64,000 bases of DNA from assembly GCA_016281915.1 (NCBI GenBank), contig JAEEJO010000012.1, forward strand, positions 30,029-94,028, written 5' to 3'. Numbering within the stretch: the stretch's first letter is position 1; each line of letters starts with the position of its first letter. The notes beneath the pieces were generated by a model. It saw nothing but the letters and a program-made list of their open reading frames with translations, was not told the origin of the DNA and made no database searches. The stretch is from Clostridiales bacterium. Its GTDB lineage: Bacteria > Bacillota > Clostridia > Oscillospirales > UBA644. Both the position numbers and the translations under genes were made by a program. Shown in pieces: positions 1 to 64,000 of this stretch.

Positions 1-1440
1 CCAGTTAACGTTGAATATCTTCGGAGGATTGGGGATCTTTTTACCCATGTCGATCCAGTGTGCCCAGTAATCGCCCATATTGTAGCCTACGAACGGAAGC
101 ATAGCCATCGGGTCGCGGCGAACAACGCCTACTGCGCCTGCAGCTGCTGCGGTAGTTTCGGAAGCCATTGCGGAACCTACATATACGCCGTGGTTCCAGT
201 CAAATGACTGATATACGAGCGGTGCGGTCTTTGCGCGGCGGCCGCCGAATATGATAGCGTCAATGGGAACGCCTGCGGGATTGTTGAATTCTTTGGAAAT
301 GCACGGGCAGTTTTCAGCCATTGCAGTGAAGCGTGAGTTGGGATGTGCGCCCTTTGTTCCGTCAGAGCCGTCCCATTTTTCTCCGAGCCAGTTTTCGGCG
401 TTCTTCGGAGGATTCTTGTCAAGTCCTTCCCACCAGACCGTGTTGTCCTCAAGGTTGTGAACAACGTTTGTGAAGATGGTTTCTCTGCGGGTTGCGGCGA
501 GAGCGTTGGGGTTTGATTTAACGTTTGTTCCGGGAGCAACGCCGAAGAATCCGTTTTCGGGGTTTACCGCCCAGAGACGTCCGTCAGGACCGATGCGGAG
601 CCATGCGATATCGTCACCTACGCACCATACTTTATAACCCTGTTTTGCGAAGATTTCGGGAGGAATAAGCATTGCGAGGTTTGTTTTACCGCATGCTGAC
701 GGGAATGCAGCAGTGATATAATGGAGCTCGCCGTTCGGATATTCGATACCGAGGATGAGCATATGTTCAGCAAGCCAGCCCTCGTTATGAGCAAGGTAGG
801 AAGCGATTCTGAGAGCGAAGCACTTTTTGCCGAGAAGAACGTTTCCGCCGTAACCGGAGTTAACGGAGCAGATGCTGTTTTCCTGCGGGAAGTGAACGAT
901 GTATCTGTTTTCTTCGTCTATATCCTTTTTTGCATGAAGACCTTTGACAAAATCTGGGTTATCGCCGAGGGTATCGAGAACTTTCTGTCCCGCACGGGTC
1001 ATGATGAGCATGTTGAGAACAACGTAAATGGAGTCTGTGAGCTCAATACCGATTTTTGCGAACGGTGATTCGGGCATGCACATGGAATAAGGGATAACAT
1101 ACATCGTTCTGCCTACCATGCAGTCCTTGTAAAGAGCATTGAGTTTTGCGTGCATCTCTTTGGGATCGCACCAGTTGTTGATATTACCTGCTTCTTCCTG
1201 CGTTTCGGTGCAGATGAAGGTTCTGCTTTCAACACGTGCTACGTCGTTTTTCGCAGTTCTGTGAAGATAGCATCCGGGGAGTTTCTGTTCGTTTAATTTG
1301 ATGAGTTCGCCTGTGGAGCATGCTTCGGCGCGAAGAGCGTCTCTCTGTTCGTTGCTTCCGTCGATCCACACTACCTTATCGGGTTTGCAAAGTTTGACCT
1401 GTTCGTCAATCCAGTCAAGAACAGCTTTGTTTTTAGTCAT
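1..1440 (-). CDS. pck: Phosphoenolpyruvate carboxykinase (GTP-dependent), first 480 codons; the C-terminus lies beyond the left window edge
   Basis: Absent from the ORF track because there is no stop inside the window. My minus-strand translation from the ATG at 1440 reads MTKNKAVLDWIDEQVKLCKPDKVVWIDGS... The frame stays open to position 1. It contains the GTP-PEPCK motifs FPSACGKTN (P-loop), NSGYGGN, VGDDIAWLRIG and IFGGRR. Confidence 0.9.
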   Translation of the reverse strand, partial: MTKNKAVLDWIDEQVKLCKPDKVVWIDGSNEQRDALRAEACSTGELIKLNEQKLPGCYLHRTAKNDVARVESRTFICTETQEEAGNINNWCDPKEMHAKLNALYKDCMVGRTMYVIPYSMCMPESPFAKIGIELTDSIYVVLNMLIMTRAGQKVLDTLGDNPDFVKGLHAKKDIDEENRYIVHFPQENSICSVNSGYGGNVLLGKKCFALRIASYLAHNEGWLAEHMLILGIEYPNGELHYITAAFPSACGKTNLAMLIPPEIFAKQGYKVWCVGDDIAWLRIGPDGRLWAVNPENGFFGVAPGTNVKSNPNALAATRRETIFTNVVHNLEDNTVWWEGLDKNPPKNAENWLGEKWDGSDGTKGAHPNSRFTAMAENCPCISKEFNNPAGVPIDAIIFGGRRAKTAPLVYQSFDWNHGVYVGSAMASETTAAAAGAVGVVRRDPMAMLPFVGYNMGDYWAHWIDMGKKIPNPPKIFNVNW

Positions 1441-1612
1441 TTTATGCCCTTTCCGGTAATATAATACCTTATATATATTATAAAATCATTAATTATCCGG
1501 GTGGAAGTCCAATCCCACCGCATTATACATTATATCAGTGTAATGTGATTTATAAACAACAAGATTGTGACTTTTTGATAAAAGTAATTTGTATTCATTC
1601 TCGGCCCTGCGC

Positions 1613-1644
1613 ATAAAAAAGCTGCCGGACGCATACCCGGCAGC
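1613..1644 (-). terminator. Rho-independent terminator after potD
   Basis: Stem gctgccgg (1621-1628) pairs with ccggcagc (1637-1644) across an 8-nt loop. On the minus strand it is followed by a T6 run (plus-strand a-run 1615-1620). Confidence 0.6.
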
Positions 1645-1658
1645 ATTTTATTGTTTTA

Positions 1659-2702
1659 CTATGAGTTGATTACCGCGTTCCAGATCTCGGTATAGGTTGA
1701 CGTGTAATCTGCAAGGTCATCAAAAACTTCGCATTTTGCAAGCATTTCATCGGAAGGATAAATAACGGGGTCATTCTTGATCTCTTCATCAAGCTCTTCC
1801 CATGCAGCTGTGTTAGGGGTCGAGCTTTCGAGGTATTCCGCATTCATAAGTGCGATATCGGGGCGGCAAAGGAAGTCGATGAATTTTTCAGCCTCTTCCT
1901 TATGCTCTGCGCTTTCAAGAATGCAAACGTTATCCCACCAGATGTTTGTGCCCTGTTCGGGAATTACGAATTTGATGTTTTCGTTAAGGTCTCTTATGAA
2001 CGTAATATCGCAGGACCACATAACGGCAAGCCAGCCCTCTTCTTTCGCCATTTTTTCTTTGACGTCATCGGAGGTATATGCGAGAACGAGCGGCTTCTGC
2101 TGAATGAGAAGATCTTTTGCTTCGTTCAGTTCGTCTTTGTTCTTGGTATTGATCGAATAGCCAAGGCGAAGAAGAGCTACGGCAATAGAGTCGCGCTCAC
2201 TGTCCATCATAAAGATGTTTCCGGCATATTTTTCGTTCCAGAGAACATCCCAGGAAGTTACTTCGCTTTCATCGACGTATGCGGGATTATAAGCGATGCA
2301 GACTGTTCCACCGATGTAGGGAACGGAAAAAAGATTCTTTTTATCAAACGCCATGCCTTTATAGCTGTTGTTGATATACTTATAATTCGGGATATTGTCG
2401 TAGTTGATTTCGGCAAGCATGCCCTCATCCGCCATTTTCTTTACCATGTAGTCGGACGGGAATATGACGTCGTAGGAATAGCCCTTCATATTCTTGATCT
2501 TGTTATACATATTCTCATTTGTGTCGAATACGTTGTATAACACTTCAATACCCGTTTCTTTTGTGAACATTTCAATTACTTCAGGATCCATATACTCCTG
2601 CCAGTTGTAGACTCTGAGCTGTGTCGAACCTGACGAGCCGCAGGAACAAAGCAGTGCGGTAAGCATCGCTACGGCAATAAGTCCCAAAACAATTTTCTTC
2701 AA
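1659..2702 (-). CDS. potD: Spermidine/putrescine ABC transporter substrate-binding lipoprotein
   Basis: 347 aa. Signal peptide with lipobox LLCSC|G. PotD-like length and sequence (YNWQEYMDPEV, WNEKY). TTG start preceded by AAAGGAGAAAAG. Confidence 0.85.
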   Translation of the reverse strand: MKKIVLGLIAVAMLTALLCSCGSSGSTQLRVYNWQEYMDPEVIEMFTKETGIEVLYNVFDTNENMYNKIKNMKGYSYDVIFPSDYMVKKMADEGMLAEINYDNIPNYKYINNSYKGMAFDKKNLFSVPYIGGTVCIAYNPAYVDESEVTSWDVLWNEKYAGNIFMMDSERDSIAVALLRLGYSINTKNKDELNEAKDLLIQQKPLVLAYTSDDVKEKMAKEEGWLAVMWSCDITFIRDLNENIKFVIPEQGTNIWWDNVCILESAEHKEEAEKFIDFLCRPDIALMNAEYLESSTPNTAAWEELDEEIKNDPVIYPSDEMLAKCEVFDDLADYTSTYTEIWNAVINS

Positions 2703-2767
2703 TTTCTTTCTTTTCTCCTTTTGAAATATATAATTAACCGCTATGCGTCGGTTTTCGGAACAAAGGC

Positions 2768-3289
2768 TTACAGATAACCGAGGAGCAGCTTCTGTCCTTT
2801 TTTGGAAAGCTTGCTTACGTCGTCTATTTCGTAACGGTTATCGTAAGAGTCGATAATAAGTATTTTGCCGCTGTTGAGCTGTTTGATGCTTGAATAGATA
2901 TCTCTGATATCAAAAGCGAATTCGCCGCGGTCGGTAAGCACCTTCCACTGAAGGATGCCGTAAACGCTTTTCTGCTCGTAAATATCGAGGATCTTCGGTA
3001 TCATATAATATTTATTCAGAGAATCGGTCAGCGCTTTTGCGGACTCTTCATCAAGGTTTGCAACATCCCTGATAATAAGATATTCCGTGATCTTATCTTT
3101 ACCGCGCTCGTCCTCTTCAACACGGACGATGCTGATATTTTTATAGATATCGGAAATAGGGAAATAACGGCGAGGTTCAACGTCCTCATAAACCGTTCCG
3201 TCGGGCATGGTCACGTTAAGAAGAACGCCCATTGAGCCCGGAGTAATATGAATATGTTTTCCGCTGAAAAATCTTACTGAATTATCCAT
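2768..3289 (-). CDS. DUF1854-like protein (partner of the upstream ABC exporter)
   Basis: 173 aa, starting 25 nt downstream of the exporter stop. The assignment rests on recalled family resemblance and the typical pairing with an ABC exporter; it is not verified. Confidence 0.55.
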   Translation of the reverse strand: MDNSVRFFSGKHIHITPGSMGVLLNVTMPDGTVYEDVEPRRYFPISDIYKNISIVRVEEDERGKDKITEYLIIRDVANLDEESAKALTDSLNKYYMIPKILDIYEQKSVYGILQWKVLTDRGEFAFDIRDIYSSIKQLNSGKILIIDSYDNRYEIDDVSKLSKKGQKLLLGYL

Positions 3290-3314
3290 AAAATCACCGA
3301 TTTTAATAAATCAA

Positions 3315-5669
3315 TTATTTGCCGTCGCCTTCAAAAATGCCGCCTTCGTCCGAAAGTTCACGGGCAAGAGACTGTATCTTGACAAGCTTGTAATATCTTC
3401 CCTGTTTTTCCATAAGCTCGTTATGAGAGCCCATTTCGGAGATCTTGCCGTCTTCAACAACAATGATCTTATCCGCTTTTTTCAGGGTTGAAAGTCTGTG
3501 CGCTATCATAATGGTCGTTCTGCCGTTTATAATACGCTCGATCGCTTCCTGAATAATGCTTTCGGTTTCAGAGTCGACAGAAGCCGTAGCCTCATCAAGG
3601 ATAAGGATCGCAGGGTCTTTGAGAACGGCGCGCGCAATGGAAATACGCTGACGTTCGCCACCGGAAAGGCCTACGCCGCGCTCACCGAGCATAGTATCGT
3701 AGCTGTCGGGAAGTTTAGTGATAAACTTATGCGCATTTGCGACCTGCGCCGCATAAATAACGTCCTCAACAGGTGTTGTCGGGTCTGAATGAGCAATATT
3801 TCTGAATACCGTGTCTTTGAAAAGAAGCGGTTCCTGCAAAACGTAGCCGACGGATGAGCGGTAAAACTGAAGGTCTATATCTCTTATGTTCTGATCGTCG
3901 ATATAAATCTCGCCTTCATGGTTTTCGTAGTAACGCATAAGCAGGTTGACTATGGTGGACTTACCGGAACCGGTTGTTCCGACTATGCCGACGATCTCGC
4001 CCGGCTCGATAACAAAATTGACGTTGGAAAGTATCTTTTTGCCTTTTTCGTAACTGAAAGATACGTTTCTGAATTCGATTTTACCTTTGATGCCGCCTTC
4101 AGGGATATTGCCCTTACCGAAGTCCTCTTCCGGCTCCGCATCAAGTATCTCAAAAACACGTTCAGCGGACGTGAAAGCGCTGATAAATGTTTCGTTGAGG
4201 CTTACGAAAAACTGGACCGGGTTGTAGAACATCCACATATAGTTGATAAACGCAACCAGTCCGCCGGCGGTCAGAACGGAAGAGCCGAGAAACGACGCTT
4301 TCGTAAGAACCATATATCCGCCAAGTCCCCAGATAACAAGGCTGCCCATCATCATTACAAGTCCGGTAGCACTGTTGTAAATTGAGGAGATCCTTGCGGT
4401 TTTAAGGTTTTCGTTTATAAGATCCTTATTGGTGGAAGTGAAGTTGTTTATTGATTTTTCTTCTGACGTAAACGCTTTAACTACTTTTATACCCGGCAGA
4501 GTGTCTGCAAGGATAGAGTTGATCTTCGCGCCGCGTTTCCAGATACGGTAATAATAAGGGTGTATGAATTTGGAGAATATTTTTGCGCTTATTACTACTA
4601 TCGGGATCGGAAGAAGTGACAGAAGAGACAAAACGGGGTTCATCGAAACCATTACAACAACGATTCCGACGAGCTGTATGGCCTGAGTGAGCACTTCCTG
4701 CGAAATACGCATGATAAAACCGTTAAGATTTGCGGTATCGCCGTTTATTCTCGATATAACGGAACCGGTGGAGGTTTTATCATAGTATTTTATCGGAAGA
4801 TACTGCGCTTTTGTGTAGAGCTCGGTTTTCAGAGTATTTGTTATGCGTTCCGAAGCAATTCTGAGTATATAACCGCGGAAAGCGCCTACGATATTCTGGA
4901 ACGTGTTGATGATGAAAAGGAAAAGAACTATCATGAAAAGTTCGTTTATCCTTGCGTTCATCTCGGGCGTTCCCTTGACAAGGTCTGAAACGTTAACGAG
5001 CGTCTGGTCGACGAGCCTTGCGGTAAGAAGCGGAGGGATCAGGTTTGTAACGGTTGTAATGACCGCCATAAGAAGCGCGACGATCAAGAGCACAAGATGC
5101 GGTTTGACATAAACGAGGATACGACCGAGTATCTTCTTTTTATCGGCGCATTTTATGCAGGGAGCATTTTTATAAGGAAGACGTGCTCCGCACTTGGGGC
5201 AGTAGAGCTGGCGTTTTTCATATGATTCGTGAACGCCCTCTATGAGAGTATTTTTATCTTTTCCCTCGTTAAGATCGTTGATATACTGGGCAATATTGTC
5301 AAAATATTCCGTAACGGAGTATGAGCACTTATTAAGTTCAAGCAGCTTTCCGCCTGTTTTTATGCGGAAAAGCGCGTTGCCGTACATTCTTTTGACATCT
5401 GCTTTTTCTATATCGCCGAGCTTGAAGCGCAACACCTTTTCATCGCGCATCTCATCATAAGATATAAGTTGTCTGTCTGTTACGGCAGCAAAGCTTTCGC
5501 CATAGCGGCTGCCTAAAACTACGTCGGAAACAACATAAAAATAAACTGTTTCGTCAGCATCGGTGACGGATTTGACAATTTCCGAGAATTTTCCGGGAAC
5601 TTCCTTGTTTTTGCAGGGAAGGCATTCGAGGATCTCTTCAAATGTCATTTTCTTTTTTTCTTCAGCCAT
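3315..5669 (-). CDS. ABC exporter, fused permease/ATPase (MsbA-like), with an extra ~190-aa N-terminal cytoplasmic domain and zinc ribbon
   Basis: Walker A GTTGSGKST, signature LSGGERQR, Walker B ILILDEATS, and six predicted TM helices. N-terminus has CPKCGARLPYKNAPCIKC. Start moved to the ATG at 5669 (MAEEKKKMTFEE), which sits 7 nt after GAGGAG. Confidence 0.85.
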   Translation of the reverse strand: MAEEKKKMTFEEILECLPCKNKEVPGKFSEIVKSVTDADETVYFYVVSDVVLGSRYGESFAAVTDRQLISYDEMRDEKVLRFKLGDIEKADVKRMYGNALFRIKTGGKLLELNKCSYSVTEYFDNIAQYINDLNEGKDKNTLIEGVHESYEKRQLYCPKCGARLPYKNAPCIKCADKKKILGRILVYVKPHLVLLIVALLMAVITTVTNLIPPLLTARLVDQTLVNVSDLVKGTPEMNARINELFMIVLFLFIINTFQNIVGAFRGYILRIASERITNTLKTELYTKAQYLPIKYYDKTSTGSVISRINGDTANLNGFIMRISQEVLTQAIQLVGIVVVMVSMNPVLSLLSLLPIPIVVISAKIFSKFIHPYYYRIWKRGAKINSILADTLPGIKVVKAFTSEEKSINNFTSTNKDLINENLKTARISSIYNSATGLVMMMGSLVIWGLGGYMVLTKASFLGSSVLTAGGLVAFINYMWMFYNPVQFFVSLNETFISAFTSAERVFEILDAEPEEDFGKGNIPEGGIKGKIEFRNVSFSYEKGKKILSNVNFVIEPGEIVGIVGTTGSGKSTIVNLLMRYYENHEGEIYIDDQNIRDIDLQFYRSSVGYVLQEPLLFKDTVFRNIAHSDPTTPVEDVIYAAQVANAHKFITKLPDSYDTMLGERGVGLSGGERQRISIARAVLKDPAILILDEATASVDSETESIIQEAIERIINGRTTIMIAHRLSTLKKADKIIVVEDGKISEMGSHNELMEKQGRYYKLVKIQSLARELSDEGGIFEGDGK

Positions 5670-5717
5670 ATATGGACTCCTCAAGGCTTCAGTGGTTTTT
5701 AAAACGAAATTACGGAG

Positions 5718-5746
5718 ATTATATCATTTTTTTTCGAACATTTCAA
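5718..5746 (-). promoter_or_regulatory. Sigma-A type promoter for the ABC exporter/DUF1854/potD unit
   Basis: Minus strand reads TTGAAA (5741-5746), 17-nt spacer, TATAAT (5718-5723), about 45 nt upstream of the 5669 start. Confidence 0.55.
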
Positions 5747-5811
5747 CAAGTTACGCGAAAATTAAAACTTTTTTATGTTGCTTTCAATTTGTCATAAAAA
5801 GGCATTGACAT

Positions 5812-5832
5812 ATTTGTGCATTTTGCACAAAT
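5812..5832. repeat. Perfect 9-3-9 inverted repeat ATTTGTGCA-ttt-TGCACAAAT just downstream of the potC stop
   Basis: Read directly: 5812-5820 is the reverse complement of 5824-5832. It could be a terminator hairpin or an operator. Confidence 0.6.
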
Positions 5833-5840
5833 GATGCTTT

Positions 5841-6710
5841 TTACGCCCTTTGTTTTTTTCCGTTCGACTGCGGATCCTTAATATTTGTGATGACAAGGAC
5901 TATGATCACGATAACGAAAATAATAGTTGAAAGAGCGTTGATTTCAGGCGTTATACCGCGTTTTGTCATCGAGTATATTTCGAGAGAAAGCGTGGAAACG
6001 ACCGGTCCGCTTGTGAAAAGACTGATTACGAAGTCATCCATCGACATTGTAAGCGAAAGCAGGAAGCCCGACACGATGCCCGGCATTATCTGAGGAACGA
6101 TTACGTTCACGAGCGCCTTTGTAGGCGTTGCGCCAAGGTCGAGCGCCGCTTCGTAAATATTGTTGTCCATCTGTTTCAGCTTTGGCATTACGGAAAGGAT
6201 AACGTATGGGATATTGAAAGAAATATGTGCAATTATCAGTGAGGCGTAGCCAAGCGGTATGCCAAGGATATTATAAAGGAGCAGCAGCGAAACACCGGTG
6301 ATGATATCGGCATTCAGGATAGGGATGTTCGTTACGTTCATAACGATGCTTTTCGGTATTTTTTTCATATAAAAAATACCTATTGCGGAAACCGTGCCGA
6401 ATACGGTGGAAATAACCGCCGAAGAAAGCGCAACTATAACTGTTGTAAGAAGCGCCGATTTTATTCGGTCGTCATTCAGAAGTTCTTCATACCACTTGAA
6501 GGAGAAGCCTTCCCACACGCCGGTGGAACGGCCGGAGTTGAAAGAAAATATAACAAGAACGATTATGGGAAGATAGGTAAAAATGAATACTATCGTAAGG
6601 TATACGAGCCGTGAAATCTTCGTTGATTTTCTCTTCGGATTGCCGAAAAGAAGAATTAGCGAGATAATAACGGGAACGGCTATGACCGCGATATAGATGA
6701 GATCTGTCAT
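5841..6710 (-). CDS. potC: Spermidine/putrescine ABC transporter permease
   Basis: 289 aa polytopic membrane protein with EAA-like loop YEAALDLGATPTKALVNVIVPQ. A 4-nt overlap with potB suggests translational coupling. Confidence 0.85.
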   Translation of the reverse strand: MTDLIYIAVIAVPVIISLILLFGNPKRKSTKISRLVYLTIVFIFTYLPIIVLVIFSFNSGRSTGVWEGFSFKWYEELLNDDRIKSALLTTVIVALSSAVISTVFGTVSAIGIFYMKKIPKSIVMNVTNIPILNADIITGVSLLLLYNILGIPLGYASLIIAHISFNIPYVILSVMPKLKQMDNNIYEAALDLGATPTKALVNVIVPQIMPGIVSGFLLSLTMSMDDFVISLFTSGPVVSTLSLEIYSMTKRGITPEINALSTIIFVIVIIVLVITNIKDPQSNGKKQRA

Positions 6711-7828
6711 ATCAGTCCACCTCCGATATTATCCGAATCGCTGTCTTTGCCTGAAATAAGGAACATTGAGGCAAGCATGAGGACCATAATTATTACGGAC
6801 ATGGCAGAGCCGAACCACATATCGTTGTTGAAAACTCTCTCTATCTCCTCGCCTATCGTTGCGCACTGTGTTCCGCCCATGATCTTGGAAATGGCGAACG
6901 CCGTGATCGCGGGAACGAAGGTCATTGTTATACCGCTTGAAATACCGGGTATTGCGAGAGGGAAAATAACTCTGAAAAGAGTGCGGTAGTGATTTGCGCC
7001 AAGGTCGTAAGACGCCTCGATGAGAGATCTGTCGATCTTGATGAGAGTATTGTAAATGGGAAGGATCATAAACGGCAGAAAGTCGTAGACCATAACAAGA
7101 ATAACGGCGCCCTGCGTATACATGAGATTCTGCGCGGGAAGTCCGACAGAACCGAGGATCGTATTTATGATACCCGTTTTTTCAACAAGGGTCCTCCACG
7201 CATACGTTCTCAGAAGGAAGTTTATCCACATAGGGAGCAGAAACATTACCGAAACGATGTTTCTTGTTCTTTCCTTCATTTTTGAAAGGACATACGCCGT
7301 GGGAAAGCCTATAAGGAGACAAAAGACAGTTGACATGAACGCAATGTAGATAGAGCGGAGAAAAACCTTCATCGAGTCGCCGTTATTGAAGAAACGGACG
7401 AAGTTGTCTATCGTAAAATAAAAGCCGGTAAGCTTATTGAGAAATTTTACGTTGTCAAGATCCTGAGCTATAAGCTCTTCGCCGTCGTATTCTTCGATAT
7501 TTGAGATCTTGCCATCCTCAAAAAACACTCTGTATGTTTCGGGGTGTTTCGGTCTGTAATTGACGATCGTCAGCTTTTCGCCGTCGTAATAATACGTGCC
7601 TATCCGTGAAAGAGAAGAATCCTCGTCATATCCGATGAAATCGAGATTGTCGATTATTATCTCAGGAGAATTCTCAAAGTTTTTATATACCGAATAGTTG
7701 TCTATCTGACGTGTAAAGGAGTAGAATATTACAAGGATAAGAGGCGCTACGAGAAAGATTATCGCAAACACGAGATACGGATATGCGAAAGCCGTGCGTG
7801 TCAGCCGGAATTTCGGTAAAGGTTTCAT
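6707..7828 (-). CDS. potB: Spermidine/putrescine ABC transporter permease with an enlarged first external loop
   Basis: 373 aa with EAA loop [21 protein letters not shown]. About 100 extra residues lie between TM1 and TM2. Overlaps potA by 4 nt. Confidence 0.8.
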
Positions 7829-8940
7829 TCCTCCTCATCCTCCTCGGGAACGTTGCTGAACACGCTGTAATCGATATCCTCGCCTTTCATAACGTGGATA
7901 TCGTTAGGGTAAAAGCAAATTCCTACCCTGTCGCCGATATCGGCGGCATCGGTTGAGTGGACGAGCCATGTGTAAGGATAGTTTACCTGCTCAACGGTCA
8001 TTTCATAGTGAACGCCTTTGAAAACGCACGATTTTACAACGCCGTGCAGGAAGCCTTCTTTTTCGGGTTTAATTTCTATATCTTCGGGACGGACAACTAC
8101 TCCGACCTTCTCGTTGTCTTCAAAGCCTTTGTCTACGCATTCAAAGAGCCTGCCGCATATCTCTACGCGGTAGTCTTCAAGCATAACGCCCGGAAGGATA
8201 TTGCTTTCGCCGATGAAATCAGCTACAAAAGCATTTTTCGGTTCGTTGTAGATATCCTGCGGGGTGCCTATCTGCTGGATCTCTCCGCCCTTCATTACAA
8301 CGACTATATCGGACATCGTAAGCGCTTCTTCCTGGTCATGAGTAACGTAAATAAACGTGATGCCCGTTTTTATCTGTATATTTTTAAGCTCTATCTGCAT
8401 TTCCTTGCGGAGCTTGAGGTCAAGCGCTCCGAGAGGCTCGTCAAGAAGCAGGACGTGAGGCTTGTTTATAAGCGCTCTTGCTATTGCCACACGCTGCTGC
8501 TGACCGCCTGATAGAGATGATATGTCTCTGTTTTCAAAACCGCGCAGATTGACAAGCGCAAGCATTTCTTCAACACGTTTTTTTATCTCTTTTTCACGTG
8601 TTTTTCTTTCTTCTTTCGGCACCTTCTGCATACGCAGTCCGTAGGCTATATTGCCGAATACTGTCAGATGCGGGAAAAGCGCATATTTCTGAAAAACTGT
8701 GTTGACGTTGCGTTTGTATGGCGGTAAATCGTTAATTATCTCATTTGCAAAGAAAACATTGCCGCTGTCCTGGCGCTGAAAACCGCCGATAATGCGCAAA
8801 GTGGTAGTCTTTCCGCATCCGCTTGGACCGAGCAATGTTACAAATTCCTTGTCGCCTATATTGAGATTTAAATTTTTCAAAATTTGTTCCCCACCAAGTG
8901 CGACTGAAATGTTTTCCAGTCGAATGATGCTTTCTGCCAT
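7825..8940 (-). CDS. potA: Spermidine/putrescine import ATP-binding protein
   Basis: Walker [10 protein letters not shown], signature [10 protein letters not shown], Walker [12 protein letters not shown], and a C-terminal TOBE-like domain. Confidence 0.9.
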
Positions 8941-9027
8941 CTATCTATCTCCCTTCAGAGCCCGAAAAGGTCTCTGTATTTCACGTTTTCTCCCGACTTG
9001 GACGGAAGCACAAAATACTTGTTTATA

Positions 9028-9055
9028 ATAATACCACAAATAATCGGTTTGTCAA
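9028..9055 (-). promoter_or_regulatory. Promoter for potABC
   Basis: Minus strand reads TTGACA (9050-9055), 16-nt spacer ending in TGg (extended -10), then TATTAT (9028-9033). Confidence 0.5.
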
Positions 9056-9149
9056 TACTTTCCCGAAAATGTAATACTTTTTTTGACAAATGATAACAAA
9101 AAAAAACAGCCCGGTCCGCCGACGTGTTTTCATTGCCGTTTCAAGCTTA

Positions 9150-9178
9150 TTGACAATACGCGTCATTTATGATAAACT
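9150..9178 (+). promoter_or_regulatory. Promoter for the 9225 gene, divergent from the pot promoter
   Basis: TTGACA (9150-9155), 17-nt spacer ending in TGa, TAAACT (9173-9178). Confidence 0.55.
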
Positions 9179-9224
9179 GATGCCGCAGCTTTGATGCGAG
9201 CAAACACGAAACGGAGAAAATAAG

Positions 9225-9671
9225 ATGCTCAACGACCTGTTCAACATTCTATGTCTTATGAAACAAGGCGTATATAACGAATATACGGCGGCAAAGACGA
9301 TCGAGGAATTATTCGACCGCAATTCCGAAAACGTCCCGACAGACAGGCTGCCCTGGGGTGACGACGGCAAGCTGCGCATAGCGGCGTTTGTAGGAAGCAG
9401 GCTTATCGATTCAAAAGAAGCTTATGAAAGATACAGATTTACGGTCGATCTCGGTTTCAGTGATCTTGAAGCTGCAGCGTGCTGCGGCAATATTACCTGC
9501 GGAGATATAAACGGAGACGTTACGTGTCTTGGAGACATCGTCTGCGACGGCATTTATGGCGACGTCTGCTGTTCGGGAGACATAAAATGCACCGGAATCG
9601 GCGGAGAGGTAACGGCTGCAGACGGTTCTGACAACGATAACGGCGAAAACTATTTTGACGACGGGCTGTGA
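9225..9671 (+). CDS. Hypothetical small protein with a C-terminal Cys/Gly/Asp-rich short repeats
   Basis: 148 aa with RBS GGAGAAAATAAG before the ATG. The C-terminal half reads CCGNITCGDINGDVTCLGDIVCDGIYGDVCCSGDIKCTGIGGEV (GD[IV]xC periodicity), followed by an acidic tail. Confidence 0.6.
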   Translation: MLNDLFNILCLMKQGVYNEYTAAKTIEELFDRNSENVPTDRLPWGDDGKLRIAAFVGSRLIDSKEAYERYRFTVDLGFSDLEAAACCGNITCGDINGDVTCLGDIVCDGIYGDVCCSGDIKCTGIGGEVTAADGSDNDNGENYFDDGL

Positions 9672-9703
9672 GCCACTGCCGATCATAAAACAAGAGGTAA
9701 ATA

Positions 9704-10510
9704 ATGGATAAGATCAGATGCATAGATTTTCACACGCATATTTTTCCGGATACTCTCGCTCCACGCGCGATAGCGGCTCTTGTTGAGAGCGGAAAGCACC
9801 TTTACGCTCCGCATACGGACGGGACAAAAGCAGGGCTGCTCGCTTTTATGGACAAATCTGAAATAGACGTTTCCGTTGTTATGCCGGTAATAACAAAACA
9901 TTCGCAGACTCTTAAAACGAACGCCTTTTCCGCAGAGATAACAGACGGCAGAATTAAGGCTTTCGGAGGCATATATCCCCATACGGATGACTATAAAAGG
10001 GACATAGACTACGTGGTTTCTCTCGGACTTCCGGGCATAAAGCTTCACGCAGAGTATCAGGATTTCGTTGCTGATGCACCGGAAATGCTGAAAATATACG
10101 ACTATGCTTTTTCAAAGGGGCTTATAATCCTGCATCACGCGGGGTTCGATCCGGCATACGATCCGCCATATCGCGCAACGCCGAAAATGTTTGCAAATAT
10201 CAGAAAGCAGCTGGGCGGCGGAACGCTTATAGCCGCGCATCTGGGCGGTCAGTCGCAGTGGGATGACGTTGAAAAGTATATTGTCGGCACGGACATTTTT
10301 ATCGACACGTCGATGGGCTTTGATATGTATCCGACAGACCAGTTTTTGCGTATAGTAAAAGCGCACGGTTCGGATAAGATACTTTTCGGCACCGACTCGC
10401 CGTGGAGTGATTCAGGAAAAGAGAAAAAAACGCTTCTTTCCCTTCCCCTTTCCGACGAAGAAAAAGAGAACATACTGCACAAAAACGCCGAAAGGCTTCT
10501 TAGCATCTGA
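9704..10510 (+). CDS. Amidohydrolase-family metal-dependent hydrolase (TIM-barrel)
   Basis: 268 aa. N-terminal IDFHTHIFP metal-binding motif, internal HHAG/HLGG and FGTDSPW. Starts 32 nt after the previous gene. Confidence 0.75.
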   Translation: MDKIRCIDFHTHIFPDTLAPRAIAALVESGKHLYAPHTDGTKAGLLAFMDKSEIDVSVVMPVITKHSQTLKTNAFSAEITDGRIKAFGGIYPHTDDYKRDIDYVVSLGLPGIKLHAEYQDFVADAPEMLKIYDYAFSKGLIILHHAGFDPAYDPPYRATPKMFANIRKQLGGGTLIAAHLGGQSQWDDVEKYIVGTDIFIDTSMGFDMYPTDQFLRIVKAHGSDKILFGTDSPWSDSGKEKKTLLSLPLSDEEKENILHKNAERLLSI

Positions 10511-10576
10511 GACCGGGCATACGCCGGAGAGTATGGTATCGAAAGACGCTGTTCATATTTTTACCGTAAAGTGTGG

Positions 10577-10619
10577 CACCCGAAGCAATGATCACTTCGC
10601 TTCGGGTGTTTTTATTTTG
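10577..10619 (+). terminator. Rho-independent terminator
   Basis: cacccgaagc (10577-10586) pairs with gcttcgggtg (10599-10608), followed by TTTTTATTTT. Confidence 0.7.
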
Positions 10620-10701
10620 CTCCGGCTGTCAGAAGAAAGTTTTTCAGCGTGCTTTAACGTCTGAAAAATCGGCAAAAGGCGGAAAAAATCTGTTTTTCCT
10701 A

Positions 10702-10730
10702 TTGCTTTTTTCCCCGCAATACTGTATAAT
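10702..10730 (+). promoter_or_regulatory. Promoter for tex
   Basis: TTGCTT (10702-10707), 17-nt spacer, TATAAT (10725-10730). Confidence 0.5.
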
Positions 10731-10798
10731 AAACATACTGCAGGTAAAGCAGGGAAAGAATCAGTTTTTCAGATCATCGGAGGGAAGGGATCGGATAA

Positions 10799-12946
10799 AT
10801 GAACATTAACGAAACACTGTGTTCCGAGTTCAGGATCAAAAAGGAAAATCTCGACAATATAGTTGCGCTTATCGATGACGGAAACACCATTCCGTTTATT
10901 GCGCGATACAGAAAAGAAATGACCGGGCACTGCGACGATCAGGTGCTCAGAGAAATTGCAGACAGACTTGAATACCTGAGAAATCTCGAAAAGAGGAAGC
11001 AGGAAGTTTACGACAATATCGCGGCGCAGGAAAAAATGACGGACGAGATCGCCTCATCGCTTGCTGAAGCGCAGACGCTTGCCGCGGTTGAAGATATTTA
11101 CCGTCCGTTCAAACAAAAGAAAAGAACAAGGGCTTCGGTTGCAAAAGAGAAAGGGCTTGAGCCTCTTGCGCAGCTGCTGCTTGAACAGTCCGTCACGTCC
11201 GGCGATATAAACGCCATGGCAGAAGAATACGTCGATGCGGAAAAAGGTGTTGAAAACGCTCAGCAGGCTTTGGAAGGCGCATCGGATATAATCGCGGAAA
11301 CGGTTTCCGACGATCCCGAAATAAGGAAAGAGCTGAAAGAACTTATCCGTAAGGAGGCTCTGATCGTATCTAAACAGGCAAAAGAAGGAGATTCGGTCTA
11401 CTCGATGTATTACGATTATTCCGAACCCGTAAAAACCGTTCCGAGCCACAGAATACTCGCGATAAACCGCGGGGAAAAGGAAGGATGGCTGAATGTTTCG
11501 GTAGGCGTTTCGGAAGACCGCGCATTGAAAATAATAAACGATATATACGTAAGGCCGGGTTCTGTATCCTCTGACTTTGTAGCGAACGCCGCAAGAGACG
11601 GATATGAAAGGCTGATATTCCCTTCCGTTGAGCGCGAAACAAGAAGCGACCTGACCGACAAAGCCGACGAACAGGCGATAAAGATGTTCGGTCTTAACTT
11701 AAAACCTCTTCTGATGCAGCCTCCTATAAAGGGTAAAACCGTTCTTGCGGTAGACCCTGCTTACAGAACGGGATGTAAGATATGTGTTATAGACGAGAAG
11801 GGCAAAGTGCTGCTGACAGACGTTATTTATCCCACGCCTCCTCAGAGCAAGGTTGCCGAAGCGGCGGAAAAGGTTAAGCGATATATAGCGAAGTTCGGCG
11901 TTGACTGCATATCTATCGGCAACGGAACCGCATCGAAGGAAACGGAGATATTTATCGCAGACACGATTCGCGGACTTGACAGAAAAGTAACGTATATGGT
12001 GGTAAACGAAGCGGGCGCGTCGGTTTATTCCGCATCAAAACTCGGTGCAGAGGAATTTCCGGATTTCGACGTTTCGCTGCGTTCGGCGGTATCGATAGGA
12101 AGAAGGCTTCAGGATCCTCTTGCGGAACTTGTAAAAATAGACCCGAAGAGCATAGGCGTAGGTCAGTATCAGCACGATATGCCTCAGGCACGCCTTGACG
12201 CCGCACTTTCAGGCGTTGTTGAAGACTGCGTAAACTCGGTAGGCGTTGATATAAACACAGCCTCTCCCTCACTTCTTTCATATGTTGCGGGCATAAACAG
12301 CGCAATAGCAAAAAATATCGTTGATTACCGAAACGAAAACGGACCTTTCCGTTCGAGAAAAGAATTTCTGAAAGTTAAAAAGCTCGGTCCTAAAGCGTTT
12401 GAGCAGTGCGCCGGATTCCTTCGCATTCCGGGTGCGACGGACCCGTTCGACAACACAGCCGTTCACCCCGAATCATACGATGCGGCAAGAAAAATGATGG
12501 ATCTTTTCGGATATACTCCGGAAGATATTACCGAAGGAAATCTTTCTCTCCTGAATTTCAAACTTGATAAATACGGCAGACAGAAAGCAGCCGAGCAGTG
12601 CGGCACAGGTCTTGACACGCTGAATGATATCGTTTCAGAAATACTCAAACCGGGAAGAGATATCCGTGACGAGCTTCCGCCGCCGCTTCTGCGTTCTGAC
12701 GTAATGGATATAAACGACCTCAAAGAGGGAATGGAGTTTACTGGAACGGTTAGAAACGTTATAGACTTCGGCGTTTTTGTTGATATCGGCGTTCATCAGG
12801 ACGGACTTGTGCATATTTCGCAGGTCGCCGACAGATATATAAAGCATCCGTCGGAAGTGGTAAAAGTCGGAGATATAGTAAAAGTCAGAGTCCTCGGCGT
12901 TGACCCCGCAAAAAAACGCATATCCCTCACGATGAAAACGAAATAA
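10799..12946 (+). CDS. tex: Tex-like transcription accessory protein (YqgF/RuvC-like, HhH and S1 domains)
   Basis: 715 aa. N-terminus has IPFIARYRKE. C-terminal S1 domain reads GTVRNVIDFGVFVDIGVHQDGLVHISQ. Length and order match the Tex family. Confidence 0.9.
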   Translation: MNINETLCSEFRIKKENLDNIVALIDDGNTIPFIARYRKEMTGHCDDQVLREIADRLEYLRNLEKRKQEVYDNIAAQEKMTDEIASSLAEAQTLAAVEDIYRPFKQKKRTRASVAKEKGLEPLAQLLLEQSVTSGDINAMAEEYVDAEKGVENAQQALEGASDIIAETVSDDPEIRKELKELIRKEALIVSKQAKEGDSVYSMYYDYSEPVKTVPSHRILAINRGEKEGWLNVSVGVSEDRALKIINDIYVRPGSVSSDFVANAARDGYERLIFPSVERETRSDLTDKADEQAIKMFGLNLKPLLMQPPIKGKTVLAVDPAYRTGCKICVIDEKGKVLLTDVIYPTPPQSKVAEAAEKVKRYIAKFGVDCISIGNGTASKETEIFIADTIRGLDRKVTYMVVNEAGASVYSASKLGAEEFPDFDVSLRSAVSIGRRLQDPLAELVKIDPKSIGVGQYQHDMPQARLDAALSGVVEDCVNSVGVDINTASPSLLSYVAGINSAIAKNIVDYRNENGPFRSRKEFLKVKKLGPKAFEQCAGFLRIPGATDPFDNTAVHPESYDAARKMMDLFGYTPEDITEGNLSLLNFKLDKYGRQKAAEQCGTGLDTLNDIVSEILKPGRDIRDELPPPLLRSDVMDINDLKEGMEFTGTVRNVIDFGVFVDIGVHQDGLVHISQVADRYIKHPSEVVKVGDIVKVRVLGVDPAKKRISLTMKTK

Positions 12947-12955
12947 GAAATATAA

Positions 12956-12999
12956 AAAAGATCTGTAAAGCGAGAATCTTACAGATCTTTTCTTTGTTT
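12956..12999. terminator. Bidirectional terminator between convergent tex and argF
   Basis: A 13-bp stem, AAAAGATCTGTAA (12956-12968) with TTACAGATCTTTT (12979-12991), has T-runs on both strands. Confidence 0.7.
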
Positions 13000-13004
13000 T
13001 TATC

Positions 13005-13919
13005 TCAGTTTTTGTGCATGCAAAGCCACATTACGGCTTTCTGCGCATGAAGCCTGTTTTCCGCTTCGTCGAATATCTCGTTTGCGTGCTCTTCAAACAC
13101 ATCCTCGGCAATTTCTTCACCTTTATGTGCGGGAAGACAATGCTGAAGCATACAGCCGCTGTTCGCAACGCCAAGCAGTTTTTTGTCTACGCAATAACCA
13201 GCGAAAGCCTTTCTGCGTATTTCCGCCTCGCCTTCCTGTCCCATACTTGCCCAGACGTCGGTAAAAATAACGTCCGCTTTTTCGGCAGCCTCGAAAATAT
13301 CGGTCGACCATGAAAATTTATTGCCGTAGGAGGCGCCGAAATCCATAATATGCTTGCACGGTTTATATGCCTCGGGGGTGGCGAGAGAGAAGCTCATGCC
13401 GGAAAGCAGACAACCCACGACAAGGCTGTTTGCCATATTGTTTCCGTCACCGATATAGCATGCTTTAAGTCCGTCAAATCCGCCCTTGTGCTCCCTTACG
13501 GTAAGAAGGTCGGCAAGGACCTGGCAGGGATGGCAGTAATCGGTAAGTCCGTTTATTATGGGAAGACCGGAATACTCTGCAAGGTCTTCAACGTCTGACT
13601 GTTTGAAGGTTCTTATCATTATTCCGTCAAGATAGCGCCCGAAAACGCGCGCGGTGTCTTTTATCGATTCACCTCTGCCAAGCTGCAGATCGTTGCCCGA
13701 AAGGAAAAGGGGATATCCGCCGAGCTGCTGCATACCTACTTCGAAAGATACGCGTGTTCTTGTGGAGCTTTTCTGAAATATCATGCCGAGAGTCATACCG
13801 TCAAGTCTTTTTTCATGTTTTTTTCCGGCAGCTTTTTCAGCCTTCATTTCCGATGCTGTATCGAGGATATCAAAAAGCTCTTTTTTCGAGAGCTGTTCCA
13901 TTGTTAAAAGCGATTTCAT
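13005..13919 (-). CDS. argF: Ornithine carbamoyltransferase
   Basis: Motifs STRTRVSFE, HPCQ and HCLP. Start moved to the ATG at 13919 (MKSLLTMEQL), preceded by AAAGGAGAATAAT. The track start at 13949 is a TTG inside the argD 3' end. Confidence 0.9.
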   Translation of the reverse strand: MKSLLTMEQLSKKELFDILDTASEMKAEKAAGKKHEKRLDGMTLGMIFQKSSTRTRVSFEVGMQQLGGYPLFLSGNDLQLGRGESIKDTARVFGRYLDGIMIRTFKQSDVEDLAEYSGLPIINGLTDYCHPCQVLADLLTVREHKGGFDGLKACYIGDGNNMANSLVVGCLLSGMSFSLATPEAYKPCKHIMDFGASYGNKFSWSTDIFEAAEKADVIFTDVWASMGQEGEAEIRRKAFAGYCVDKKLLGVANSGCMLQHCLPAHKGEEIAEDVFEEHANEIFDEAENRLHAQKAVMWLCMHKN

Positions 13920-13932
13920 ATTATTCTCCTTT

Positions 13933-15120
13933 TCAGAATATCGAGGCAAGACGTTTAACGCCTTCGTCTATTTCTTCATATGTTATTGTGAGCGGCGGAA
14001 GAAGCCTTACAGACTGCTTTGCAGTGAGGACAACCACTCCGTTTTTAAGTCCCTGCGCGGCGATCTCTTTTGCTGTTTTTGATCTGAAATCTATGCCGAG
14101 CATCAGTCCTCTGCCGCGTATCTGAAGTATCTCGTCGCCGAATTTTTCCGTAAGAGCCTTTTTCAGATATTCACCTTTTCTTTCGACCTCATCATAAAAG
14201 CCTTCGGAGGTCACAGTATCGATAACCACGTTTGCACCTGCGCACGAAACGGGGTTTCCGCCGAAAGTCGAGCCGTGATCGCCGAAAGAAAGCGTCTTTT
14301 CGGTTTTTTCGTTGAAAAGGCACGCGCCTATCGGCAGACCTCCGCCAAGTCCTTTTGCGAGAGTAACGATATCAGGCTCGATCCCGCTGTGCATATAAGA
14401 AAGAAGTCTGCCTGTTCTGGCTATGCCGGTCTGTATCTCATCAACGATAAGAAGGATATCCTGCGAAGAAACAAAGGCTGAAAGCTCTCTCAGGAATTCA
14501 TCTTTCAGCGGTAAAACTCCGCCCTCGCCCTGTATTGTTTCAAGCATCACGGCGCAGGCGTGTCCGTTATTTTCTACCGTTTTTTTGATTTCGTCAATGT
14601 CAGGCGCGCAGAAAACGAAGCCTTCGGTGAACGGGAAAAAGAAATTGTGAAAAACGTCCTGTCCCGTTGCGGAAAGCGTTGTCACGGTCCTGCCGTGAAA
14701 TGAATTTCTGAGCGTTATTATAACGTTTCTTTCGGCATCGGCACCGTATTTGTCAAAGCTGTATTTTCTCGCGGTTTTTATTGCACATTCGTTTGCCTCT
14801 GCGCCGGAATTGCCGAAAAACACCTTTTTCATTCCGCTCGCTTTGCAGAGTTTTTCCGCAAGAGAGGACGTAACGGGGTTATAATAAAGATTAGAGCAGT
14901 GCTGCATCCGCGATGCCTGCGCGGAAACAGCCGCGGCCCATGCGTCGTTTGCAATGCCGAGAGAATTTGTGCCTATTCCGCTGCCGAAATCGATATAATC
15001 ATTTCCGCTTTCGTCAAAAAAACGCGCGTTTTTTCCCGAAACGAAAGCGACGTCAAAACGTGAATAAGTATTGGCGATAAAGCTGTTGTCCTGTTTTTTT
15101 ATTTCGTTAAAAGTTTCCAT
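13933..15120 (-). CDS. argD: Acetylornithine aminotransferase (class III PLP)
   Basis: 395 aa with GSGAEANE, DEIQTGIARTG and TLAKGLGGGLP (PLP lysine region). Confidence 0.9.
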   Translation of the reverse strand: METFNEIKKQDNSFIANTYSRFDVAFVSGKNARFFDESGNDYIDFGSGIGTNSLGIANDAWAAAVSAQASRMQHCSNLYYNPVTSSLAEKLCKASGMKKVFFGNSGAEANECAIKTARKYSFDKYGADAERNVIITLRNSFHGRTVTTLSATGQDVFHNFFFPFTEGFVFCAPDIDEIKKTVENNGHACAVMLETIQGEGGVLPLKDEFLRELSAFVSSQDILLIVDEIQTGIARTGRLLSYMHSGIEPDIVTLAKGLGGGLPIGACLFNEKTEKTLSFGDHGSTFGGNPVSCAGANVVIDTVTSEGFYDEVERKGEYLKKALTEKFGDEILQIRGRGLMLGIDFRSKTAKEIAAQGLKNGVVVLTAKQSVRLLPPLTITYEEIDEGVKRLASIF

Positions 15121-15130
15121 CTGTTTCCTC

Positions 15131-15997
15131 TTAAAGCGTGTTGTCTATCATTGTTCCGATACCGCCGGACGTAAACATTTCGATAAGGATCGAATGAGCG
15201 ACTCTTCCGTCTATGATATGCGCGGAACGAACCCCTGCCTTTATCGCTGTTTCGCAGCAGCGAAGCTTCGGGATCATACCGCCGGATATTATGCCTTTAT
15301 CGATATATTCCTCTATTTCGTCTGTGGCGATTTTCGGGATCAGCGACGTATCGTCGTCTTTATCCGCTAAAACGCCCTTTGTATCGGTAAGAAGAATGAG
15401 CTTTTCAGCGCCGAGCGCTCCCGCGATATATGCCGCTGCGGTATCGGCGTTTACGTTATATGAATGTCCGTCGTTACCTACTGCAACGGTTGCGATGACG
15501 GGAATATATCCCGCACGGATATTATCCTCGATTATTTTTGTGTTTACCGACGTTATCTCGCCGACAAAGCCGTAATCGTTTATGCCGTCGTCAAGCTTTT
15601 TTGCGCATATAAGGTCGCTGTCAAGTCCGCAAAGACCGACCGCTCTGCCCCCTGCTCTGGCGATAAGCGTTACAAGATCTTTATTCACCTTACCCGCAAG
15701 TGACATCTGAACGATCTCCATCGTCTCGTCATCGGTATATCTCAATCCGTTTATAAAATGCGTTTCCTTGCCGAGTTTGCCGAGCATGGCGGTAATTTCG
15801 GGTCCGCCTCCGTGGACGAGAACGGTGTTGATGCCGACAAGCGAAAGAAGTATGCAGTCGGATATCACGGCATTCTTCATTATATCGTTTATCATAGCGT
15901 TTCCGCCGTATTTAACAACTATCGTCTTGCCGCTGAAACGCTGTATATACGGCAGTGCCTCGGAAATAGTATAAGCCTTTTCCTCGTATTTGTTCAT
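15131..15997 (-). CDS. argB: Acetylglutamate kinase
   Basis: 288 aa with VVKYGGNAM and VLVHGGGP, the amino-acid kinase fold. Confidence 0.92.
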   Translation of the reverse strand: MNKYEEKAYTISEALPYIQRFSGKTIVVKYGGNAMINDIMKNAVISDCILLSLVGINTVLVHGGGPEITAMLGKLGKETHFINGLRYTDDETMEIVQMSLAGKVNKDLVTLIARAGGRAVGLCGLDSDLICAKKLDDGINDYGFVGEITSVNTKIIEDNIRAGYIPVIATVAVGNDGHSYNVNADTAAAYIAGALGAEKLILLTDTKGVLADKDDDTSLIPKIATDEIEEYIDKGIISGGMIPKLRCCETAIKAGVRSAHIIDGRVAHSILIEMFTSGGIGTMIDNTL

Positions 15998-17208
15998 GTG
16001 CGGTAGTCTCCGTTTATCTTAACGTAGTCGTATGTAAGATCGCAGCCGAAAGCCTCTGCGGCAGAATCGCCGTCCTGCAAATCGATATCGATCGTTATTT
16101 CATCGCATGTAAGTATTTTCTTGGCAACCTCTTCGGAAAACGGGATGCCTGCTCCGTTTTTGCAGACGTCTACCGTTCCTGCCGACGAGATGAAAGAAAC
16201 GTTGATCTTATTAACGTCTATATCCTGATCCGCGTATCCCAGTGCGCACAGAACTCTTCCCCAGTTTGCATCAGCGCCGAACATTGCCGCCTTTACAAGG
16301 GATGACGCGACGACGGAATCTGCGAGTCTGGCAGCGCAGTCGTCGTTTTTGCAGTTACGCACCGAAGCGATAATGAGTTTTGTGGCGCCTTCTCCGTCCT
16401 TTGCGATCGCCCTTGCGATTTTTACGGAAAGAGCGCAGAGCGCTTCGACAAAAGAATCATAATCGGCGTTTTTTTCTGTTATTGTCTCATTGCCCGCAAG
16501 ACCGGACGCCATAACGGACATCATATCGTTCGTGCTTGTGTCGCCGTCAATATTGACCATGTTGAGCGATTTGTTTACGGCAAACGTAAGCGCTTCGTGA
16601 AGAAGAAAAGGAGTGATGGCAACGTCTGTGGTGACAAAACAAAGCATTGTCGCCATATGCGGATTTATCATTCCTGAGCCTTTTGCAATACCGCCTATAT
16701 ATGCCGTTTTCCCGCCTGCCTCAAACTCTACCGCGAACGACTTTTTGACCGTATCGGTAGTCATTATTCCTTCCGCGGCATCAGTGCCGTCCTTTGAAAG
16801 AGAAGAAACAAGAGGATCGATACCCGAAAGGATCGCTTCGATATTTATGGGCTGTCCTATTACTCCAGTAGAGCCGACGATAACGTCATTTTCAGAGATA
16901 CCGAGTTTTTCAGCAAGCTTTTTGCACGTGAGCTCGGCTTTTTCCACTCCGTCGGCATTGCAGGTGTTGGCGTTTCCGCTGTTGCAGATGACAGCCTGAG
17001 CATATCCGTCAGAAATATTGTTTTTTGTTACTGTTAAGGGAGCGCCCTTTACAAGGTTCTTTGTATAGACCGCGGCGGCGGCGCATCTCTTTTCGCAGAA
17101 AATAAGAGAAATATCTTTTTTATTCTGATTTTTTCTTATTCCGCAGTGACAGCCCGAAGCGGTGAAACCCCTGGGCGTTGTAACGGAACCGTTTTCAACA
17201 AAGTTCAT
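15994..17208 (-). CDS. argJ: Bifunctional ornithine acetyltransferase / N-acetylglutamate synthase
   Basis: ArgJ autoprocessing region MATMLCFVTTD. The ATG at 17208 (MNFVENGSVTTPRGF) follows AGAGGGAAAAGAC. An alternative ATG at 17235 overlaps the argC stop (TAATG). Confidence 0.9.
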   Translation of the reverse strand: MNFVENGSVTTPRGFTASGCHCGIRKNQNKKDISLIFCEKRCAAAAVYTKNLVKGAPLTVTKNNISDGYAQAVICNSGNANTCNADGVEKAELTCKKLAEKLGISENDVIVGSTGVIGQPINIEAILSGIDPLVSSLSKDGTDAAEGIMTTDTVKKSFAVEFEAGGKTAYIGGIAKGSGMINPHMATMLCFVTTDVAITPFLLHEALTFAVNKSLNMVNIDGDTSTNDMMSVMASGLAGNETITEKNADYDSFVEALCALSVKIARAIAKDGEGATKLIIASVRNCKNDDCAARLADSVVASSLVKAAMFGADANWGRVLCALGYADQDIDVNKINVSFISSAGTVDVCKNGAGIPFSEEVAKKILTCDEITIDIDLQDGDSAAEAFGCDLTYDYVKINGDYRT

Positions 17209-17234
17209 GTCTTTTCCCTCTGATCTGTATGGCA

Positions 17235-18278
17235 TTAAATTGCGGGAGGAACGAAATCTATTCCCGTTTTCTCATCAATTCCGAGCGCGATATTCATATT
17301 CTGGACAGCCTGACCTGCGGCGCCCTTTACCATATTGTCTATCGCGGAAACGATAATAAGTTTTGACGTGTGCGGATCTTCATGAACAGAAATATCGCAA
17401 TAGTTACTCATGCGGACGTTTCTGAGATTTGCGACCTCTCCGAGCGGGAGAACGCGTATAAAGTGTTCGTTTTCATATGTTTTTCTGTATATAGCGTAAA
17501 TATCTTCCAAAGTATATCCGCTGTTTTTTTCCGCATAAACGGTTGAGATTATGCCTCTGTTTACCGGAAGAAGATGCGGAACAAAAGTTACTTTTACGGG
17601 ATGCGAAGCAAAACGGGAAAGCGTTTGCTCGATTTCAGGAGTATGGCGGTGTTTGCCGATATTATAGGGTGAAAACGCCTCGTTGCATTCCGGGAAGTGC
17701 GTTTTCTGAGTAAGAGTTTTTCCTGCACCCGTAACTCCGCTTTTTGAATCAACTATAAAGTCGTCAGCCTTTACAAGACCGTTTTTTATTGCCGGGTAAA
17801 GTCCGAGCGCGACCGACGTGGGATAGCAGCCGGGATTGCCGATTATGCGCGCCTTTTTCACATCCTCACGGTATATTTCCGAAAGTCCGTATACGGATTT
17901 TTCATGCAGCTGCGGATAGATATATTCTTTACCGTACCATTGAGTATACGTTTCACCGTCATCAAGGCGGAAATCCGCGCCAAGATCGATAAAAAGCTTG
18001 CCCTGTTTATCGCATTCAAGAGCCAGCTCCTGAGAAAGGCCGTGCGGCAGCGATGCGAAAACAACGTCGCCTTTTTCGACCGCTTCTTTTTCGGAAACGA
18101 GTATCTGTTCGCAAATATCGCGGTATGCCGGATAAAGCTCGGCAATGCTTTGACCCGTATAAGAAACGGAGCTTAATGCGGCAAGAGTGACCGACGGGTG
18201 CGAAAGAAGTATTCTTACAAGCTCCGCGCCCGCATAACCCGATGCGCCGATAACGGAAACACTGATTTTGTCTGTCAT
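17235..18278 (-). CDS. argC: N-acetyl-gamma-glutamyl-phosphate reductase
   Basis: 347 aa with VIGASGYAGAEL (NAD binding) and GNPGCYPT (catalytic Cys). Confidence 0.92.
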   Translation of the reverse strand: MTDKISVSVIGASGYAGAELVRILLSHPSVTLAALSSVSYTGQSIAELYPAYRDICEQILVSEKEAVEKGDVVFASLPHGLSQELALECDKQGKLFIDLGADFRLDDGETYTQWYGKEYIYPQLHEKSVYGLSEIYREDVKKARIIGNPGCYPTSVALGLYPAIKNGLVKADDFIVDSKSGVTGAGKTLTQKTHFPECNEAFSPYNIGKHRHTPEIEQTLSRFASHPVKVTFVPHLLPVNRGIISTVYAEKNSGYTLEDIYAIYRKTYENEHFIRVLPLGEVANLRNVRMSNYCDISVHEDPHTSKLIIVSAIDNMVKGAAGQAVQNMNIALGIDEKTGIDFVPPAI

Positions 18279-18306
18279 AATATTACGAAAATTCCTTTCG
18301 GGTTTT

Positions 18307-19683
18307 TCATATGCTTTTATTTGCCTCTCTGAGGCGTTCTATTTGTATTTTTACTGCTTCAGGCGAAGGACCGCCTGCGGCTTTTCTGTTCAGCATGCAG
18401 TTTTCGAGATTTATGGCTGAATATACGTCGCTGTCGAAAAGAGGAGAGAATTCTCTGTATTCTTCCAATGAGAGAGATTCGAGATCTTTTCCTGTTTTTT
18501 CGCAATACATTACCGCTTTGCCGACTGCCTTATATGCATCGCGGAACGGAAGTCCTTTTCTGACAAGATAGTCTGCGCAGTCTGTGGCGTTTATAAATCC
18601 TTTTGACGCCGCAGCTCTGAGATTTTCTTTGTTTACCGTTGCGCCGGCAAGCATAGGAGTGAAAACGTGAAGGCACATTTTCACCGTATCGCAGCAATCA
18701 AAAACAGCCTCTTTATCTTCCTGCATATCTTTGTTGTATGCAAGCGGAAGAGATTTCATAACGGTAAGAAGGGACATCAGGCTGCCGTAAACACGTCCGG
18801 TTTTTCCGCGGCAAAGCTCAGCCACGTCCGGATTCTTTTTTTGAGGCATTATAGACGATCCGGTCGAAAACGCGTCGTCAAGAGTAATGAATCTGAATTC
18901 GGAAGAGCACCAGAGTATTATTTCTTCACAGAAACGGGAAAGGTGCATCATTATTAATGAACAGTCGGAACAGAATTCTATCAGAAAATCACGGTCCGAC
19001 ACTGCGTCCATGCTGTTTTCGCAGATTCCGTCAAAACCGAGAAGGTCGGCGGTCATATATCTGTCGATGGGGTAAGTTGTCGTAGCAAGAGCGCCCGCGC
19101 CGAGCGGACAGAGATTGAGACGTTTTCTGCAATCGGCAAGACGCTGTCTGTCGCGAAGGAACATCTGAGCATACGCCATAACGTAATGCGCGAAAGAAAC
19201 GGGCTGAGCGCGCTGAAGATGCGTATATGACGGCATAACATAATCAGTTGTTTTGTCTGCGATATCGGTTATTGCGCAAATAAGAGCGTCAAGTTTTTCA
19301 GAAACGGCATCCGTTTCATTCCGCATATAAAGGCGTATGTCAAGAGCGACCTGATCGTTTCTGGATCTTGCTGTATGAAGACGTTTGCCAGCATCGCCTA
19401 TGCGCTCCGTGAGTATCGTTTCGATATTCATGTGGATATCTTCCGCCTCGGCGGAAAAATCGAGTTTTCCCGATTCAACGTCTTCAAGAATGCCTTTCAG
19501 ACCGTTCTGAATTGCATTTTTGTCTTCCTCAGAGATTATGCCGCACCTGCAAAGCATTTCCGAATGGGCGATACTGCCCTCTATATCCTGTTTATAAAGG
19601 CGTTTGTCAAACGAGATGGACGAATTGAAATCATTTACGCGTCCGTCAACATCCTTGGAAAATCTTCCTGACCAGAGTTTCAT
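18307..19683 (-). CDS. argH: Argininosuccinate lyase
   Basis: 458 aa starting [10 protein letters not shown], with fumarate-lyase signature [12 protein letters not shown]. Confidence 0.92.
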
Positions 19684-19714
19684 TTATGCTCCTTTTCCGT
19701 GTTTCGGGTTATTA

Positions 19715-21082
19715 TCAGTTTTTAAGGCTTTGAATAGGCGCAGGGATACGCCCGCCTCGCGATATGAATTTTGCCGGTGAAAACCGGCTTATTCTCATAA
19801 CCGGAGCTTCGCCGAGAAGTCCGCCGAAAGAAACGGTATCCCCGACTGTTTTGCCGTATGCGGGAATAACGCGGACGGCGGTTGTTTTGGAATTGACAAC
19901 GCCTATCGCAGCCTCGTCAGCTATCAGAGCTGAGATAACCTCTGCGGGCGTATCGCCGGGAACAGCTATCATATCAAGTCCGACCGAGCAGACAGCCGTC
20001 ATGGCTTCCAGTTTTTCTATTGTAAGTGCGCCGCTTTTTGCGGCGTTGATCATGCCGGCGTCTTCGGATACGGGGATAAACGCGCCCGATAATCCGCCGA
20101 CATGGGAAGACGCCATTACGCCGCCTTTTTTCACCGCATCGTTGAGAAGCGCAAGCGCCGCGGTAGTTCCGCACGATCCGCAGCTCTCAAGTCCCATTTC
20201 CTCAAGGATATGCGCTACAGAGTCGCCGATCTCGGGAGTAGGTGCAAGAGACAGATCGACTATCCCGAAAGGAACGCCGAGACGCTGCGATGCCTGAGCG
20301 GCAACGAGCTGACCCATTCTTGTGATCTTGAAGGCGGTCTTTTTTATGGTTTCAGCAACCTCCGAAAGGTCTCCGTCACATTTTTCAAGCGCTTTTTTCA
20401 CTACCCCGGGGCCCGAAACGCCTACGTTTATCATGCACTCGCCCTCGCCAGTACCGTGAAAAGCGCCTGCCATAAACGGGTTGTCCTCGGGAACGTTGGC
20501 AAAAACAACGAGCTTTGCGCAGCCTATGGAATCGCTCTCGCGAGTAAGATACGCGAGCTGTTTTACGGTTTTTCCCATCATGGCGACGGCGTTCATGTTT
20601 ATGCCCGCTTTGGTGGAAGCGACGTTTACCGACGAACAGACGTTATCGGTCGACGCAAGAGCCGAAGGGATAGAATTGATAAGAGCCTTATCGCTTACCG
20701 AAAAGCCTTTCTGAACAAGCGCGGAAAAGCCGCCGATGAAATTTACACCGCAGGTATCCGCCGCTTTCTGAAGCGTTTCGGCAAACGGCGTGCAGTCGAA
20801 ATTTTCGTCATCTCCGACCGCTGCCGCCGCTATCAGAGAGATCGGCGTAACGGAAATGCGCTTGTTGATGATGGGAATACCCAGTTCCTTTTCTATGTTT
20901 TCGCCTACGGAAACGAGGTGTTCAGCTTTTTTCGTGATTTTATCGTATATTTTCCCGCAGCACTTATCTATATCTCCGTCCGCGCATGAATGAAGAGAAA
21001 TGCCCATCGTGACGGTTCGGATGTCAAGATGTTCCTGCGTTATCATATTTATGGTTTCAAGTATTTTACTGTCGTTTAACAT
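19715..21082 (-). CDS. UPF0210/DUF711 (PFL-like) family protein
   Basis: 455 aa. The N-terminus [24 protein letters not shown] is typical of the family as I recall it. It is preceded by its usual ACT-domain partner. Confidence 0.8.
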
Positions 21083-21137
21083 ATTTGCTCCGGTATTTTA
21101 AAGGTAAGACCTGAAGAGGCGAATTTATCGCTTCAGA

Positions 21138-21407
21138 TCATATATTGTGCATAGCGTCGAAGATCGATTCGTGCATGGTATGTATGACAAGGTGCTCTTT
21201 TTCGGCAAGAGAGTTCATAACGTCCACAAAATCCGCAAAACGGATATTCATTTCGTCAACGGAAATAAGCATCGTCATAACAAACATTCCGCCGAAGACC
21301 TTCTGAGTGATGTCGAGAATGTTTGCGTTGTATTTAAAGCACTCGGTGCTTACTTTTGCGATAATGCCAACGGTATCCTTGCCCGTAACGGTAATTACTG
21401 CGTTCAT
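21138..21407 (-). CDS. ACT domain protein (UPF0237 family)
   Basis: 89 aa, MNAVITVTGKDTVGIIAKVS... The size and pairing with UPF0210 are typical. Confidence 0.75.
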   Translation of the reverse strand: MNAVITVTGKDTVGIIAKVSTECFKYNANILDITQKVFGGMFVMTMLISVDEMNIRFADFVDVMNSLAEKEHLVIHTMHESIFDAMHNI

Positions 21408-21418
21408 CTGCGCCTCCG

Positions 21419-22651
21419 TTATTTATTCTTCTGAGTGTGTTTTGCGCGTACTTTGATGGGCAGACCGAAAAGATTTATAAAGCCAGCGCTGTCCGCCTGA
21501 TTGTATACTTCGTCTTCGCTGAAAGTTGCGATGTCTTCGTCATAAAGCGAATTGGGAGACGTTACGCCCGCATTTATGATATTGCCCTTGTAAAGTTTGA
21601 GCTTGACGGTGCCGGAAACTGTTTTCTGAGTTTCATCGACAAAAGCGGAAAGCGCCTCGCGGAGAGGAGTGAACCATTGACCGAAATAGACGAGTTCGGC
21701 AAAACGGAGAGCCGCCTGCTGCTTGAAGTGAAGCGTGTCTCTGTCGATGCAGAGCGTTTCGAGGATATCATGCGCCTGATAAAGGATCGTTCCGCCGGGA
21801 GTTTCGTATACGCCTCTCGACTTCATTCCGACAAGACGGTTTTCAACAAGGTCCGCGATACCTATGCCGTTTTCGCCGCCAAGCTTATTGAGCTTTCTGA
21901 TTATATCGGAGCCTTTCATTTTAACGCCGTCAACCGATACGGGAACGCCTTTTTCAAATCCGATCGTGACGTATGTGGGAGCGTCGGGAGCTTTTTCCGG
22001 CGAGACGCCGAGTTCGAGGATCTTATCATAATCCGGCTCGTTTGCAGGATCTTCAAGATCGAGTCCCTCATGAGAAAGGTGCCAGAGGTTCATATCTTTT
22101 GAATAATTTGTTTCCCTGCTGATCCTGAGCGGAATATTATGCGCCTCGGCGTAGTCGATCTCTTCGTCGCGAGATTTTATATCCCAGATCCTCCAGGGCG
22201 CGATTATAGGCATATCGGGAGCGAATGCTTTTATTGCAAGCTCGAATCTGACCTGATCGTTGCCCTTTCCGGTGCAGCCGTGAGCTATGGCGTCTGCGCC
22301 TTCTTTCAGTGCGATCTCAACGATGCGTTTTGCGATGATCGGACGGGCAAAAGAGGTGCCGAGAAGATATTTGTTTTCGTATACAGCGGAAGCCTTGAGC
22401 GTGGGGAATATATAATCGTCTACGAATTCATCCACGAGATCTTCTATATATATTTTGGACGCGCCTGTTTTTATCGCCTTCTCGCGAAGTCCGTCAAGCT
22501 CTCCGCCCTGTCCTACGTCGGCTGCAACGGCTATTACCTCGCAATTGTTGAAGTTTTCCTTGAGCCACGGTATGATGATTGACGTGTCAAGTCCGCCCGA
22601 ATAGGCAAGAACAACTTTTTTTATTTCTTTCTCTGATTTAAGATTTCCCAT
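21419..22651 (-). CDS. argG: Argininosuccinate synthase
   Basis: 410 aa with AYSGGLDTS (ATP pyrophosphatase motif) and [14 protein letters not shown]. Confidence 0.92.
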
Positions 22652-22699
22652 TTTTATTTCTCCTGATTATATAAGATTAATTTATTCGCGAAAAACAAA

Positions 22700-22737
22700 T
22701 ATGAATTATTATACAATATTTGGAATAAAAATACAAT
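22700..22737. promoter_or_regulatory. Two tandem ARG boxes (ArgR/AhrC operator) overlapping the arg operon promoter
   Basis: Box 1 (22700-22717) is TATGAATTATTATACAAT, one mismatch from TNTGAATWWWWATTCANW. Box 2 (22720-22737) is TTGGAATAAAAATACAAT, two mismatches. Box starts are 20 bp apart. Confidence 0.55.
22708..22736 (-). promoter_or_regulatory. Promoter of the argG...argF operon
   Basis: Minus strand reads TTGTAT (22731-22736), 17-nt spacer, TATAAT (22708-22713). Both hexamers lie inside the ARG boxes. Confidence 0.6.
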
Positions 22738-22811
22738 AGTATAAATTGCCGAATTTTATGTTATGTTCGTGCAGTAATATGGCTAAAATAAACAACTGAT
22801 ACAATTCGCGG

Positions 22812-23471
22812 TCACTGATATTCTATCAAAGAAACATCCGCAACGCCCCGAAGCTCTTTTATGGAGTCTATAACGTCCATATCCCTGCCCTTTATGCGGA
22901 CATCGGCGGAAAGCTCCGTATACTCTTTCCCGTATACCTTTGCTCTGACCTTATATTTTGACAGAAGCCGCAGTTTGTGCTTTATCTCCTGCGCGGCATC
23001 GGGCGTATAGCGAACCGTTAAAAGGTACATCACAGCCGTTCCTTTTCTGCTGAAAAAGGATATCGCAAGATAGATAAGACCGATCAGCACGTTGGCAAAG
23101 AGAGACCAGAAAATAAGCCCTGCGCCCGTCATTATTCCTGCGCATACAGCCCAAAACATGAATATCGTGTCAACAGGATCTTTCACCGCTGTTCTGAATC
23201 TTACAATAGAGAGCGCGCCGACCATTCCGAGAGAAAGGACGAGATTTGATGTGACCGTCATGATTATTGCGGACGTGACAACCGAAAGAAGCGACAGAGA
23301 GAGCGCGAAACCTTTGTTGAGCACAACGCCGCGGAACGTTACTTTGTAGATAAAAATAATGAAAAGCGAGAGAATGAACGCGACAAGTACAGTGGCAATT
23401 ACTCCGAAAAACGTCAATTCACCGGAAAACTCGTTCAGTGCACTGTTTTTTATAATGTCCGAAAAATTCAT
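22812..23471 (-). CDS. DUF4956-like integral membrane protein
   Basis: 219 aa with 4-5 TM helices and SIVRFRTAVKDPVDTIFMFWAV, followed by a soluble C-terminal domain. Its ATG overlaps the VTC stop (ATGA). Confidence 0.7.
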   Translation of the reverse strand: MNFSDIIKNSALNEFSGELTFFGVIATVLVAFILSLFIIFIYKVTFRGVVLNKGFALSLSLLSVVTSAIIMTVTSNLVLSLGMVGALSIVRFRTAVKDPVDTIFMFWAVCAGIMTGAGLIFWSLFANVLIGLIYLAISFFSRKGTAVMYLLTVRYTPDAAQEIKHKLRLLSKYKVRAKVYGKEYTELSADVRIKGRDMDVIDSIKELRGVADVSLIEYQ

Positions 23472-24139
23472 AGGCAGCTCCCTTCAATTGCGCTTACAGC
23501 CATTGCGTATTTTGAATATGCGATCCGTTCGGCTGAAACGGATGACAGGATCGGGGTGAGAAAAGACGGAAAAACATCACTGTATTTTACTTCGAGAACC
23601 GCTGTTTCCGAAAAAACCGGTATAAAAGGTGCGGTTTTATCAAACAGTGAATTTTTGTCGAGAGAAAAACGGATGTTTTCGTCTATCGTTATTCTCGTTT
23701 CTCCTGCAGGAAAAACGAATGCAGTGCGGTCATAAGCAATGTTTGCAATCGGTTTCAGCCCCTGCGCTATGCGTTTTGCCTCAAACTCTTCTGCAAGAGC
23801 TCCGCTTTCGTGAAGTGAGCCTCCGCAGATGACGTCCCTCACGGAATTTTTATGCAATAAAAGTGAATATTTATCCACTAAATCATTCTTTTTGCATTTC
23901 TTCTCAAGCACGATATACGTTTCGTCACCGTTATACAGGCGGATCCGGAACTTTTCCCTGTCGCTGTCTCCGTCAAGCTTTTCGTAATATGCGCTCAGCG
24001 AGATGTCGTCGAAATAAAGGCTCGTTACGGTATACCGACCGTCTTTATAGTGCGGGTCGAATCTGAGGGAAGCGGAAAGAATACTTTTGAGAACAGTGCA
24101 TTCCGGTTTGCCGATCATGTATTTTTGTTCGTGTCTCAC
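23468..24139 (-). CDS. VTC-domain protein (triphosphate-tunnel fold, polyphosphate-polymerase-like)
   Basis: Start re-set to the GTG at 24139 (MRHEQKYMI..), with GGAGG 9 nt upstream and only 1 nt after the CotH stop. The RHExKY N-terminus plus the REKFRIRLY, LEKK and LEVKY strands fit the tunnel pattern. Confidence 0.75.
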   Translation of the reverse strand: MRHEQKYMIGKPECTVLKSILSASLRFDPHYKDGRYTVTSLYFDDISLSAYYEKLDGDSDREKFRIRLYNGDETYIVLEKKCKKNDLVDKYSLLLHKNSVRDVICGGSLHESGALAEEFEAKRIAQGLKPIANIAYDRTAFVFPAGETRITIDENIRFSLDKNSLFDKTAPFIPVFSETAVLEVKYSDVFPSFLTPILSSVSAERIAYSKYAMAVSAIEGSCL

Positions 24140-24140
24140 G

Positions 24141-27100
24141 TCACTGTTCCTCCGTTTCCGCAAAATCTCCCGTTTCGAGAGGCGCTTCCGTCTCGTCAGA
24201 AGAAGGAGCGGATGCAACAAGCGTATCGGCAGGTTGAGTGTAAACGAATATTTCATCGGGATTTTCGATAAGTCCCAGTTCAAGAGCAGTATCAAATTCC
24301 TGTCTCTCTTCGTCCGTCATGTAAAAATAATAGTCCACGGCGGGATCGGTAAGAGAAAAAAGATCTTTTATCTCCGCAACGAGCTGTTCTTTTCTCGTTT
24401 TGCCCGTATCATTTTTGTTGGTAACAAAGTTTTTTATTACTTTTGTCTGCCAGTCCCAGGTGTTGTAGCTGCTGCCCCAGCGGTTTATGTTTCTTACTAT
24501 CTCACCGCCGATCAGATTGCGGAAATGATCGACGCCCAAAGAAACTCGCTCCGGTGAAAAAGTGTTGTCAAGATGATATGCAAATCTTCGCAGGAACATA
24601 TCGAAAAACTCCGGGCTGCGAAGAAGACTGTTGATAAGGGCTGTGTTGTATTTGTGGGCATAGCCCGTGCCTTGTGGGTCTATCATGAACCAGAGGCCGT
24701 AGGTGCCGAATTCGGTATCGTCCGTCATGGCATAATCAAGGTCGTAAAGGATCCATCTCCATTTGCCGTCGGTCTCGCTGCTGCGGTAAAATTTGATATT
24801 TCCTGAATCTCTGTTGCCGAAAAACGCTTCGGCTATGATAAAATCGGCAAAGCTTTCAACGTCAACGCTTCTTTTCAGATAGGCGTAATTTGAAGGAACT
24901 GAAAGATCGTAGTTCCTTGCATACCACAAAACGCTGTACCAGTCGTCGTTGCTGCCTGAAATCACGTTCCCGTTGCCTACAAGAAGGTCTACGCTTTCTT
25001 TATTCACACCAAGATGCGACGCTATAAAATGCTCGTCTATCTTTTCACGGATATAATATATGCCGTAATACTCGCCGTTTATATAAAGCACACATGCTTT
25101 ATAGCCCTGAACGAGAAGATCCATATCAGCAGAAAGAGAAGTCGCAAGCTCGTCTCTGAAAAGAGAACGCCTGTAATCCTGAGATCCTGACCGCAGAACA
25201 AGAGAGTTGAAACGCGTTATCTCGGGGATATTGTCAAAAAGAGAGCAGTATATTTCCGGACAGCCGTATTTTGCGCGAAATTTCAGCTGAAAAGACTGCT
25301 TTGGGTACTCTCTGTTGGACTGACCGAAAAGTTTTATGCCGCAGTCAGCGTGAAAGCCCCATATACCGTCAAAAAGTTCGACTGAGCACGCCCTTTCCCA
25401 ATCCTGCCAGATATTTGCGTCCTTAGGATATTTCCCGTTTTCGTCAGCCTTGCCCCGAAAGCAAATGCCGTCCTTCTCTCCGAAAAGCCCCTGCGGGTCT
25501 GAAGAGACGGATATAACGGGAAGAGAGTGATTTTCGTTGATTATATAGCTTTCGGTTATACTTTTGCTCGGCAGCTTGCCCTCTTCGATATTAAGAGCAC
25601 GCACGACACATGTTTTGCCGACCGTTATCGGCTCTGAGTAGCGGATGCTTTCGGAGTCGGGCAAAGAACCGTCAAGCGTATAGTAAATATCGCCCTCTCC
25701 CTCAAAAGATAACAAAATTGAAGAGACGCCGTTGTATATACCGCCTTCAACGGAGGGTACCGGAGCGGGAGATATATATCTGACCCCCTCGGAATTCTCT
25801 GTTCCCGGTGTGGGAGACGGGATATAGACAAATCCGCCTTTCGACGGAGATCTTCCGAACGACATACCGTAGCGTATCTCGGTCAGCACGGCGCCGTCGG
25901 CAATGGTATAGCCTCCGTTTTCAGCTTTGAAAAGATAAAGCTCTTCGTATGCCGAATCAAGCCTGAAATTGCAGTGAATGAATGCGCTCGTTGATTTTTC
26001 GGGGGAGCCGGAAGCGAAAACAAGTATTATTTCGTTTGCCTGAAGCGTTATTGCGGGGAATTGCCACCGTGAAGGATCGTTTTTATTGCAGGTAAGGTAA
26101 TAATCCGAGAGCAGGACGGGAGAACCGGATCTGTTTTTAATCTCTATCCAGTCATAATACTCGCCGTTTTGCGCCGCATAACTGTCGTTTACGACCATTA
26201 CCTCGTTTATGATAAGAGCTTTTGAGGCATCGCTGTTTTTTGAGTATTCGTCGATATCGGTATATCCGGGGGAAGGAGTATAAAGAAGAGCCATCGTCTC
26301 TTCGGCAGACTCTCTTGAGAGGACCTTGCCGTTTTCAAGGTCGGTATAATCCTCTTCGTCTGTCAGCACGCCGTTTTTATCGCAAAGACTGACGTATCCG
26401 CCGTCCGAAGCAAGCCTGAAAGATGTGTGAAGCTCTCCAGACGTCCTGTTTTTTCCGGAAGCGAAAACAACGATGCTTTCATTTGAAGCAAGACGGACAG
26501 AAGGGAACGTCCATTTGAAGCGGTTTGTCGGATCGTCTGACAGAGTATAGCCTTCAAGATCAACGTCTTCATCGCCGAAATTCGTTATTTCGATATAATC
26601 GGAATACTCTCCGTCCGAGTCTGTAACGGTAAAAAGGTTATCCGCCATTATTTCCGTGATCTTTACAGGGTCGTTTTTTCTTACTCTTGAGGCGGCGAAA
26701 AGCGCCTTTCCCTGCTCGTTATTGGGATACAGCGGAGACGGAGCTTCGTTTGATTTCCACGAGCCGCTTTCTGTGCGCGCATAAACGTGATTCCGCTCGG
26801 TTTCAGCGGTAACGACACGGTCTGTTATAACGCCTCCGGCAGTATAAAGAGTAAATATCTCCCCGCCCCTTTTTGAGAGCTTCATCGGGCAGTAAAGTCC
26901 GCCCTTATTCTCGCCGCAGAAAAAAACAAGAAGATATCCGTTGGGAGAAAGCATTGTTCCGTTTGGGAAATACCACAGATCGGTATTCTTGTCTTCAGCA
27001 ATATACCATCCAGATATATCGACGGTTTTCGACGTCATGTTTCTTATTTCGGCGTAGTCATAAAACTGCCCGTGTCCGTCCGGATAAAAATTATCGTTTG

Positions 27101-27293
27101 AAAGAAGAAGCTCGTTAAAAACGACATCGCCGAAAACGCCTTCCGAAACTATCTGGATACGGTCGTCGCCTGTTCCTGATGCGGACGGAGATCGGGAAGA
27201 GACGGAAATGCCGAAAACGGTAAGAACGATGAGCGCCGCAGCGCCGATCACAGCAGCAACGATATACTGCACGTTTGCTTTCGAATTTTTCAC
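24141..27293 (-). CDS. Membrane-anchored CotH-family kinase-like protein with three lamin-tail-like domains
   Basis: Start re-set to the GTG at 27293 (MKNSKANVQYIVAAVIGAAALIVL, a TM anchor), 7 nt after GGAGAG. There are three LTD-like repeats (YDYAEIRN.., YSDYIEITN.., YYDWIEIKN..). The CotH region has LRSGSQDYRRSLFRDE, YINGEYYGIYYIREK, NRDSGNIKFYR and WRWILYDLDYAM. Confidence 0.8.
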   Translation of the reverse strand: MKNSKANVQYIVAAVIGAAALIVLTVFGISVSSRSPSASGTGDDRIQIVSEGVFGDVVFNELLLSNDNFYPDGHGQFYDYAEIRNMTSKTVDISGWYIAEDKNTDLWYFPNGTMLSPNGYLLVFFCGENKGGLYCPMKLSKRGGEIFTLYTAGGVITDRVVTAETERNHVYARTESGSWKSNEAPSPLYPNNEQGKALFAASRVRKNDPVKITEIMADNLFTVTDSDGEYSDYIEITNFGDEDVDLEGYTLSDDPTNRFKWTFPSVRLASNESIVVFASGKNRTSGELHTSFRLASDGGYVSLCDKNGVLTDEEDYTDLENGKVLSRESAEETMALLYTPSPGYTDIDEYSKNSDASKALIINEVMVVNDSYAAQNGEYYDWIEIKNRSGSPVLLSDYYLTCNKNDPSRWQFPAITLQANEIILVFASGSPEKSTSAFIHCNFRLDSAYEELYLFKAENGGYTIADGAVLTEIRYGMSFGRSPSKGGFVYIPSPTPGTENSEGVRYISPAPVPSVEGGIYNGVSSILLSFEGEGDIYYTLDGSLPDSESIRYSEPITVGKTCVVRALNIEEGKLPSKSITESYIINENHSLPVISVSSDPQGLFGEKDGICFRGKADENGKYPKDANIWQDWERACSVELFDGIWGFHADCGIKLFGQSNREYPKQSFQLKFRAKYGCPEIYCSLFDNIPEITRFNSLVLRSGSQDYRRSLFRDELATSLSADMDLLVQGYKACVLYINGEYYGIYYIREKIDEHFIASHLGVNKESVDLLVGNGNVISGSNDDWYSVLWYARNYDLSVPSNYAYLKRSVDVESFADFIIAEAFFGNRDSGNIKFYRSSETDGKWRWILYDLDYAMTDDTEFGTYGLWFMIDPQGTGYAHKYNTALINSLLRSPEFFDMFLRRFAYHLDNTFSPERVSLGVDHFRNLIGGEIVRNINRWGSSYNTWDWQTKVIKNFVTNKNDTGKTRKEQLVAEIKDLFSLTDPAVDYYFYMTDEERQEFDTALELGLIENPDEIFVYTQPADTLVASAPSSDETEAPLETGDFAETEEQ

Positions 27294-27413
27294 AGCGTCT
27301 CTCCTTTCCGGCAATACCCTATTATATCTCTATTATAATATATCATATTTTTATGCGAATATCAACACACATCGGATAAAAATATTTGAATTTTTTTGAA
27401 AGCACATATTAAT

Positions 27414-27445
27414 ACGGACGGCAGAGCATTCGCTGTGCCGTCCGT
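27414..27445 (-). terminator. Hairpin downstream of the EIIC-like gene (weak U-tract)
   Basis: acggacggcagag...ctgtgccgtccgt forms a 13-bp imperfect stem, but the trailing sequence on the minus strand is only AT-rich. Confidence 0.35.
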
Positions 27446-27459
27446 AAAAATCGGAAATA

Positions 27460-28470
27460 TCAATACTGAATTTTCATATATCCTTTTTTGACCCAGCCTA
27501 TCTTTCTGAAAAGAAGGTCAAAAAGGAATGTGATGACTGCGGGAAGAACGAAGTGCATCAGAAGGATGTAAACGAGAGTAAGGACTGTGCCGAACTCGTC
27601 GTTCATCGCGGAAAAGGCTCCGAACTGTCCGACAAATCCGCTTGTTCCCATACCTGCGCCTGACGAAGTATTCGTCATACCCAGAAGGGCAGTCGAAACG
27701 GGACCGAGTATTGCGGAAGCAAGAGTCGGGGCAAGCCAGATCTGAGGATGATTGAGAATATTGCCGAACTGAAGCATCGAAGTGCCTACGCCCTGTGAGA
27801 TAAGTCCGCCGAACCCGTTATCTCGGAACGACGCTACCGCAAAGCCTATCATCTGGCAGCAGCAACCTACGCATGCCGCTCCTGCCGCGATGCCGTCAAG
27901 CCCTATCATGATGCACAGAGCTGCAGAGCTTATAGGCGCGGTGAGCGCAAGGCCGACAATCACAGAAACTATCATACCCATCGGGATCGGGGCAAGCTCT
28001 GTTGCGCTGTTTATCACGCTGCCTAGCCACTGCATGAAGTTATTTATATACGGACCGACAAAAACGCCGATAAGTCCGCCGGGAATTATAGAGGCAAGAG
28101 GAGTGATGATGATATCGATCTTTGTTTTTCCGGAAAGAAGTCCGCCCGTTTCAGCGCCCACAACTGCCGCGAGATATGCGCCTACGGGTCCTCCTGCCGC
28201 ATAGCCGACAGCGCCGACGACTGCGGATGAGAACACTACGAGGGGTTTGTCTTTATGCAGACTGTATCCTATGGCTGCGCCAATAGCCGCACCTACGACA
28301 GGCGACGATGCAGAAAGCATATCGGATATCTGGGTAAGAAAGCCGAGGAACGGGATCTTTGCGATCTGAGCAATGATAAGACCGATGATCAGGGATGAAA
28401 AAAGTCCGAGCGCCATATATGACATGGCTGTAATAAAATATCTTTTGAAAAACTTTTTTATAAAATCCAA
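27460..28470 (-). CDS. Polytopic membrane protein, PTS EIIC_2-like orphan permease
   Basis: Gly/Ala-rich membrane protein with about 10 TM helices. Start re-set to the TTG at 28470 (MDFIKKFFKRYFITAMSYMALG), 8 nt after GAGAGGTG, because a consensus promoter lies inside the longer track ORF. The family call is from memory. Confidence 0.55.
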   Translation of the reverse strand: MDFIKKFFKRYFITAMSYMALGLFSSLIIGLIIAQIAKIPFLGFLTQISDMLSASSPVVGAAIGAAIGYSLHKDKPLVVFSSAVVGAVGYAAGGPVGAYLAAVVGAETGGLLSGKTKIDIIITPLASIIPGGLIGVFVGPYINNFMQWLGSVINSATELAPIPMGMIVSVIVGLALTAPISSAALCIMIGLDGIAAGAACVGCCCQMIGFAVASFRDNGFGGLISQGVGTSMLQFGNILNHPQIWLAPTLASAILGPVSTALLGMTNTSSGAGMGTSGFVGQFGAFSAMNDEFGTVLTLVYILLMHFVLPAVITFLFDLLFRKIGWVKKGYMKIQY

Positions 28471-28504
28471 ACCAAAAACACCTCTCAGGCAATCAGTTAT
28501 CCGA

Positions 28505-28533
28505 ATTATACCCCCTTTTTGCGTGAATGTCAA
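28505..28533 (-). promoter_or_regulatory. Promoter of the EIIC-like gene
   Basis: Minus strand reads TTGACA (28528-28533), 17-nt spacer, TATAAT (28505-28510). Confidence 0.6.
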
Positions 28534-28604
28534 TAAGGTGACGTAAATTTTCACTTATTGTTGTGATTTGCGGCATAATTCCGTTTAAACATACGGCAAC
28601 AGCG

Positions 28605-28633
28605 TTGACAAATGAAGAACGATATGGTAAAAT
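28605..28633 (+). promoter_or_regulatory. Promoter of the fucosidase/radical-SAM unit
   Basis: TTGACA (28605-28610), 17-nt spacer ending in TGg, TAAAAT (28628-28633). AGGAGGA precedes the ATG at 28667. Confidence 0.6.
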
Positions 28634-28666
28634 CATTTGTAAAAACAGTATCAGGAGGATTTTATT

Positions 28667-29908
28667 ATGGCTGTTCCCGTACCGGAAAAAAGAATCGCAA
28701 GATTTGAAAAATTGGGTTTCGGAATGTTCATTCACTGGGGTCTTTATTCCCAGTTGGGAAAAGGAGAATGGATCCAGGAGATAGGTAAAATACCTAAAGA
28801 AGAATATATCAAGCTGAAAGATACCTTTACGGCGAAGGATTTTTCGGGAAGAGAGATCGCCCGCATAGCCAAAAGAGCCGGAATGAAGTATATAACTCTG
28901 ACTACCCGCCATCACGAGGGTTTTTCTCTTTACGATACGCGCGGACTCAACGACTATGACGCGCCTCATTCGCCCGCAGGCAGAGATCTTATTGCGGATT
29001 TTGTTGAAGGCTGCCGCGCAGAAGGCATCCTGCCGATGTTTTATCACACGACACTTGACTGGTATAACCCTGATTTCAACGGTAATTTCAAGGAATATCT
29101 CAAATATCTCCGCCGTTCGGTGGAAATACTCTGCACCGAATACGGTGAGATCGGCGGCATGTGGTTTGACGGCAACTGGTCAAAACCGAACGAAGACTGG
29201 GAAGAAAACGAGCTGTATTCTCTTATAAGAAAAAATCAGCCTGATGCAATGATAATAAACAATACGGGGCTTGATGCACGCGGAAAGGTCGGAAATCCGT
29301 ATATAGACAGCGTAACGTTCGAACAGGGACGCCCCTCGCCGATGAACAGAGAGGGAATGGAAAAATACGTGGCGGCAGAAATGTGCCAGACGATAAACAT
29401 GCACTGGGGCATAGGCAGTCTCGATTTTGCGTATCAGTCACTGCCGGACCTTATCGAAAATCTCTGCGCGTGCAGAAAAGTGGGCGCAAACTATCTGCTT
29501 AACGTCGGTCCGACAGCCGAAGGAAGAATACTTCCCCTTCAGGCGGAGCTTCTTGCCGGTGTAGGCGACTGGATTAAAATGGCAGGCAACGCCGTATATA
29601 ACGGAAAGCCGTGCGATATTCATGCCGCCGGAAAAGATTTTGTTCTTTATGACGGAGAAAAATACTGGTTTTTCATTCACGATCTTTCGATCCTTTCACA
29701 GGCAAACGTAGTCAAGGGCGTGCAGGGCGTAGGTCCGAGATCGTTTACAAACGTAAAAACACGTTTCGGCTCGATCAGATGGGTGGACAACAACGAAGAG
29801 CTCGATTTTGTTCAGAACACGGACAACGGACTGATGAGCGTAAACTTCACAGGCTATCCTTACGGAACGAATACTGTAGTGAGAGTTGCGGTTGCAGATG
29901 CGATTTAA
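28667..29908 (+). CDS. Alpha-L-fucosidase (GH29)
   Basis: 413 aa with FGMFIHWGLYS, TTRHHEGFSLYD and WFDGNW, all typical of GH29. Confidence 0.85.
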   Translation: MAVPVPEKRIARFEKLGFGMFIHWGLYSQLGKGEWIQEIGKIPKEEYIKLKDTFTAKDFSGREIARIAKRAGMKYITLTTRHHEGFSLYDTRGLNDYDAPHSPAGRDLIADFVEGCRAEGILPMFYHTTLDWYNPDFNGNFKEYLKYLRRSVEILCTEYGEIGGMWFDGNWSKPNEDWEENELYSLIRKNQPDAMIINNTGLDARGKVGNPYIDSVTFEQGRPSPMNREGMEKYVAAEMCQTINMHWGIGSLDFAYQSLPDLIENLCACRKVGANYLLNVGPTAEGRILPLQAELLAGVGDWIKMAGNAVYNGKPCDIHAAGKDFVLYDGEKYWFFIHDLSILSQANVVKGVQGVGPRSFTNVKTRFGSIRWVDNNEELDFVQNTDNGLMSVNFTGYPYGTNTVVRVAVADAI

Positions 29909-30731
29909 GAAGGCTTACGTTGAAATAACGGATATCTGCAATCTTTCCTGCGCGTTCTGTCCCGGGACAAAAAGGAAAAAAGCGATGATGACCGAGGACG
30001 AGTTTTCGCTGGTTTTAAAAAAGCTGCGTCCTTTTACCGATCACATTTACCTTCATATTATGGGGGAACCGCTTTTACACCCGGATCTTCCGGCATTTCT
30101 TGACGTTGCCGCAAAGCAGGATTTCAGAGTTGTGGTCACAACGAACGGGACGCTGCTTGGCGAACGCGGTGAAGCGCTTCTTTCTTGCGCAGCGGTAAAG
30201 AAAGTGAATATTTCCGTTCATTCGTTCGAGGCATCAAAGCAGAGCGTGACGCTGGACGGGTATCTTGAAGGCTGTCTCTCATTTGCGAAAATGGCGGAGG
30301 GCAGAAAGATAATAGCGCTGCGTCTCTGGAACAGCGGAGGCATGGATGAAAAAAACGGCGAAATAATAGATATTATCCGCCGGTTTTTCTCTGATCCGTG
30401 GGAAAAATCCAGAACGGGCGTTTGCATAGGAAAGAATATCTTCATTGAATACGGCGAGAAATTCGACTGGCCGGATATCGAACTGACGACAGAGAACGAA
30501 AAAGTATTCTGCTACGGACTTCGCGATCAGATAGGAGTACTGTGCGACGGCACGGTAGTTCCTTGCTGTCTTGACAAAGACGGCAATCTCGCGCTCGGGA
30601 ATATTTTCAGCGAAAACCTCGAAGATATTCTCGTAAAGCCGCGCGCAAAGGCGATCTACGACGGGTTTTCGAGACGGACCGCCGTTGAAGAACTTTGCAG
30701 AAAATGCGGATACGCAAAAAGATTCGGTTAA
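29898..30731 (+). CDS. Radical SAM protein with a SPASM-like C-terminal Cys cluster
   Basis: CNLSCAFC (CX3CX2C) near the N-terminus. C-terminal cysteines: CDGTVVPCCLDKDGN ... CRKCGY. The ATG at 29898 (or TTG at 29886) overlaps the fucosidase 3' end. Confidence 0.75.
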   Translation: MRFKKAYVEITDICNLSCAFCPGTKRKKAMMTEDEFSLVLKKLRPFTDHIYLHIMGEPLLHPDLPAFLDVAAKQDFRVVVTTNGTLLGERGEALLSCAAVKKVNISVHSFEASKQSVTLDGYLEGCLSFAKMAEGRKIIALRLWNSGGMDEKNGEIIDIIRRFFSDPWEKSRTGVCIGKNIFIEYGEKFDWPDIELTTENEKVFCYGLRDQIGVLCDGTVVPCCLDKDGNLALGNIFSENLEDILVKPRAKAIYDGFSRRTAVEELCRKCGYAKRFG

Positions 30732-30748
30732 GATACAGGGTAAAGCAG

Positions 30749-31402
30749 ATGATAAAACATTTTGATGAAATACACGGACTTAATATTGCAAGACCGGAAG
30801 GGCAGAAACGGTTCGCATATGCCGTTTCGGAATTTGAGGATTTTTACGATCTTTCTCTTATGAAAGACAGCTGCGGATACCGCGGTGCAGTAATCAGGTT
30901 TTACGATTTTCAGACGGGAAAGGTATTTACGCCGTTTGAAAAGGAACGGAACGTTACTTACTCAAAGCCTTTATTTCATGGCGGTCATTTTTATTTTCTT
31001 CAGGGCGATTTCAACAGCCGAAGCATCAGGCTTTATGAATATTTCCCCGAACAGGTATGCAGAACCGTTGCGGTTTTCGATATCGATAAAACAGACCTCT
31101 ACAATCTTTCGCTGTTGGGCGAAGGCATGAACGTTATAAGTCAGAAAGATTATTTCAACTGCTATTATCCCACGAGGATATCGTTCCCGCTCGCTCCAAA
31201 CGAAACGGCGGTCGCCATACGCGAAGGCAAGGTATTTATAGAAGCGTGGCAGGAAGAGGGCTGGGACAGCGAGAAAGACCTCGCATCGGAAGAATACAGG
31301 TTTTACAACAAAGTTATCGTAAAGGACTTTGACGGAAATACCGTATCGGAAGAAACGGGCTCCCTTTTTATATGCGAAGACGGCACGTTGTGGATATCCT
31401 GA
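30749..31402 (+). CDS. Hypothetical protein (217 aa, no recognisable motif)
   Basis: An ORF with protein-like composition, 15 nt downstream of the radical SAM stop. Start set to the ATG at 30749 (MIKHFDEIHG). Confidence 0.5.
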   Translation: MIKHFDEIHGLNIARPEGQKRFAYAVSEFEDFYDLSLMKDSCGYRGAVIRFYDFQTGKVFTPFEKERNVTYSKPLFHGGHFYFLQGDFNSRSIRLYEYFPEQVCRTVAVFDIDKTDLYNLSLLGEGMNVISQKDYFNCYYPTRISFPLAPNETAVAIREGKVFIEAWQEEGWDSEKDLASEEYRFYNKVIVKDFDGNTVSEETGSLFICEDGTLWIS

Positions 31403-31574
31403 TTTATTTTTACGGAAAATACACCGTCACTCTCCCTGTCTGAATCAAAAGCTGCCGCACAGTATTTTGCGATAAAAAAAGACCCTCCCGAACGGCAGGC
31501 CTCATAAAACGGTAAATGTTAAAAAATTGAATAAAGATGAAAAGGGGGGGCTCAGGTCATGCCTTTCATTGTAT

Positions 31575-31614
31575 ACAAAAATGCCCTGTTGTGAGTAAGG
31601 ACCCGCAACAGAGC
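31575..31614 (-). terminator. Probable terminator after the esterase gene
   Basis: On the minus strand, stem GCTCTGTTG/CAACAGGGC (one mismatch) is followed by ATTTTTG. Confidence 0.45.
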
Positions 31615-31695
31615 ATATTATATTTGCGCCGACCCGTTAACAACAGTGCCCGGTTTCAGTATTGCCGTTTTATGTCCACTGCCCTGATCGTTTTT

Positions 31696-32865
31696 TTATT
31701 TGACGGAAAAATCTATTCTGCCGGTGAAAATGTAGTTAGGATCGCAGTTTTTCTCACATGTTTCTACAGCGATCTCTTCGGGACGGTATTCATTGTTTTT
31801 AACAGATACGTTATCTGCTTTTATGATAACCTCGGGTTTTGAAACAAACATTTTTTCGTTATAGTATACCGAAAATTCGGATGCAGTCGCCTTTTCAACG
31901 GTGATAGTGCATTTTTCACGGTCATACGATACAACAAGTTCGCCTGTAGTAACGTCTTTATCCGCGCCAAGCCAGTAGAAGGTATCCGTTTTGCGGAGCG
32001 GAGCCCTCTGCGAAAGGTTCCATACAACTCTGTCAGGATACGGATCTCTCGTCTGCTGAGAAAGGAAGGTTACGGCATTTACGTCTTTTTCTATATACTC
32101 TCTGTCGCCTTCACGAAGCCATGCGGCATTGTTTTTTATAACGGCTCTGGGAGTGAAGGATGAATCGTTGTCTCTGAAATTGTGAGCCTTGTCGAAATGG
32201 ATATTCGCTTCATGGCGATATCCGCCGTATTTTTCCGAAAGGGAGGTAAGGTATTCGTCATATTCCGCGATGAGTTCGTTTCTTCTAAAGAAATAGTCCC
32301 GCTCCCCTGCCTGAATAATAAACGCCATGTTTCTGAGGTTTTCAAGCTTTACGTTGTTGGGACATCCCGCAGACATATTCGCAGCGGCAAATCTGTCCGC
32401 CATTTTCGGCGTAGTTATGTATACGCCGTCTCCGCCTGCCGAAAAGCCCATTATATATACCCTGTTAGGGTCTACGTTGTTAAAAAGGACCATATTTGAT
32501 ATAAGCTCGTCGTAAAGCGGAAAGCTTTCGGGGTTTGCATGAGTATCCCACGTATCGCGAACGCCCCTGCACGCAACATAAACGCCGTTTTTTACGCTGT
32601 CGCGGTAATATATTTTCATATGCTCCCACTGGCTGTCGTTAATATCCGGGGTGTCACTGTGTCCGCCGCCGTGAAGGGCGATATAAAGAGGATATCCGTT
32701 TTTTTCGGGTTCGCCGTTCACGGATATGCCGTAGCGCATTTTTACTTCACCGAAGTGCATTACCTGCTGTTCGGTTTCTTCTATACGTTTTCCGTTTTTT
32801 CTTTCACGTTCGCAAAAATCGTTCCAGACATGTTCGCGAATGAAAGCAGATTCTTTTTCTGTCAT
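31696..32865 (-). CDS. Alpha/beta-hydrolase fold esterase (carbohydrate-esterase-like)
   Basis: 389 aa with an oxyanion-region-like LYIALHGGGHS and nucleophile elbow GFSAGG. Confidence 0.6.
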   Translation of the reverse strand: MTEKESAFIREHVWNDFCERERKNGKRIEETEQQVMHFGEVKMRYGISVNGEPEKNGYPLYIALHGGGHSDTPDINDSQWEHMKIYYRDSVKNGVYVACRGVRDTWDTHANPESFPLYDELISNMVLFNNVDPNRVYIMGFSAGGDGVYITTPKMADRFAAANMSAGCPNNVKLENLRNMAFIIQAGERDYFFRRNELIAEYDEYLTSLSEKYGGYRHEANIHFDKAHNFRDNDSSFTPRAVIKNNAAWLREGDREYIEKDVNAVTFLSQQTRDPYPDRVVWNLSQRAPLRKTDTFYWLGADKDVTTGELVVSYDREKCTITVEKATASEFSVYYNEKMFVSKPEVIIKADNVSVKNNEYRPEEIAVETCEKNCDPNYIFTGRIDFSVK

Positions 32866-32870
32866 TTCAG

Positions 32871-33263
32871 TTACCCTTTCATAGAAAAAAATTCGATTAT
32901 CTCACCGTTGGGTCCCTTGCAGAACGCCAGCCGCGCTGTAAACCCGGGAGTGCCTGCAACAACGGCGGTTTTAGGAGGAGTTGTTATTTCAAAGCCCGCG
33001 TCTTCAACAATTTTTGCGAACGCATCCGGATCGTCTGTATCAAAGGCGAAATGGACGATCGGGCTGTCGGGCGTTTCAACGCCTTTTTCGACCTCGAAAA
33101 GCTCTATACACGAGCCGTCCGCGCATGCATACATTGCACAGCGTCTGCCGTCTCCGCCCCATGCCCTGACCTTTTTCAGGCCCAGAAGCTGAGTGTAAAA
33201 GCGCTCTGTTCCGTTAAAGTCCGCAGTGTTTACCGCGACGTGATGAAATCCGTTTATTTTCAT
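32871..33263 (-). CDS. VOC family protein (glyoxalase/bleomycin-resistance/dioxygenase fold)
   Basis: 130 aa starting INGFHHVAVNTADFNGTERFYT, with paired beta-alpha-beta-beta-beta modules. Confidence 0.8.
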   Translation of the reverse strand: MKINGFHHVAVNTADFNGTERFYTQLLGLKKVRAWGGDGRRCAMYACADGSCIELFEVEKGVETPDSPIVHFAFDTDDPDAFAKIVEDAGFEITTPPKTAVVAGTPGFTARLAFCKGPNGEIIEFFSMKG

Positions 33264-33274
33264 TTCTTTTTCCT

Positions 33275-34003
33275 TTATTCGATGAAGTTGGAGGTTATCA
33301 TATCAACGCCCCATCTGTCAAGTTTTTCGGCGGTTTCGGGATCGTTTACCGTCCAGCAGTTTACCGTAATGCCGTTTTCGTGCATCTTTTTGATATTCTC
33401 TTCGGTGAGCGCCTCAAAATACGGATCGGCATCGAGGTGATTTTCAACGAGAGATGCTATGAGCTCGTCGGTAATTTTTCCGGTTATATACTGTGCGGGA
33501 TGTGTTTTGAGCACCTTGCGGAGACTGATAAGCGAGCTCCATTCTCCGGAAATAAAGATAATTCCGTCAAGATATTCCTCTTTATTTATGATCTCAAGCA
33601 TATCCTCAACATCTTTTACGCTGAAAGCACCTTTCAGTTCAAGAACGCAGACTTTGTTGTAATGCTTGCAGATGCGAACATACTCGTCGAGAGTGGGCAC
33701 AACGAGGTCTGAGCGCTTAAGTCCGTCATTCATATCGCGCATAGTATATGTGCGAAGCTCTTCAAGGGTGATATCGCTGATTTTCACGCTTACTCCCATC
33801 ATGCGGTCGAGTTCTCCGTCGTGAAAAGTGATAAAACTGCCGTCTTTCGTTCTCTGCGTGTCGGTTTCAACGCCGAAATACGATCTCTGTCCGGCAGCTA
33901 TGAACGCAGCGTTTGTGTTTTCGGTTTCAAGACCGCTGACGCCTCTGTGGGCAACCATTCTGGCTTTTGTTTTGTTGATTTTAACTGTGTCTCTCGCAAA
34001 CAT
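33275..34003 (-). CDS. Glycerophosphodiester phosphodiesterase
   Basis: 242 aa with GDPD motifs VAHRGVSGLETENT and FGVETD. Confidence 0.85.
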   Translation of the reverse strand: MFARDTVKINKTKARMVAHRGVSGLETENTNAAFIAAGQRSYFGVETDTQRTKDGSFITFHDGELDRMMGVSVKISDITLEELRTYTMRDMNDGLKRSDLVVPTLDEYVRICKHYNKVCVLELKGAFSVKDVEDMLEIINKEEYLDGIIFISGEWSSLISLRKVLKTHPAQYITGKITDELIASLVENHLDADPYFEALTEENIKKMHENGITVNCWTVNDPETAEKLDRWGVDMITSNFIE

Positions 34004-34038
34004 GATTACTCTCCTTTAATAGGATACATTCTCATTGA

Positions 34039-34067
34039 ATTTTAACACAATAAACAGGTAATGTCAA
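34039..34067 (-). promoter_or_regulatory. Promoter of the GDPD/VOC/esterase unit
   Basis: Minus strand reads TTGACA (34062-34067), 17-nt spacer, TAAAAT (34039-34044). Confidence 0.6.
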
Positions 34068-34096
34068 TACTTATTACCGTTCAGCCAAAACATTTA

Positions 34097-37173
<3,077 letters not shown>

Positions 37174-37186
37174 GCCGATAAACAGT

Positions 37187-37218
37187 AACGGACCCGATCT
37201 TACTCGGGTCCGTTTTTT
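37187..37218 (+). terminator. Rho-independent terminator after the GH2 gene
   Basis: AACGGACCCGA (37187-37197) pairs with TCGGGTCCGTT (37204-37214), followed by TTTT. Confidence 0.75.
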
Positions 37219-37219
37219 A

Positions 37220-37927
37220 TTACTGTCCGTAATATGCGTTTTTGCCGTGCTTTCTGAAATAATGCTTTTCAAGGAGCGTTTGGTCCATGGGGATCATCGG
37301 AATTGTTCGCGAGTTTTCGTCAATCTCCGAAGAAATGACGTTTATTTCGGCAATTTTTTCAAGAACAAGCGCGTTTTCGACCGCTATTTTCGGATTCTCG
37401 CCCCATGTAAAGGGCGCGTGCATCGCCACGAGAGCGGCAGGACAGTCAAGAGGATCGATACCGCCTTCTTGGATCGCTTCGACTATCACTTTTCCGGTGT
37501 TTTTCTCGTATTCGTCCTTTATTTCCTTTTCGGTCAGCTTTCTCGTTACGGGCACGGCTCCGTAAAAGCAGTCCGCATGAGTAGTGCCGAGGGGAATTAT
37601 CTTTTTCATCGACTGTGAAAAAGCGGTGGCATACGTTGAATGGGCGTGAGCAACGCCGCCGATATTCGGAAAAGCTTTGTAAAGCTCGATATGTGTTGGA
37701 GTATCGGAACTCGGGCGCAGGTCGCCTTCAACGATACGTCCTTCAAGGTCGACCACCACCATATCGTCAGCCTTCAGTTCGGAATAGTCAACACCGGAAG
37801 GTTTTATCACAACAAGTCCCGTTTCTCTGTCTATTCCGCTCACGTTGCCCCACGTAAGTATGACAAGACCGTATTCGACGAGCAGTAAATTCGCTTTTAA
37901 TACTTCGTTTTTCAGCTCTTCAAGCAT
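37220..37927 (-). CDS. araD: L-ribulose-5-phosphate 4-epimerase (class II aldolase fold)
   Basis: 235 aa with TWGNVSGIDRE, IKPSGVDY, SSDTPTHIELY and HAHSTYAT. The ATG is 2 nt after the stop of lipoprotein A. Confidence 0.88.
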   Translation of the reverse strand: MLEELKNEVLKANLLLVEYGLVILTWGNVSGIDRETGLVVIKPSGVDYSELKADDMVVVDLEGRIVEGDLRPSSDTPTHIELYKAFPNIGGVAHAHSTYATAFSQSMKKIIPLGTTHADCFYGAVPVTRKLTEKEIKDEYEKNTGKVIVEAIQEGGIDPLDCPAALVAMHAPFTWGENPKIAVENALVLEKIAEINVISSEIDENSRTIPMIPMDQTLLEKHYFRKHGKNAYYGQ

Positions 37928-37929
37928 TT

Positions 37930-39339
37930 TTATTCGCCCCAGACAGCAGCGATACCGTTCATTGCGGGGATCGCGTATTCCTGCATTCTTTCGTTGATAA
38001 CATCGGCGTTGGATTCGAGGTATTCGGAAACGGACGTTGAAGCTCTCATCCAGTTATGCATAAAATCATACATGGGACTGTAATGAAAGTAGTTGTATAC
38101 GGAATTGAAATACATCTGATAAAATATCTCGGAGTCTCTTTTATCGTAAAAATAGTTTTTCGACATAAGCTCTATTACGGAATCGAGAGTGGGATATTCT
38201 TCAAACGGCTCATAAAGCTCGTTTATTGCCATTGCGCTCGCTTCGGGGAACTGTGAGAGTTTCGAAAACGCTATACATCTTTCAATATTGCCGTGCTGAC
38301 CTACGATATAGCCGGGTTCAACGTCCGGACCGGACGGCCAGCAGACAAGACCGAAATTGTCCATTTCTTTCGCTATTCTGCCTCTTATGCCTATAATGTC
38401 ATCGGTACCGAGAGGTCCGAGAACGGTCCTCTCGCTGATAAGAAAATCAACCGCGTTGGCAGAGCCGTTTATTGCGGCGGCGTTGGGTCCGAAATAAATA
38501 TCTATTCCTTTTTGCATCGCTTTTCTGGCAGCTTCGGAATAAAAACCGCAGACGTAGTTGCCGGACGCGTCCTTTTCAACGTAATGAGATCCGTTTGAAA
38601 GCAGGAACATAACTCCGAAGGTCGCCGGGCTTGACGTGAGAGAATAATACTTTACTTCGCTGCCCTCGGTAACAAAATAGTCGGCAAGGCACTGGTCGAA
38701 AGTATCCCATGTCCACTGTCCGTTCTCAAACAGGTCTCTCGGATCTGTAAAGCCCATGGCGGTTATTATATTTTCGTTTATTACGATCGGACTGCCGTAT
38801 GAAACGGAAATTTCGGGCCAAAGAAGAGGAACTACGCCGTATAGGTCGTCTTCATAATAAACGACTTCGAGCATACTTCTGTATCCCCATTTTTCCTCGT
38901 TGCGGAAATCGATATAGTCCTCAAGCTCCGAAAGGCCTACAAGCATACCTATTCTCGCGGTATCCGCCCACATATCGGAAATTCCGGAAATAACGTCGCA
39001 CACGAAAATGCCGGCTGCGGAAGTAGTAACGAATTCTGCGCTCGGATGAAAGCCGTTATCATAATTGATCGTAAGTTTGCAGTTCAGTTTTTCCTGCGTA
39101 TCTTTAATACGTTTTGCGGCAAGGTCGCCGAACTGAGAGTCTACCTCATAGCCGAGAATGGTAGACGTTATGCTTGAATTGACCACGACTTTATATATTA
39201 TTTCAAGACCCGAGAGGTCTATGCTGCCGGTGTCTTTATCGAATTCTTCGTCAAAAACCTCTGTTTCGGCGGTTCCGCATGCCGTTGCGATCATTGATAT
39301 AATAAAGGCAAGAATAAGAAGTTTAGCGATTTTTCTCAT
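37930..39339 (-). CDS. Solute-binding-protein-like lipoprotein, paralog A (family of six)
   Basis: 469 aa with signal peptide and lipobox IATAC|G. Long blocks are shared with 39423-40838, e.g. NEEKWGYR.MLEVVYYEDDLYG.VPLLWPEISVSY. The hinge-like DPRDLFENGQWTWDTF resembles the P.TWDEF motif of sugar SBPs. Confidence 0.7.
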   Translation of the reverse strand: MRKIAKLLILAFIISMIATACGTAETEVFDEEFDKDTGSIDLSGLEIIYKVVVNSSITSTILGYEVDSQFGDLAAKRIKDTQEKLNCKLTINYDNGFHPSAEFVTTSAAGIFVCDVISGISDMWADTARIGMLVGLSELEDYIDFRNEEKWGYRSMLEVVYYEDDLYGVVPLLWPEISVSYGSPIVINENIITAMGFTDPRDLFENGQWTWDTFDQCLADYFVTEGSEVKYYSLTSSPATFGVMFLLSNGSHYVEKDASGNYVCGFYSEAARKAMQKGIDIYFGPNAAAINGSANAVDFLISERTVLGPLGTDDIIGIRGRIAKEMDNFGLVCWPSGPDVEPGYIVGQHGNIERCIAFSKLSQFPEASAMAINELYEPFEEYPTLDSVIELMSKNYFYDKRDSEIFYQMYFNSVYNYFHYSPMYDFMHNWMRASTSVSEYLESNADVINERMQEYAIPAMNGIAAVWGE

Positions 39340-39357
39340 ATTTTACCCTTTTTTTTC

Positions 39358-39386
39358 ATTATAACATAATAACGGAGATTTGTCAA
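39358..39386 (-). promoter_or_regulatory. Promoter of paralog A-araD
   Basis: Minus strand reads TTGACA (39381-39386), 17-nt spacer, TATAAT (39358-39363), 19 nt upstream of the start codon. Confidence 0.7.
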
Positions 39387-39422
39387 TAGTTCGATCTCTC
39401 CGGAAAACGGGCGTAATTCGGC

Positions 39423-40838
39423 TTATTCGCCCCATAATGCGTCTATTCCGCGCATAGTCGGAAGGACATATTCGTCTATTTTTTGCTGTATCATATCCCT
39501 TGCGCCTTCGATATATTCCGCAGGGGTTTTGTTTGAGCTGAACCATTCATGCATATAGCCGTACATACCGTTGTAGTGGAAATAATTATATACGGAGTTG
39601 AAATACATTTTATAGAAAATCTCAGAGTCGCGTTTATCAAAGAAATAGTTGCGCGTCATAAGCTCTATTATCGAATCAATAGTTTCATATCCCTCAAACG
39701 GTTCGTAAACGGCGTTTATTATCGTTGCAGCGACTTCGGGATGAGCTGACATTCTTGAAAACGCTATGCATCTTTCGATGTTGCCGTGGTGACCTGCCGC
39801 GTAACCGGGCTCAACGTCGGGTCCGTTCGGCCATGAAAGAATGCCGAAATTATCCATTTCCTTTGCGATCCTTCCGGTAATGCCTATGATATTATCCGAA
39901 TTGACTGCGCCGAGGACTGTTGTGCCGGATATAAGCATCTGGAGCGGGTCGCCGGTCATATTGACCGTTTTTCCGTTCGGACCGTCAAAAATACGTCTTG
40001 CAGCCTCCATTGCCTTTACTCCGTTTGGCGTAAAGAAGCCCGGGATATATTTGCCCGACGCATCCTTTTCGGCAAAATGAGATCCGTTAGACAGGATAAA
40101 CATATTGCCTATCGTATCTCTGCTTGCGGTGAGAGAATACTGCTTTACTTCCCCGCCCTCTTCGATATAATACTGTCCGAGACATTCGTCAAAGGTGTCC
40201 CAGTTCCACTGTCCGTTTTCAAGAAGATCCCTCGGGTCCGCAACGCCCAGCGAAGAAAGCAGGTTTTCATTCACTACAAGCGGAGAGCTGTAAGATACGG
40301 ATATTTCGGGCCAGAGCAGCGGAACAAGTCCGTAAAGGTCGTCTTCGTAATAAACGACTTCAAGCATATTTCTGTAGCCCCATTTTTCCTCGTTGCGGTA
40401 GTCTATATAACCTTCAAGCTCTGTCATACCTATTACCATGCCGATCCTTGCAACATCCGCCCACATATCCGAAGTGCCTGAAATAACGTCGCACATAAAC
40501 ACTCCCGAAGCAGACGTAGCAACGAATGCGCGGCAGGATACGCCGTTGTTCACGTATTTCAGGTTGATCGAGCAGTTGTAATCGTTTTGTATATCCTTGA
40601 TTCGCTGCGATGCAAGATCGCCGAAGGTAGTATCAAGCTCATAACCGAGACAGTTAGGCACTGCAAGAGCACTTTCCGTAAGACCTATCTCGTAAACGAT
40701 GCCAACGCCTTCAAGATCCATTTTATCGTTTTTCATTTCATAATTCAGATCAAAGCTTTCCTGATCTTCTGTTCCGCACGCGCCGAGCGCCACGGAAGCA
40801 AGAATAAGAACTGCAAGCAGCAACGAAACTCTTTTCAT
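39423..40838 (-). CDS. Solute-binding-protein-like lipoprotein, paralog B
   Basis: 471 aa with lipobox ALGAC|G. Closest paralog of A, with most blocks identical by eye. Confidence 0.7.
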   Translation of the reverse strand: MKRVSLLLAVLILASVALGACGTEDQESFDLNYEMKNDKMDLEGVGIVYEIGLTESALAVPNCLGYELDTTFGDLASQRIKDIQNDYNCSINLKYVNNGVSCRAFVATSASGVFMCDVISGTSDMWADVARIGMVIGMTELEGYIDYRNEEKWGYRNMLEVVYYEDDLYGLVPLLWPEISVSYSSPLVVNENLLSSLGVADPRDLLENGQWNWDTFDECLGQYYIEEGGEVKQYSLTASRDTIGNMFILSNGSHFAEKDASGKYIPGFFTPNGVKAMEAARRIFDGPNGKTVNMTGDPLQMLISGTTVLGAVNSDNIIGITGRIAKEMDNFGILSWPNGPDVEPGYAAGHHGNIERCIAFSRMSAHPEVAATIINAVYEPFEGYETIDSIIELMTRNYFFDKRDSEIFYKMYFNSVYNYFHYNGMYGYMHEWFSSNKTPAEYIEGARDMIQQKIDEYVLPTMRGIDALWGE

Positions 40839-40869
40839 AATTATCTACCTCTCTTTTATCGGTAATTTT

Positions 40870-40898
40870 ACTATATCATAAATCGGCCTTTTTGTCAA
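40870..40898 (-). promoter_or_regulatory. Promoter of paralog B
   Basis: Minus strand reads TTGACA (40893-40898), 17-nt spacer, TATAGT (40870-40875). Confidence 0.65.
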
Positions 40899-41260
40899 TA
40901 AAAAACCATCAGCGATTAACCGAAAAAACCGTTCTGCCGTCACACTGTCAGTCCCCGTAGGTCTGAAGCCCGCCTCCGTGGCTTTTCATAATGTCTCTTC
41001 CTTCCTTGTCAGGCTGCTTTCCGCTCTTTTTATGACCGAAATACAAACAGATTCCAAAACATAACGCCCCTGGACCATATCGATCCGGAGGCGTTTTTGT
41101 TATTTCTGTTCTTATGGCAGATCTTCGGCGGAATTTCAGGGAAGAGCTGACCGATCTTCTCTGCGTCGCAGCCTGCGCCTGAAACAATCTTTTCCGTCTG
41201 TCTGTCTAACTGCTTTCACGTTTTTGGATCAGATAAGTCCCGTATATGAGTATTCACGGC

Positions 41261-42658
41261 CTATTCATTCAGAAGTTCGTCCAGAGTCCACGTAACGTTC
41301 TTGCTGATTGCTTCATTGATCGCATCCCTCGATGCACCGAAGGCCTCAGAAACGCTTTTTCTGCCGGTGACTACTAAAGTGATGTCGTTCGTCCATGAAC
41401 TGTATCCCTTTTCGAGATATATGCTTCCGTAGTTGAAGTTTAAGTTGTCTATGATATAGTTATATTCAGCATTGTCTTCTTCAGTATAGAATATCTGTTT
41501 TCTGAGTTCTTCCTGCCAGCCTCCGGATCCCTCCAGAGGTTCAAACATGAAATCTATGACTACCCCTATATCCTCAATATCCTTTCCGCTGCTTTTCAGA
41601 ACCCAGTTAAGACGTCTGTGGTGATGCACATAGCCTGAAATACTGTTTTCATCGCCATTCGGACCGTGCGGGAATCTGATAAGCCCATATGCAAAACCCT
41701 GGGCGGGAAGATAGTTTTGCGAAGAGGACTTTTCGAAATAGTGTGTTGCCCAGTATGACTCCTGAGTCATCATCGCCGCGTTCCGTTCCTGGACGAACAG
41801 TGCGGGACCCCGGGTAATATAGACATTCTCATTGTAAAGATCAGTCTGGAAATCGATTGCCGCCATGCCTTCGAGATTGTCAAAGCCGAAGGAATAATTC
41901 CCATATGTGCCGTCGATCATTTTAAGTCCGTTTGAAAACATAAAACCGATCGAATCAGCCGCGTATGACGTTCCGCATATCAGGGGGAAGAAATCCGATC
42001 CGTAGCCGGCGTCCTTTGCGGCAGACTGTATAGAAACAAGATATTCTTTGAAATGCTCCCAGTCCCACATTCCGTTTTCTTTAAGGTCATGGGGACTGCT
42101 GATTCCGAACGACGTGAGCATATCTGTATTGAACATCATAAGTCCGTGATACTCAGGCGGGAATTCCCATGAATAATGATAAAAGCCGTAATGCAGACCG
42201 TCAAATATACCATACTGCAGAAATCGCGGTGTTCCGTATTTGTTGGTGGAAAGATCGACGTGCGGGATATCTTCAATGGCATACAGAAGATTCATCTCGT
42301 AAAGCTGTCTTCCTCCGGCATCCGCATGGCTGTCAAGGAAATCGATAGTTTCAATGCCTGCGATATATTCAGTGAATATTCTGCTGCCGGCGTCTTCCCA
42401 GTCCACGGCTTCAAACGTACAGCCGTATTTTTCTTCAAGATCGTGTATTCGTTTATGCTCTCTGTCACCGGATTGGCTGAAAAAGGTAGAAGGCATGATC
42501 TCTTCTCTCCAGTTACTGCCCCACCTGTAGTGCTGTCCCGAAAGATCAATCTCGAATTCAACGGTGAAGTCCTCATCAAAAACCTCTTTGTTTTGTGTGC
42601 TGCAGGAAACGGTCGCGACAAGGAGTAAAATTAACAACATGACAAGTTTGTTTTTCAT
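41261..42658 (-). CDS. Solute-binding-protein-like lipoprotein, diverged paralog C
   Basis: 465 aa with lipobox ATVSC|S. It retains IDLSG, RIHDLEEKYGC and SPHDLKENGMWDWEHF, and has the same length and layout as A and B. Confidence 0.6.
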   Translation of the reverse strand: MKNKLVMLLILLLVATVSCSTQNKEVFDEDFTVEFEIDLSGQHYRWGSNWREEIMPSTFFSQSGDREHKRIHDLEEKYGCTFEAVDWEDAGSRIFTEYIAGIETIDFLDSHADAGGRQLYEMNLLYAIEDIPHVDLSTNKYGTPRFLQYGIFDGLHYGFYHYSWEFPPEYHGLMMFNTDMLTSFGISSPHDLKENGMWDWEHFKEYLVSIQSAAKDAGYGSDFFPLICGTSYAADSIGFMFSNGLKMIDGTYGNYSFGFDNLEGMAAIDFQTDLYNENVYITRGPALFVQERNAAMMTQESYWATHYFEKSSSQNYLPAQGFAYGLIRFPHGPNGDENSISGYVHHHRRLNWVLKSSGKDIEDIGVVIDFMFEPLEGSGGWQEELRKQIFYTEEDNAEYNYIIDNLNFNYGSIYLEKGYSSWTNDITLVVTGRKSVSEAFGASRDAINEAISKNVTWTLDELLNE

Positions 42659-42755
42659 TTTTTTGCCCCCGTATTTTATTTTATGTGTGCCGCCAAAACC
42701 TGCTCAGGACCATTTGAATGTGCCCGGTACAAAGCAGAATGCTTTTATTAACGCA

Positions 42756-42784
42756 ATTATATCATAGTAAACCATGTCTGTCAA
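42756..42784 (-). promoter_or_regulatory. Promoter of paralog C (leader of about 90 nt)
   Basis: Minus strand reads TTGACA (42779-42784), 17-nt spacer, TATAAT (42756-42761). Confidence 0.65.
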
Positions 42785-42884
42785 GAGATTTTGTTTTTAC
42801 GCTTCGTACAGTTAACAGTCAGATTCTGTATCGGCGCGAATACTTAACGGATCATTACTGCACGGACTTATTATCAAAACCGAC

Positions 42885-42934
42885 AATCCCACCTTGACTT
42901 TGATACGACAGTATCGGTCAGGGTGGGATTTTTC
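42885..42934. terminator. Strong hairpin terminator downstream of the DUF937 gene
   Basis: A 14-bp stem, AATCCCACCTTGAC (42885-42898) with GTCAGGGTGGGATT (42917-42930). The plus strand has a T5 run; the minus strand has GTCGGTTTT. Confidence 0.65.
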
Positions 42935-42992
42935 TAAAGTATTCAGATATGATAGCTGTTTAGACGTCAGGTGATTTGAGCGGTTTGGGATA

Positions 42993-43577
42993 CTACTTCA
43001 TGGAATTCATCAAAAGGCCGAGAAGCTCGCTGCCGTCGTCACCGTCGTCCTGTTTTCCGCCTCCGAAGAGTGAACCGAGAAGGCTTCCGGCTCCGGAAGA
43101 TGAACCGCCGAACAGACCGCCGAGAATCGAACCGAGTCCGCCGGACGATTGCTGTGTAGCCTGCTGAACGTTTGCCGTATTGGCAGCCGAAAGAGAACTC
43201 ATGAGAGCGGGAGCGATGGATGAAAGAACGGAGCTTACCTGATTCTCACTGATGCCTGACTGCTGCGCGAGCTGTGCGATATCTGCGCCCTGTTCAGAAC
43301 CGAGAATATGACCGATAATGGCGGCGCCGTCCTGCGTGTCGGCATTCGCGATCTGTTCAGCGATATTGGCTGTATCGGTATGCTGGGAAAGCGCTCCGAG
43401 AAGAGACGACGCGCCCTGCTGAGACTGTGCGTTGCTTGTAAGCTTCTTTATAAGAAGCGGGACCGCTGCGGAGATAAGTCCGCCGATAATATCCTTGGAT
43501 ATACCGGTTTTTTGAGAAGTGGCATTTACGGCGTTGTCGTCTGACAGTCCGCCCAGAAGTGTGGAAAGAAGGCTCAT
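42993..43577 (-). CDS. DUF937-like protein
   Basis: 194 aa, low-complexity and helical. LLGGLSDD.., ..PLLIKKLTSNA.., DGAAIIGHILG and SVLSSIAPALMSSL match my recollection of DUF937. Confidence 0.6.
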   Translation of the reverse strand: MSLLSTLLGGLSDDNAVNATSQKTGISKDIIGGLISAAVPLLIKKLTSNAQSQQGASSLLGALSQHTDTANIAEQIANADTQDGAAIIGHILGSEQGADIAQLAQQSGISENQVSSVLSSIAPALMSSLSAANTANVQQATQQSSGGLGSILGGLFGGSSSGAGSLLGSLFGGGKQDDGDDGSELLGLLMNSMK

Positions 43578-43736
43578 ATTGTTTACTCCTTTGTCATTTA
43601 AATACTTATATATTTATTTTCGGAATCTGATCGGAATATCCCGAAAAGATATCGTTGCTCGCGTCCGCGGATATGCTGCCGCAGGTATTCCTGTGTCAGA
43701 CGGACATCGAATATCATTGAGAGATCAATGCGCGTC

Positions 43737-44591
43737 TTATTCATTGGAGCCTGACTCGCTTTCGTTTGCCGTTTTTTCGTCCGGTTTTCGCTCCGGTCTC
43801 GATATGTTCAATAATTCTGTTTTTTTGAAATCATATTCTTCCTGAGTTATCAGTCCGTCATCAAGCATTTTCTTATACTCGCGAAGATCGTCGGTTGTCC
43901 GTCCTACGTCGCTCTTTTTTCCGCGCTTTTTCAGAAGTTTGATGATTACAATTATCAGAACAGCAGCCACGGCGACTATAGCTATGGCTATTGCAATTCT
44001 TATCAGCCACAACACAACAAAAGAATTAATATCATACTCGACGTGCAGTGAGGATTTTGATCCCATAGTCAAAAGGTTCCACGTCAGTGTTTTTCCGTCT
44101 TCCGAAACATATGAAGCATTATGGCTTATCGGCTTTACGGGAAGAATAAGAACGACTTCGGCGTATCCGCCCTGAGAGGAGATCATCGCACCGGCTGCAG
44201 CCAGTTGAGCAGCGCTGCTTTCTTCATCGTTTGTATTCCACGGAATATCGATTATATATTTTGATCCCTCTTTCGTCAGAGAGGCGGGGTTGTTGAAAAT
44301 TCCCTCTTTGAAATCGGGAACCTCATGTTTTGTCAGGACATATCCGTCGTAATCGCCATCTGAGTACGGAGTGCAGGTATAGCCCTGCTCTTGCAATGAT
44401 TTGATATTTTCTTCGTCTAAAATCGAATCTGTTCCCGCAAGCGACGCCATTGATTTTGAAATAGCATACTGTATTGAAATATCAACAGTTCCGGTACTGT
44501 TTACTTTTAAAGTCGCGCGCATTCGAACACAGCCAGTGAAAAGTAATAAAACAAAAGCCATGATCATTAAACATGATATAAATTTCTTCAT
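43737..44591 (-). CDS. LppM/DUF3153-like lipoprotein with a C-terminal TM helix and SHOCT domain
   Basis: Lipobox LFTGC|V followed by RMRATLKVNSTGTVDISI (LppM-like). TM helix WLIRIAIAIAIVAVAAVLIIVII. C-terminal LREYKKMLDDGLITQEEYDFKKTELL (SHOCT). Confidence 0.6.
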   Translation of the reverse strand: MKKFISCLMIMAFVLLLFTGCVRMRATLKVNSTGTVDISIQYAISKSMASLAGTDSILDEENIKSLQEQGYTCTPYSDGDYDGYVLTKHEVPDFKEGIFNNPASLTKEGSKYIIDIPWNTNDEESSAAQLAAAGAMISSQGGYAEVVLILPVKPISHNASYVSEDGKTLTWNLLTMGSKSSLHVEYDINSFVVLWLIRIAIAIAIVAVAAVLIIVIIKLLKKRGKKSDVGRTTDDLREYKKMLDDGLITQEEYDFKKTELLNISRPERKPDEKTANESESGSNE

Positions 44592-44629
44592 AATAGTCTC
44601 CGTTCAACCAAAATATTTCTGCATTACCA

Positions 44630-44809
44630 CTACTGTTTCCGTCTCATACGCGAAGTAATATAGGAGATACCCTCGTCGTACTTTGACTTTGAAATGGCAT
44701 GGCGGGCGAAAAACGCATCGAGAAGCTGTTTCTGCTTAATGAAAAGCCGTCTGTTCTTTTCCTCGTATGAAAGTGACTCCCATTCCCCTGTATCAAGATG
44801 CACGCTCAT
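44630..44809 (-). CDS. Hypothetical small protein (59 aa)
   Basis: The ATG at 44809 (MSVHLDTGEWESLSYEEKNRRLF...) sits 7 nt after AGAGGA. The longer track start lies only about 6 nt from the -10 box. Confidence 0.4.
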   Translation of the reverse strand: MSVHLDTGEWESLSYEEKNRRLFIKQKQLLDAFFARHAISKSKYDEGISYITSRMRRKQ

Positions 44810-44845
44810 GTTTTCATCCTCTGCCCTCAATAATATCATATTACT

Positions 44846-44875
44846 ATTATATCAAATTCCCGCCCGTTTTGTCAA
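44846..44875 (-). promoter_or_regulatory. Promoter of the small-protein/LppM-SHOCT unit
   Basis: Minus strand reads TTGACA (44870-44875), 18-nt spacer ending in TGa, TATAAT (44846-44851). Confidence 0.5.
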
Positions 44876-45044
44876 GTATTTGTCATAAAATGATTTTTCA
44901 CACAACGTTTTTTTCAAAAGAACAAGAAGGATAATGAGTCCGTGATAGATCATCGCGATCGGCGGTATTCAAAAGCGGGCTTTTCGGATCAGTCAACGGC
45001 TTGTGACGGGGAATGAAAAACACAGCGTAACGGAAAGAATGTTT

Positions 45045-46394
45045 TTAAAGATGCTTATATTTCCCCTGCAGATATCTTTTAAAGAAAACGGCGGAAAAAA
45101 CTATATTGCATAAAAGAAGCAATATCCACGATACGGTAAAGCATGCGTTAAGACAGTGGAAATTCGGGAATGCGGGGTATATGGTGTTCATCCAGATTAT
45201 TCTGAATATCAGTACGCAGAATATGGAACATATCGAACTTACAAGCGGATATCCGAATGACTGTATCGCATTGCTCAAAACGCCGTTTGCGGCGGCGATA
45301 AAGTATACGAGAGTTACGAAGAACATTCGGACCATTCCGAATTCAACGGCCTGAGCACTGTCCTGTCCGAGCAGCATTGAAAGCCAGAATTCGCCGGTCA
45401 GATACAAAACGCCGCCAAGCAGTACGCCCATTGATATTCCAAGCCATAAATTGTGAAAAAACGATTTTTTAACTCTGTCCGGATTGTTTGCCCCTATATT
45501 CTGGCTCATAAACACGCTTGTGGCGTTGGCAAACGATGAGGTGAATGCAGAGGCTATACCTTCAATATTCGTAGCAGCGCTGCTTCCCGCGACGGCTGCG
45601 GAACCGAAGCTGTTGATTGCGGACTGTATCTGAAGATTAGCCAGAGGATAGAGGGTATTGGTTATTGCAAGCGGGATACCGAAACGCATCATTGCGGCAA
45701 GAGAGGAAAAGCTGAAAGGCATATTTTTTAAATTAAGATCATAGATCCTGAATACTCTTTTTACCGTAAGCACGGCGCTGACTATCTGTGAAACGGCTGT
45801 TGCAACCGCAACGGCAACTACCTTTTGCGGCAGGATAATGCAAAGAATTATATTTAATACAAGATTGAGTGCGCCGCCGAAAATCATATAGTAAAGCGGT
45901 CTTTGAGTATCTCCGTTTGCTTTTATAACAGACGAGCCGAAATTGTAAAGCAGTATGGCAGGCGCAGAGGCAAGATATATCCGAAGGTAAATTACGGCAC
46001 CGTCATAGCAGTCTTCGGGACAGTTTGTCAGATAAAGAAAGACTGGCGTCAGAAACAGCCCGAGCACAGCGATCATAACGCCGAAGACCACGGAGCATAT
46101 AAGTGAAGTGCCGACGGAATCAAGGATCCTTTTCGTGTCACGGGCGCCTATATATCGGGCTAAAAGTATCTGAAGACCGGAGGCGATACCCATAAAGCCG
46201 TTTACGAGAAGGTAGAATATAGCCGTTGTCGCTCCGACAGATGCAACGGATGTTGAATCTGCCATATTGCCGAGTATTGCTACGTCAACTGCGTTAAACA
46301 ACGTCTGGACGAGCGTGCCTATTATCAGCGGAATACAGTAAAAAATAATGAGGCGCAGAATAGGACCTTTTGTTGCATCTATTTTTTTAGCCAA
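45045..46394 (-). CDS. MATE family efflux transporter
   Basis: 449 aa with 12 TM helices. The N-terminus GPILRLIIFYCIPLIIGTLVQTLFNAVD is typical of MATE. TTG start after AGAGGGA. Confidence 0.85.
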   Translation of the reverse strand: MAKKIDATKGPILRLIIFYCIPLIIGTLVQTLFNAVDVAILGNMADSTSVASVGATTAIFYLLVNGFMGIASGLQILLARYIGARDTKRILDSVGTSLICSVVFGVMIAVLGLFLTPVFLYLTNCPEDCYDGAVIYLRIYLASAPAILLYNFGSSVIKANGDTQRPLYYMIFGGALNLVLNIILCIILPQKVVAVAVATAVSQIVSAVLTVKRVFRIYDLNLKNMPFSFSSLAAMMRFGIPLAITNTLYPLANLQIQSAINSFGSAAVAGSSAATNIEGIASAFTSSFANATSVFMSQNIGANNPDRVKKSFFHNLWLGISMGVLLGGVLYLTGEFWLSMLLGQDSAQAVEFGMVRMFFVTLVYFIAAANGVLSNAIQSFGYPLVSSICSIFCVLIFRIIWMNTIYPAFPNFHCLNACFTVSWILLLLCNIVFSAVFFKRYLQGKYKHL

Positions 46395-46450
46395 TTACAA
46401 CCGTTCCCTCTTTCCGTCTATTTTATGATTTTTGCGCCGATGCTGAGAGT

Positions 46451-48361
46451 TTATCTGCCCTGTATATACGGGAGCCATACCCTCATCTGATTTTCGCCTC
46501 TGTTTGCCCACAGACAGTATGGGATTCCGTGTAGTTCAGTTGCTTCAAGCGACGGTTTTCTGTCTGAATAAAGCTCCGTCTGAGCCTCTCTTCTGAACCC
46601 CTTTGCGGTAATTTTGCATGTTCCGTAAAGAAGCGAGCCGTCATATTCTTCAAAAACAGGTTTTTCCGATATATCCAAAAACAGCGAAAGCACGTCTCCG
46701 CCGTTGTCGACCCCCTCAAAGCAGTAAACGAGGGGTCCCGCGCAGACCGCCGCTTTGCCTGACAGAGCGGGAACGTTCTGAGACGCATAAACAATCCGGG
46801 GCGTCATGTCAAGAGAAAGAGAAATAACGTCGCCGTCAGAAATATTGATATAAACATATCCCTTTCTGATTTCGGGAGATATTGCGGCTCCGTTTTTCGT
46901 GATTGAATACGACTTACTCCACGAAGGAATTCTCACCGCGATTTTTCCTTTGCCCTCAACACGGTAAATTATTTCGCCGGAATACGGATATTCCGTTTCG
47001 CAAACAAGTTTTATGCCGTTGTCAAACTCGGTATTCCCCGCCGCAAACATATTGCAGAATACCGTATTTTCGTTTTCGCCGTATGCATATTTTCCGAAAG
47101 ACGCTATCAGCCTTGCCGCATTGGGCGGGCAGCACGCGCATGCAAACCAGCTCGGTCTTGTTGTGAGTGCATGGCGATGAGTCGGGATTTTACCGGAAAT
47201 TCCGGGTATCGCTTCAAGAGGATTAACGTAAAAAAACCTCTTGCCGTCAGCCTGCATACCTGCAAGAACGGTATTGTAAAAGGCGGTTTCCATAATATCG
47301 CCGTATTCTCCGCTGACATCATTCTCTAGCATTCGCTCTGCAAAAAATATCAGAGCCACGGAAGCACACGTTTCTGCATACGTCGTATCGGACGGAAGAT
47401 CGTAATCGGCTGTAAACGCTTCGCCATGATACGTTGAACCGATCCCCCCGGTTATATACATTCTTTTTTCGGTCATGCTTTTCCAGAGACGGGTGCAGGC
47501 ATCGAAAAGCTCCCTGTCGTTTGTTTCATTGGCAACGTCCGCCATGCCGGTAAACAGATAAGCGGCTCTGACAGCGTGTCCTACGGCATCGGTCATCATG
47601 CGAACGGGCATTGCCGACTGCTGATAATTAAGGTCCGACGGATTCAGTCCCCATACCTGCCAGTTACGGGTTGCCCTTTCCTTTTCATAATAATGAGAAT
47701 CAACGCCTCTGCAATCAATGAAATGCTCAGCCAGTTCAAGGCAGTGTTTATTGCCGCTGCACCGGTAAAGTCTCATCAGCGCAAGCTCTATTTCAGGACA
47801 GCCGGGGTATCCCTCGGTTTTGTCGGTCACGAATCTTTTATAGATATGCTCGGCATTTTTGATCATAACGTCAAGAAGTTTGCGCTTGCCCGTCACCTCG
47901 AAATATGCGCAAGCCGCCTCCATCATATGTCCGGCGCAATACATTTCATGCCCTTCAAGAAGGTTTTGCCAGCGCCGTTCTCGTTCGCTTACAGTGAATC
48001 TTGTATCCAGATAGCCGTCCTCATCCTGAGCCGCCGCCACAATATCCACTATTTCATCGATCTTTTTCTCAAGGTCCGGATCATTGAAGACAGCAAGCGA
48101 ATACGATGCCGCTTCAATCCATTTTGCCACGTCGCTATCCTGAAATACCATACCGAAAAACGGTTCATGCTCCTCACCGCGCAATGCTTTAGCGGCATTG
48201 ATAAAGTTTTTTACCGCACCGCTTCTGGCGACGTTTTCTTCTTTATCCGTAAGCACTCTGTACTGATAAGGTATCATTACGTCATGCACGAGCTGCTGAT
48301 ATTTTTTTATAAAGCCTGAAGGTCTGAAAGCGTTGACAGATATCATATTCATATTTTTCAT
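46451..48361 (-). CDS. GH127 beta-L-arabinofuranosidase-like (DUF1680)
   Basis: HEMYCAGHMMEAA, and the Cys cluster WFACACCPPNAARL typical of the HypBA1 family. Start re-set to the ATG at 48361 (MKNMNMISV), after AGAGGATGG and downstream of its promoter. Confidence 0.85.
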   Translation of the reverse strand: MKNMNMISVNAFRPSGFIKKYQQLVHDVMIPYQYRVLTDKEENVARSGAVKNFINAAKALRGEEHEPFFGMVFQDSDVAKWIEAASYSLAVFNDPDLEKKIDEIVDIVAAAQDEDGYLDTRFTVSERERRWQNLLEGHEMYCAGHMMEAACAYFEVTGKRKLLDVMIKNAEHIYKRFVTDKTEGYPGCPEIELALMRLYRCSGNKHCLELAEHFIDCRGVDSHYYEKERATRNWQVWGLNPSDLNYQQSAMPVRMMTDAVGHAVRAAYLFTGMADVANETNDRELFDACTRLWKSMTEKRMYITGGIGSTYHGEAFTADYDLPSDTTYAETCASVALIFFAERMLENDVSGEYGDIMETAFYNTVLAGMQADGKRFFYVNPLEAIPGISGKIPTHRHALTTRPSWFACACCPPNAARLIASFGKYAYGENENTVFCNMFAAGNTEFDNGIKLVCETEYPYSGEIIYRVEGKGKIAVRIPSWSKSYSITKNGAAISPEIRKGYVYINISDGDVISLSLDMTPRIVYASQNVPALSGKAAVCAGPLVYCFEGVDNGGDVLSLFLDISEKPVFEEYDGSLLYGTCKITAKGFRREAQTELYSDRKPSLEATELHGIPYCLWANRGENQMRVWLPYIQGR

Positions 48362-48430
48362 ATTCCATCCTCTGTTACAATGCGCGATTATTGTCACAAT
48401 ATGGTCGCCTTCCTGACTTTTGCCGTAAAG

Positions 48431-48459
48431 AGTATAGCATACCGGAGTATTATTGTCAA
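48431..48459 (-). promoter_or_regulatory. Promoter of the GH127(-MATE) unit
   Basis: Minus strand reads TTGACA (48454-48459), 17-nt spacer, TATACT (48431-48436). Confidence 0.65.
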
Positions 48460-48664
48460 CAATTTTTTTATTCTGAGATACTTCATTGATGCGAAAAAAA
48501 ATATACGAAACAGATCGGATTGCTCATGCCTCGAACAGTATATATTCTTCCCCGATATATATGATTCCGACCTTTTTTCCGGGATCTTTCATTCAGTTTA
48601 TAATTTTCAATCCGCATTTTTTACGATCTCCTTTCAGGTTTTTCTGAAAGTATGCTTCGGGATG

Positions 48665-48693
48665 TTGAAAAATGCGTTTTTTTGTGTTATAAT
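48665..48693 (+). promoter_or_regulatory. Promoter of the DUF1538/P-II/P-II operon
   Basis: TTGAAA (48665-48670), 17-nt spacer ending in TGt, TATAAT (48688-48693), with a leader of about 90 nt. Confidence 0.6.
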
Positions 48694-48783
48694 CAAACGG
48701 GGCTGAATTTACCCCTCAAAAACGTTAAGTCGACCCAACCCGATTATGCATCAAACACGAAACTGATATTTTCGGAGACAAAT

Positions 48784-50328
48784 ATGAAAAAAGTGTTGTT
48801 ATCCAAGCTTTGGGAGGCATTCATATCGGTTATGCCGGTAGCAGTGATCGTTATCGTCATTTCGTTTACGCCTCTCGCGCCGCTGACGTGGCTTGAAAGA
48901 GCCGTTTTTGCGATCAGCGCTCTTCTTCTTGTGGCAGGTATAGGTCTTTTCAATCTCGGAGCGGATATTGCAATGTCGCCGATGGGCAAACATATCGGCG
49001 AAGCGCTCACAAAATCCCGCCGCATAGGAGTCCTTCTGATCGTATGCTTCTTTCTCGGGCTTCTTATTACGGTCGCAGAGCCGGACCTTTCGGTGCTTGC
49101 GGGACAGGTTTCCGCCGTAATTGACCCGACGCTGCTGATCGTTACCGTAGGCGCAGGCGTAGGGCTGTTCCTTGTAATAGCGATCGCAAGAATAGTTACA
49201 AAAACGGATCTGACGGCGCTGCTGCTGTTTTTTTACATGCTTTTGTTCGCTTTTTCATCACTGCTCATAACGCAGGGCGCGCAGTCTTTTCTGCCGCTTT
49301 CGTTTGACTCGGGCGGTGTTACGACAGGGCCGATAACCGTACCGTTTATTATGGCGCTCGGTCTCGGTATAGCTCAGACGCTGGGCGGACGCGACGCGGG
49401 AGAGAACAGCTTCGGTCTCATTGCGCTCTGCTCCGTAGGCCCCGTGCTTGCGGTGCTTATTCTGTCCATATCGTCGGGAGGCGGTGAGATCAACTGGCCG
49501 CTGCCGGATTACTCGATAGAGGCGGGATTCGGTCCTGCATTCTGGGAGCTTCTCGGAGAAACTGCTCTTGACGTTGCAAAATCGCTTTTGCTGATGGCGG
49601 CATTCTTTATGATCCTGCAGTTTATAGTCCTTCATCTGCCTGTGCGCAAGCTGTTGCAGCTCGGGGCGGGACTTGTTTTCGCTTTTGTCGGACTCGTTAT
49701 ATTCCTTGTTGCGGTTTCCGTCGGTTTTATGCCGATAGGATATAATCTCGGTCGCTCGATAACGGAATACAACGATAAAATAATGCTTGCTTTCGCATTT
49801 ATTATAGGCATGGTAGTAGTTCTTGCCGAGCCTGCCGTACACGTTCTCACCGCGCAGGTCGAGGAAGTAACGGGAGGCACGGTTACAAAGCGTCAGATGA
49901 CGGTCGCTCTTTCCGTCGGCGTAGGGATATCAATAGGTCTTTCAATACTGAGGCTGATCTGCGGTTTTTCGCTGCTTTACTATCTTATTCCCGGCTATCT
50001 TCTCAGTCTCGGTCTTTCGTTTTTCGTCCCGAAAATATACACCGCAATTGCGTTTGACTCGGGCGGAGTTGCAAGCGGACCGCTGACAAGCTCGTTTATA
50101 CTGCCAATGGCGATCGGGGCATGCGTTTCTTTGAGAGGAGAAGCGGCTGTGCTGGACTTTGCATTCGGCGTTGTTGCTCTTGTTGCCATGACTCCGCTTA
50201 TTACGATACAGAGTCTCGGGTTTAAGGCAATAGTCTCACGCAAGGCAAGAGCGGAGGCAAAAATGCGAAAGATACTCTCTACAGATGATGCTCAGATCAT
50301 CTACTTTGACTATGAGGAGGCAGACTGA
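48784..50328 (+). CDS. DUF1538-like membrane protein (internally duplicated, putative transporter)
   Basis: Start set to the ATG at 48784 (MKKVLLSKLWEAF), after GGAGA. It has two homologous halves, each carrying FDSGGV[TA][TS]GP[IL]T. The family name is from memory. Confidence 0.65.
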   Translation: MKKVLLSKLWEAFISVMPVAVIVIVISFTPLAPLTWLERAVFAISALLLVAGIGLFNLGADIAMSPMGKHIGEALTKSRRIGVLLIVCFFLGLLITVAEPDLSVLAGQVSAVIDPTLLIVTVGAGVGLFLVIAIARIVTKTDLTALLLFFYMLLFAFSSLLITQGAQSFLPLSFDSGGVTTGPITVPFIMALGLGIAQTLGGRDAGENSFGLIALCSVGPVLAVLILSISSGGGEINWPLPDYSIEAGFGPAFWELLGETALDVAKSLLLMAAFFMILQFIVLHLPVRKLLQLGAGLVFAFVGLVIFLVAVSVGFMPIGYNLGRSITEYNDKIMLAFAFIIGMVVVLAEPAVHVLTAQVEEVTGGTVTKRQMTVALSVGVGISIGLSILRLICGFSLLYYLIPGYLLSLGLSFFVPKIYTAIAFDSGGVASGPLTSSFILPMAIGACVSLRGEAAVLDFAFGVVALVAMTPLITIQSLGFKAIVSRKARAEAKMRKILSTDDAQIIYFDYEEAD

Positions 50329-50705
50329 TGGCAAAAAAAGCGAATATTGCGCCGAACAGGCTCGTACTTCTGATAACGGTGGTAAATAAGGGAAAAGGAA
50401 CGTTTTTTGCCGATTTTCTCAAAACTTTTGAAGTAAACCTTCAGATGAGCTTCGTTGCGGACGGCACGGCGCACAATGATCTGATCGAGCTTATCGGGCT
50501 TAAAGACAACAGACGCAGCGTTATTTTTTCGGTGGTTAAAGCGGACCGCATAGACGCCGTTTTAGCTGCTCTTGAAGATAAATTTCACAGCATCAATTCG
50601 GACACGGGCATTGCTTTCACCGTTCCAATGAGCAGTGTTATAGGCAAACTGAGCTACGGATTTCTCAGCAACGAACCGCGTCTTATCGGGGAGGAGACAG
50701 AGTGA
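50328..50705 (+). CDS. P-II-like signal protein 1
   Basis: 125 aa with a beta-alpha-beta-beta-alpha-beta-sized pattern, ending GIAFTVPMSSV. Its ATG overlaps the DUF1538 stop (TGATG). Confidence 0.6.
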   Translation: MAKKANIAPNRLVLLITVVNKGKGTFFADFLKTFEVNLQMSFVADGTAHNDLIELIGLKDNRRSVIFSVVKADRIDAVLAALEDKFHSINSDTGIAFTVPMSSVIGKLSYGFLSNEPRLIGEETE

Positions 50706-51037
50706 TGGATAAAAAATTTGAAGTGATTTTTTGCATAGTCAATGCAGGTTTTTCTGAAGTTGCCATGAATGCCGCAAAAAAAGCAGGCGCTCGCGGAGGC
50801 ACGGTTCTGCACGGCAGAGGCACGGGCAGCAGGGAAGCGGAAGAGCTTTTTAAAATAGCCATTCAACCGGAAAAAGAGCTTGTTATGATTCTCGTTCCCG
50901 CAGAAATACAGGATAAAGTAATGAACGCGCTTTACGATGAGGCGGGTCTTGCCAGCGCCGGTCACGGGATCGCATTTTCCCTGCCGGTAGAGCGCACTAT
51001 CGGGCTCAGCGACCCTCGCGGGGAAGAAGAAAAATAG
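50702..51037 (+). CDS. P-II-like signal protein 2
   Basis: 111 aa with IVNAGFSEVAMNAAKKAGARGGTVLHGRGTG and GIAFSLPVE. Its start overlaps the previous stop (GTGATG). Confidence 0.7.
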   Translation: MMDKKFEVIFCIVNAGFSEVAMNAAKKAGARGGTVLHGRGTGSREAEELFKIAIQPEKELVMILVPAEIQDKVMNALYDEAGLASAGHGIAFSLPVERTIGLSDPRGEEEK

Positions 51038-51076
51038 CGTGGACTTTGTCGGAATTCAGAGTTATTGCAATAGATT

Positions 51077-51110
51077 AAACAGGAGCGACTTTCTGCCGCT
51101 CCTGTTTTTA
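51077..51110 (+). terminator. Rho-independent terminator after the P-II genes
   Basis: AAACAGGAGCG (51077-51087) pairs with CGCTCCTGTTT (51097-51107), running into T5. Confidence 0.75.
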
Positions 51111-51198
51111 TTAACGGAAATTTTTCAATAATCGTGAGGACTGTTTGTTTGCAAGTCCGCCTATATACGGGTGACGTTTTGGCGATCGGATATCAGGA

Positions 51199-52422
51199 TC
51201 AGTCTTTCCGGACAAAACCGAGTTCGATTTCCTGCAAAACCATGCCGTAAGCGCTGTCGGGCGGATTGGATGCAAGCTCGGTGCCGAGCCAGATTTTTGT
51301 AAAATTGCCGGAATAGCATATATACATTCTTTTTCCGTCCGCAGAAATGAATTTTGAAGGGAAGTTTACAAAATAAGCCTGCTCACCGAAATCCTTCATA
51401 TACGTTACAAGCTTCCACTCTCCCGTAAGACATTCGCTTTCAAGAATATACGTATTCATCCTTGAAACAGTGTCTCTTCCGTCTGTCACCGCCATAAAAT
51501 ACCGTTTCAGCGGCGCATTGTAGGTTACGGTAACGCAGCCCATATTGTTTTACCATTCAAGAAGAGGTTCAATTCTGCTGAAATCGCCGGTCTATACGGC
51601 GTTCCCGTTGCGGTCTTTTCCCGCATAGAACTCGTAGGCGGAGGGATCGTTGATTGTTTCGGGTGAAGGCGTGACCCTTATAAGATATATCTGGTCTCCG
51701 GTTATCCAGCTTAAATGCGCAAAGTTTTCCACCGCAACAGGATAGAATTTAAGGCTCGACCCGTGAGCGACAAGATACGCTTTCCCGTCCGGCGAATGAT
51801 CCATGTTTCTGCCGAAATCGACAAAATGAGGCGAACCGATTCTTACTGAGTAGCCTGCCAGTCCGTTTTCGCCGAAAATAGGCTTTTCGGGAGTATGCGG
51901 ACACGGAAGCCACGTTTTTCCGGGATCTTTTGAAATGCGGAATCCTACAAACGGGCCCAGATGGGGCCAGTTATATATTTTGTCTCCGTATTTCGTGGAA
52001 CCGTAGGGCGAAAGACAGTATGTGCCGTAATACCACACGCCGTTATAAACAAGGCTTCCTCAGGGATACCGTCCGCCGTAGGGATAGGTCGTTGCCGACT
52101 GATTTTCAAGCGATATCAGTTTAAGATCGAGCGGATCGTCGCCCTCCATAATCGCCTGTCCCGTCTGGGTTGTATAGTCTGCGATAATGCTTTCGTGGTT
52201 GTTGTAAACCCTCATTCCAGAACCGGAATGGACGCCTTCCGTCACGCCGTCGGTGAACGGAGAATAGCAGTTTCCGTCGCTCGCCCATGACGGATACCAC
52301 GTGTCTGCAACGGGGTAATGTCTGCTTTTACCGGTAAAGCGAATTTCGTTAAAAAGCTCCGACGATCTGAACGGAATATCCTTTGGCGGTTCACTTTTCC
52401 AAACAAACGGTTCAAACGACAT
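51199..52422 (-). pseudogene. Beta-propeller glycosidase-like gene (DUF4185-like) disrupted by three in-frame stop codons
   Basis: Track ORFs 52060-52422, 51592-52038 and 51199-51543 are all in one frame (408 codons). They are interrupted only by TGA (52060-52062), TAG (51592-51594) and TAA (51550-51552). The sequence is continuous across the stops (..GGRYP*GSLVYNGVWYYGTY.., ..NGNAV*TGDFSRIEPLLEW*NNMGCVTV..). Confidence 0.7.
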
Positions 52423-53840
52423 CAGTGATTCCCTGCTTTCTCAATAAAATCGTTATAAGACTTGTCAATATAACCCTGAACTTTTTCTTCAATTGAAGCA
52501 AACGCCTCGGCAGCCGTTTTATTGCCCCTGGTGATCTGTTGAAGAGCAGGTCTGATAGTGTTGTTAAAATCTACGAGGACCGAATAATCGTAGACCGCTG
52601 TATTGAGCATCTCTTCATAGTATTCGAAAGACCTGCTGCTGTAGAAATTGTTACGTTCAAAGGCATCCTGCCAGGTTTCCTCGGTCTCGCCCGGAAGCGG
52701 CTGAAAAAGATAAGGAAGAAGAACTTCGTGAACGCTCATATCGGAGTTTGCGGGTGCATAGAAAAATCTGCTCCATAAGCTGTATACGCTTCTGGCTTTC
52801 ATATCCTGTCCATGGGGACCTCTCGGGAAATATATCCATTCAAAGGGATGTTCTATCCTCGTGGCAAGATTGCCCGCGCCTTCATAGGCAAACGCTATAT
52901 GCGAATACTGAAGGAAAAATGCAGACCTGTCTTCAATAAAGTGAACGATATTGAATCTGTCCCCTATATCTACTATCAGATCTCTGTCAGAAAGACTTCT
53001 GACAAAATCCATTGCTTCGATCGCCTCGGGACTGTTGAGCGCGAATCTCATTTTTCCGTCTTCGCCTATTTCGGCAAGCTTTGCGTTGTTTGAATAAAGA
53101 ACGGACGTTTCAAGACAAACCTCATTGGTGTAGCCGCAACCGAAGGTCTGCTTGTTGATGTCGGGATCGGATGAATCTCTGACGGCTTCGCAGATACTTT
53201 CAAATGCCTGCCATGTCCACTCTCCCTGTTCGTCGAGCTCATGGGGCGACGGCTGCCTGAAATTGCTGAGGGTCACCGGATTAAACCACATGTTCAGCGC
53301 TATATCAGCAGGAGGCAATCCCCAGTAGTACGCCATAACGGAATAGTAGTCATCTCCGAATCTGCCCGCTTCGAGCGAGGGGTCAGGACCGTAAATTCCG
53401 CAGTGAAGATCTATGTCCATATCCGAAAAAGCATACATATATCCGTTTTGTATATAATTGTTTCCCCATATATTGGTCAACATTGAAAAGAGAAGATCTG
53501 CATATTTCCTGCCTACCGCCCAGTATGCCTGAAACAGGTTGAAATCAATGCCGTTCACGGGAGTAATCGTTATGTTGTATTTTTCCTCCGCATCCCTGTA
53601 ACGCTGAAGCAGTCTGTCGCCTCTTAAATCGGCACCGGGCTCGGGATTCATAGCATATGAAAGCGTGCCCGATCCATGGGCAGCGGCAGCTATAACATAT
53701 TCATAACCGAGAAGATCCGCTTCGTTTATGTCGATCTGCATGGCGTATTCGGGAACGGTTTCATTCCCGGCAGCAGAACACGCACCGAAAATTAAAATAA
53801 GAAACATTGCAAGAGAAACGAGTTTTATGCTCTTTTTCAT
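52422..53840 (-). CDS. Solute-binding-protein-like lipoprotein, diverged paralog D
   Basis: 472 aa with lipobox IFGAC|S. It retains SPHELDEQGEWTWQAFE and the family layout. Its stop overlaps the ATG of the downstream pseudogene (TGATG). Confidence 0.6.
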   Translation of the reverse strand: MKKSIKLVSLAMFLILIFGACSAAGNETVPEYAMQIDINEADLLGYEYVIAAAAHGSGTLSYAMNPEPGADLRGDRLLQRYRDAEEKYNITITPVNGIDFNLFQAYWAVGRKYADLLFSMLTNIWGNNYIQNGYMYAFSDMDIDLHCGIYGPDPSLEAGRFGDDYYSVMAYYWGLPPADIALNMWFNPVTLSNFRQPSPHELDEQGEWTWQAFESICEAVRDSSDPDINKQTFGCGYTNEVCLETSVLYSNNAKLAEIGEDGKMRFALNSPEAIEAMDFVRSLSDRDLIVDIGDRFNIVHFIEDRSAFFLQYSHIAFAYEGAGNLATRIEHPFEWIYFPRGPHGQDMKARSVYSLWSRFFYAPANSDMSVHEVLLPYLFQPLPGETEETWQDAFERNNFYSSRSFEYYEEMLNTAVYDYSVLVDFNNTIRPALQQITRGNKTAAEAFASIEEKVQGYIDKSYNDFIEKAGNH

Positions 53841-53877
53841 GATTTTATCCTCCTTATTCGGTTATCCTGTCAGCTAA

Positions 53878-53906
53878 AGTATAGCAATTATACAGGAAAA
53901 TGTCAA
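53878..53906 (-). promoter_or_regulatory. Promoter of paralog D
   Basis: Minus strand reads TTGACA (53901-53906), 17-nt spacer, TATACT (53878-53883). Confidence 0.6.
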
Positions 53907-54035
53907 TATTCCGGACAAAAAATGTTTCGTTTCAGGAGAACTTTTTTTTCATTGCTGTTTAATAAATTTCACTGTCTCTTTCGGCGATCCTTGTTTTAAC
54001 TTTTGTTATTTTTCCGCAGTTTTTTTCTTCATATA

Positions 54036-54064
54036 TTGACAACCTCCGATTAGTGTGATATTAT
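54036..54064 (+). promoter_or_regulatory. Promoter of paralog E (divergent from D)
   Basis: TTGACA (54036-54041), 17-nt spacer ending in TGa, TATTAT (54059-54064). Confidence 0.65.
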
Positions 54065-54161
54065 AGCAGCATAAAACAGGAAACAAAACACCCGTTTTTA
54101 ACTGCCAACGCGCCTGTCAGGCGATAAGAAAACAAATTTGAGCGGAAAGGAACACGGAACG

Positions 54162-55595
54162 ATGAAAACTGCGATAAAGACATTGATTCTTGTATTTTTG
54201 TCCATAGTTATTCTTGTTGCATGCGAAACCGGAGAACACGAAGTATTCGATCTTGATATGACTTTGCAAAACGAGAAAACAGACCTTGAAGGCGTAACCA
54301 TAAAGTATATGCGCAGAACCGGCGATCAGTCATTCAGTGCCGACGACGAACAGGTTCTGGGCTACGCAGTAAATACCGTGCTTGCAGATCTGGCAGTTCA
54401 AAGAATAAAGAACGTTCAGGACGATCTAAACTGTATACTGGATATCTCTTATTATTCAGACGGCTCTGTTGGAACTGATTTCAGAATGAGCATCGCTGCG
54501 GGAATGTATTTCTGCGATATATTCACGGGAGTTTCGGATACGTTCAGAAACAGCATGAAAGCAGGTGCGCTTGTCGGTCTTTCGGAGCTCGGTGATTATA
54601 TCGATTACCGCAATGAAAGCAAATGGGGCAATCGCAACGTTCTCGAAATACTTTACTGGAATGACGACGTTTTCGGATTGATTCCCGCCGCATGGCCTAC
54701 GTCGTCGGTTTCATACAGAGGACTGACTGTAGTTAACGAGGATCTTATCACCGCTCTGAACGCCGAAGATCCCCGCGATTTATTTGAAAGCGGAAAATGG
54801 ACGTGGGAGACGTTCCGCGAATGTCTTGAAAAATACTACGTTGAGGAAGGCGGCGAAGTGAAGCATTACGCCCTGTCTTCTTCCGGATCCGACCTGGGAG
54901 CGAACTATCTTCTTTCAAACGGGTTCCGTGTAGCGAAAAAAGGGCCCGACGGCAATTATCATTCGGGAATAACCGAACCTTCCGCTCTTGACGCCATGAA
55001 CGAAGCAAATTACGTTTTCAACGGCGCGCTTTCATTTACGGTAGATAAACGCGGAGGAAACACCACGCCGGTAGAAGCGCTTATTGCGGGCAAAACAGTG
55101 CTTGGCGTTATGCACTACGTTGAATACGTAACAAGCAATATTGCCAAGACAATGACGAATTTCGGGCTTTTGCCGTGGCCCTCGGGTCCGAACGTTGAGC
55201 CTGGATATATGGCTACGCATTATACTAATCTTGAAAACGTTATCGTTATTCCCCAGACTTCGCCGAATCTCGAGGCAACCGCTCTGACTCTTGACGCGCT
55301 TTATGAACCCTTTGAAGAATACCCCGATATTAACGCAGTAAAAGATCTTTTATATCACACCTACTTTTTTGACCGCCGCGACGCTGACATCTATTTCGGA
55401 ATGTTCCTTAACACCCAGTTCACGGCACTCGGCGCTCCGACGAATGTAGCACTCGGCGAATGGGTCGTAAGCAGACAGGCGCCTTCGGAATTTATAGAGT
55501 CAAACATAACAAGCCTGGAAGAATACATAGAAGAAGAAGTTGCGCCCTCCAAAAAAGCGATCGATTTTATATGGGGCAGCGAACAGCAGAATTAA
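54162..55595 (+). CDS. Solute-binding-protein-like lipoprotein, paralog E
   Basis: Start set to the ATG at 54162 (MKTAIKTLILVFLSIVILVAC|E), after GGAAAGGAA. Shares YIDYRNESKWG, DPRDLFESGKWTWETF, NFGLLPWPSGPNVEPGY, LYEPFEEYP and YFFDRRDAD with A, B and F. Confidence 0.7.
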   Translation: MKTAIKTLILVFLSIVILVACETGEHEVFDLDMTLQNEKTDLEGVTIKYMRRTGDQSFSADDEQVLGYAVNTVLADLAVQRIKNVQDDLNCILDISYYSDGSVGTDFRMSIAAGMYFCDIFTGVSDTFRNSMKAGALVGLSELGDYIDYRNESKWGNRNVLEILYWNDDVFGLIPAAWPTSSVSYRGLTVVNEDLITALNAEDPRDLFESGKWTWETFRECLEKYYVEEGGEVKHYALSSSGSDLGANYLLSNGFRVAKKGPDGNYHSGITEPSALDAMNEANYVFNGALSFTVDKRGGNTTPVEALIAGKTVLGVMHYVEYVTSNIAKTMTNFGLLPWPSGPNVEPGYMATHYTNLENVIVIPQTSPNLEATALTLDALYEPFEEYPDINAVKDLLYHTYFFDRRDADIYFGMFLNTQFTALGAPTNVALGEWVVSRQAPSEFIESNITSLEEYIEEEVAPSKKAIDFIWGSEQQN

Positions 55596-55780
55596 AAGCG
55601 TGAAAACCGCGGATGGGGCGAATGCGATCGCACAGTATCACTTTATAAAAGGGATGGAATGACCATGGCAGATATCAGCATTAAATTCGGCACCCCGAAC
55701 CGATAAAATTCAGGGAATATGACAAAAATCATCCGGAAATCGATCTCGATCTGGAGGTCAGGGCCGCGGGAACGTCCGTT

Positions 55781-56338
55781 GTGTCTGCTTATGACGGCAG
55801 TTTATATTGCACCGATGAGGAAATCGTTTCAAAAACAAGAAAAATCATCATGGAATCACTTGCGGAACGCATTAAATCATGGCCTGAGGGTGTGTCCTTC
55901 TGGAAAAAGGGAACAAAAGAAGTGCTTGAAAAGCATATCGATGAGCGACTTTCCGAACACGGCATAACCGCGAAAACGGTTCTTTTTTCCTTTGTCCTCA
56001 CGCCAGAATCACGAGAGCTTTACGACGCCGTGGTAAAACACGCGACCGAGCAGCGATGGCCTGTCGATATACTAGATCGCTACAGGGGCGTAATTGAAGG
56101 AAATGAAGGACAGCCCAAAATCGGCACATCCGATTCAGTCCGTCCTCCTATGGGCAAAAATCCGTTCACCCCTTCGAGCAATGACGAAGGATTCACGGTC
56201 GGCAAAAATGCGGTTATCGGAATCGTCCTCAATGGCAGCCCGATCAATACGTCCGGCGCACAATACTGCAGTAGCTGCGGTGCAAAGCGTGAAGGCAACG
56301 CGAAATTCTGCACTGAGTGCGGCGCTGAATTTGATTAA
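55781..56338 (+). CDS. SPFH/Band-7-like (YdjI-type) C-terminal fragment with a double zinc ribbon; probably a truncated or frameshifted gene
   Basis: C-terminal YCSSCGAKREGNAKFCTECGAEF. The reading frame is open upstream to 55685 without a good start. A short ATG ORF at 55665 (MADISIKFGTPNR*) would join it after a 1-nt change in a C-run. Confidence 0.45.
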   Translation: MSAYDGSLYCTDEEIVSKTRKIIMESLAERIKSWPEGVSFWKKGTKEVLEKHIDERLSEHGITAKTVLFSFVLTPESRELYDAVVKHATEQRWPVDILDRYRGVIEGNEGQPKIGTSDSVRPPMGKNPFTPSSNDEGFTVGKNAVIGIVLNGSPINTSGAQYCSSCGAKREGNAKFCTECGAEFD

Positions 56339-56412
56339 GTATAATTCCTTTGAGACATTGCCGTCTTACGGCGACGATCGTTTTCAAAAAAACAGTATGC
56401 GGATAATAATAT

Positions 56413-56445
56413 CGGCTGAGAGCAAAACTCTCAGCCGTTTTTTTT
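56413..56445. terminator. Terminator between convergent genes
   Basis: CGGCTGAGAG (56413-56422) pairs with CTCTCAGCCG (56428-56437), followed by T8. Confidence 0.75.
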
Positions 56446-57505
56446 ATATAAGTTTGTCAAGCAGCGGATAAATCCGTTCAAAGAAACGGTAAAAGCCCAG
56501 ATCGGTAGGGTGACATGTATCGACGGTGCAGGTGCGGAGAGGATCATCGCCGAATATCGATCTGCCGTCGATGAAATAAACGTTTTTATCGCCGCGCGAC
56601 AGCGCGTTTTCATACGTTTTTCTTATTATATCACGTCTTTCCGCAAACGATTCTTCCGCCGCAAGATCAACGTTTAATACGTCCGGTTTTGATATGATTA
56701 TCACAGGCGTATCCGGATGCGCATTGCGCACTGTGAGGAAAAACGGTTCATGCGTTCGTGAAAGATGCTCAGCGTCGGGCGCGTTATGATCGTAGTCAAG
56801 GACGAATACGGACATTTCAAGTCCCGCTATATACCTGGCAACGCTCTGCTCCCCTTTTGCCGAGCCCGAGAAACCGAGATTTATGTAGTCGCAGTCGAAC
56901 GCACGCGACAGCATCGCCTGGTAGCTGTTGCCCGGTCTTGACGCGCATCCGCCCTGAGTGATAGACGAACCGTAATAAACTATCGGTATCTGCCGCCTAT
57001 ACTCGGCAGGTCTCTCAAACGAGGCTTTGTCGGAAACGCCTATAAAAAGCTTGTCAACGTCGTTGTAAAGCGGAAAATCTATTATAAGATCCTGCATACC
57101 CCCCGGCGTTTTCAATACGTTTTCATAGCCGTGCGGACAGTTGAACGGCGGTATGAACGTACCGACAAACTCATATTTTTCTCCGCGGATCCTGTACATA
57201 TCAAAGCCGCTTACGCCGGTGCCCGCCATATGCGAAAAGCAGCATTGCGCGCCCCATTCCGCGTGTATCGCCACATACGGCGAATCGGTGCGTAATCTCA
57301 GCCTGACGCCTGCGGTATTCGTCGCGAGAGCGGCTACGCCGTCGTTCGCCTTTTCCGCAACTTCTGTTGGCAGTCTTCTGTAAGGCGTAACGGAACAGCA
57401 GCCGTAAATGCGGAAATCCGGGCTGTCAGCCGTTCGCCATACGATATCGTCCATTCTGACCGTTTCTTCGACTTTAAGATTTTTATCTATTTCAGATATA
57501 TGCAT
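56444..57505 (-). CDS. SGNH/GDSL hydrolase (acetylesterase-like) with an N-terminal beta-sandwich domain
   Basis: 353 aa. Block I is YYGSSITQG (catalytic Ser), with GFSGSAKGE further on and, near the C-terminus, DTCHPTDLG (the DxxH-type block). Confidence 0.75.
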   Translation of the reverse strand: MHISEIDKNLKVEETVRMDDIVWRTADSPDFRIYGCCSVTPYRRLPTEVAEKANDGVAALATNTAGVRLRLRTDSPYVAIHAEWGAQCCFSHMAGTGVSGFDMYRIRGEKYEFVGTFIPPFNCPHGYENVLKTPGGMQDLIIDFPLYNDVDKLFIGVSDKASFERPAEYRRQIPIVYYGSSITQGGCASRPGNSYQAMLSRAFDCDYINLGFSGSAKGEQSVARYIAGLEMSVFVLDYDHNAPDAEHLSRTHEPFFLTVRNAHPDTPVIIISKPDVLNVDLAAEESFAERRDIIRKTYENALSRGDKNVYFIDGRSIFGDDPLRTCTVDTCHPTDLGFYRFFERIYPLLDKLI

Positions 57506-57532
57506 ATGATTCTCCTTCTCACTGTTTTTTTA

Positions 57533-57561
57533 ATTCTACTCTATTCGCGGCGCTTTGTCAA
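57533..57561 (-). promoter_or_regulatory. Promoter of the SGNH esterase gene
   Basis: Minus strand reads TTGACA (57556-57561), 17-nt spacer, TAGAAT (57533-57538). Confidence 0.6.
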
Positions 57562-57621
57562 TACCGTCGCGCCATACTGAAAGAAAACGTCACGCCTTCA
57601 CAACGGAAATATGATCATTTA

Positions 57622-57671
57622 CCCGAAAAAGGATACAACAATGGCATCCGTCTTCTTGAGCGGACGCCATT
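57622..57671 (-). terminator. Probable terminator after the 590-aa gene
   Basis: Imperfect stem AATGGCGTCCG/CGGATGCCATT on the minus strand, followed by GTTGTATCCTTTTT. Confidence 0.45.
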
Positions 57672-57706
57672 TATGAACAGTATTAGTTTTACGGCTGAAA
57701 ATATGA

Positions 57707-59479
57707 TCAGTCAGTTATTTTTTTAAGCTCCGGAATTACCTCTGCCAAAGTAAGAAGGTTACTCGTTTCGGACCAGCAGCTGCCGTTGAAAACGCCACCG
57801 ATACAGCGGTCATCTTCCCAGTCAGACATATTCACCCTTTCGTTTATAAAGCCTTCCGGCAGTATATGCGGTGAATCGGGACATTTTTTGTCATTTTCGT
57901 TTGAGTCCCAGTCATATATCGGATCTTCCGAAGTAGACATATACTGACCGATAGTAAGCGCAATATCTCTGATCAGTTCAAGGTATAATCTGTCTTTGGT
58001 TATGCGCCATAATTTAAGAAGACTGTCTCCCGAAAGCGTGCAGATACCGGGCGCGGAATGCTTGTTTTGAATATTTGCGAATACGCTGCCCACGGTTTTC
58101 ATGCCATGTCTTGCAAATTCAGAGCCTTCAGGGAACCGATAGTTATAGCTTACGACCCAGCTGCTGCAATAGTGGGCGCATTCACAGGCATAATCAAGCC
58201 ATTTGCCGTCGTGCGTCGTTTCGTAAAGGATGACGAAGCTTTCGAGAAGTCCGAAAGCGCTCTCGCTGTCAACGCCCTGAAGTATTTCACCGGGTCCTCC
58301 GCTCGTGAAGCCTTTGCTCAGGAATTCGCGGTAATAACGTTCTGCGCTCTCTTCTGCGGTGACAAGGTATTTTTTGTCGCCGAAATACGTATATGCTCTT
58401 GCGAGACCTGCAGGGGCAATTCCTGCAGAAACTGATCCGCCGGCTATTATATCTCCTGATTCAATATCAACAAAATGACCGAACTGTCCGTATTTTTCGT
58501 GAAGTCGAACAAAGGCATCGGCTGTTTTTTTCGCGCCTGTTATAAAACCTTCCGGAATGCTTATATTTCTCTCTTTCATCAGATCAAAATGCTTGAAAAG
58601 GAAATACAGAACGTCTGCCGATTTTCTTATAAGATGCCAGTTATCCTCGCCCTCAACGCTGAAAGCATCGCCGTATGAGATTCCGTCGGCATCAATAACG
58701 CCTTCAAAAAAGCCGCTTTTTCCCTGCGTTGAAAACAGGAAATAAAGAGTTTTCATTTCGCGCTCCGCTTCGGTTTTTCCTCCGAGACGCATAAGCGCGT
58801 ATCCGCTCAGCGTTCCCCCCGTCCATCCGGGCTGCCAGACCTGAAAACGTGTTCTGTCCGTGCCGACCATATATATACCGAGCTTTTCATCCCAGTTCAT
58901 TGCATTGAATTTTTCTACCTGTATTACCGCCTGGCGTTCGTGAGGCATAACATCTGGTCTTGAAGAATCCATACCCATTATTTTTCTGTTTTCGAAGAAT
59001 GTTCTGAAAAATTCCGCAAGGCTGCTGCAGCAAAAATCAATTATCTTATACGGAATTTCCGCAGGCAGGTCTTTCCATGGCACCGGATTTTCAAACGTGC
59101 GCGTCATGCGATATATTTTTTCTCTTTTTGCAGGCCACGACAAGGTGATACTGCCTTTTTCATATGCAAGTCCGATATTTTGCCCATCGATCTGCTGAAC
59201 GGTGAATACCAGGATGCCTCTCTTGAGTTTTTTTGAAAAAACGCCTACGCACGGTGTCGCAGCGTCGCCTGTTGTTACCTCTATTTTACCGCTGCCGTCA
59301 GGTTCAAGCCTGGGAACGTCCGTTATCGTGTTTTGCATTTCGACGTCCGCATCTCCCGGACGGAACATCGGCGGATAGCCGTATTTAAGTGTTCTGAACT
59401 GATTGCCCGCATAGCAGCAGGCGGGAATGAAAACGTAATTGTCTTCGGATTCAAAAATAGGTATATTCTTTAATGCCAT
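57707..59479 (-). CDS. Hypothetical 590-aa cytoplasmic protein, possibly an alpha/alpha-toroid glycoside-hydrolase-like enzyme
   Basis: A long clean ORF with no signal peptide. The C-terminal ~350 aa are rich in helix-pair-like segments. No family motif was recognised with confidence. Confidence 0.4.
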   Translation of the reverse strand: MALKNIPIFESEDNYVFIPACCYAGNQFRTLKYGYPPMFRPGDADVEMQNTITDVPRLEPDGSGKIEVTTGDAATPCVGVFSKKLKRGILVFTVQQIDGQNIGLAYEKGSITLSWPAKREKIYRMTRTFENPVPWKDLPAEIPYKIIDFCCSSLAEFFRTFFENRKIMGMDSSRPDVMPHERQAVIQVEKFNAMNWDEKLGIYMVGTDRTRFQVWQPGWTGGTLSGYALMRLGGKTEAEREMKTLYFLFSTQGKSGFFEGVIDADGISYGDAFSVEGEDNWHLIRKSADVLYFLFKHFDLMKERNISIPEGFITGAKKTADAFVRLHEKYGQFGHFVDIESGDIIAGGSVSAGIAPAGLARAYTYFGDKKYLVTAEESAERYYREFLSKGFTSGGPGEILQGVDSESAFGLLESFVILYETTHDGKWLDYACECAHYCSSWVVSYNYRFPEGSEFARHGMKTVGSVFANIQNKHSAPGICTLSGDSLLKLWRITKDRLYLELIRDIALTIGQYMSTSEDPIYDWDSNENDKKCPDSPHILPEGFINERVNMSDWEDDRCIGGVFNGSCWSETSNLLTLAEVIPELKKITD

Positions 59480-59536
59480 ACAGCGTCAATCTCCTTTACC
59501 GTTACTGCCCGGCAATGCCGAACAGTCTTTTTACGT

Positions 59537-59566
59537 ATTATATCACACATAGGGCAAAAAAATCAA
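59537..59566 (-). promoter_or_regulatory. Promoter of the 590-aa gene
   Basis: Minus strand reads TTGATT (59561-59566), 18-nt spacer ending in TGa, TATAAT (59537-59542). Confidence 0.5.
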
Positions 59567-59697
59567 CCCCTTTTTGGTCGGAAGGTGTCCTTAAAAAGTA
59601 TAAAGAGATATCGTCTTAACCGCATTTAAGTGAAATATCTCACTTTTCTGCGCTGTCGTCGATAACGCTCTTTAGATGACGCCGATATTAAGAGCAG

Positions 59698-59726
59698 TTG
59701 ACAAACGGGATAAAATGTGTTATGGT
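59698..59726 (+). promoter_or_regulatory. Promoter of the HD-domain / acetyltransferase unit
   Basis: TTGACA (59698-59703), 17-nt spacer ending in TGt, TATGGT (59721-59726). Confidence 0.55.
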
Positions 59727-59806
59727 TATTATAATTAAAAACATGTATTATTGAAATCAGACCGTAAAAAAGGTCAGTCTTGTTTGACTGACCCGGAGGA
59801 TAACAG

Positions 59807-60463
59807 ATGAATTATGAAAATGTTAAAAATGACGAAGCGGTGCGGACCTATGTAAAGGCAGCGGACGAAAGTCTTGCAATGCTGGGATTTACCGAGCACA
59901 GCTTTGCCCACGTTACCGCGGTAGCCGAAAAGACGGGGTATATCCTTGAAACGCTCGGTTATCCGCAGAGAATCGTTGAACTCGGAAAAATAGCAGGTCT
60001 GCTGCATGATATAGGCAATCTGATAAACCGTGTTGACCACAGTCAGAGCGGAGCGATGATGGCGTTTCGTATCCTTGACCATATGGGTTTTCCGCCCGAA
60101 GAGATCGCAATGATAGTTTCTGCCATCGGCAACCACGATGAAGGAACCGGCGTTCCCGTAAGTCCTCTTGCGGCGGCGCTCATTCTTGCAGATAAGTCTG
60201 ATGTCCGTCGCAGCCGCGTAAGGAATACCGAGCTGACGAACTTTGACATTCACGACCGCGTAAACTATTCGGTCACAAAAGCCGAGCTGAAAATCAATGA
60301 GGCTCATTCGCTGATAAAGCTTAAACTGCAGGTCGATACCCGGGTAGGTTCCGTAATGGAATACTTCGAGATATTTATGGAGCGAATGATACTCTGCAGA
60401 AAAGCGGCAGAAACACTCGGGCTGAAATTCAAGCTGATGATAAACGAGCAGCAGCTTATTTAA
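59807..60463 (+). CDS. HD-domain phosphohydrolase
   Basis: 218 aa with H..(AH)...LLHDIGN...H...HD, matching the HD superfamily metal ligands. Confidence 0.75.
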   Translation: MNYENVKNDEAVRTYVKAADESLAMLGFTEHSFAHVTAVAEKTGYILETLGYPQRIVELGKIAGLLHDIGNLINRVDHSQSGAMMAFRILDHMGFPPEEIAMIVSAIGNHDEGTGVPVSPLAAALILADKSDVRRSRVRNTELTNFDIHDRVNYSVTKAELKINEAHSLIKLKLQVDTRVGSVMEYFEIFMERMILCRKAAETLGLKFKLMINEQQLI

Positions 60464-60479
60464 GATCGGGGAAGGCTTT

Positions 60480-61091
60480 ATGACGCATTATGAACGCATG
60501 GTAAAGGGTCTGATCTACGACCCTGCAGATCCCGAAATAATGAAAGAACAGGCACTGTATCAGGAGAAGCTCGCGGCATTCAAAAGGCTCACACCGAGCG
60601 ACCATAAAAAGAAGCAGAAATATATGCATGAGGTGTTTGCGGAATGCGGTGACAACTGCCGGATCGAGCTTCCGTTCCGCGCAAACTGGGGCGGACATCA
60701 CCTTCATCTCGGCTCGGGAGTATATGCAAATTTTAATCTTACGCTTGTTGACGACGGACACATATACGTCGGTGACAGAGTGTTGTTCGGGCCGAATGTG
60801 ACGGTTGCGACCGCAAATCACCCGATAGATCCTGAGCTCCGCTCAAAGGGTCTTCAATATAACAAAAACGTTTATATTGGGGAAAACGTATGGATCGGCG
60901 CCGGCGCGGTAATAGTCCCCGGGGTCCACATCGGGAAAAACAGCGTGATAGGCGCCGGAAGCATAGTGACAAGAGATATCCCCGAAGGCGTTGTTGCGGC
61001 AGGCAACCCGTGCAGGGTCATGAGAGAGATTTCCGAAAAAGACAGAATATTCTTTTACAGAGACGAAAAGATCGATCCCGAAATCCTGTAG
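60480..61091 (+). CDS. maa: Sugar O-acetyltransferase (maltose/galactoside acetyltransferase family, left-handed beta-helix)
   Basis: 203 aa with an N-terminal Mac-like helix (MVKGLIYDP) and hexapeptide repeats IGENVWIGAGAVIVPGVHIGKNSVIGAGSIV. Confidence 0.85.
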   Translation: MTHYERMVKGLIYDPADPEIMKEQALYQEKLAAFKRLTPSDHKKKQKYMHEVFAECGDNCRIELPFRANWGGHHLHLGSGVYANFNLTLVDDGHIYVGDRVLFGPNVTVATANHPIDPELRSKGLQYNKNVYIGENVWIGAGAVIVPGVHIGKNSVIGAGSIVTRDIPEGVVAAGNPCRVMREISEKDRIFFYRDEKIDPEIL

Positions 61092-61150
61092 GAATAAAAA
61101 CCGCGGAAAGGTCTGTGAGCGGCGCACGGGAAACATGCGATCTTCGATTG

Positions 61151-62581
61151 TTATTCTTGTCCCCAGACGGACACAACGCCTCTCTTTGAGGGGGCGACCT
61201 CTTTTGCGATATGCTCGTCTACCGCTTCAAGATGAGATTCGATATATTCCGTAGGACTCTTATTGTAATCGAGCCATTCAAACATAGTGTTCCACGTAAC
61301 TGTTCCGAAATAAGAATACTGGGAATTGAGGAACATATCGTAATACATATCGGCGTCTCTGCGGTCAAAGAAATAAGTATGGAAAAGGAATTCTCTTATC
61401 GATTCGGTAGTAGGATATTCTTCAAACGGTTCGTAAAGCGCGTTTAACGCTATAGCTGCGGATTCAACGTTGGGCGAAAAACGAGAAATGACGATAGCTC
61501 TTTCAAGATTGAAATGGCTTGCTGTAATGAAGCCGGGATCGACATCCGGTCCTGACGGCCACGTTATAACGCCGAAGTTAGTCATTTCCCTTGCCAGGTT
61601 TTCAAGGTATTCCGCCTGATGAAGAACACCGAGGACGGTCGTTCCGTTTTTGAGAGCATCCAAATGGTTTTCATTAATACTTACCGTATATGAAAGAGGG
61701 CCGTTTACTATATCGAGCGCTTCATTCATTGCGGTCATTGCCTTAGGATCATGAAGCCCTGATCTGTAATTGCCGTCAGGACCTTTTTCGGCGAGTCTGA
61801 ATCCGTTTGAAAGGATATAGACCATGCCTACGTCTCCTCTGTACTGGAAAGTGACCGCGTATTGTTTTACTTCATTTCCTTCCTGAACATGATACTGTTC
61901 AAGATAGTCGCGAAGCGTCTGCCAGGTCCACTGGCCGTTTTCATATAAATCTCTGGGATCTGCTGCATTGACGGCGGAAATAAGGTCTTCGTTTATAACG
62001 GTCAGTCCCTGATACGATACCGACGATGCGGGCCATGACATCGGGATAAGACCGTAAACGTCGTCTTCCCAGTAAAGGACTTCAAGAATGTTTCGTCTGC
62101 CCCATTTTTCCTCGTTGCGGTAATCGATATAATCTTCAAGCTCCGAAAGGCCCATCAGAGCGCCTGTTTTCATATCCTCGCGGAATCTGTCAGAAACGCC
62201 GCAGAAGATATCGCAGTAATACTCGCCTATAGAATTGTTCATTCTGAAATTGTTGTAATCCGCGTATCCCGAGCCTGTGTCGGAAAAATACTTTATGTCA
62301 AACTTACAGTTCAGGCTGCTTTCAACGTCCTTTATGCGCTGCATCGCAAGATCGCCCAGAACGGTTCCGATCTCATACCCCAGCACCTGTTCGCTGCCGG
62401 TATAGTGAATACCCTGTCCGCCTGTTTCGCGAAGGTATCTGATGGTTACGCCTTCAAGATCCGTTGTTTCGGCCTTGAACGAATAATCCACGTCAAACAC
62501 TTCACTCTCTTCGCTGCCGCATGCAGCAAGCATGACAATTGACAAAAACACAAAAATAAACGTTTTTACTGCTGTTTTCAT
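61151..62581 (-). CDS. Solute-binding-protein-like lipoprotein, paralog F
   Basis: 476 aa starting MKTAVKTFIFVFLSIVMLAAC|G. Closest to paralog E, with the same conserved blocks. Confidence 0.7.
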   Translation of the reverse strand: MKTAVKTFIFVFLSIVMLAACGSEESEVFDVDYSFKAETTDLEGVTIRYLRETGGQGIHYTGSEQVLGYEIGTVLGDLAMQRIKDVESSLNCKFDIKYFSDTGSGYADYNNFRMNNSIGEYYCDIFCGVSDRFREDMKTGALMGLSELEDYIDYRNEEKWGRRNILEVLYWEDDVYGLIPMSWPASSVSYQGLTVINEDLISAVNAADPRDLYENGQWTWQTLRDYLEQYHVQEGNEVKQYAVTFQYRGDVGMVYILSNGFRLAEKGPDGNYRSGLHDPKAMTAMNEALDIVNGPLSYTVSINENHLDALKNGTTVLGVLHQAEYLENLAREMTNFGVITWPSGPDVDPGFITASHFNLERAIVISRFSPNVESAAIALNALYEPFEEYPTTESIREFLFHTYFFDRRDADMYYDMFLNSQYSYFGTVTWNTMFEWLDYNKSPTEYIESHLEAVDEHIAKEVAPSKRGVVSVWGQE

Positions 62582-62712
62582 TCCGATGCATTCCTTTCGT
62601 GGTTAATGACCGATACCCGTCTGCCTCGCAAAAAGAGCATTGATTATCTCTATTCTCACTGCGCAGACCGCTTTCGGCAACGCTCCCGTTTCCGCGCGTT
62701 TTTACTGTAAAC

Positions 62713-62741
62713 AGTATATCAAATTTACAAAACAATGTCAA
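62713..62741 (-). promoter_or_regulatory. Promoter of paralog F (leader of about 125 nt)
   Basis: Minus strand reads TTGACA (62736-62741), 17-nt spacer ending in TGa, TATACT (62713-62718). Confidence 0.65.
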
Positions 62742-62780
62742 GGTTTACGGCATCGCAATTTTAAAATCAGCGTCAAATGA

Positions 62781-62830
62781 AAATAATAAATTCAAGACCG
62801 GCGGAAAACCGTCGGTCTTTTGATTTTTTA
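62781..62830. terminator. Hairpin terminator downstream of the second DUF4956 gene
   Basis: AAGACCGGCGG (62794-62804) pairs with CCGTCGGTCTT (62809-62819), one mismatch, with T/A-rich runs on both sides. Confidence 0.55.
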
Positions 62831-62910
62831 TCTGTTATTCGGTCATCAAGTCCGCAAAACACGGAAATTGCCGAAGTCTTTAACTGAAATAAAGGCTTGA
62901 CCCTGCTTTC

Positions 62911-63582
62911 TCACAGCTGATTCTGCGTTTCGGTATAGGGCAGAAGAGCAATTTCGAGATTTCCGTTTTTTGTGCGAAGCTCGTCAATAAAAGCTTTTTC
63001 ATCTGCCGGATTTTTCAGCTGAACCTTATAGGAAAGGCGGAACATGCTTCCCATTCCGGTAGTTTTTACGCCCGCATTTTCAATTTTTTTGAGATAATGA
63101 GCGAAAATATCGTCAAACGTGCCGTTGTATTCAAGAGACTCGGGAATAGTGATACGAAGCAGCTGGTCCTCCGCCATGCTTTTATGCTCGAAAAGCGAAA
63201 GATGGCTCAGGATGATGAACAGCACCGAAAGAGCAAGCAGGATAACAACGCCGTAGCCTATATATCCCATTCCGAAAGCTATACCCGAGCCCATTGCAAC
63301 AAGAATGGACGCTATTTCGTCCGCGCTGCCCTGAGCGGAACGGAAACGTATAAGACTGAATGCGCCGCCTATTGCAACGCCTGCGCCGATATTGCCGTTT
63401 ACAAACGTTATTACCGCCGCAACAACGAACGGGATAAGAGCTGTGACTATGAAAAATCTTTTTGTCGAACGGACCCTGAAGCTCATTATCCAGGAATAAA
63501 GAAAACCTGAAACAATGGCAGCTGCCGACATTATAAAGAATTCTGACGGAAGGACCGTAGAGGAATAAATCGAATCAAACAT
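62911..63582 (-). CDS. DUF4956-like integral membrane protein, second copy
   Basis: Start set to the ATG at 63582 (MFDSIYSS), after AAAGGAGA. Same architecture as 22812-23471, including SLIRFRSAQGSADEIASILVAM (compare SIVRFRTAVKDPVDTIFMFWAV). Confidence 0.7.
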   Translation of the reverse strand: MFDSIYSSTVLPSEFFIMSAAAIVSGFLYSWIMSFRVRSTKRFFIVTALIPFVVAAVITFVNGNIGAGVAIGGAFSLIRFRSAQGSADEIASILVAMGSGIAFGMGYIGYGVVILLALSVLFIILSHLSLFEHKSMAEDQLLRITIPESLEYNGTFDDIFAHYLKKIENAGVKTTGMGSMFRLSYKVQLKNPADEKAFIDELRTKNGNLEIALLPYTETQNQL

Positions 63583-63604
63583 AAAAAATATCTCCTTTGA
63601 CCTT

Positions 63605-64000
63605 TTACACTGTTCTGGCATTCAGAAGCTGCTGTCTGTATGCCTCGCCGTATTTGGAAAAGCTGCTTTTTCTTATATTGCCGCCTGAAAGGATGCCTGC
63701 AAGCCACAAAGGCATTGCTTCCTGCACTTTTACCTCAAGTATCGTCCACCCCTTGTCTAGCAGCGATATGCCGTCCATTGATTTTGTAAGTGTCAGATCG
63801 TTTGTGCGGTAACGCGGATTTTCGTCTATCGTCAGGCGAAGATCTCCGTCGGGCTCAAAATATGCGACCCTGTCATAAATGATCAGGCATGACGGAACGA
63901 GGGTTTTGTAATAATCTCTGAATGTTGTGATCTCACGGTTTATCTGACCCGGAGAACATATGTCCCCTTCGCCTGCAAAGAACTTGTGCACGAGAGGCAC
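63605..64000 (-). CDS. VTC-domain protein, second copy, C-terminal part only (the 5' end lies beyond the right window edge)
   Basis: The frame is open to the window edge. YDRVAYFEPDGDLRLTIDENPRY and TILEVKVQEAMPLWL parallel YDRTAFVFPAGETRITIDENIRF and AVLEVKYSDVFPSFL of the first copy. Confidence 0.7.
   Translation of the reverse strand: MPLVHKFFAGEGDICSPGQINREITTFRDYYKTLVPSCLIIYDRVAYFEPDGDLRLTIDENPRYRTNDLTLTKSMDGISLLDKGWTILEVKVQEAMPLWLAGILSGGNIRKSSFSKYGEAYRQQLLNARTV

Follow-up and report, generated by a model that had tools for sequence, protein, structure and literature searches.

Three genes with almost no space between them, on the minus strand of a gut Clostridiales genome, raise the question of what a CotH-family kinase, a VTC tunnel domain and a DUF4956 membrane protein might do together. 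They lie in the window, the whole 64-kb stretch of DNA that was analysed. Bacterial polyphosphate synthesis is attributed to PPK1 and PPK2. Secreted bacterial kinases have, to our knowledge, no obvious phosphodonor outside the cell; the operon offers a concrete, testable answer to this extracellular phosphodonor problem. Read 5' to 3', the order is CotH (27293..24141), VTC (24139..23468) and DUF4956 (23471..22812), with the following features:

27337..27365, minus strand: promoter-like site, TTGATA, 17 nt, TG-extended TATATT (TTGATA-17-TGnTATATT)
24141..27293, minus strand: CotH-family gene, 1050 aa, GTG start at 27293, AGGAGA ribosome-binding site ahead
24149..24153, minus strand: GGAGG ribosome-binding site for VTC, inside the CotH 3' end, 9 nt before the VTC GTG
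23468..24139, minus strand: VTC-domain gene, 223 aa, GTG start, candidate Vtc4-like triphosphate-tunnel polyphosphate polymerase
22812..23471, minus strand: DUF4956 gene, 219 aa, its ATG overlapping the VTC stop

CotH, VTC, and DUF4956 form one operon. The CotH stop TGA (24143-24141) lies just ahead of the VTC GTG (24139-24137), and the VTC stop and the DUF4956 ATG share a 4-nt ATGA overlap (23471-23468). These junctions and the embedded GGAGG all match the initial annotation. The VTC GTG start is required, because the downstream ATG at 24118 would remove the invariant R2, E4, and K6; an independent gene call in a public collection gives an identical 223-aa protein (P0001, 100% identity). The CotH start is some 44 nt downstream of the promoter-like site, which, as a consensus match only, agrees at 10 of 12 positions, with the TG present. 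No intrinsic terminator was detected 3' of DUF4956, and Rfam gave no credible RNA element within or around the operon. A PTS EIIC gene lies on one side of the operon and arginine-biosynthesis genes on the other; the flanking genes scanned were PTS EIIC, fucosidase, radical SAM, argG, and ACT/DUF711.

The VTC protein matches the Pfam VTC family (PF09359) at aa 2-217 of 223, with 133.8 bits against a cut-off of 23 (E 9e-39). A profile built from 43 homologues matches Vtc4 (E 1.8e-13). In the alignment, K6, R65, R67, K81, and Y136 of the window protein correspond to K200, R264, R266, K281, and Y359 of Vtc4; R138, E183, S209, and K210 correspond to R361, E426, S457, and K458. All nine residues are invariant among the 43 bacterial homologues. 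In Vtc4 these residues bind Mn-triphosphate, and their mutation lowers yeast polyphosphate; K458 is the sole residue of the nine that differs in the inactive Vtc2/Vtc3 (bioRxiv 10.1101/2023.01.27.525886). The AF2 model (pLDDT 94.8) has the predicted structure of a closed β-barrel tunnel. Its best Foldseek matches are the Vtc4 entries 3G3R, 3G3Q, and 8I6V (TM 0.75-0.80, E ~1e-16), and the triphosphatase/CyaB-like tunnel enzymes follow with E values of 3e-9 or worse. From the residue conservation and the predicted fold, we infer a putative Vtc4-type enzyme, which would polymerise the γ-phosphate of ATP into polyphosphate.

The VTC profile detects about 8,000 clusters (50% identity) at E <= 1e-10, with the eukaryotic Vtc proteins counted in, and at least 600 species-level bacterial genomes carry VTC, many of them from gut and rumen. 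Long basic, proline-rich N-terminal extensions are present in 25 of the 150 best VTC representatives. The extensions contain no Pfam domain and are basic low-complexity sequence, which would fit a polyanionic product. There was no VTC-DUF4956 fusion protein among the matches listed. No NCBIfam model matches the CotH, VTC, or DUF4956 protein, and a literature search found no activity reported for any bacterial VTC, DUF4956, or secreted CotH.

The DUF4956 protein scores 33.9 bits with PF16316 (cut-off 30.6), which is marginal alone; 47/47 of its homologues match the family. The signature LSLGMVGALSIVRFRTAVKDPVD is invariant in the family, specific to it, and present in the window protein. The model contains five transmembrane helices and an ACT-like domain (β-α-β-β-α-β, aa 148-217). 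The predicted orientation is N-out/C-in, with the ACT-like domain cytoplasmic, and the charge distribution fits. One loop is of particular interest:

23169..23201, minus strand: DUF4956 loop RFRTAVKDPVD, aa 91-101, predicted cytoplasmic end of TM3

Its R91 and R93 are kept in 81/81 proteins and K97 in 80/81, and the loop is a candidate binding site for an anionic polymer. In the yeast VTC channel, rings of basic residues at the cytoplasmic mouth are needed for polyphosphate accumulation. Foldseek matched only the C-terminal domain of DUF4956, to ligand-binding folds of the ACT, PII, and NikR type; it gave no structural match in the PDB for the membrane part, and a sequence search of the PDB returned noise only. 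Like MgtC/YhiD/SapB, DUF4956 combines about five N-terminal transmembrane helices with a small ACT-like domain on the cytoplasmic side. However, the signature is DUF4956-specific, and MgtC (PF02308) does not match the window protein; it matches 16/47 homologues below threshold (best E 0.0015). Some DUF4956 homologues are named YhiD by JGI. We know of no MgtC protein that pairs with a tunnel enzyme or acts as a channel. The helices of the Vtc1-type channel are no relatives of DUF4956, whose nearest family is MgtC; both points speak against a channel role.

The CotH protein consists of a signal anchor, three LTD repeats, an Fn3_assoc/CHB_HEX_C domain, and the CotH kinase domain, and the orthologue from one of the sampled loci (1044 aa) has a matching architecture. 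Its features are located as follows:

27201..27266, minus strand: N-terminal hydrophobic segment YIVAAVIGAAALIVLTVFGISV, aa 10-31, after K2 and K5
26343..26675, minus strand: best-scoring of the three LTD repeats, aa 207-317, PF00932
25545..25748, minus strand: Fn3_assoc/CHB_HEX_C_1 domain, aa 516-583, Pfam
24411..25337, minus strand: CotH kinase domain PF08757, aa 653-961, 159.6 bits against a cut-off of 23.8
nt 24809-24807, minus strand: catalytic D829, motif NRDSGN
nt 24743-24741, minus strand: metal-binding D851, motif YDLD

The segment at aa 10-31 is predicted to be a signal anchor or signal peptide, which would leave the remaining protein extracytoplasmic. An N-terminal hydrophobic segment is also found in 62 of 63 partner CotH proteins, 28 of which have a C-terminal transmembrane anchor in addition. 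The LTD family matches in three stretches (134.1 bits), and a profile search showed that the PDB entries 6q63 and 8ayr share the Fn3_assoc/CHB_HEX_C_1 region. A PDB search with the single CotH sequence gave nothing; the profile of CotH homologues was needed to match the B. cereus CotH structure 5JD9 (E 2.4e-21). D829 and D851 are each conserved in 59/59 partner CotH proteins, and align with D228 and D251 of B. subtilis CotH, the mutation of which inactivates the enzyme (PMC7821199).

The window protein and Bacillus CotH thus share the Pfam family and two Asp residues with near-identical spacing (22 vs 23 residues). However, Bacillus CotH has 362 aa, is a mother-cell product with access to ATP, phosphorylates CotB and CotG, and is encoded with cotB/cotG; the window CotH has 1050 aa, a signal anchor, three LTD repeats and an Fn3-associated domain, is predicted to lie outside, and is encoded with VTC and DUF4956. 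A spore-coat context was not found; there is a signal anchor, and the neighbours are VTC, DUF4956, PTS EIIC, and argG. The window CotH is a member of the CotH family, and not the spore-coat CotH. Profile-HMM searches support the three domain calls of the initial annotation, with Pfam scores above the curated cut-offs for all of them, and LTD is matched as well. Its further claims of a CotH protein with three lamin-tail-like repeats and a single N-terminal anchor (in agreement with the topology prediction), of a VTC protein without signal peptide (no hydrophobic segment was found), and of a polytopic DUF4956 with a soluble tail were likewise borne out, and every catalytic residue of the tunnel is kept.

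The neighbourhood of the trio was compared in 80 species-level loci, the top ones among at least 600 that a single peptide pattern retrieved. The window's own clade falls outside this pattern, most of the 80 loci come from gut Clostridia, and the counts rest on a simple custom ORF caller. DUF4956 is directly downstream of VTC in 78/80 genomes. An anchored CotH adjoins the pair in 61/80 loci, 41 in the order VTC-DUF4956-CotH and 20 in the order CotH-VTC-DUF4956, and the flanks of the trio are unrelated between genomes. CotH is not obligatory for the VTC-DUF4956 pair, since 10/80 loci with enough flanking sequence are without it. At 7-8 CotH-less loci, the CotH position is occupied by an anchored β-helix protein of the Cthe_2159 family, which binds polygalacturonic acid, a linear polyanion (bioRxiv 10.1101/401869). 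PelF was found within 10 kb in 3/80 loci and PelG in 2/80, and they lie beside the trio in two loci (L049 and L050). No PelF/PelG homologue was found in the 64-kb window, nor in three further trio contexts inspected. The adjacency counts, together with pel genes nearby in only 2-3/80 loci, therefore show that the module is self-contained and conserved. NAGPA phosphodiester glycosidase genes lie 3' of the trio in 7 loci. An OmpR-type two-component system adjoins it in 28-29/80 loci; its matches are only generic to the OmpR/PhoB class and fall below all equivalog cut-offs, so phosphate sensing cannot be claimed.

Taken together, the operon might be an envelope polyphosphate or phosphotransfer module working in the direction VTC to DUF4956 to CotH, a mechanism that we consider plausible, at somewhat less than an even chance. 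The cytoplasmic VTC enzyme would polymerise the γ-phosphate of ATP into polyphosphate. DUF4956, probably oligomeric, would dock the polymerase to the membrane and might conduct the growing chain to the outer face or hand it over there, an analogy drawn from the yeast VTC channel, the helices of which are unrelated. In the ATP-poor exterior, the anchored CotH could then use the exported polymer as a phosphodonor or as the transferred group and modify surface proteins or glycans; the LTD and Fn3-associated domains may place CotH in the wall. This last step is the most speculative of the three. Characterised CotH uses ATP, and the predicted window protein carries no sign in its sequence of a switch from ATP to polyphosphate. 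In a looser form, DUF4956 may let the polyphosphate through or hold it, and CotH may use it or anchor it on the outside. It is in these terms that we infer polyphosphate synthesis, export, and use by CotH. That the trio represents a third bacterial polyphosphate route next to PPK1 and PPK2, in which a Vtc4-type enzyme and an MgtC-like conduit feed secreted CotH kinases using polyphosphate instead of ATP, seems to us unlikely.

The yeast VTC complex (Vtc4/Vtc3/Vtc1) has a homologous catalytic tunnel domain with all nine residues, including K458, and in both systems a cytoplasmic polymerase is obligatorily paired with a small polytopic membrane protein that carries conserved basic residues at the cytoplasmic face. 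However, the yeast complex has an SPX domain, whereas the VTC domain is all that Pfam finds in the window protein. The window VTC is a stand-alone protein of 223 aa; the yeast catalytic domain is fused to transmembrane helices. The membrane partners also differ: a five-helix MgtC-like DUF4956 with an ACT-like tail in the window, and a three-helix Vtc1/DUF202 protein in yeast. The target compartment in yeast is the vacuole, and that of the window module would be the cell exterior or the wall, where it has a third, extracytoplasmic partner unlike the yeast complex. At most, the window system works like the VTC complex, and it is not a member of the eukaryotic one. In an evolutionary review of the family, VTC-domain proteins are mapped across eukaryotes only (PMC10657179).

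The trio is widespread and was previously noted; it is not new to the literature. Whitfield et al. (bioRxiv 10.1101/768473) reported these genes as an accessory group of Gram-positive pel loci; in streptococci, clostridia, and bifidobacteria the group directly adjoins pelDEADAFG. It was also seen in NELoc-2 of C. perfringens, next to a chitin-synthase-like glycosyltransferase (PMC2879425). In S. intermedius (SIR_1594-1592), single deletions of all three genes have been made: loss of VTC (SIR_1593) left aggregation and Pel unchanged, loss of DUF4956 raised Pel, and loss of CotH lowered it (PMC12345266). A strict chain from VTC through DUF4956 to CotH predicts similar deletion phenotypes, and these results are therefore a misfit to a simple linear donor supply; the silent VTC deletion in particular calls for caution on the mechanism. 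The same paper's claim that there is no such synteny outside pel loci does not hold across genomes. The initial annotation regarded the three proteins as one machine. Of the outcomes that it said would overturn this view (unsupported domain calls, no conserved neighbourhood, a tunnel short of catalytic residues, a CotH domain predicted in the cytoplasm), none was observed. The part of this view that stands is the conserved unit: VTC-DUF4956 in 78/80 loci and CotH with them in 61/80, in unrelated contexts and two gene orders, often with an anchored substitute when CotH is missing. The part that does not fit the S. intermedius phenotypes is the simple linear chain.

These data leave several other explanations to be weighed. 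VTC and DUF4956 might make polyphosphate and deposit it at the membrane or farther out, where it would store phosphate or cations or serve as a polyanion of the surface, and CotH might not be a polyphosphate-dependent kinase; it could bind, cap, or anchor the polymer, or phosphorylate surface targets from a different donor, for instance ATP set free by lysis. All of the evidence behind the polymerase and DUF4956 steps applies equally to such a deposit. Moreover, CotH is interchangeable with a non-kinase, polyanion-binding β-helix protein; this substitution and the loci without CotH suggest that the polymer is handled by the outside partner, which would not need it as a donor. However, pure binding would not need both CotH Asp residues, which are kept throughout, so phosphotransfer chemistry is under selection, and no alternative extracellular donor is evident. 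We consider a deposit doubtful, but not far-fetched. The trio could also be a dedicated accessory of Pel-type exopolysaccharide, with CotH phosphorylating or modifying the polysaccharide or its machinery. The contiguity with pelDEADAFG, the altered Pel level and aggregation in the CotH and DUF4956 deletions, the NELoc-2 glycosyltransferase, and the two loci with PelF/PelG beside the trio are in its favour, and the NAGPA genes hint at sugar-phosphate chemistry. The pel group likewise has the three contiguous families, a secreted CotH, and a membrane protein with an ACT-like tail. However, its CotH has a C-terminal FN3 domain in place of the LTD repeats, and the window order is CotH-VTC-DUF4956, with PTS EIIC and arginine-biosynthesis genes as neighbours, no pel genes in the window, and no DUF4832 among the flanks scanned, as against the pelDEADAFG (/DUF4832) contiguity. 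In most of the 80 genomes the trio occurs independently of pel, and a dedicated Pel role seems quite improbable.

A further explanation is that VTC and DUF4956 form a regulatory or homeostatic device at the cytoplasmic face, not an exporter, and that CotH is co-regulated but mechanistically separate. The tunnel enzyme might hydrolyse or sense triphosphate, ATP, or polyphosphate, and the MgtC-like, ACT-domain partner might, like MgtC of Salmonella, modulate phosphate signalling or the energetics of the membrane. The weak MgtC matches (some of the homologues being named YhiD-like), the resemblance of the C-terminal domain to ligand-binding folds, the adjoining two-component systems, and the silent VTC deletion are all consistent with regulation, and many tunnel enzymes are hydrolases or cyclases (Foldseek ranks 14-35). 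However, VTC keeps 9/9 of the Vtc4 polymerase residues, including K458, and the hydrolytic tunnel enzymes resemble its predicted structure far less than Vtc4 does. Regulation would also leave unexplained the near-constant, membrane-tethered, extracytoplasmic third gene product; we regard it as quite unlikely. Finally, the CotH family is used as invasins in fungi (Mucorales). The window CotH, with its large multi-domain ectodomain of three LTD repeats and an Fn3-associated domain, might similarly be mainly a surface adhesin or structural protein, linked to VTC-DUF4956 by co-regulation only. The invariant catalytic residues, the linkage kept in two gene orders and many contexts, and the translational coupling in the window make this very improbable.

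If the envelope module is active, bacterial VTC enzymes would be a major unrecognised polyphosphate source in gut communities, and a first function would be assigned to DUF4956, a membrane family that is very widespread and has the virulence factor MgtC among its relatives. If the secreted CotH kinases do use polyphosphate, the trio would be an ATP-independent system of extracellular phosphorylation or polyphosphorylation, common in gut Firmicutes, and the trio may show how bacteria place phosphate polymers or phosphate groups on their surface. Two of the loci that carry the trio, NELoc-2 of C. perfringens and pel of S. intermedius, are associated with virulence, so what the trio does chemically matters for biofilm and host interaction. 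Each of the three proteins has a small size or a modular build that suits direct biochemistry.

The window also contains a second VTC-DUF4956 pair, which adds to the evidence that the two genes are coupled:

63605..64000, minus strand: paralogous VTC gene, truncated at the window end to its C-terminal 131 aa
62911..63582, minus strand: second DUF4956 gene, 223 aa

A hairpin with a T-run lies 3' of the second DUF4956 gene, and there is no CotH downstream. An ORF of 476 aa (61151-62581) was considered as a third partner and rejected; it encodes a lipoprotein, has its own promoter region, lies behind a terminator-like hairpin, and gave no Pfam or CotH-profile match. The second VTC keeps the YDR, RLTID, LEVK, and FSKY motifs; the second DUF4956 is 26% identical to the first, and the IRFRSA motif is kept.

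The three open reading frames lie head to tail on the minus strand of the window, in the order CotH, VTC, and DUF4956. All the junction features were located, which confirmed the virtually gapless three-gene arrangement described in the initial annotation:

27365..27337, minus strand: promoter-like site (TTGATA, 17 nt, TG-extended TATATT) upstream of CotH
27293 (GTG) to 24143-24141 (TGA), minus strand: CotH ORF, with AGGAGA six bases before the GTG
24153-24149, minus strand: GGAGG for VTC, within the CotH 3' end
24139 (GTG), minus strand: start of the VTC ORF (223 aa), which opens one base past the CotH stop
23471-23468, minus strand: ATGA common to the VTC stop and the start of the DUF4956 ORF, which ends at 22812

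The GTG at 24139 is the right VTC start, because an identical 223-aa protein of the public collection (P0001) has the same start called, and the alternative in-frame ATG at 24118 would drop family-invariant residues. Upstream, the trio is flanked by a PTS EIIC gene and, beyond it, by genes for a fucosidase, a radical-SAM protein, and a GH2 protein; the downstream flank contains argG, then arginine-biosynthesis genes.

Every domain call made initially was supported by Pfam. The CotH protein contains a CotH domain (159.6 bits, aa 653-961), three LTD stretches (134.1 bits), and an Fn3_assoc/CHB_HEX_C_1 match (aa 516-583). The VTC model covers the whole VTC protein (133.8 bits). The DUF4956 score is marginal (33.9 bits versus a cut-off of 30.6), and is backed by the invariant family motif and by the model matches in 47/47 homologues. 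In NCBIfam, none of the three proteins matched a model.

A profile of 43 bacterial VTC homologues matched the yeast Vtc4 in the PDB (E 1.8e-13). In the profile alignment (full-length Vtc4 numbering), the window residues K6, R65, R67, K81, Y136, R138, E183, S209, and K210 correspond to Vtc4 K200, R264, R266, K281, Y359, R361, E426, S457, and K458, respectively. The tunnel catalytic residues are thus conserved: all nine are present, and invariant in 43/43 bacterial VTC proteins. Cryo-EM work on the VTC complex reports that Mn2+ is chelated by E426 and the triphosphate bound by the remaining eight, mutation of which reduces the polyphosphate content of the cell; of the nine, only K458 is changed in the inactive Vtc2 and Vtc3 (bioRxiv 10.1101/2023.01.27.525886). 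The AlphaFold2 model of the window VTC (pLDDT 94.8) has Vtc4 structures as its top matches (TM 0.75-0.80, E about 1e-16), followed by weaker matches to the triphosphatase ygiF (3e-9) and to the CyaB-like/thiamine-triphosphatase tunnels (1e-7 or weaker). By every sequence and predicted-fold criterion, the protein is a Vtc4-type polymerase domain, and polymerase activity is fairly likely. In line with the initial remark that it has no signal peptide, zero hydrophobic segments were found, so it is predicted to be cytoplasmic. Eukaryotic Vtc4 additionally has an SPX domain and fused membrane helices, both of which are absent here. In 25 of the 150 best VTC representatives (including P0325, P0339, P0367, and P0399), there are N-terminal extensions of 140-400 aa; these basic, low-complexity stretches are rich in proline, have a net charge of +4 to +28 in four examples, and gave no Pfam domain.

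Single-sequence searches of the PDB with CotH gave no match; the profile of 28 CotH homologues matched B. cereus CotH 5JD9 (E 2.4e-21). The counterparts of N827-R-D829 and Y850-D851 in 5JD9 are its NFD and WD motifs, with a spacing of 22 versus 23 residues. D829 and D851 correspond to D228 and D251 of B. subtilis CotH, where their substitution inactivates the enzyme (PMC7821199), and both are kept in 59/59 CotH proteins encoded beside VTC-DUF4956. The N-terminus consists of MKNSKANVQ followed by 22 hydrophobic residues; therefore, the bulk of CotH is predicted to be outside the membrane, as initially proposed. Such a segment is found in 62/63 partner CotH proteins; in the sole exception it lies further in, most likely because the ORF call started too early. 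A C-terminal membrane anchor is also present in 28 of them, and for these the predicted topology leaves no doubt that the kinase domain is extracytoplasmic.

The DUF4956 protein had been described as polytopic with a soluble tail. In agreement, its predicted model (pLDDT 77) shows a short amphipathic helix, five membrane helices (aa 21-45, 53-72, 75-95, 99-116, and 120-142), and a β-α-β-β-α-β domain (aa 148-217). The Foldseek matches were confined to the C-terminal domain, which resembles ligand-binding folds of the ACT, PII, and NikR types. Among 47 homologues, there are weak NapD matches to the C-terminal domain in 31, and weak MgtC matches to the membrane part in 16. Some sources name DUF4956 relatives 'YhiD', and a study of S. 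intermedius described the family as MgtC-like, with an ACT domain (PMC12345266). The charges of the N-terminus (-2) and of loops 43-53 (+3), 91-101 (+1), and 143-147 (+1) fit an N-out/C-in topology, under which RFRTAVKDPVD, the best conserved element of the family, would face the cytoplasm. Sequence conservation is 81/81 for R91 and R93, and 80/81 for K97. DUF4956 is also the best conserved protein of the trio, with 85-88% identity to its closest relatives versus 66-68% for VTC.

In a scan of one genome per species, a VTC relative turned up in at least 600 genomes, and the neighbourhoods of the best 80 loci were counted using profiles built from our own alignments. DUF4956 directly follows VTC in 78/80 of these loci; of the remaining two, one lies at a contig end. 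CotH adjoins in 61/80 (41 in the order VTC-DUF4956-CotH and 20 in the order CotH-VTC-DUF4956). CotH is missing from 11 loci although at least 3 kb is available on each side, and in another 8 the contig is cut too close to tell. Within 10 kb of the module, PelF was found in 3 and PelG in 2 of the best 80 loci; neither was found in the 64-kb window. On the basis of these adjacency counts and the rarity of PelF/PelG, VTC and DUF4956 form the core of an autonomous module that is not tied to pel; the third member is as a rule an extracytoplasmic, membrane-tethered protein, in most cases CotH. The entire trio neighbourhood is kept in three close relatives (L001-L003). In more distant relatives the trio occupies other genomic places in the order VTC-DUF4956-CotH, such as between metallophosphatase and penicillin-binding protein genes, or between DAO-family oxidoreductase and GH2 glycosidase genes. 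The trio is therefore a conserved neighbourhood, as had been suggested, and the module is mobile and far more widespread than its two earlier papers suggest. One Clostridia-like trio (VTC-DUF4956-CotH) lies on contig CAVGWF010000056.1 (L020), which is labelled Escherichia coli, and is probably mis-binned in a metagenome-derived assembly.

In 7-8 CotH-less loci among the best 80 (L014, L015, L029, L047, L062, L077, and L078; some with full flanks, some on cut contigs), a Cthe_2159 (PF14262) beta-helix gene is located right after DUF4956. These proteins have a signal segment at the N-terminus and a TM anchor at the C-terminus, and appear to be an alternative extracytoplasmic partner of VTC-DUF4956. 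[quoted passage not shown] It is these two families that alternate as the third VTC-DUF4956 partner in rumen/gut bacteria. A two-component pair (OmpR-type response regulator plus HisKA histidine kinase) adjoins the module in 28-29 of the best 80 loci (within L008-L087), co-directionally upstream or divergently (e.g. L008:1465-3349, L025:7987-9895, and L044:7916-9827). No NCBIfam equivalog scored above its cut-off for these pairs, and the window contains no pair of this kind. An anchored NAGPA phosphodiester glycosidase (PF09992) is encoded 1-2 genes after DUF4956 in 7 of the best 80 loci (L033, L039, L054, L066, L071, L073, and L087), all with the CotH-VTC-DUF4956 trio, which hints at surface sugar-phosphodiester chemistry. 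All but L071 also encode an anchored 461-aa protein without Pfam match.

As a gene cluster, the trio was known before. Whitfield et al. described an accessory group that consists of cotH, a gene for a polyphosphate polymerase, DUF4956, and DUF4832, and that directly adjoins the pel operons of streptococci, clostridia, and bifidobacteria (bioRxiv 10.1101/768473). The C. perfringens NELoc-2 contains a CotH gene and two copies of a VTC gene with, after it, a gene for a cytoplasmic-membrane protein of ~225 aa that bears the annotation 'tubulin/FtsZ' (PMC2879425); by its position and size, the latter may be DUF4956. In S. intermedius, the counterpart genes were deleted singly: DUF4956 loss increased Pel, CotH loss decreased it, each about halved aggregation in artificial sputum medium, and no effect of VTC gene loss was reported (PMC12345266). 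A connection with phosphate metabolism was suggested in that study, which also stated that no such synteny could be found outside pel loci (PMC12345266); our survey of the best 80 loci contradicts the latter claim. Initially, no function was considered to have been shown for the trio in bacteria; our literature search found no biochemical study of bacterial VTC, DUF4956, or secreted CotH, but the gene group had already been described, and deletions of its CotH and DUF4956 genes had phenotypes.

Judged from sequence, the trio is a bacterial variant of the VTC polymerase and membrane-partner design, plus an extracellular kinase. In yeast, the tunnel of Vtc4 is placed over a membrane channel with basic rings at its cytoplasmic mouth, and synthesis is coupled to translocation (bioRxiv 10.1101/2023.01.27.525886). 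In the trio, a Vtc4-like tunnel is similarly tied to a membrane partner whose invariant basic loop is predicted to be cytoplasmic; unlike the yeast complex, the trio adds an extracellular kinase partner. On the simplest account, VTC would make polyphosphate from ATP at the inner face, the polymer would go outward by, or along, a DUF4956 oligomer, and CotH would use or fix it at the surface. Outside the cell, CotH would otherwise face little ATP.

The full chain is put forward tentatively, as somewhat less likely than not, and its steps differ in strength: polymerase activity is fairly likely and export by DUF4956 plausible, while a donor role of polyphosphate for CotH is speculative. That a polyanion-binding beta-helix protein can stand in for CotH suggests that the partner outside handles an exported anionic polymer, and the basic VTC extensions point in the same direction. 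The main evidence against the full chain is that the S. intermedius VTC deletion was silent, that a channel formed by DUF4956 has no structural precedent, and that the resemblance of DUF4956 to MgtC would also fit a regulatory role.

A second VTC-DUF4956 pair was identified near the window end, with the key motifs kept in both proteins:

63605-64000, minus strand: second VTC, divergent, partial (cut by the window end)
62911-63582, minus strand: second DUF4956, 26% identical to the first copy
about 62790-62835: hairpin and T-run after the second DUF4956

No CotH was found downstream of this pair in the window. A 476-aa lipoprotein gene (61151-62581, minus strand; lipobox LAAC at aa 18-21; no Pfam match) follows immediately, but past the terminator-like hairpin. 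The arginine-biosynthesis run (13005-22651, minus strand) comprises argG, argH, argC, argJ, argB, argD, and argF, as named by Pfam in the syntenic locus L001. Between argG and argH, the run is interrupted by two genes, one for an ACT-domain protein (21138-21407) and one for a DUF711 protein (19715-21082). A radical SAM/SPASM gene (29886-30731, plus strand) overlaps by 37 nt with a 235-aa ORF (30695-31402, plus strand), beyond which lies a convergent 389-aa gene (31696-32865, minus strand). The latter two have no Pfam match, and are conserved in L001-L003.

Follow-up and report, generated by a model that had tools for sequence, protein, structure and literature searches.

A divergent family of sugar-binder-like lipoproteins without adjoining permeases is expanded in a ruminant-gut Clostridia lineage

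Two BPD_transp_1 permease genes usually, if not absolutely, stand beside the gene for a CUT1 solute-binding protein (SBP). The window (the whole 64-kb stretch of DNA that was analysed) carries six genes for SBP-like lipoproteins, copies A to F, that depart from this arrangement. The question raised by the locus is whether these proteins are sugar binders and, if so, what they would deliver their ligands to.

The six ORFs claimed in the initial annotation are all present at their coordinates (Table 1). They are real, mutually paralogous lipoproteins of 465-477 aa. The signal peptide and lipobox cysteine attributed to them are found in 6/6 copies, with lipobox ends ACG (A, B and F), SCS (C), ACS (D) and ACE (E). 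Copy E starts at ATG 54162, and an independent gene call likewise gives 477 aa; the TTG at 54138 proposed by the ORF lister is wrong. Copy B is 58% identical to copy A, E 41%, F 42%, C 24% and D 21%, and E and F share 57% identity with each other. The shared sequence blocks quoted earlier hold overall, with single-residue slips: copy A reads YIDF and YFYD, copy B reads VYEPFEGY and one block of copy F ends in WQTL. A family HMM finds no seventh member in the 64-kb window, the six scoring 345-728 bits. Related genomes contain close counterparts of some copies. MAG RGIG2778 has a counterpart of copy A with 99% identity, copy E has orthologues in L019 and L022 (86-87% identity), copy C is 59% identical to copies of L015 and L029, and copy F is present too on an independent JGI contig.

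Table 1. Positions of the six copies, their promoter-like sites and selected neighbouring genes in the window.
Feature	Coordinates	Strand	Description
Copy A	37930..39339	-	469-aa SBP-fold lipoprotein; family HMM 708 bits
Copy B	39423..40838	-	471-aa SBP-fold lipoprotein; family HMM 728 bits
Copy C	41261..42658	-	Diverged, 465 aa; family HMM 345 bits
Copy D	52422..53840	-	Diverged, 472 aa; family HMM 357 bits
Copy E	54162..55595	+	477 aa; divergent from D; family HMM 636 bits
Copy F	61151..62581	-	476 aa; family HMM 645 bits
Promoter-like site, copy A	39358..39386	-	TTGACA-17-TATAAT, TG before -10; matches 12/12
Promoter-like site, copy B	40870..40898	-	TTGACA-17-TATAGT with TG
Promoter-like site, copy C	42756..42784	-	TTGACA-17-TATAAT with TG; leader ~90 nt
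Promoter-like site, copy D	53878..53906	-	TTGACA-17-TATACT with TG
Promoter-like site, copy E	54036..54064	+	TTGACA-17-TATTAT with TG
Promoter-like site, copy F	62713..62741	-	TTGACA-17-TATACT; leader ~125 nt
araD-like class II aldolase/epimerase	37220..37927	-	Aldolase_II, E = 5.6e-50
Orphan PTS_EIIC_2 permease	27460-28554		Beside GH29
GH29 gene	28667-29908		

TTGACA, a 17-nt spacer and TAxxxT precede 6/6 copies, as reported, and an extended -10 TG is also present at all six sites (TTGACA-17-TGnTAxxxT). The site of copy A lies inside the 83-nt gap between B and A, that of copy E is back to back with that of copy D, and that of copy F begins 160 nt 5' of the start codon. A consensus promoter for each copy is therefore real but not distinctive. 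Matching sites stand before unrelated genes, at 44875 upstream of an LppM-domain gene and at 48459 before GH127, and a further one is found at 48665, near the start of a DUF1538 gene. Because unrelated genes have one too, the strong consensus is a trait of the genome and not of the family. Copy A has its site but is not an independent unit, since its stop codon directly adjoins the araD-like start. The two are probably co-transcribed, and a strong hairpin terminator lies by the araD-like gene at 37187-37214. Copy F is monocistronic, since the next downstream gene is on the opposite strand.

In Pfam searches, the only SBP-family matches are below the gathering score: copy E to SBP_bac_1 (22.5 bits, cutoff 26) and copy B to SBP_bac_8 (17.8 bits, cutoff 27). 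Copies A, C, D and F have no SBP-family Pfam match, an NCBIfam search of the six copies returns nothing relevant, and a precomputed PF01547 match is found on 4/71 homologues. A profile of the six copies searched against the PDB has AbnE (6rjy) as its best match (E = 3.5e-7), with weaker matches to maltose and trehalose binders. Although the Pfam scores fall short, homology to SBPs is still supported by the match to AbnE. The AF2 models of copy B (pLDDT 90.2, pTM 0.83) and copy D (pLDDT 78.8) both have the type II periplasmic-binding fold, with two alpha/beta lobes and a hinge. In Foldseek, the top matches are MalE-type SBPs for copy B and the beta-glycoside-binding protein 7c6i, Lmo0181, GacH and AbnE for copy D. 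All top matches for both models are ABC sugar binders at probability 1.0 (target-normalised TM ~0.65-0.72), among >900 PDB matches at E <= 0.001. The profile match to AbnE, the two models and the uniformly MalE-type top matches agree with the SBP fold first proposed. From sequence profiles and models, the six copies are predicted to be divergent oligosaccharide-binding lipoproteins of the MalE/UgpB type (CUT1 class).

The same fold could have been re-used in an enzyme, a cell-envelope assembly factor or a structural surface protein. A departure from the classical function is possible because the sequences score below the Pfam SBP gathering thresholds. The family also has many specific invariant charged residues that are foreign to general CUT1 motifs (for example in DPRD and FFD.RD, and D146 and K152), and orphan SBP-like lipoproteins with envelope roles are reported from mycobacteria (PMC12802301). 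Set against this, every one of the nearest matches, by sequence or by structure, is a true oligosaccharide binder, the genes around the copies mostly belong to sugar catabolism and not envelope synthesis, and the variation between paralogues fits divergent ligand pockets. A re-used fold is quite unlikely.

The family is larger than the window suggests, and its initial description as six-member is an understatement. In total, 178 copies are found in 74 loci (~1.18 Mb including the window). Each of seven related ruminant-gut MAGs contains at least 16-27 copies, a lower bound because 80/148 matching stretches were covered; the sampled DNA amounts to ~40-230 kb per genome. The copies form tandem arrays of up to 8 and are mostly labelled 'hypothetical'. 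The family comprises roughly 376 sequence clusters at 50% identity. It is a divergent subfamily expanded in one uncultured ruminant-gut Clostridia lineage. A strict lipobox pattern is present in 152/162 full-length copies, and most of the remaining 10 have a lipobox missed by the pattern or by the ORF start. Family-specific motifs include DPRD..ENG.W.W, FFD.RD and a short motif after the lipobox. This last motif, which follows the lipid anchor, is conserved in the orphans and absent from the nearest canonical relatives.

The copies are maintained under purifying selection. The dN/dS comparison called for earlier gives 0.07-0.15 for orthologues, beside 0.09 for the neighbouring GH2 gene and 0.09 for the SGNH esterase gene. 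In the family alignment, 30 columns are constant within orthologue groups and differ between groups, and some of these align with sugar-contact residues of MalE, in a low-confidence alignment. This pattern of variation between paralogues is a hint of different ligands.

The sole pair of BPD_transp_1 permeases in the window is pot-like (5841-7828); apart from it, the window has a single ABC membrane protein, an exporter (3315-5684). Both are >30 kb from the closest copy. They are the only ABC membrane components, as first noted, but an orphan PTS_EIIC_2 permease had been overlooked. No sugar ABC permease is found within ~10 kb of any of the 178 copies in the 74 loci. Permease HMMs detect no BPD_transp_1 pair beside copies in the window or in L001-L069, although they do recover both permease pairs at each of the five distant loci L070-L074. 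The usual permease pair is kept only by relatives at ~23-25% identity, mostly labelled Lachnospiraceae; among about 170 copies from the lineage itself, no member has the canonical binder-permease arrangement. The orphan state claimed for the window extends to ~170 more copies in related genomes. Rejected as partners are the BPD_transp_2 pairs of L054 and L062, which are parts of complete systems with their own lipoprotein binder. The L064 permease is likewise rejected; it is ~235 aa, is accompanied by a 242-aa ATPase, belongs to a different lineage and is judged from its size to be of the amino-acid type.

A finite window of 64 kb could miss the cognate permease operons of ordinary SBPs, the case that had been named as refuting the orphan claim. 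It is contradicted by the related copies, ~170 of which have no CUT1 permease beside them in loci that reach up to 10 kb either side of the matched copy, many of them on contigs 100-200 kb long. Arrays of 4-8 tandem copies (L035, L082) are likewise free of permeases, both internally and at their flanks. This explanation is extremely improbable.

In neighbour clustering there is no recurrent partner gene: the family itself forms a cluster of 175, followed by one of only 10, and 0 of 177 neighbour clusters are widely shared. No other oligosaccharide importer recurs near the copies. Neither a sugar-type BPD_transp_1 permease nor an MsmX-like ATPase is found in the ~1.18 Mb outside the window's pot-like operon, and this DNA contains no candidate shared permease.

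The neighbour analysis also bears on a role in sensing, in which the paralogues would report glycans to membrane signalling proteins (histidine kinases, Ser/Thr kinases or anti-sigma factors, for example), as in SBP-dependent three-component systems. Stimulation of sensor kinases and chemoreceptors by SBPs is established (PMC8050422), and no regulator genes adjoin the copies in the window, so that any glycan-responsive regulation must come from elsewhere. Genes for sensor-type SBPs usually adjoin their signalling genes (PMC8050422), however, and no signalling gene recurs near the copies across the 177 neighbour clusters, and none appears in the Pfam-annotated contexts. At least 16-27 copies per genome with no adjacent partner are hard to reconcile with sensing, which we regard as improbable.

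The neighbours of the copies are variable and are often cytoplasmic sugar-catabolic enzymes. Copies A and B have a conserved araD / GH2 / FucI-like context, and in 7 genomes an araD-like gene stands directly next to a family copy. Elsewhere, copies end operon-like runs of GH29, LamG, SIS, ROK and PIG-L genes, and others adjoin genes for FucI-like, UxuA, ThuA or beta-helix proteins. Plant or arabinose-containing glycans had been proposed as ligands from the neighbours in the window. From gene context, arabinose or plant glycans are plausible ligands of copies A and B; other copies have other contexts. Since the neighbours differ among copies, the family as a whole probably covers many glycans. 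Two details of the earlier neighbour list fail: the GH29 gene lies outside the interval of the six copies (Table 1), and the 'DUF4185-like' label has no Pfam support. The GH2, GH127, GH29 and SGNH esterase proteins of the window have no signal peptides, and their substrates must therefore be imported.

Because no copy is beside the kind of membrane transporter expected for a binder of this type, all of them may depend on a single, distantly encoded transporter, or their role at the surface may be a different one. We give an even chance to the first, in which the copies are oligosaccharide receptors supplying one or a few transporters encoded elsewhere. Each paralogue would have a strong promoter to itself or be expressed along with a small number of cytoplasmic catabolic genes, would be lipid-anchored on the outer face of the membrane and would capture one kind of oligosaccharide from plant or host glycans. 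The ligand would pass to one or a few ABC permease/ATPase sets encoded elsewhere and common to many paralogues, and would be degraded by the cytoplasmic glycosidases and sugar-phosphate enzymes encoded beside the binders. Ligand binding, paralogue-specific ligands and delivery to a shared transporter are what we infer. CUT1 permeases normally add to specificity and co-evolve with their binder, and no experimentally established precedent is known to us for one permease common to at least 20 sugar binders. This co-evolution and the absence of a candidate permease from the sampled DNA count against a shared transporter.

A different surface role would be glycan capture independent of permeases. 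The paralogues would form a lectin-like layer outside ABC transport, a Gram-positive functional analogue of the surface glycan-binding proteins of Bacteroidetes. They would keep oligo- or polysaccharides at the cell surface, where other uptake routes could draw on them or where they could help the cell to adhere to plant particles. Consistent with this are the lack of permease linkage in ~170 instances, the lack of an MsmX-type ATPase within the sampled DNA and the orphan-specific motif after the anchor, a possible sign that tethering or docking works in a new way. Other sugar carriers may also be available, such as the orphan PTS_EIIC_2 of the window. The neighbouring glycosidases are cytoplasmic, however, which calls for import, and no other importer recurs near the copies; copy A apparently shares a transcript with the gene of a cytoplasmic catabolic enzyme. 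Small ligands, passed on to a partner, are what the two closing lobes of the SBP fold are suited to, which also argues against capture. On balance, capture of this kind is unlikely. Its more specific form is doubtful: a diversified, ABC-free layer held or docked through the conserved post-anchor motif, in which a transporter part would have been reused.

Prediction of the diet of gut bacteria routinely counts SBPs and ABC operons. A family that scores under the Pfam thresholds and is mostly labelled 'hypothetical' would lead to the substrate range of this lineage being underestimated. If the shared transporter is real, a sugar ABC importer can be one engine with dozens of exchangeable receptors, an arrangement that to our knowledge has so far been proposed only for the TTT (Bug) systems and, with few receptors, for importers of peptides and amino acids. 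Should a matching permease be missing from the genomes, a transporter receptor would have become a surface glycan binder that works alone. In both cases, the ~376 clusters are a ready panel of candidate binders of plant- and host-glycan oligosaccharides.

Among known systems, the family has the homologous two-lobe type II binding fold of AbnE (Geobacillus stearothermophilus, arabino-oligosaccharides, PDB 6RJY) and of other CUT1 binders (E. coli and T. maritima MalE, the PDB 7C6x protein, Lmo0181 and GacH). Also shared are a lipoprotein signal, as is usual for SBPs of Gram-positive bacteria, and a context of arabinose and oligosaccharide catabolism. Unlike these binders, to which it is only 12-16% identical in structural alignments, the family is ~50-90 residues longer (by Foldseek target lengths), has its own motifs and sub-threshold Pfam SBP_bac_1/SBP_bac_8 scores, and is never beside permeases; the gene for AbnE is accompanied by those for AbnF and AbnJ, and the MalE gene by those for MalFGK. 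The logic of several receptors per membrane engine is that of E. coli MppA, which uses OppBCDF, and of HisJ and ArgT, which use HisQMP. Those cases involve two or three peptide or amino-acid receptors, whereas the present family would involve dozens of sugar receptors.

SBP sensor systems (ChvE-VirA, CBP-ChiS and the Clostridia three-component sugar sensors) also have a stand-alone SBP with a non-transporter partner (PMC8050422), but there the SBP gene is beside a signalling gene, and none recurs here. The Bifidobacterium family-1 sugar SBP lipoproteins (e.g. LT-SBP BL105A_0502) are likewise tandem paralogues, in some genomes without adjacent permeases, and membrane components from elsewhere have been suggested for them (PMC8110962). 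They number a few genes per genome and have a canonical operon in related strains, whereas the orphan state is the rule for ~170 copies here, at least 16-27 per genome.

The Bug (TctC) receptors of Bordetella and other proteobacteria reach 76 members in B. pertussis and as many as 434 in Rhodoplanes, and sharing of distant membrane partners has been proposed for the Bordetella orphans (PMC11452294). As in the present family, one receptor family is over-represented, most genes have no nearby membrane components, and catabolic or biosynthetic neighbours hint at the ligands. Bug receptors are members of the tripartite tricarboxylate transporter family that reside in the Gram-negative periplasm and have carboxylates as ligands, while the present family is ABC/CUT1-type, lipid-anchored, from Clostridia and, by its context, putatively glycan-binding. 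The structure and profile matches seen for the present family are MalE-class ABC binders and not TctC (TTT family), and the resemblance is one of genome organisation only. By analogy, the family resembles a Bug-like orphan expansion, here among the ABC-type sugar binders of a Gram-positive lineage.

In the window, the six open reading frames assigned to one lipoprotein family (copies A to F) are present as described, with products of 465-477 aa, and each translation begins with a basic-hydrophobic signal peptide ending in a lipobox Cys. The six can be aligned from end to end; relative to copy A, identity is 58% for B, 42% for F, 41% for E, 24% for C and 21% for D, and E and F are 57% identical to one another; C and D are thus more diverged than the other copies, as the initial annotation had it. 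The motifs listed as shared by the copies are correct overall, apart from single-residue deviations that each occur in one copy. A family HMM scores the six copies at 345-728 bits and finds no further member in the window. Copy F is also present on a short contig of 20.8 kb, whereas two proteins encoded at the window ends had no exact match on record.

Upstream of every copy lie TTGACA, a 17-nt spacer and TAxxxT, and an extended -10 TG is always present. Near-perfect matches to this consensus also lie upstream of unrelated genes at 44875, 48459 and 48665; such strong promoters thus characterise the genome in general, not this family in particular. The description of each copy as having its own promoter holds in that a site precedes each, but copy A does not stand alone: an araD-like gene for a class II aldolase/epimerase starts right at its stop codon, and a strong hairpin terminates the pair. 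The idea that the long leaders upstream of C, E and F contain a regulatory RNA was rejected, since an Rfam search of the window returned nothing and the leaders are not conserved between orthologues. No RNA sequencing runs containing the window sequence were found; the matching DNA runs are from goat and other gut (ruminant gut) metagenomes.

At curated thresholds, none of the six copies is recognised by Pfam or NCBIfam. The best Pfam scores are 22.5 bits for E (SBP_bac_1) and 17.8 bits for B (SBP_bac_8), and A, C, D and F have no match to a Pfam family of solute-binding proteins (SBPs). The six-copy profile matches the arabino-oligosaccharide binding protein AbnE (6rjy) with E = 3.5e-7 and, more weakly, maltose and trehalose binders. 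The AlphaFold2 models of copy B (pLDDT 90.2, pTM 0.83) and the diverged copy D (pLDDT 78.8) have the strand-helix alternation of a two-lobe binding protein. Foldseek matches to both models are only ABC sugar binders and MBP fusions, including Thermotoga maritima MalE, a beta-glycoside-binding protein (7c6i, 7c68), Lmo0181, GacH, CbpB and AbnE, in agreement with the predicted type-II binding fold. Homology to oligosaccharide receptors of the CUT1 class, and the fold itself, are established by the profile match and the modelled structures; membership of a Pfam family in the formal sense is not. The family consists of Pfam-invisible, new members of the CUT1 receptor superfamily. Re-use of this fold for some other function is improbable.

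L070-L074, the five most distant loci, supplied the permease HMMs; they are labelled Roseburia, Faecalimonas, Lachnospiraceae, Bacteroides and unclassified bacterium, and there the family relative is 23-25% identical to copy B and lies directly behind two 6-TM permease genes. At ~5.1-13 kb in these loci, the gene order is a large upstream gene (~850 aa, missing in L072 and L074), two permeases and then the SBP. L071, the only one of the five run against Pfam, encodes DUF5696 (E = 7e-192) as its upstream protein, and its first SBP is followed by another; in L070, the SBP is followed by a gene of similar size (529 aa). The HMMs find both permease pairs in each of the five loci. In L001-L069 and around the window copies they find nothing, even at E <= 10 with all filters off. 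Exceptions to the absence of permeases are in L064, L054 and L062. The BPD_transp_1 permease of L064, a distant lineage, was rejected as a partner; it is 235 aa long, accompanies a 242-aa ATPase and is of amino-acid type as judged by size. The BPD_transp_2 pairs beside copies in L054 and L062 were rejected because they are parts of complete systems, each of which includes a lipoprotein binder of its own (L054 3388-4593; L062 4074-5345) and a two-domain ATPase. Multi-spanning membrane neighbours (MatE, MFS, FtsW, FeoB, P-type ATPases, MacB/FtsX, DUF218) were also rejected, as none recurs.

All-against-all clustering of 985 genes gives a family cluster of 175 members, and the next largest cluster has 10. 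Genes up to two positions away from a copy fall into 177 different clusters, none of them a recurrent partner. The possibility, raised in the initial annotation, that cognate permeases happen to fall outside the window is contradicted by these results, because the searches of L001-L069 are empty apart from the explained exceptions and no partner recurs; it is very improbable that such permeases were simply overlooked. A role of the copies as sensors is improbable as well, and the absence of signalling genes next to them speaks against it. In the sampled DNA, no MsmX/MalK-type ATPase was found outside the window's own pot-like operon, and no permease was found that could serve the family as a shared hub. 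In the window, the pot-like pair are the sole BPD_transp_1 permeases, consistent with the earlier statement that potBC and one exporter are its only ABC membrane components, and they lie >30 kb from the nearest copy.

In the orphan proteins, a short motif occurs directly behind the lipobox Cys, within the first ~20 residues (for example, residues 22-34 of copy B). It comprises Glu at +6 (108 of 152 copies), two hydrophobic residues, [PD], [ED] and [YF], and AlphaFold models this stretch at pLDDT 31-44. In their nearest canonical relatives, those with permeases, the motif is absent and a low-complexity acidic linker of 40-60 residues is present instead. A linear motif retained in paralogues that are only ~21% identical suggests a common partner or tether.

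A word-indexed protein search found 71 clusters, the few named ones being labelled as uncultured Clostridia, Ruminococcaceae or Oscillospiraceae MAGs. HMMER over 1.84 billion representatives found 376 clusters (50% identity) at E <= 1e-30 and 2,850 at E <= 1e-10, past which the matches blend into the SBP superfamily at large. With an alignment of 16 closer sequences, a scan of one genome per species gave 148 stretches encoding a relative; 74 loci were examined, and the family HMM finds 178 copies in them. Seven ruminant-gut MAGs have at least 16-27 copies each, as lower bounds from the examined DNA alone: RGIG8738 (at least 27), RGIG2778 (at least 25), Tb.RUG.167 (at least 24), RUG12846 (at least 22), SIG516 (at least 19), SRR10912533_bin.8 (at least 18) and MAG48 (at least 16). 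Tandem arrays of 3-8 copies are frequent (L035, L054, L063, L082).

Between orthologues, dN/dS is 0.07-0.15, no different from the GH2 and SGNH esterase genes nearby. Selection therefore maintains the copies, and they are not surface antigens that evolve fast; diversifying selection and antigenic variation were rejected on the same values. At 60% identity, 162 full-length copies divide into 56 groups, so most duplications are old. Among 17 orthologue groups, 48 columns are conserved family-wide and 30 are conserved within groups and differ between them. Several of the 30 lie in segments placed opposite MalE sugar-contact residues by low-confidence hhalign and motif matching by eye, which weakly suggests diversified ligand pockets. 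Between window 37073-39400 and L003 (JAFRTE010000001.1, from RGIG2778), the araD-like gene and copy A with its promoter have ~100% DNA identity, except for one 200-nt bin at 78%, and the flanks on both sides are 65-86% identical. This block reflects either a recent exchange between species-level distinct genomes or a chimeric metagenome assembly.

The neighbours of the copies vary by locus, and many are cytoplasmic sugar-catabolic genes. In RGIG2778 and two metagenome scaffolds from other samples, the order is a FucI-like isomerase, two copies, small genes, two copies, an araD-like gene and GH2. Other loci have a beta-helix protein followed by two copies; GH29, LamG, SIS, ROK and a PIG-L deacetylase followed by a copy, all on the same strand; DUF4838 and UxuA adjoining eight copies; or ThuA, AP_endonuc_2 and a copy followed by GH29 and LamG. 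In seven genomes, a copy has the araD-like gene directly beside it. These loci show the pattern of Gram-positive polysaccharide-utilisation loci minus the two permease genes. Glycosidases and esterases encoded near the copies lack signal peptides and are therefore cytoplasmic, acting on imported substrates; permease-independent glycan capture at the cell surface is an unlikely reading of the family. A prophage-like block (terminase, SPP1-type portal, scaffold, P22-type coat; L078, L079 and L080, ~12.4-19.8 kb) lies ~3 kb from a copy pair in RGIG2778 and two metagenome scaffolds.

The window is otherwise an ordinary Clostridia chromosome.

Features of the window by position
Feature	Position	Strand	Remarks
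pot-like ABC importer operon	1659-8940 (1.6-8.9 kb)	-	TOBE_2 ATPase, two permeases (one unusually long, 373 aa), SBP_bac_8 binder; interrupted between permeases and binder by 789-aa ABC exporter and DUF1854 gene
tex
Arginine biosynthesis cluster	13-22.6 kb
CotH, VTC and DUF4956 genes	22812-27314		VTC/DUF4956 pair after 1057-aa CotH kinase-like protein with LTD domains
PTS_EIIC_2 family permease, orphan	27460-28554	-	E = 3.5e-88
GH29 alpha-L-fucosidase	28667-29908	+	divergent from PTS_EIIC_2 gene
Copy A	37930-39339	-
Copy B	39423-40838	-
Copy C	41261-42658	-
Gene after copy D	51199-52422	-	start ATG overlaps D stop codon
Copy D	52422-53840	-
Copy E	54162-55595	+
590-aa cytoplasmic protein	57707-59479	-	between SGNH esterase and HD genes
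Copy F	61151-62581	-
VTC/DUF4956 pair, second	62911-64000		paralogous to first; just upstream of copy F
GDPD, GH2, araD-like gene, MatE, GH127, DUF1538 with P-II-like genes
SGNH esterase, HD protein, Mac-type acetyltransferase

VTC/DUF4956 genes also occur on an independent JGI contig (L081, 103-1480). No other PTS components are present among the annotated window ORFs, and no homologue of the PTS_EIIC_2 permease was found in related loci. The gene after copy D is one frame of ~407 codons with three in-frame stops (TGA 52060, TAG 51592, TAA 51550), the same three being present on L081; its earlier label as DUF4185-like is unsupported, with no Pfam match even when the three pieces are joined. 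The 590-aa protein has no Pfam family above threshold and resembles only faintly the catalytic domain of GH127 (E = 0.0014) and a C5-epimerase C-terminus; it may represent an undescribed glycoside hydrolase or isomerase family.

The simplest account, held with about even confidence, is that the copies are working oligosaccharide receptors with a membrane partner that is encoded elsewhere and shared. It would account for the fold, lipid anchor, catabolic context, cytoplasmic glycosidases and purifying selection, and the partner would be encoded at another locus and be common to many paralogues. Two points count against a shared partner: the search of the sampled DNA found no hub, and a CUT1 permease as a rule co-evolves with just one binder. 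Precedents for a shared, distant membrane partner are the orphan sugar SBPs of Bifidobacterium, for which use of permeases at other loci has been proposed (PMC8110962), and the Bug/TctC orphans of Bordetella, with 76 receptors, few membrane sets and proposed shared partners (PMC11452294). Over-represented orphan receptors are already known as a phenomenon, of which the organisation of this family is a variant; what is new is the genome organisation, in which orphan sugar receptors of the ABC type have expanded en masse within a Gram-positive lineage.
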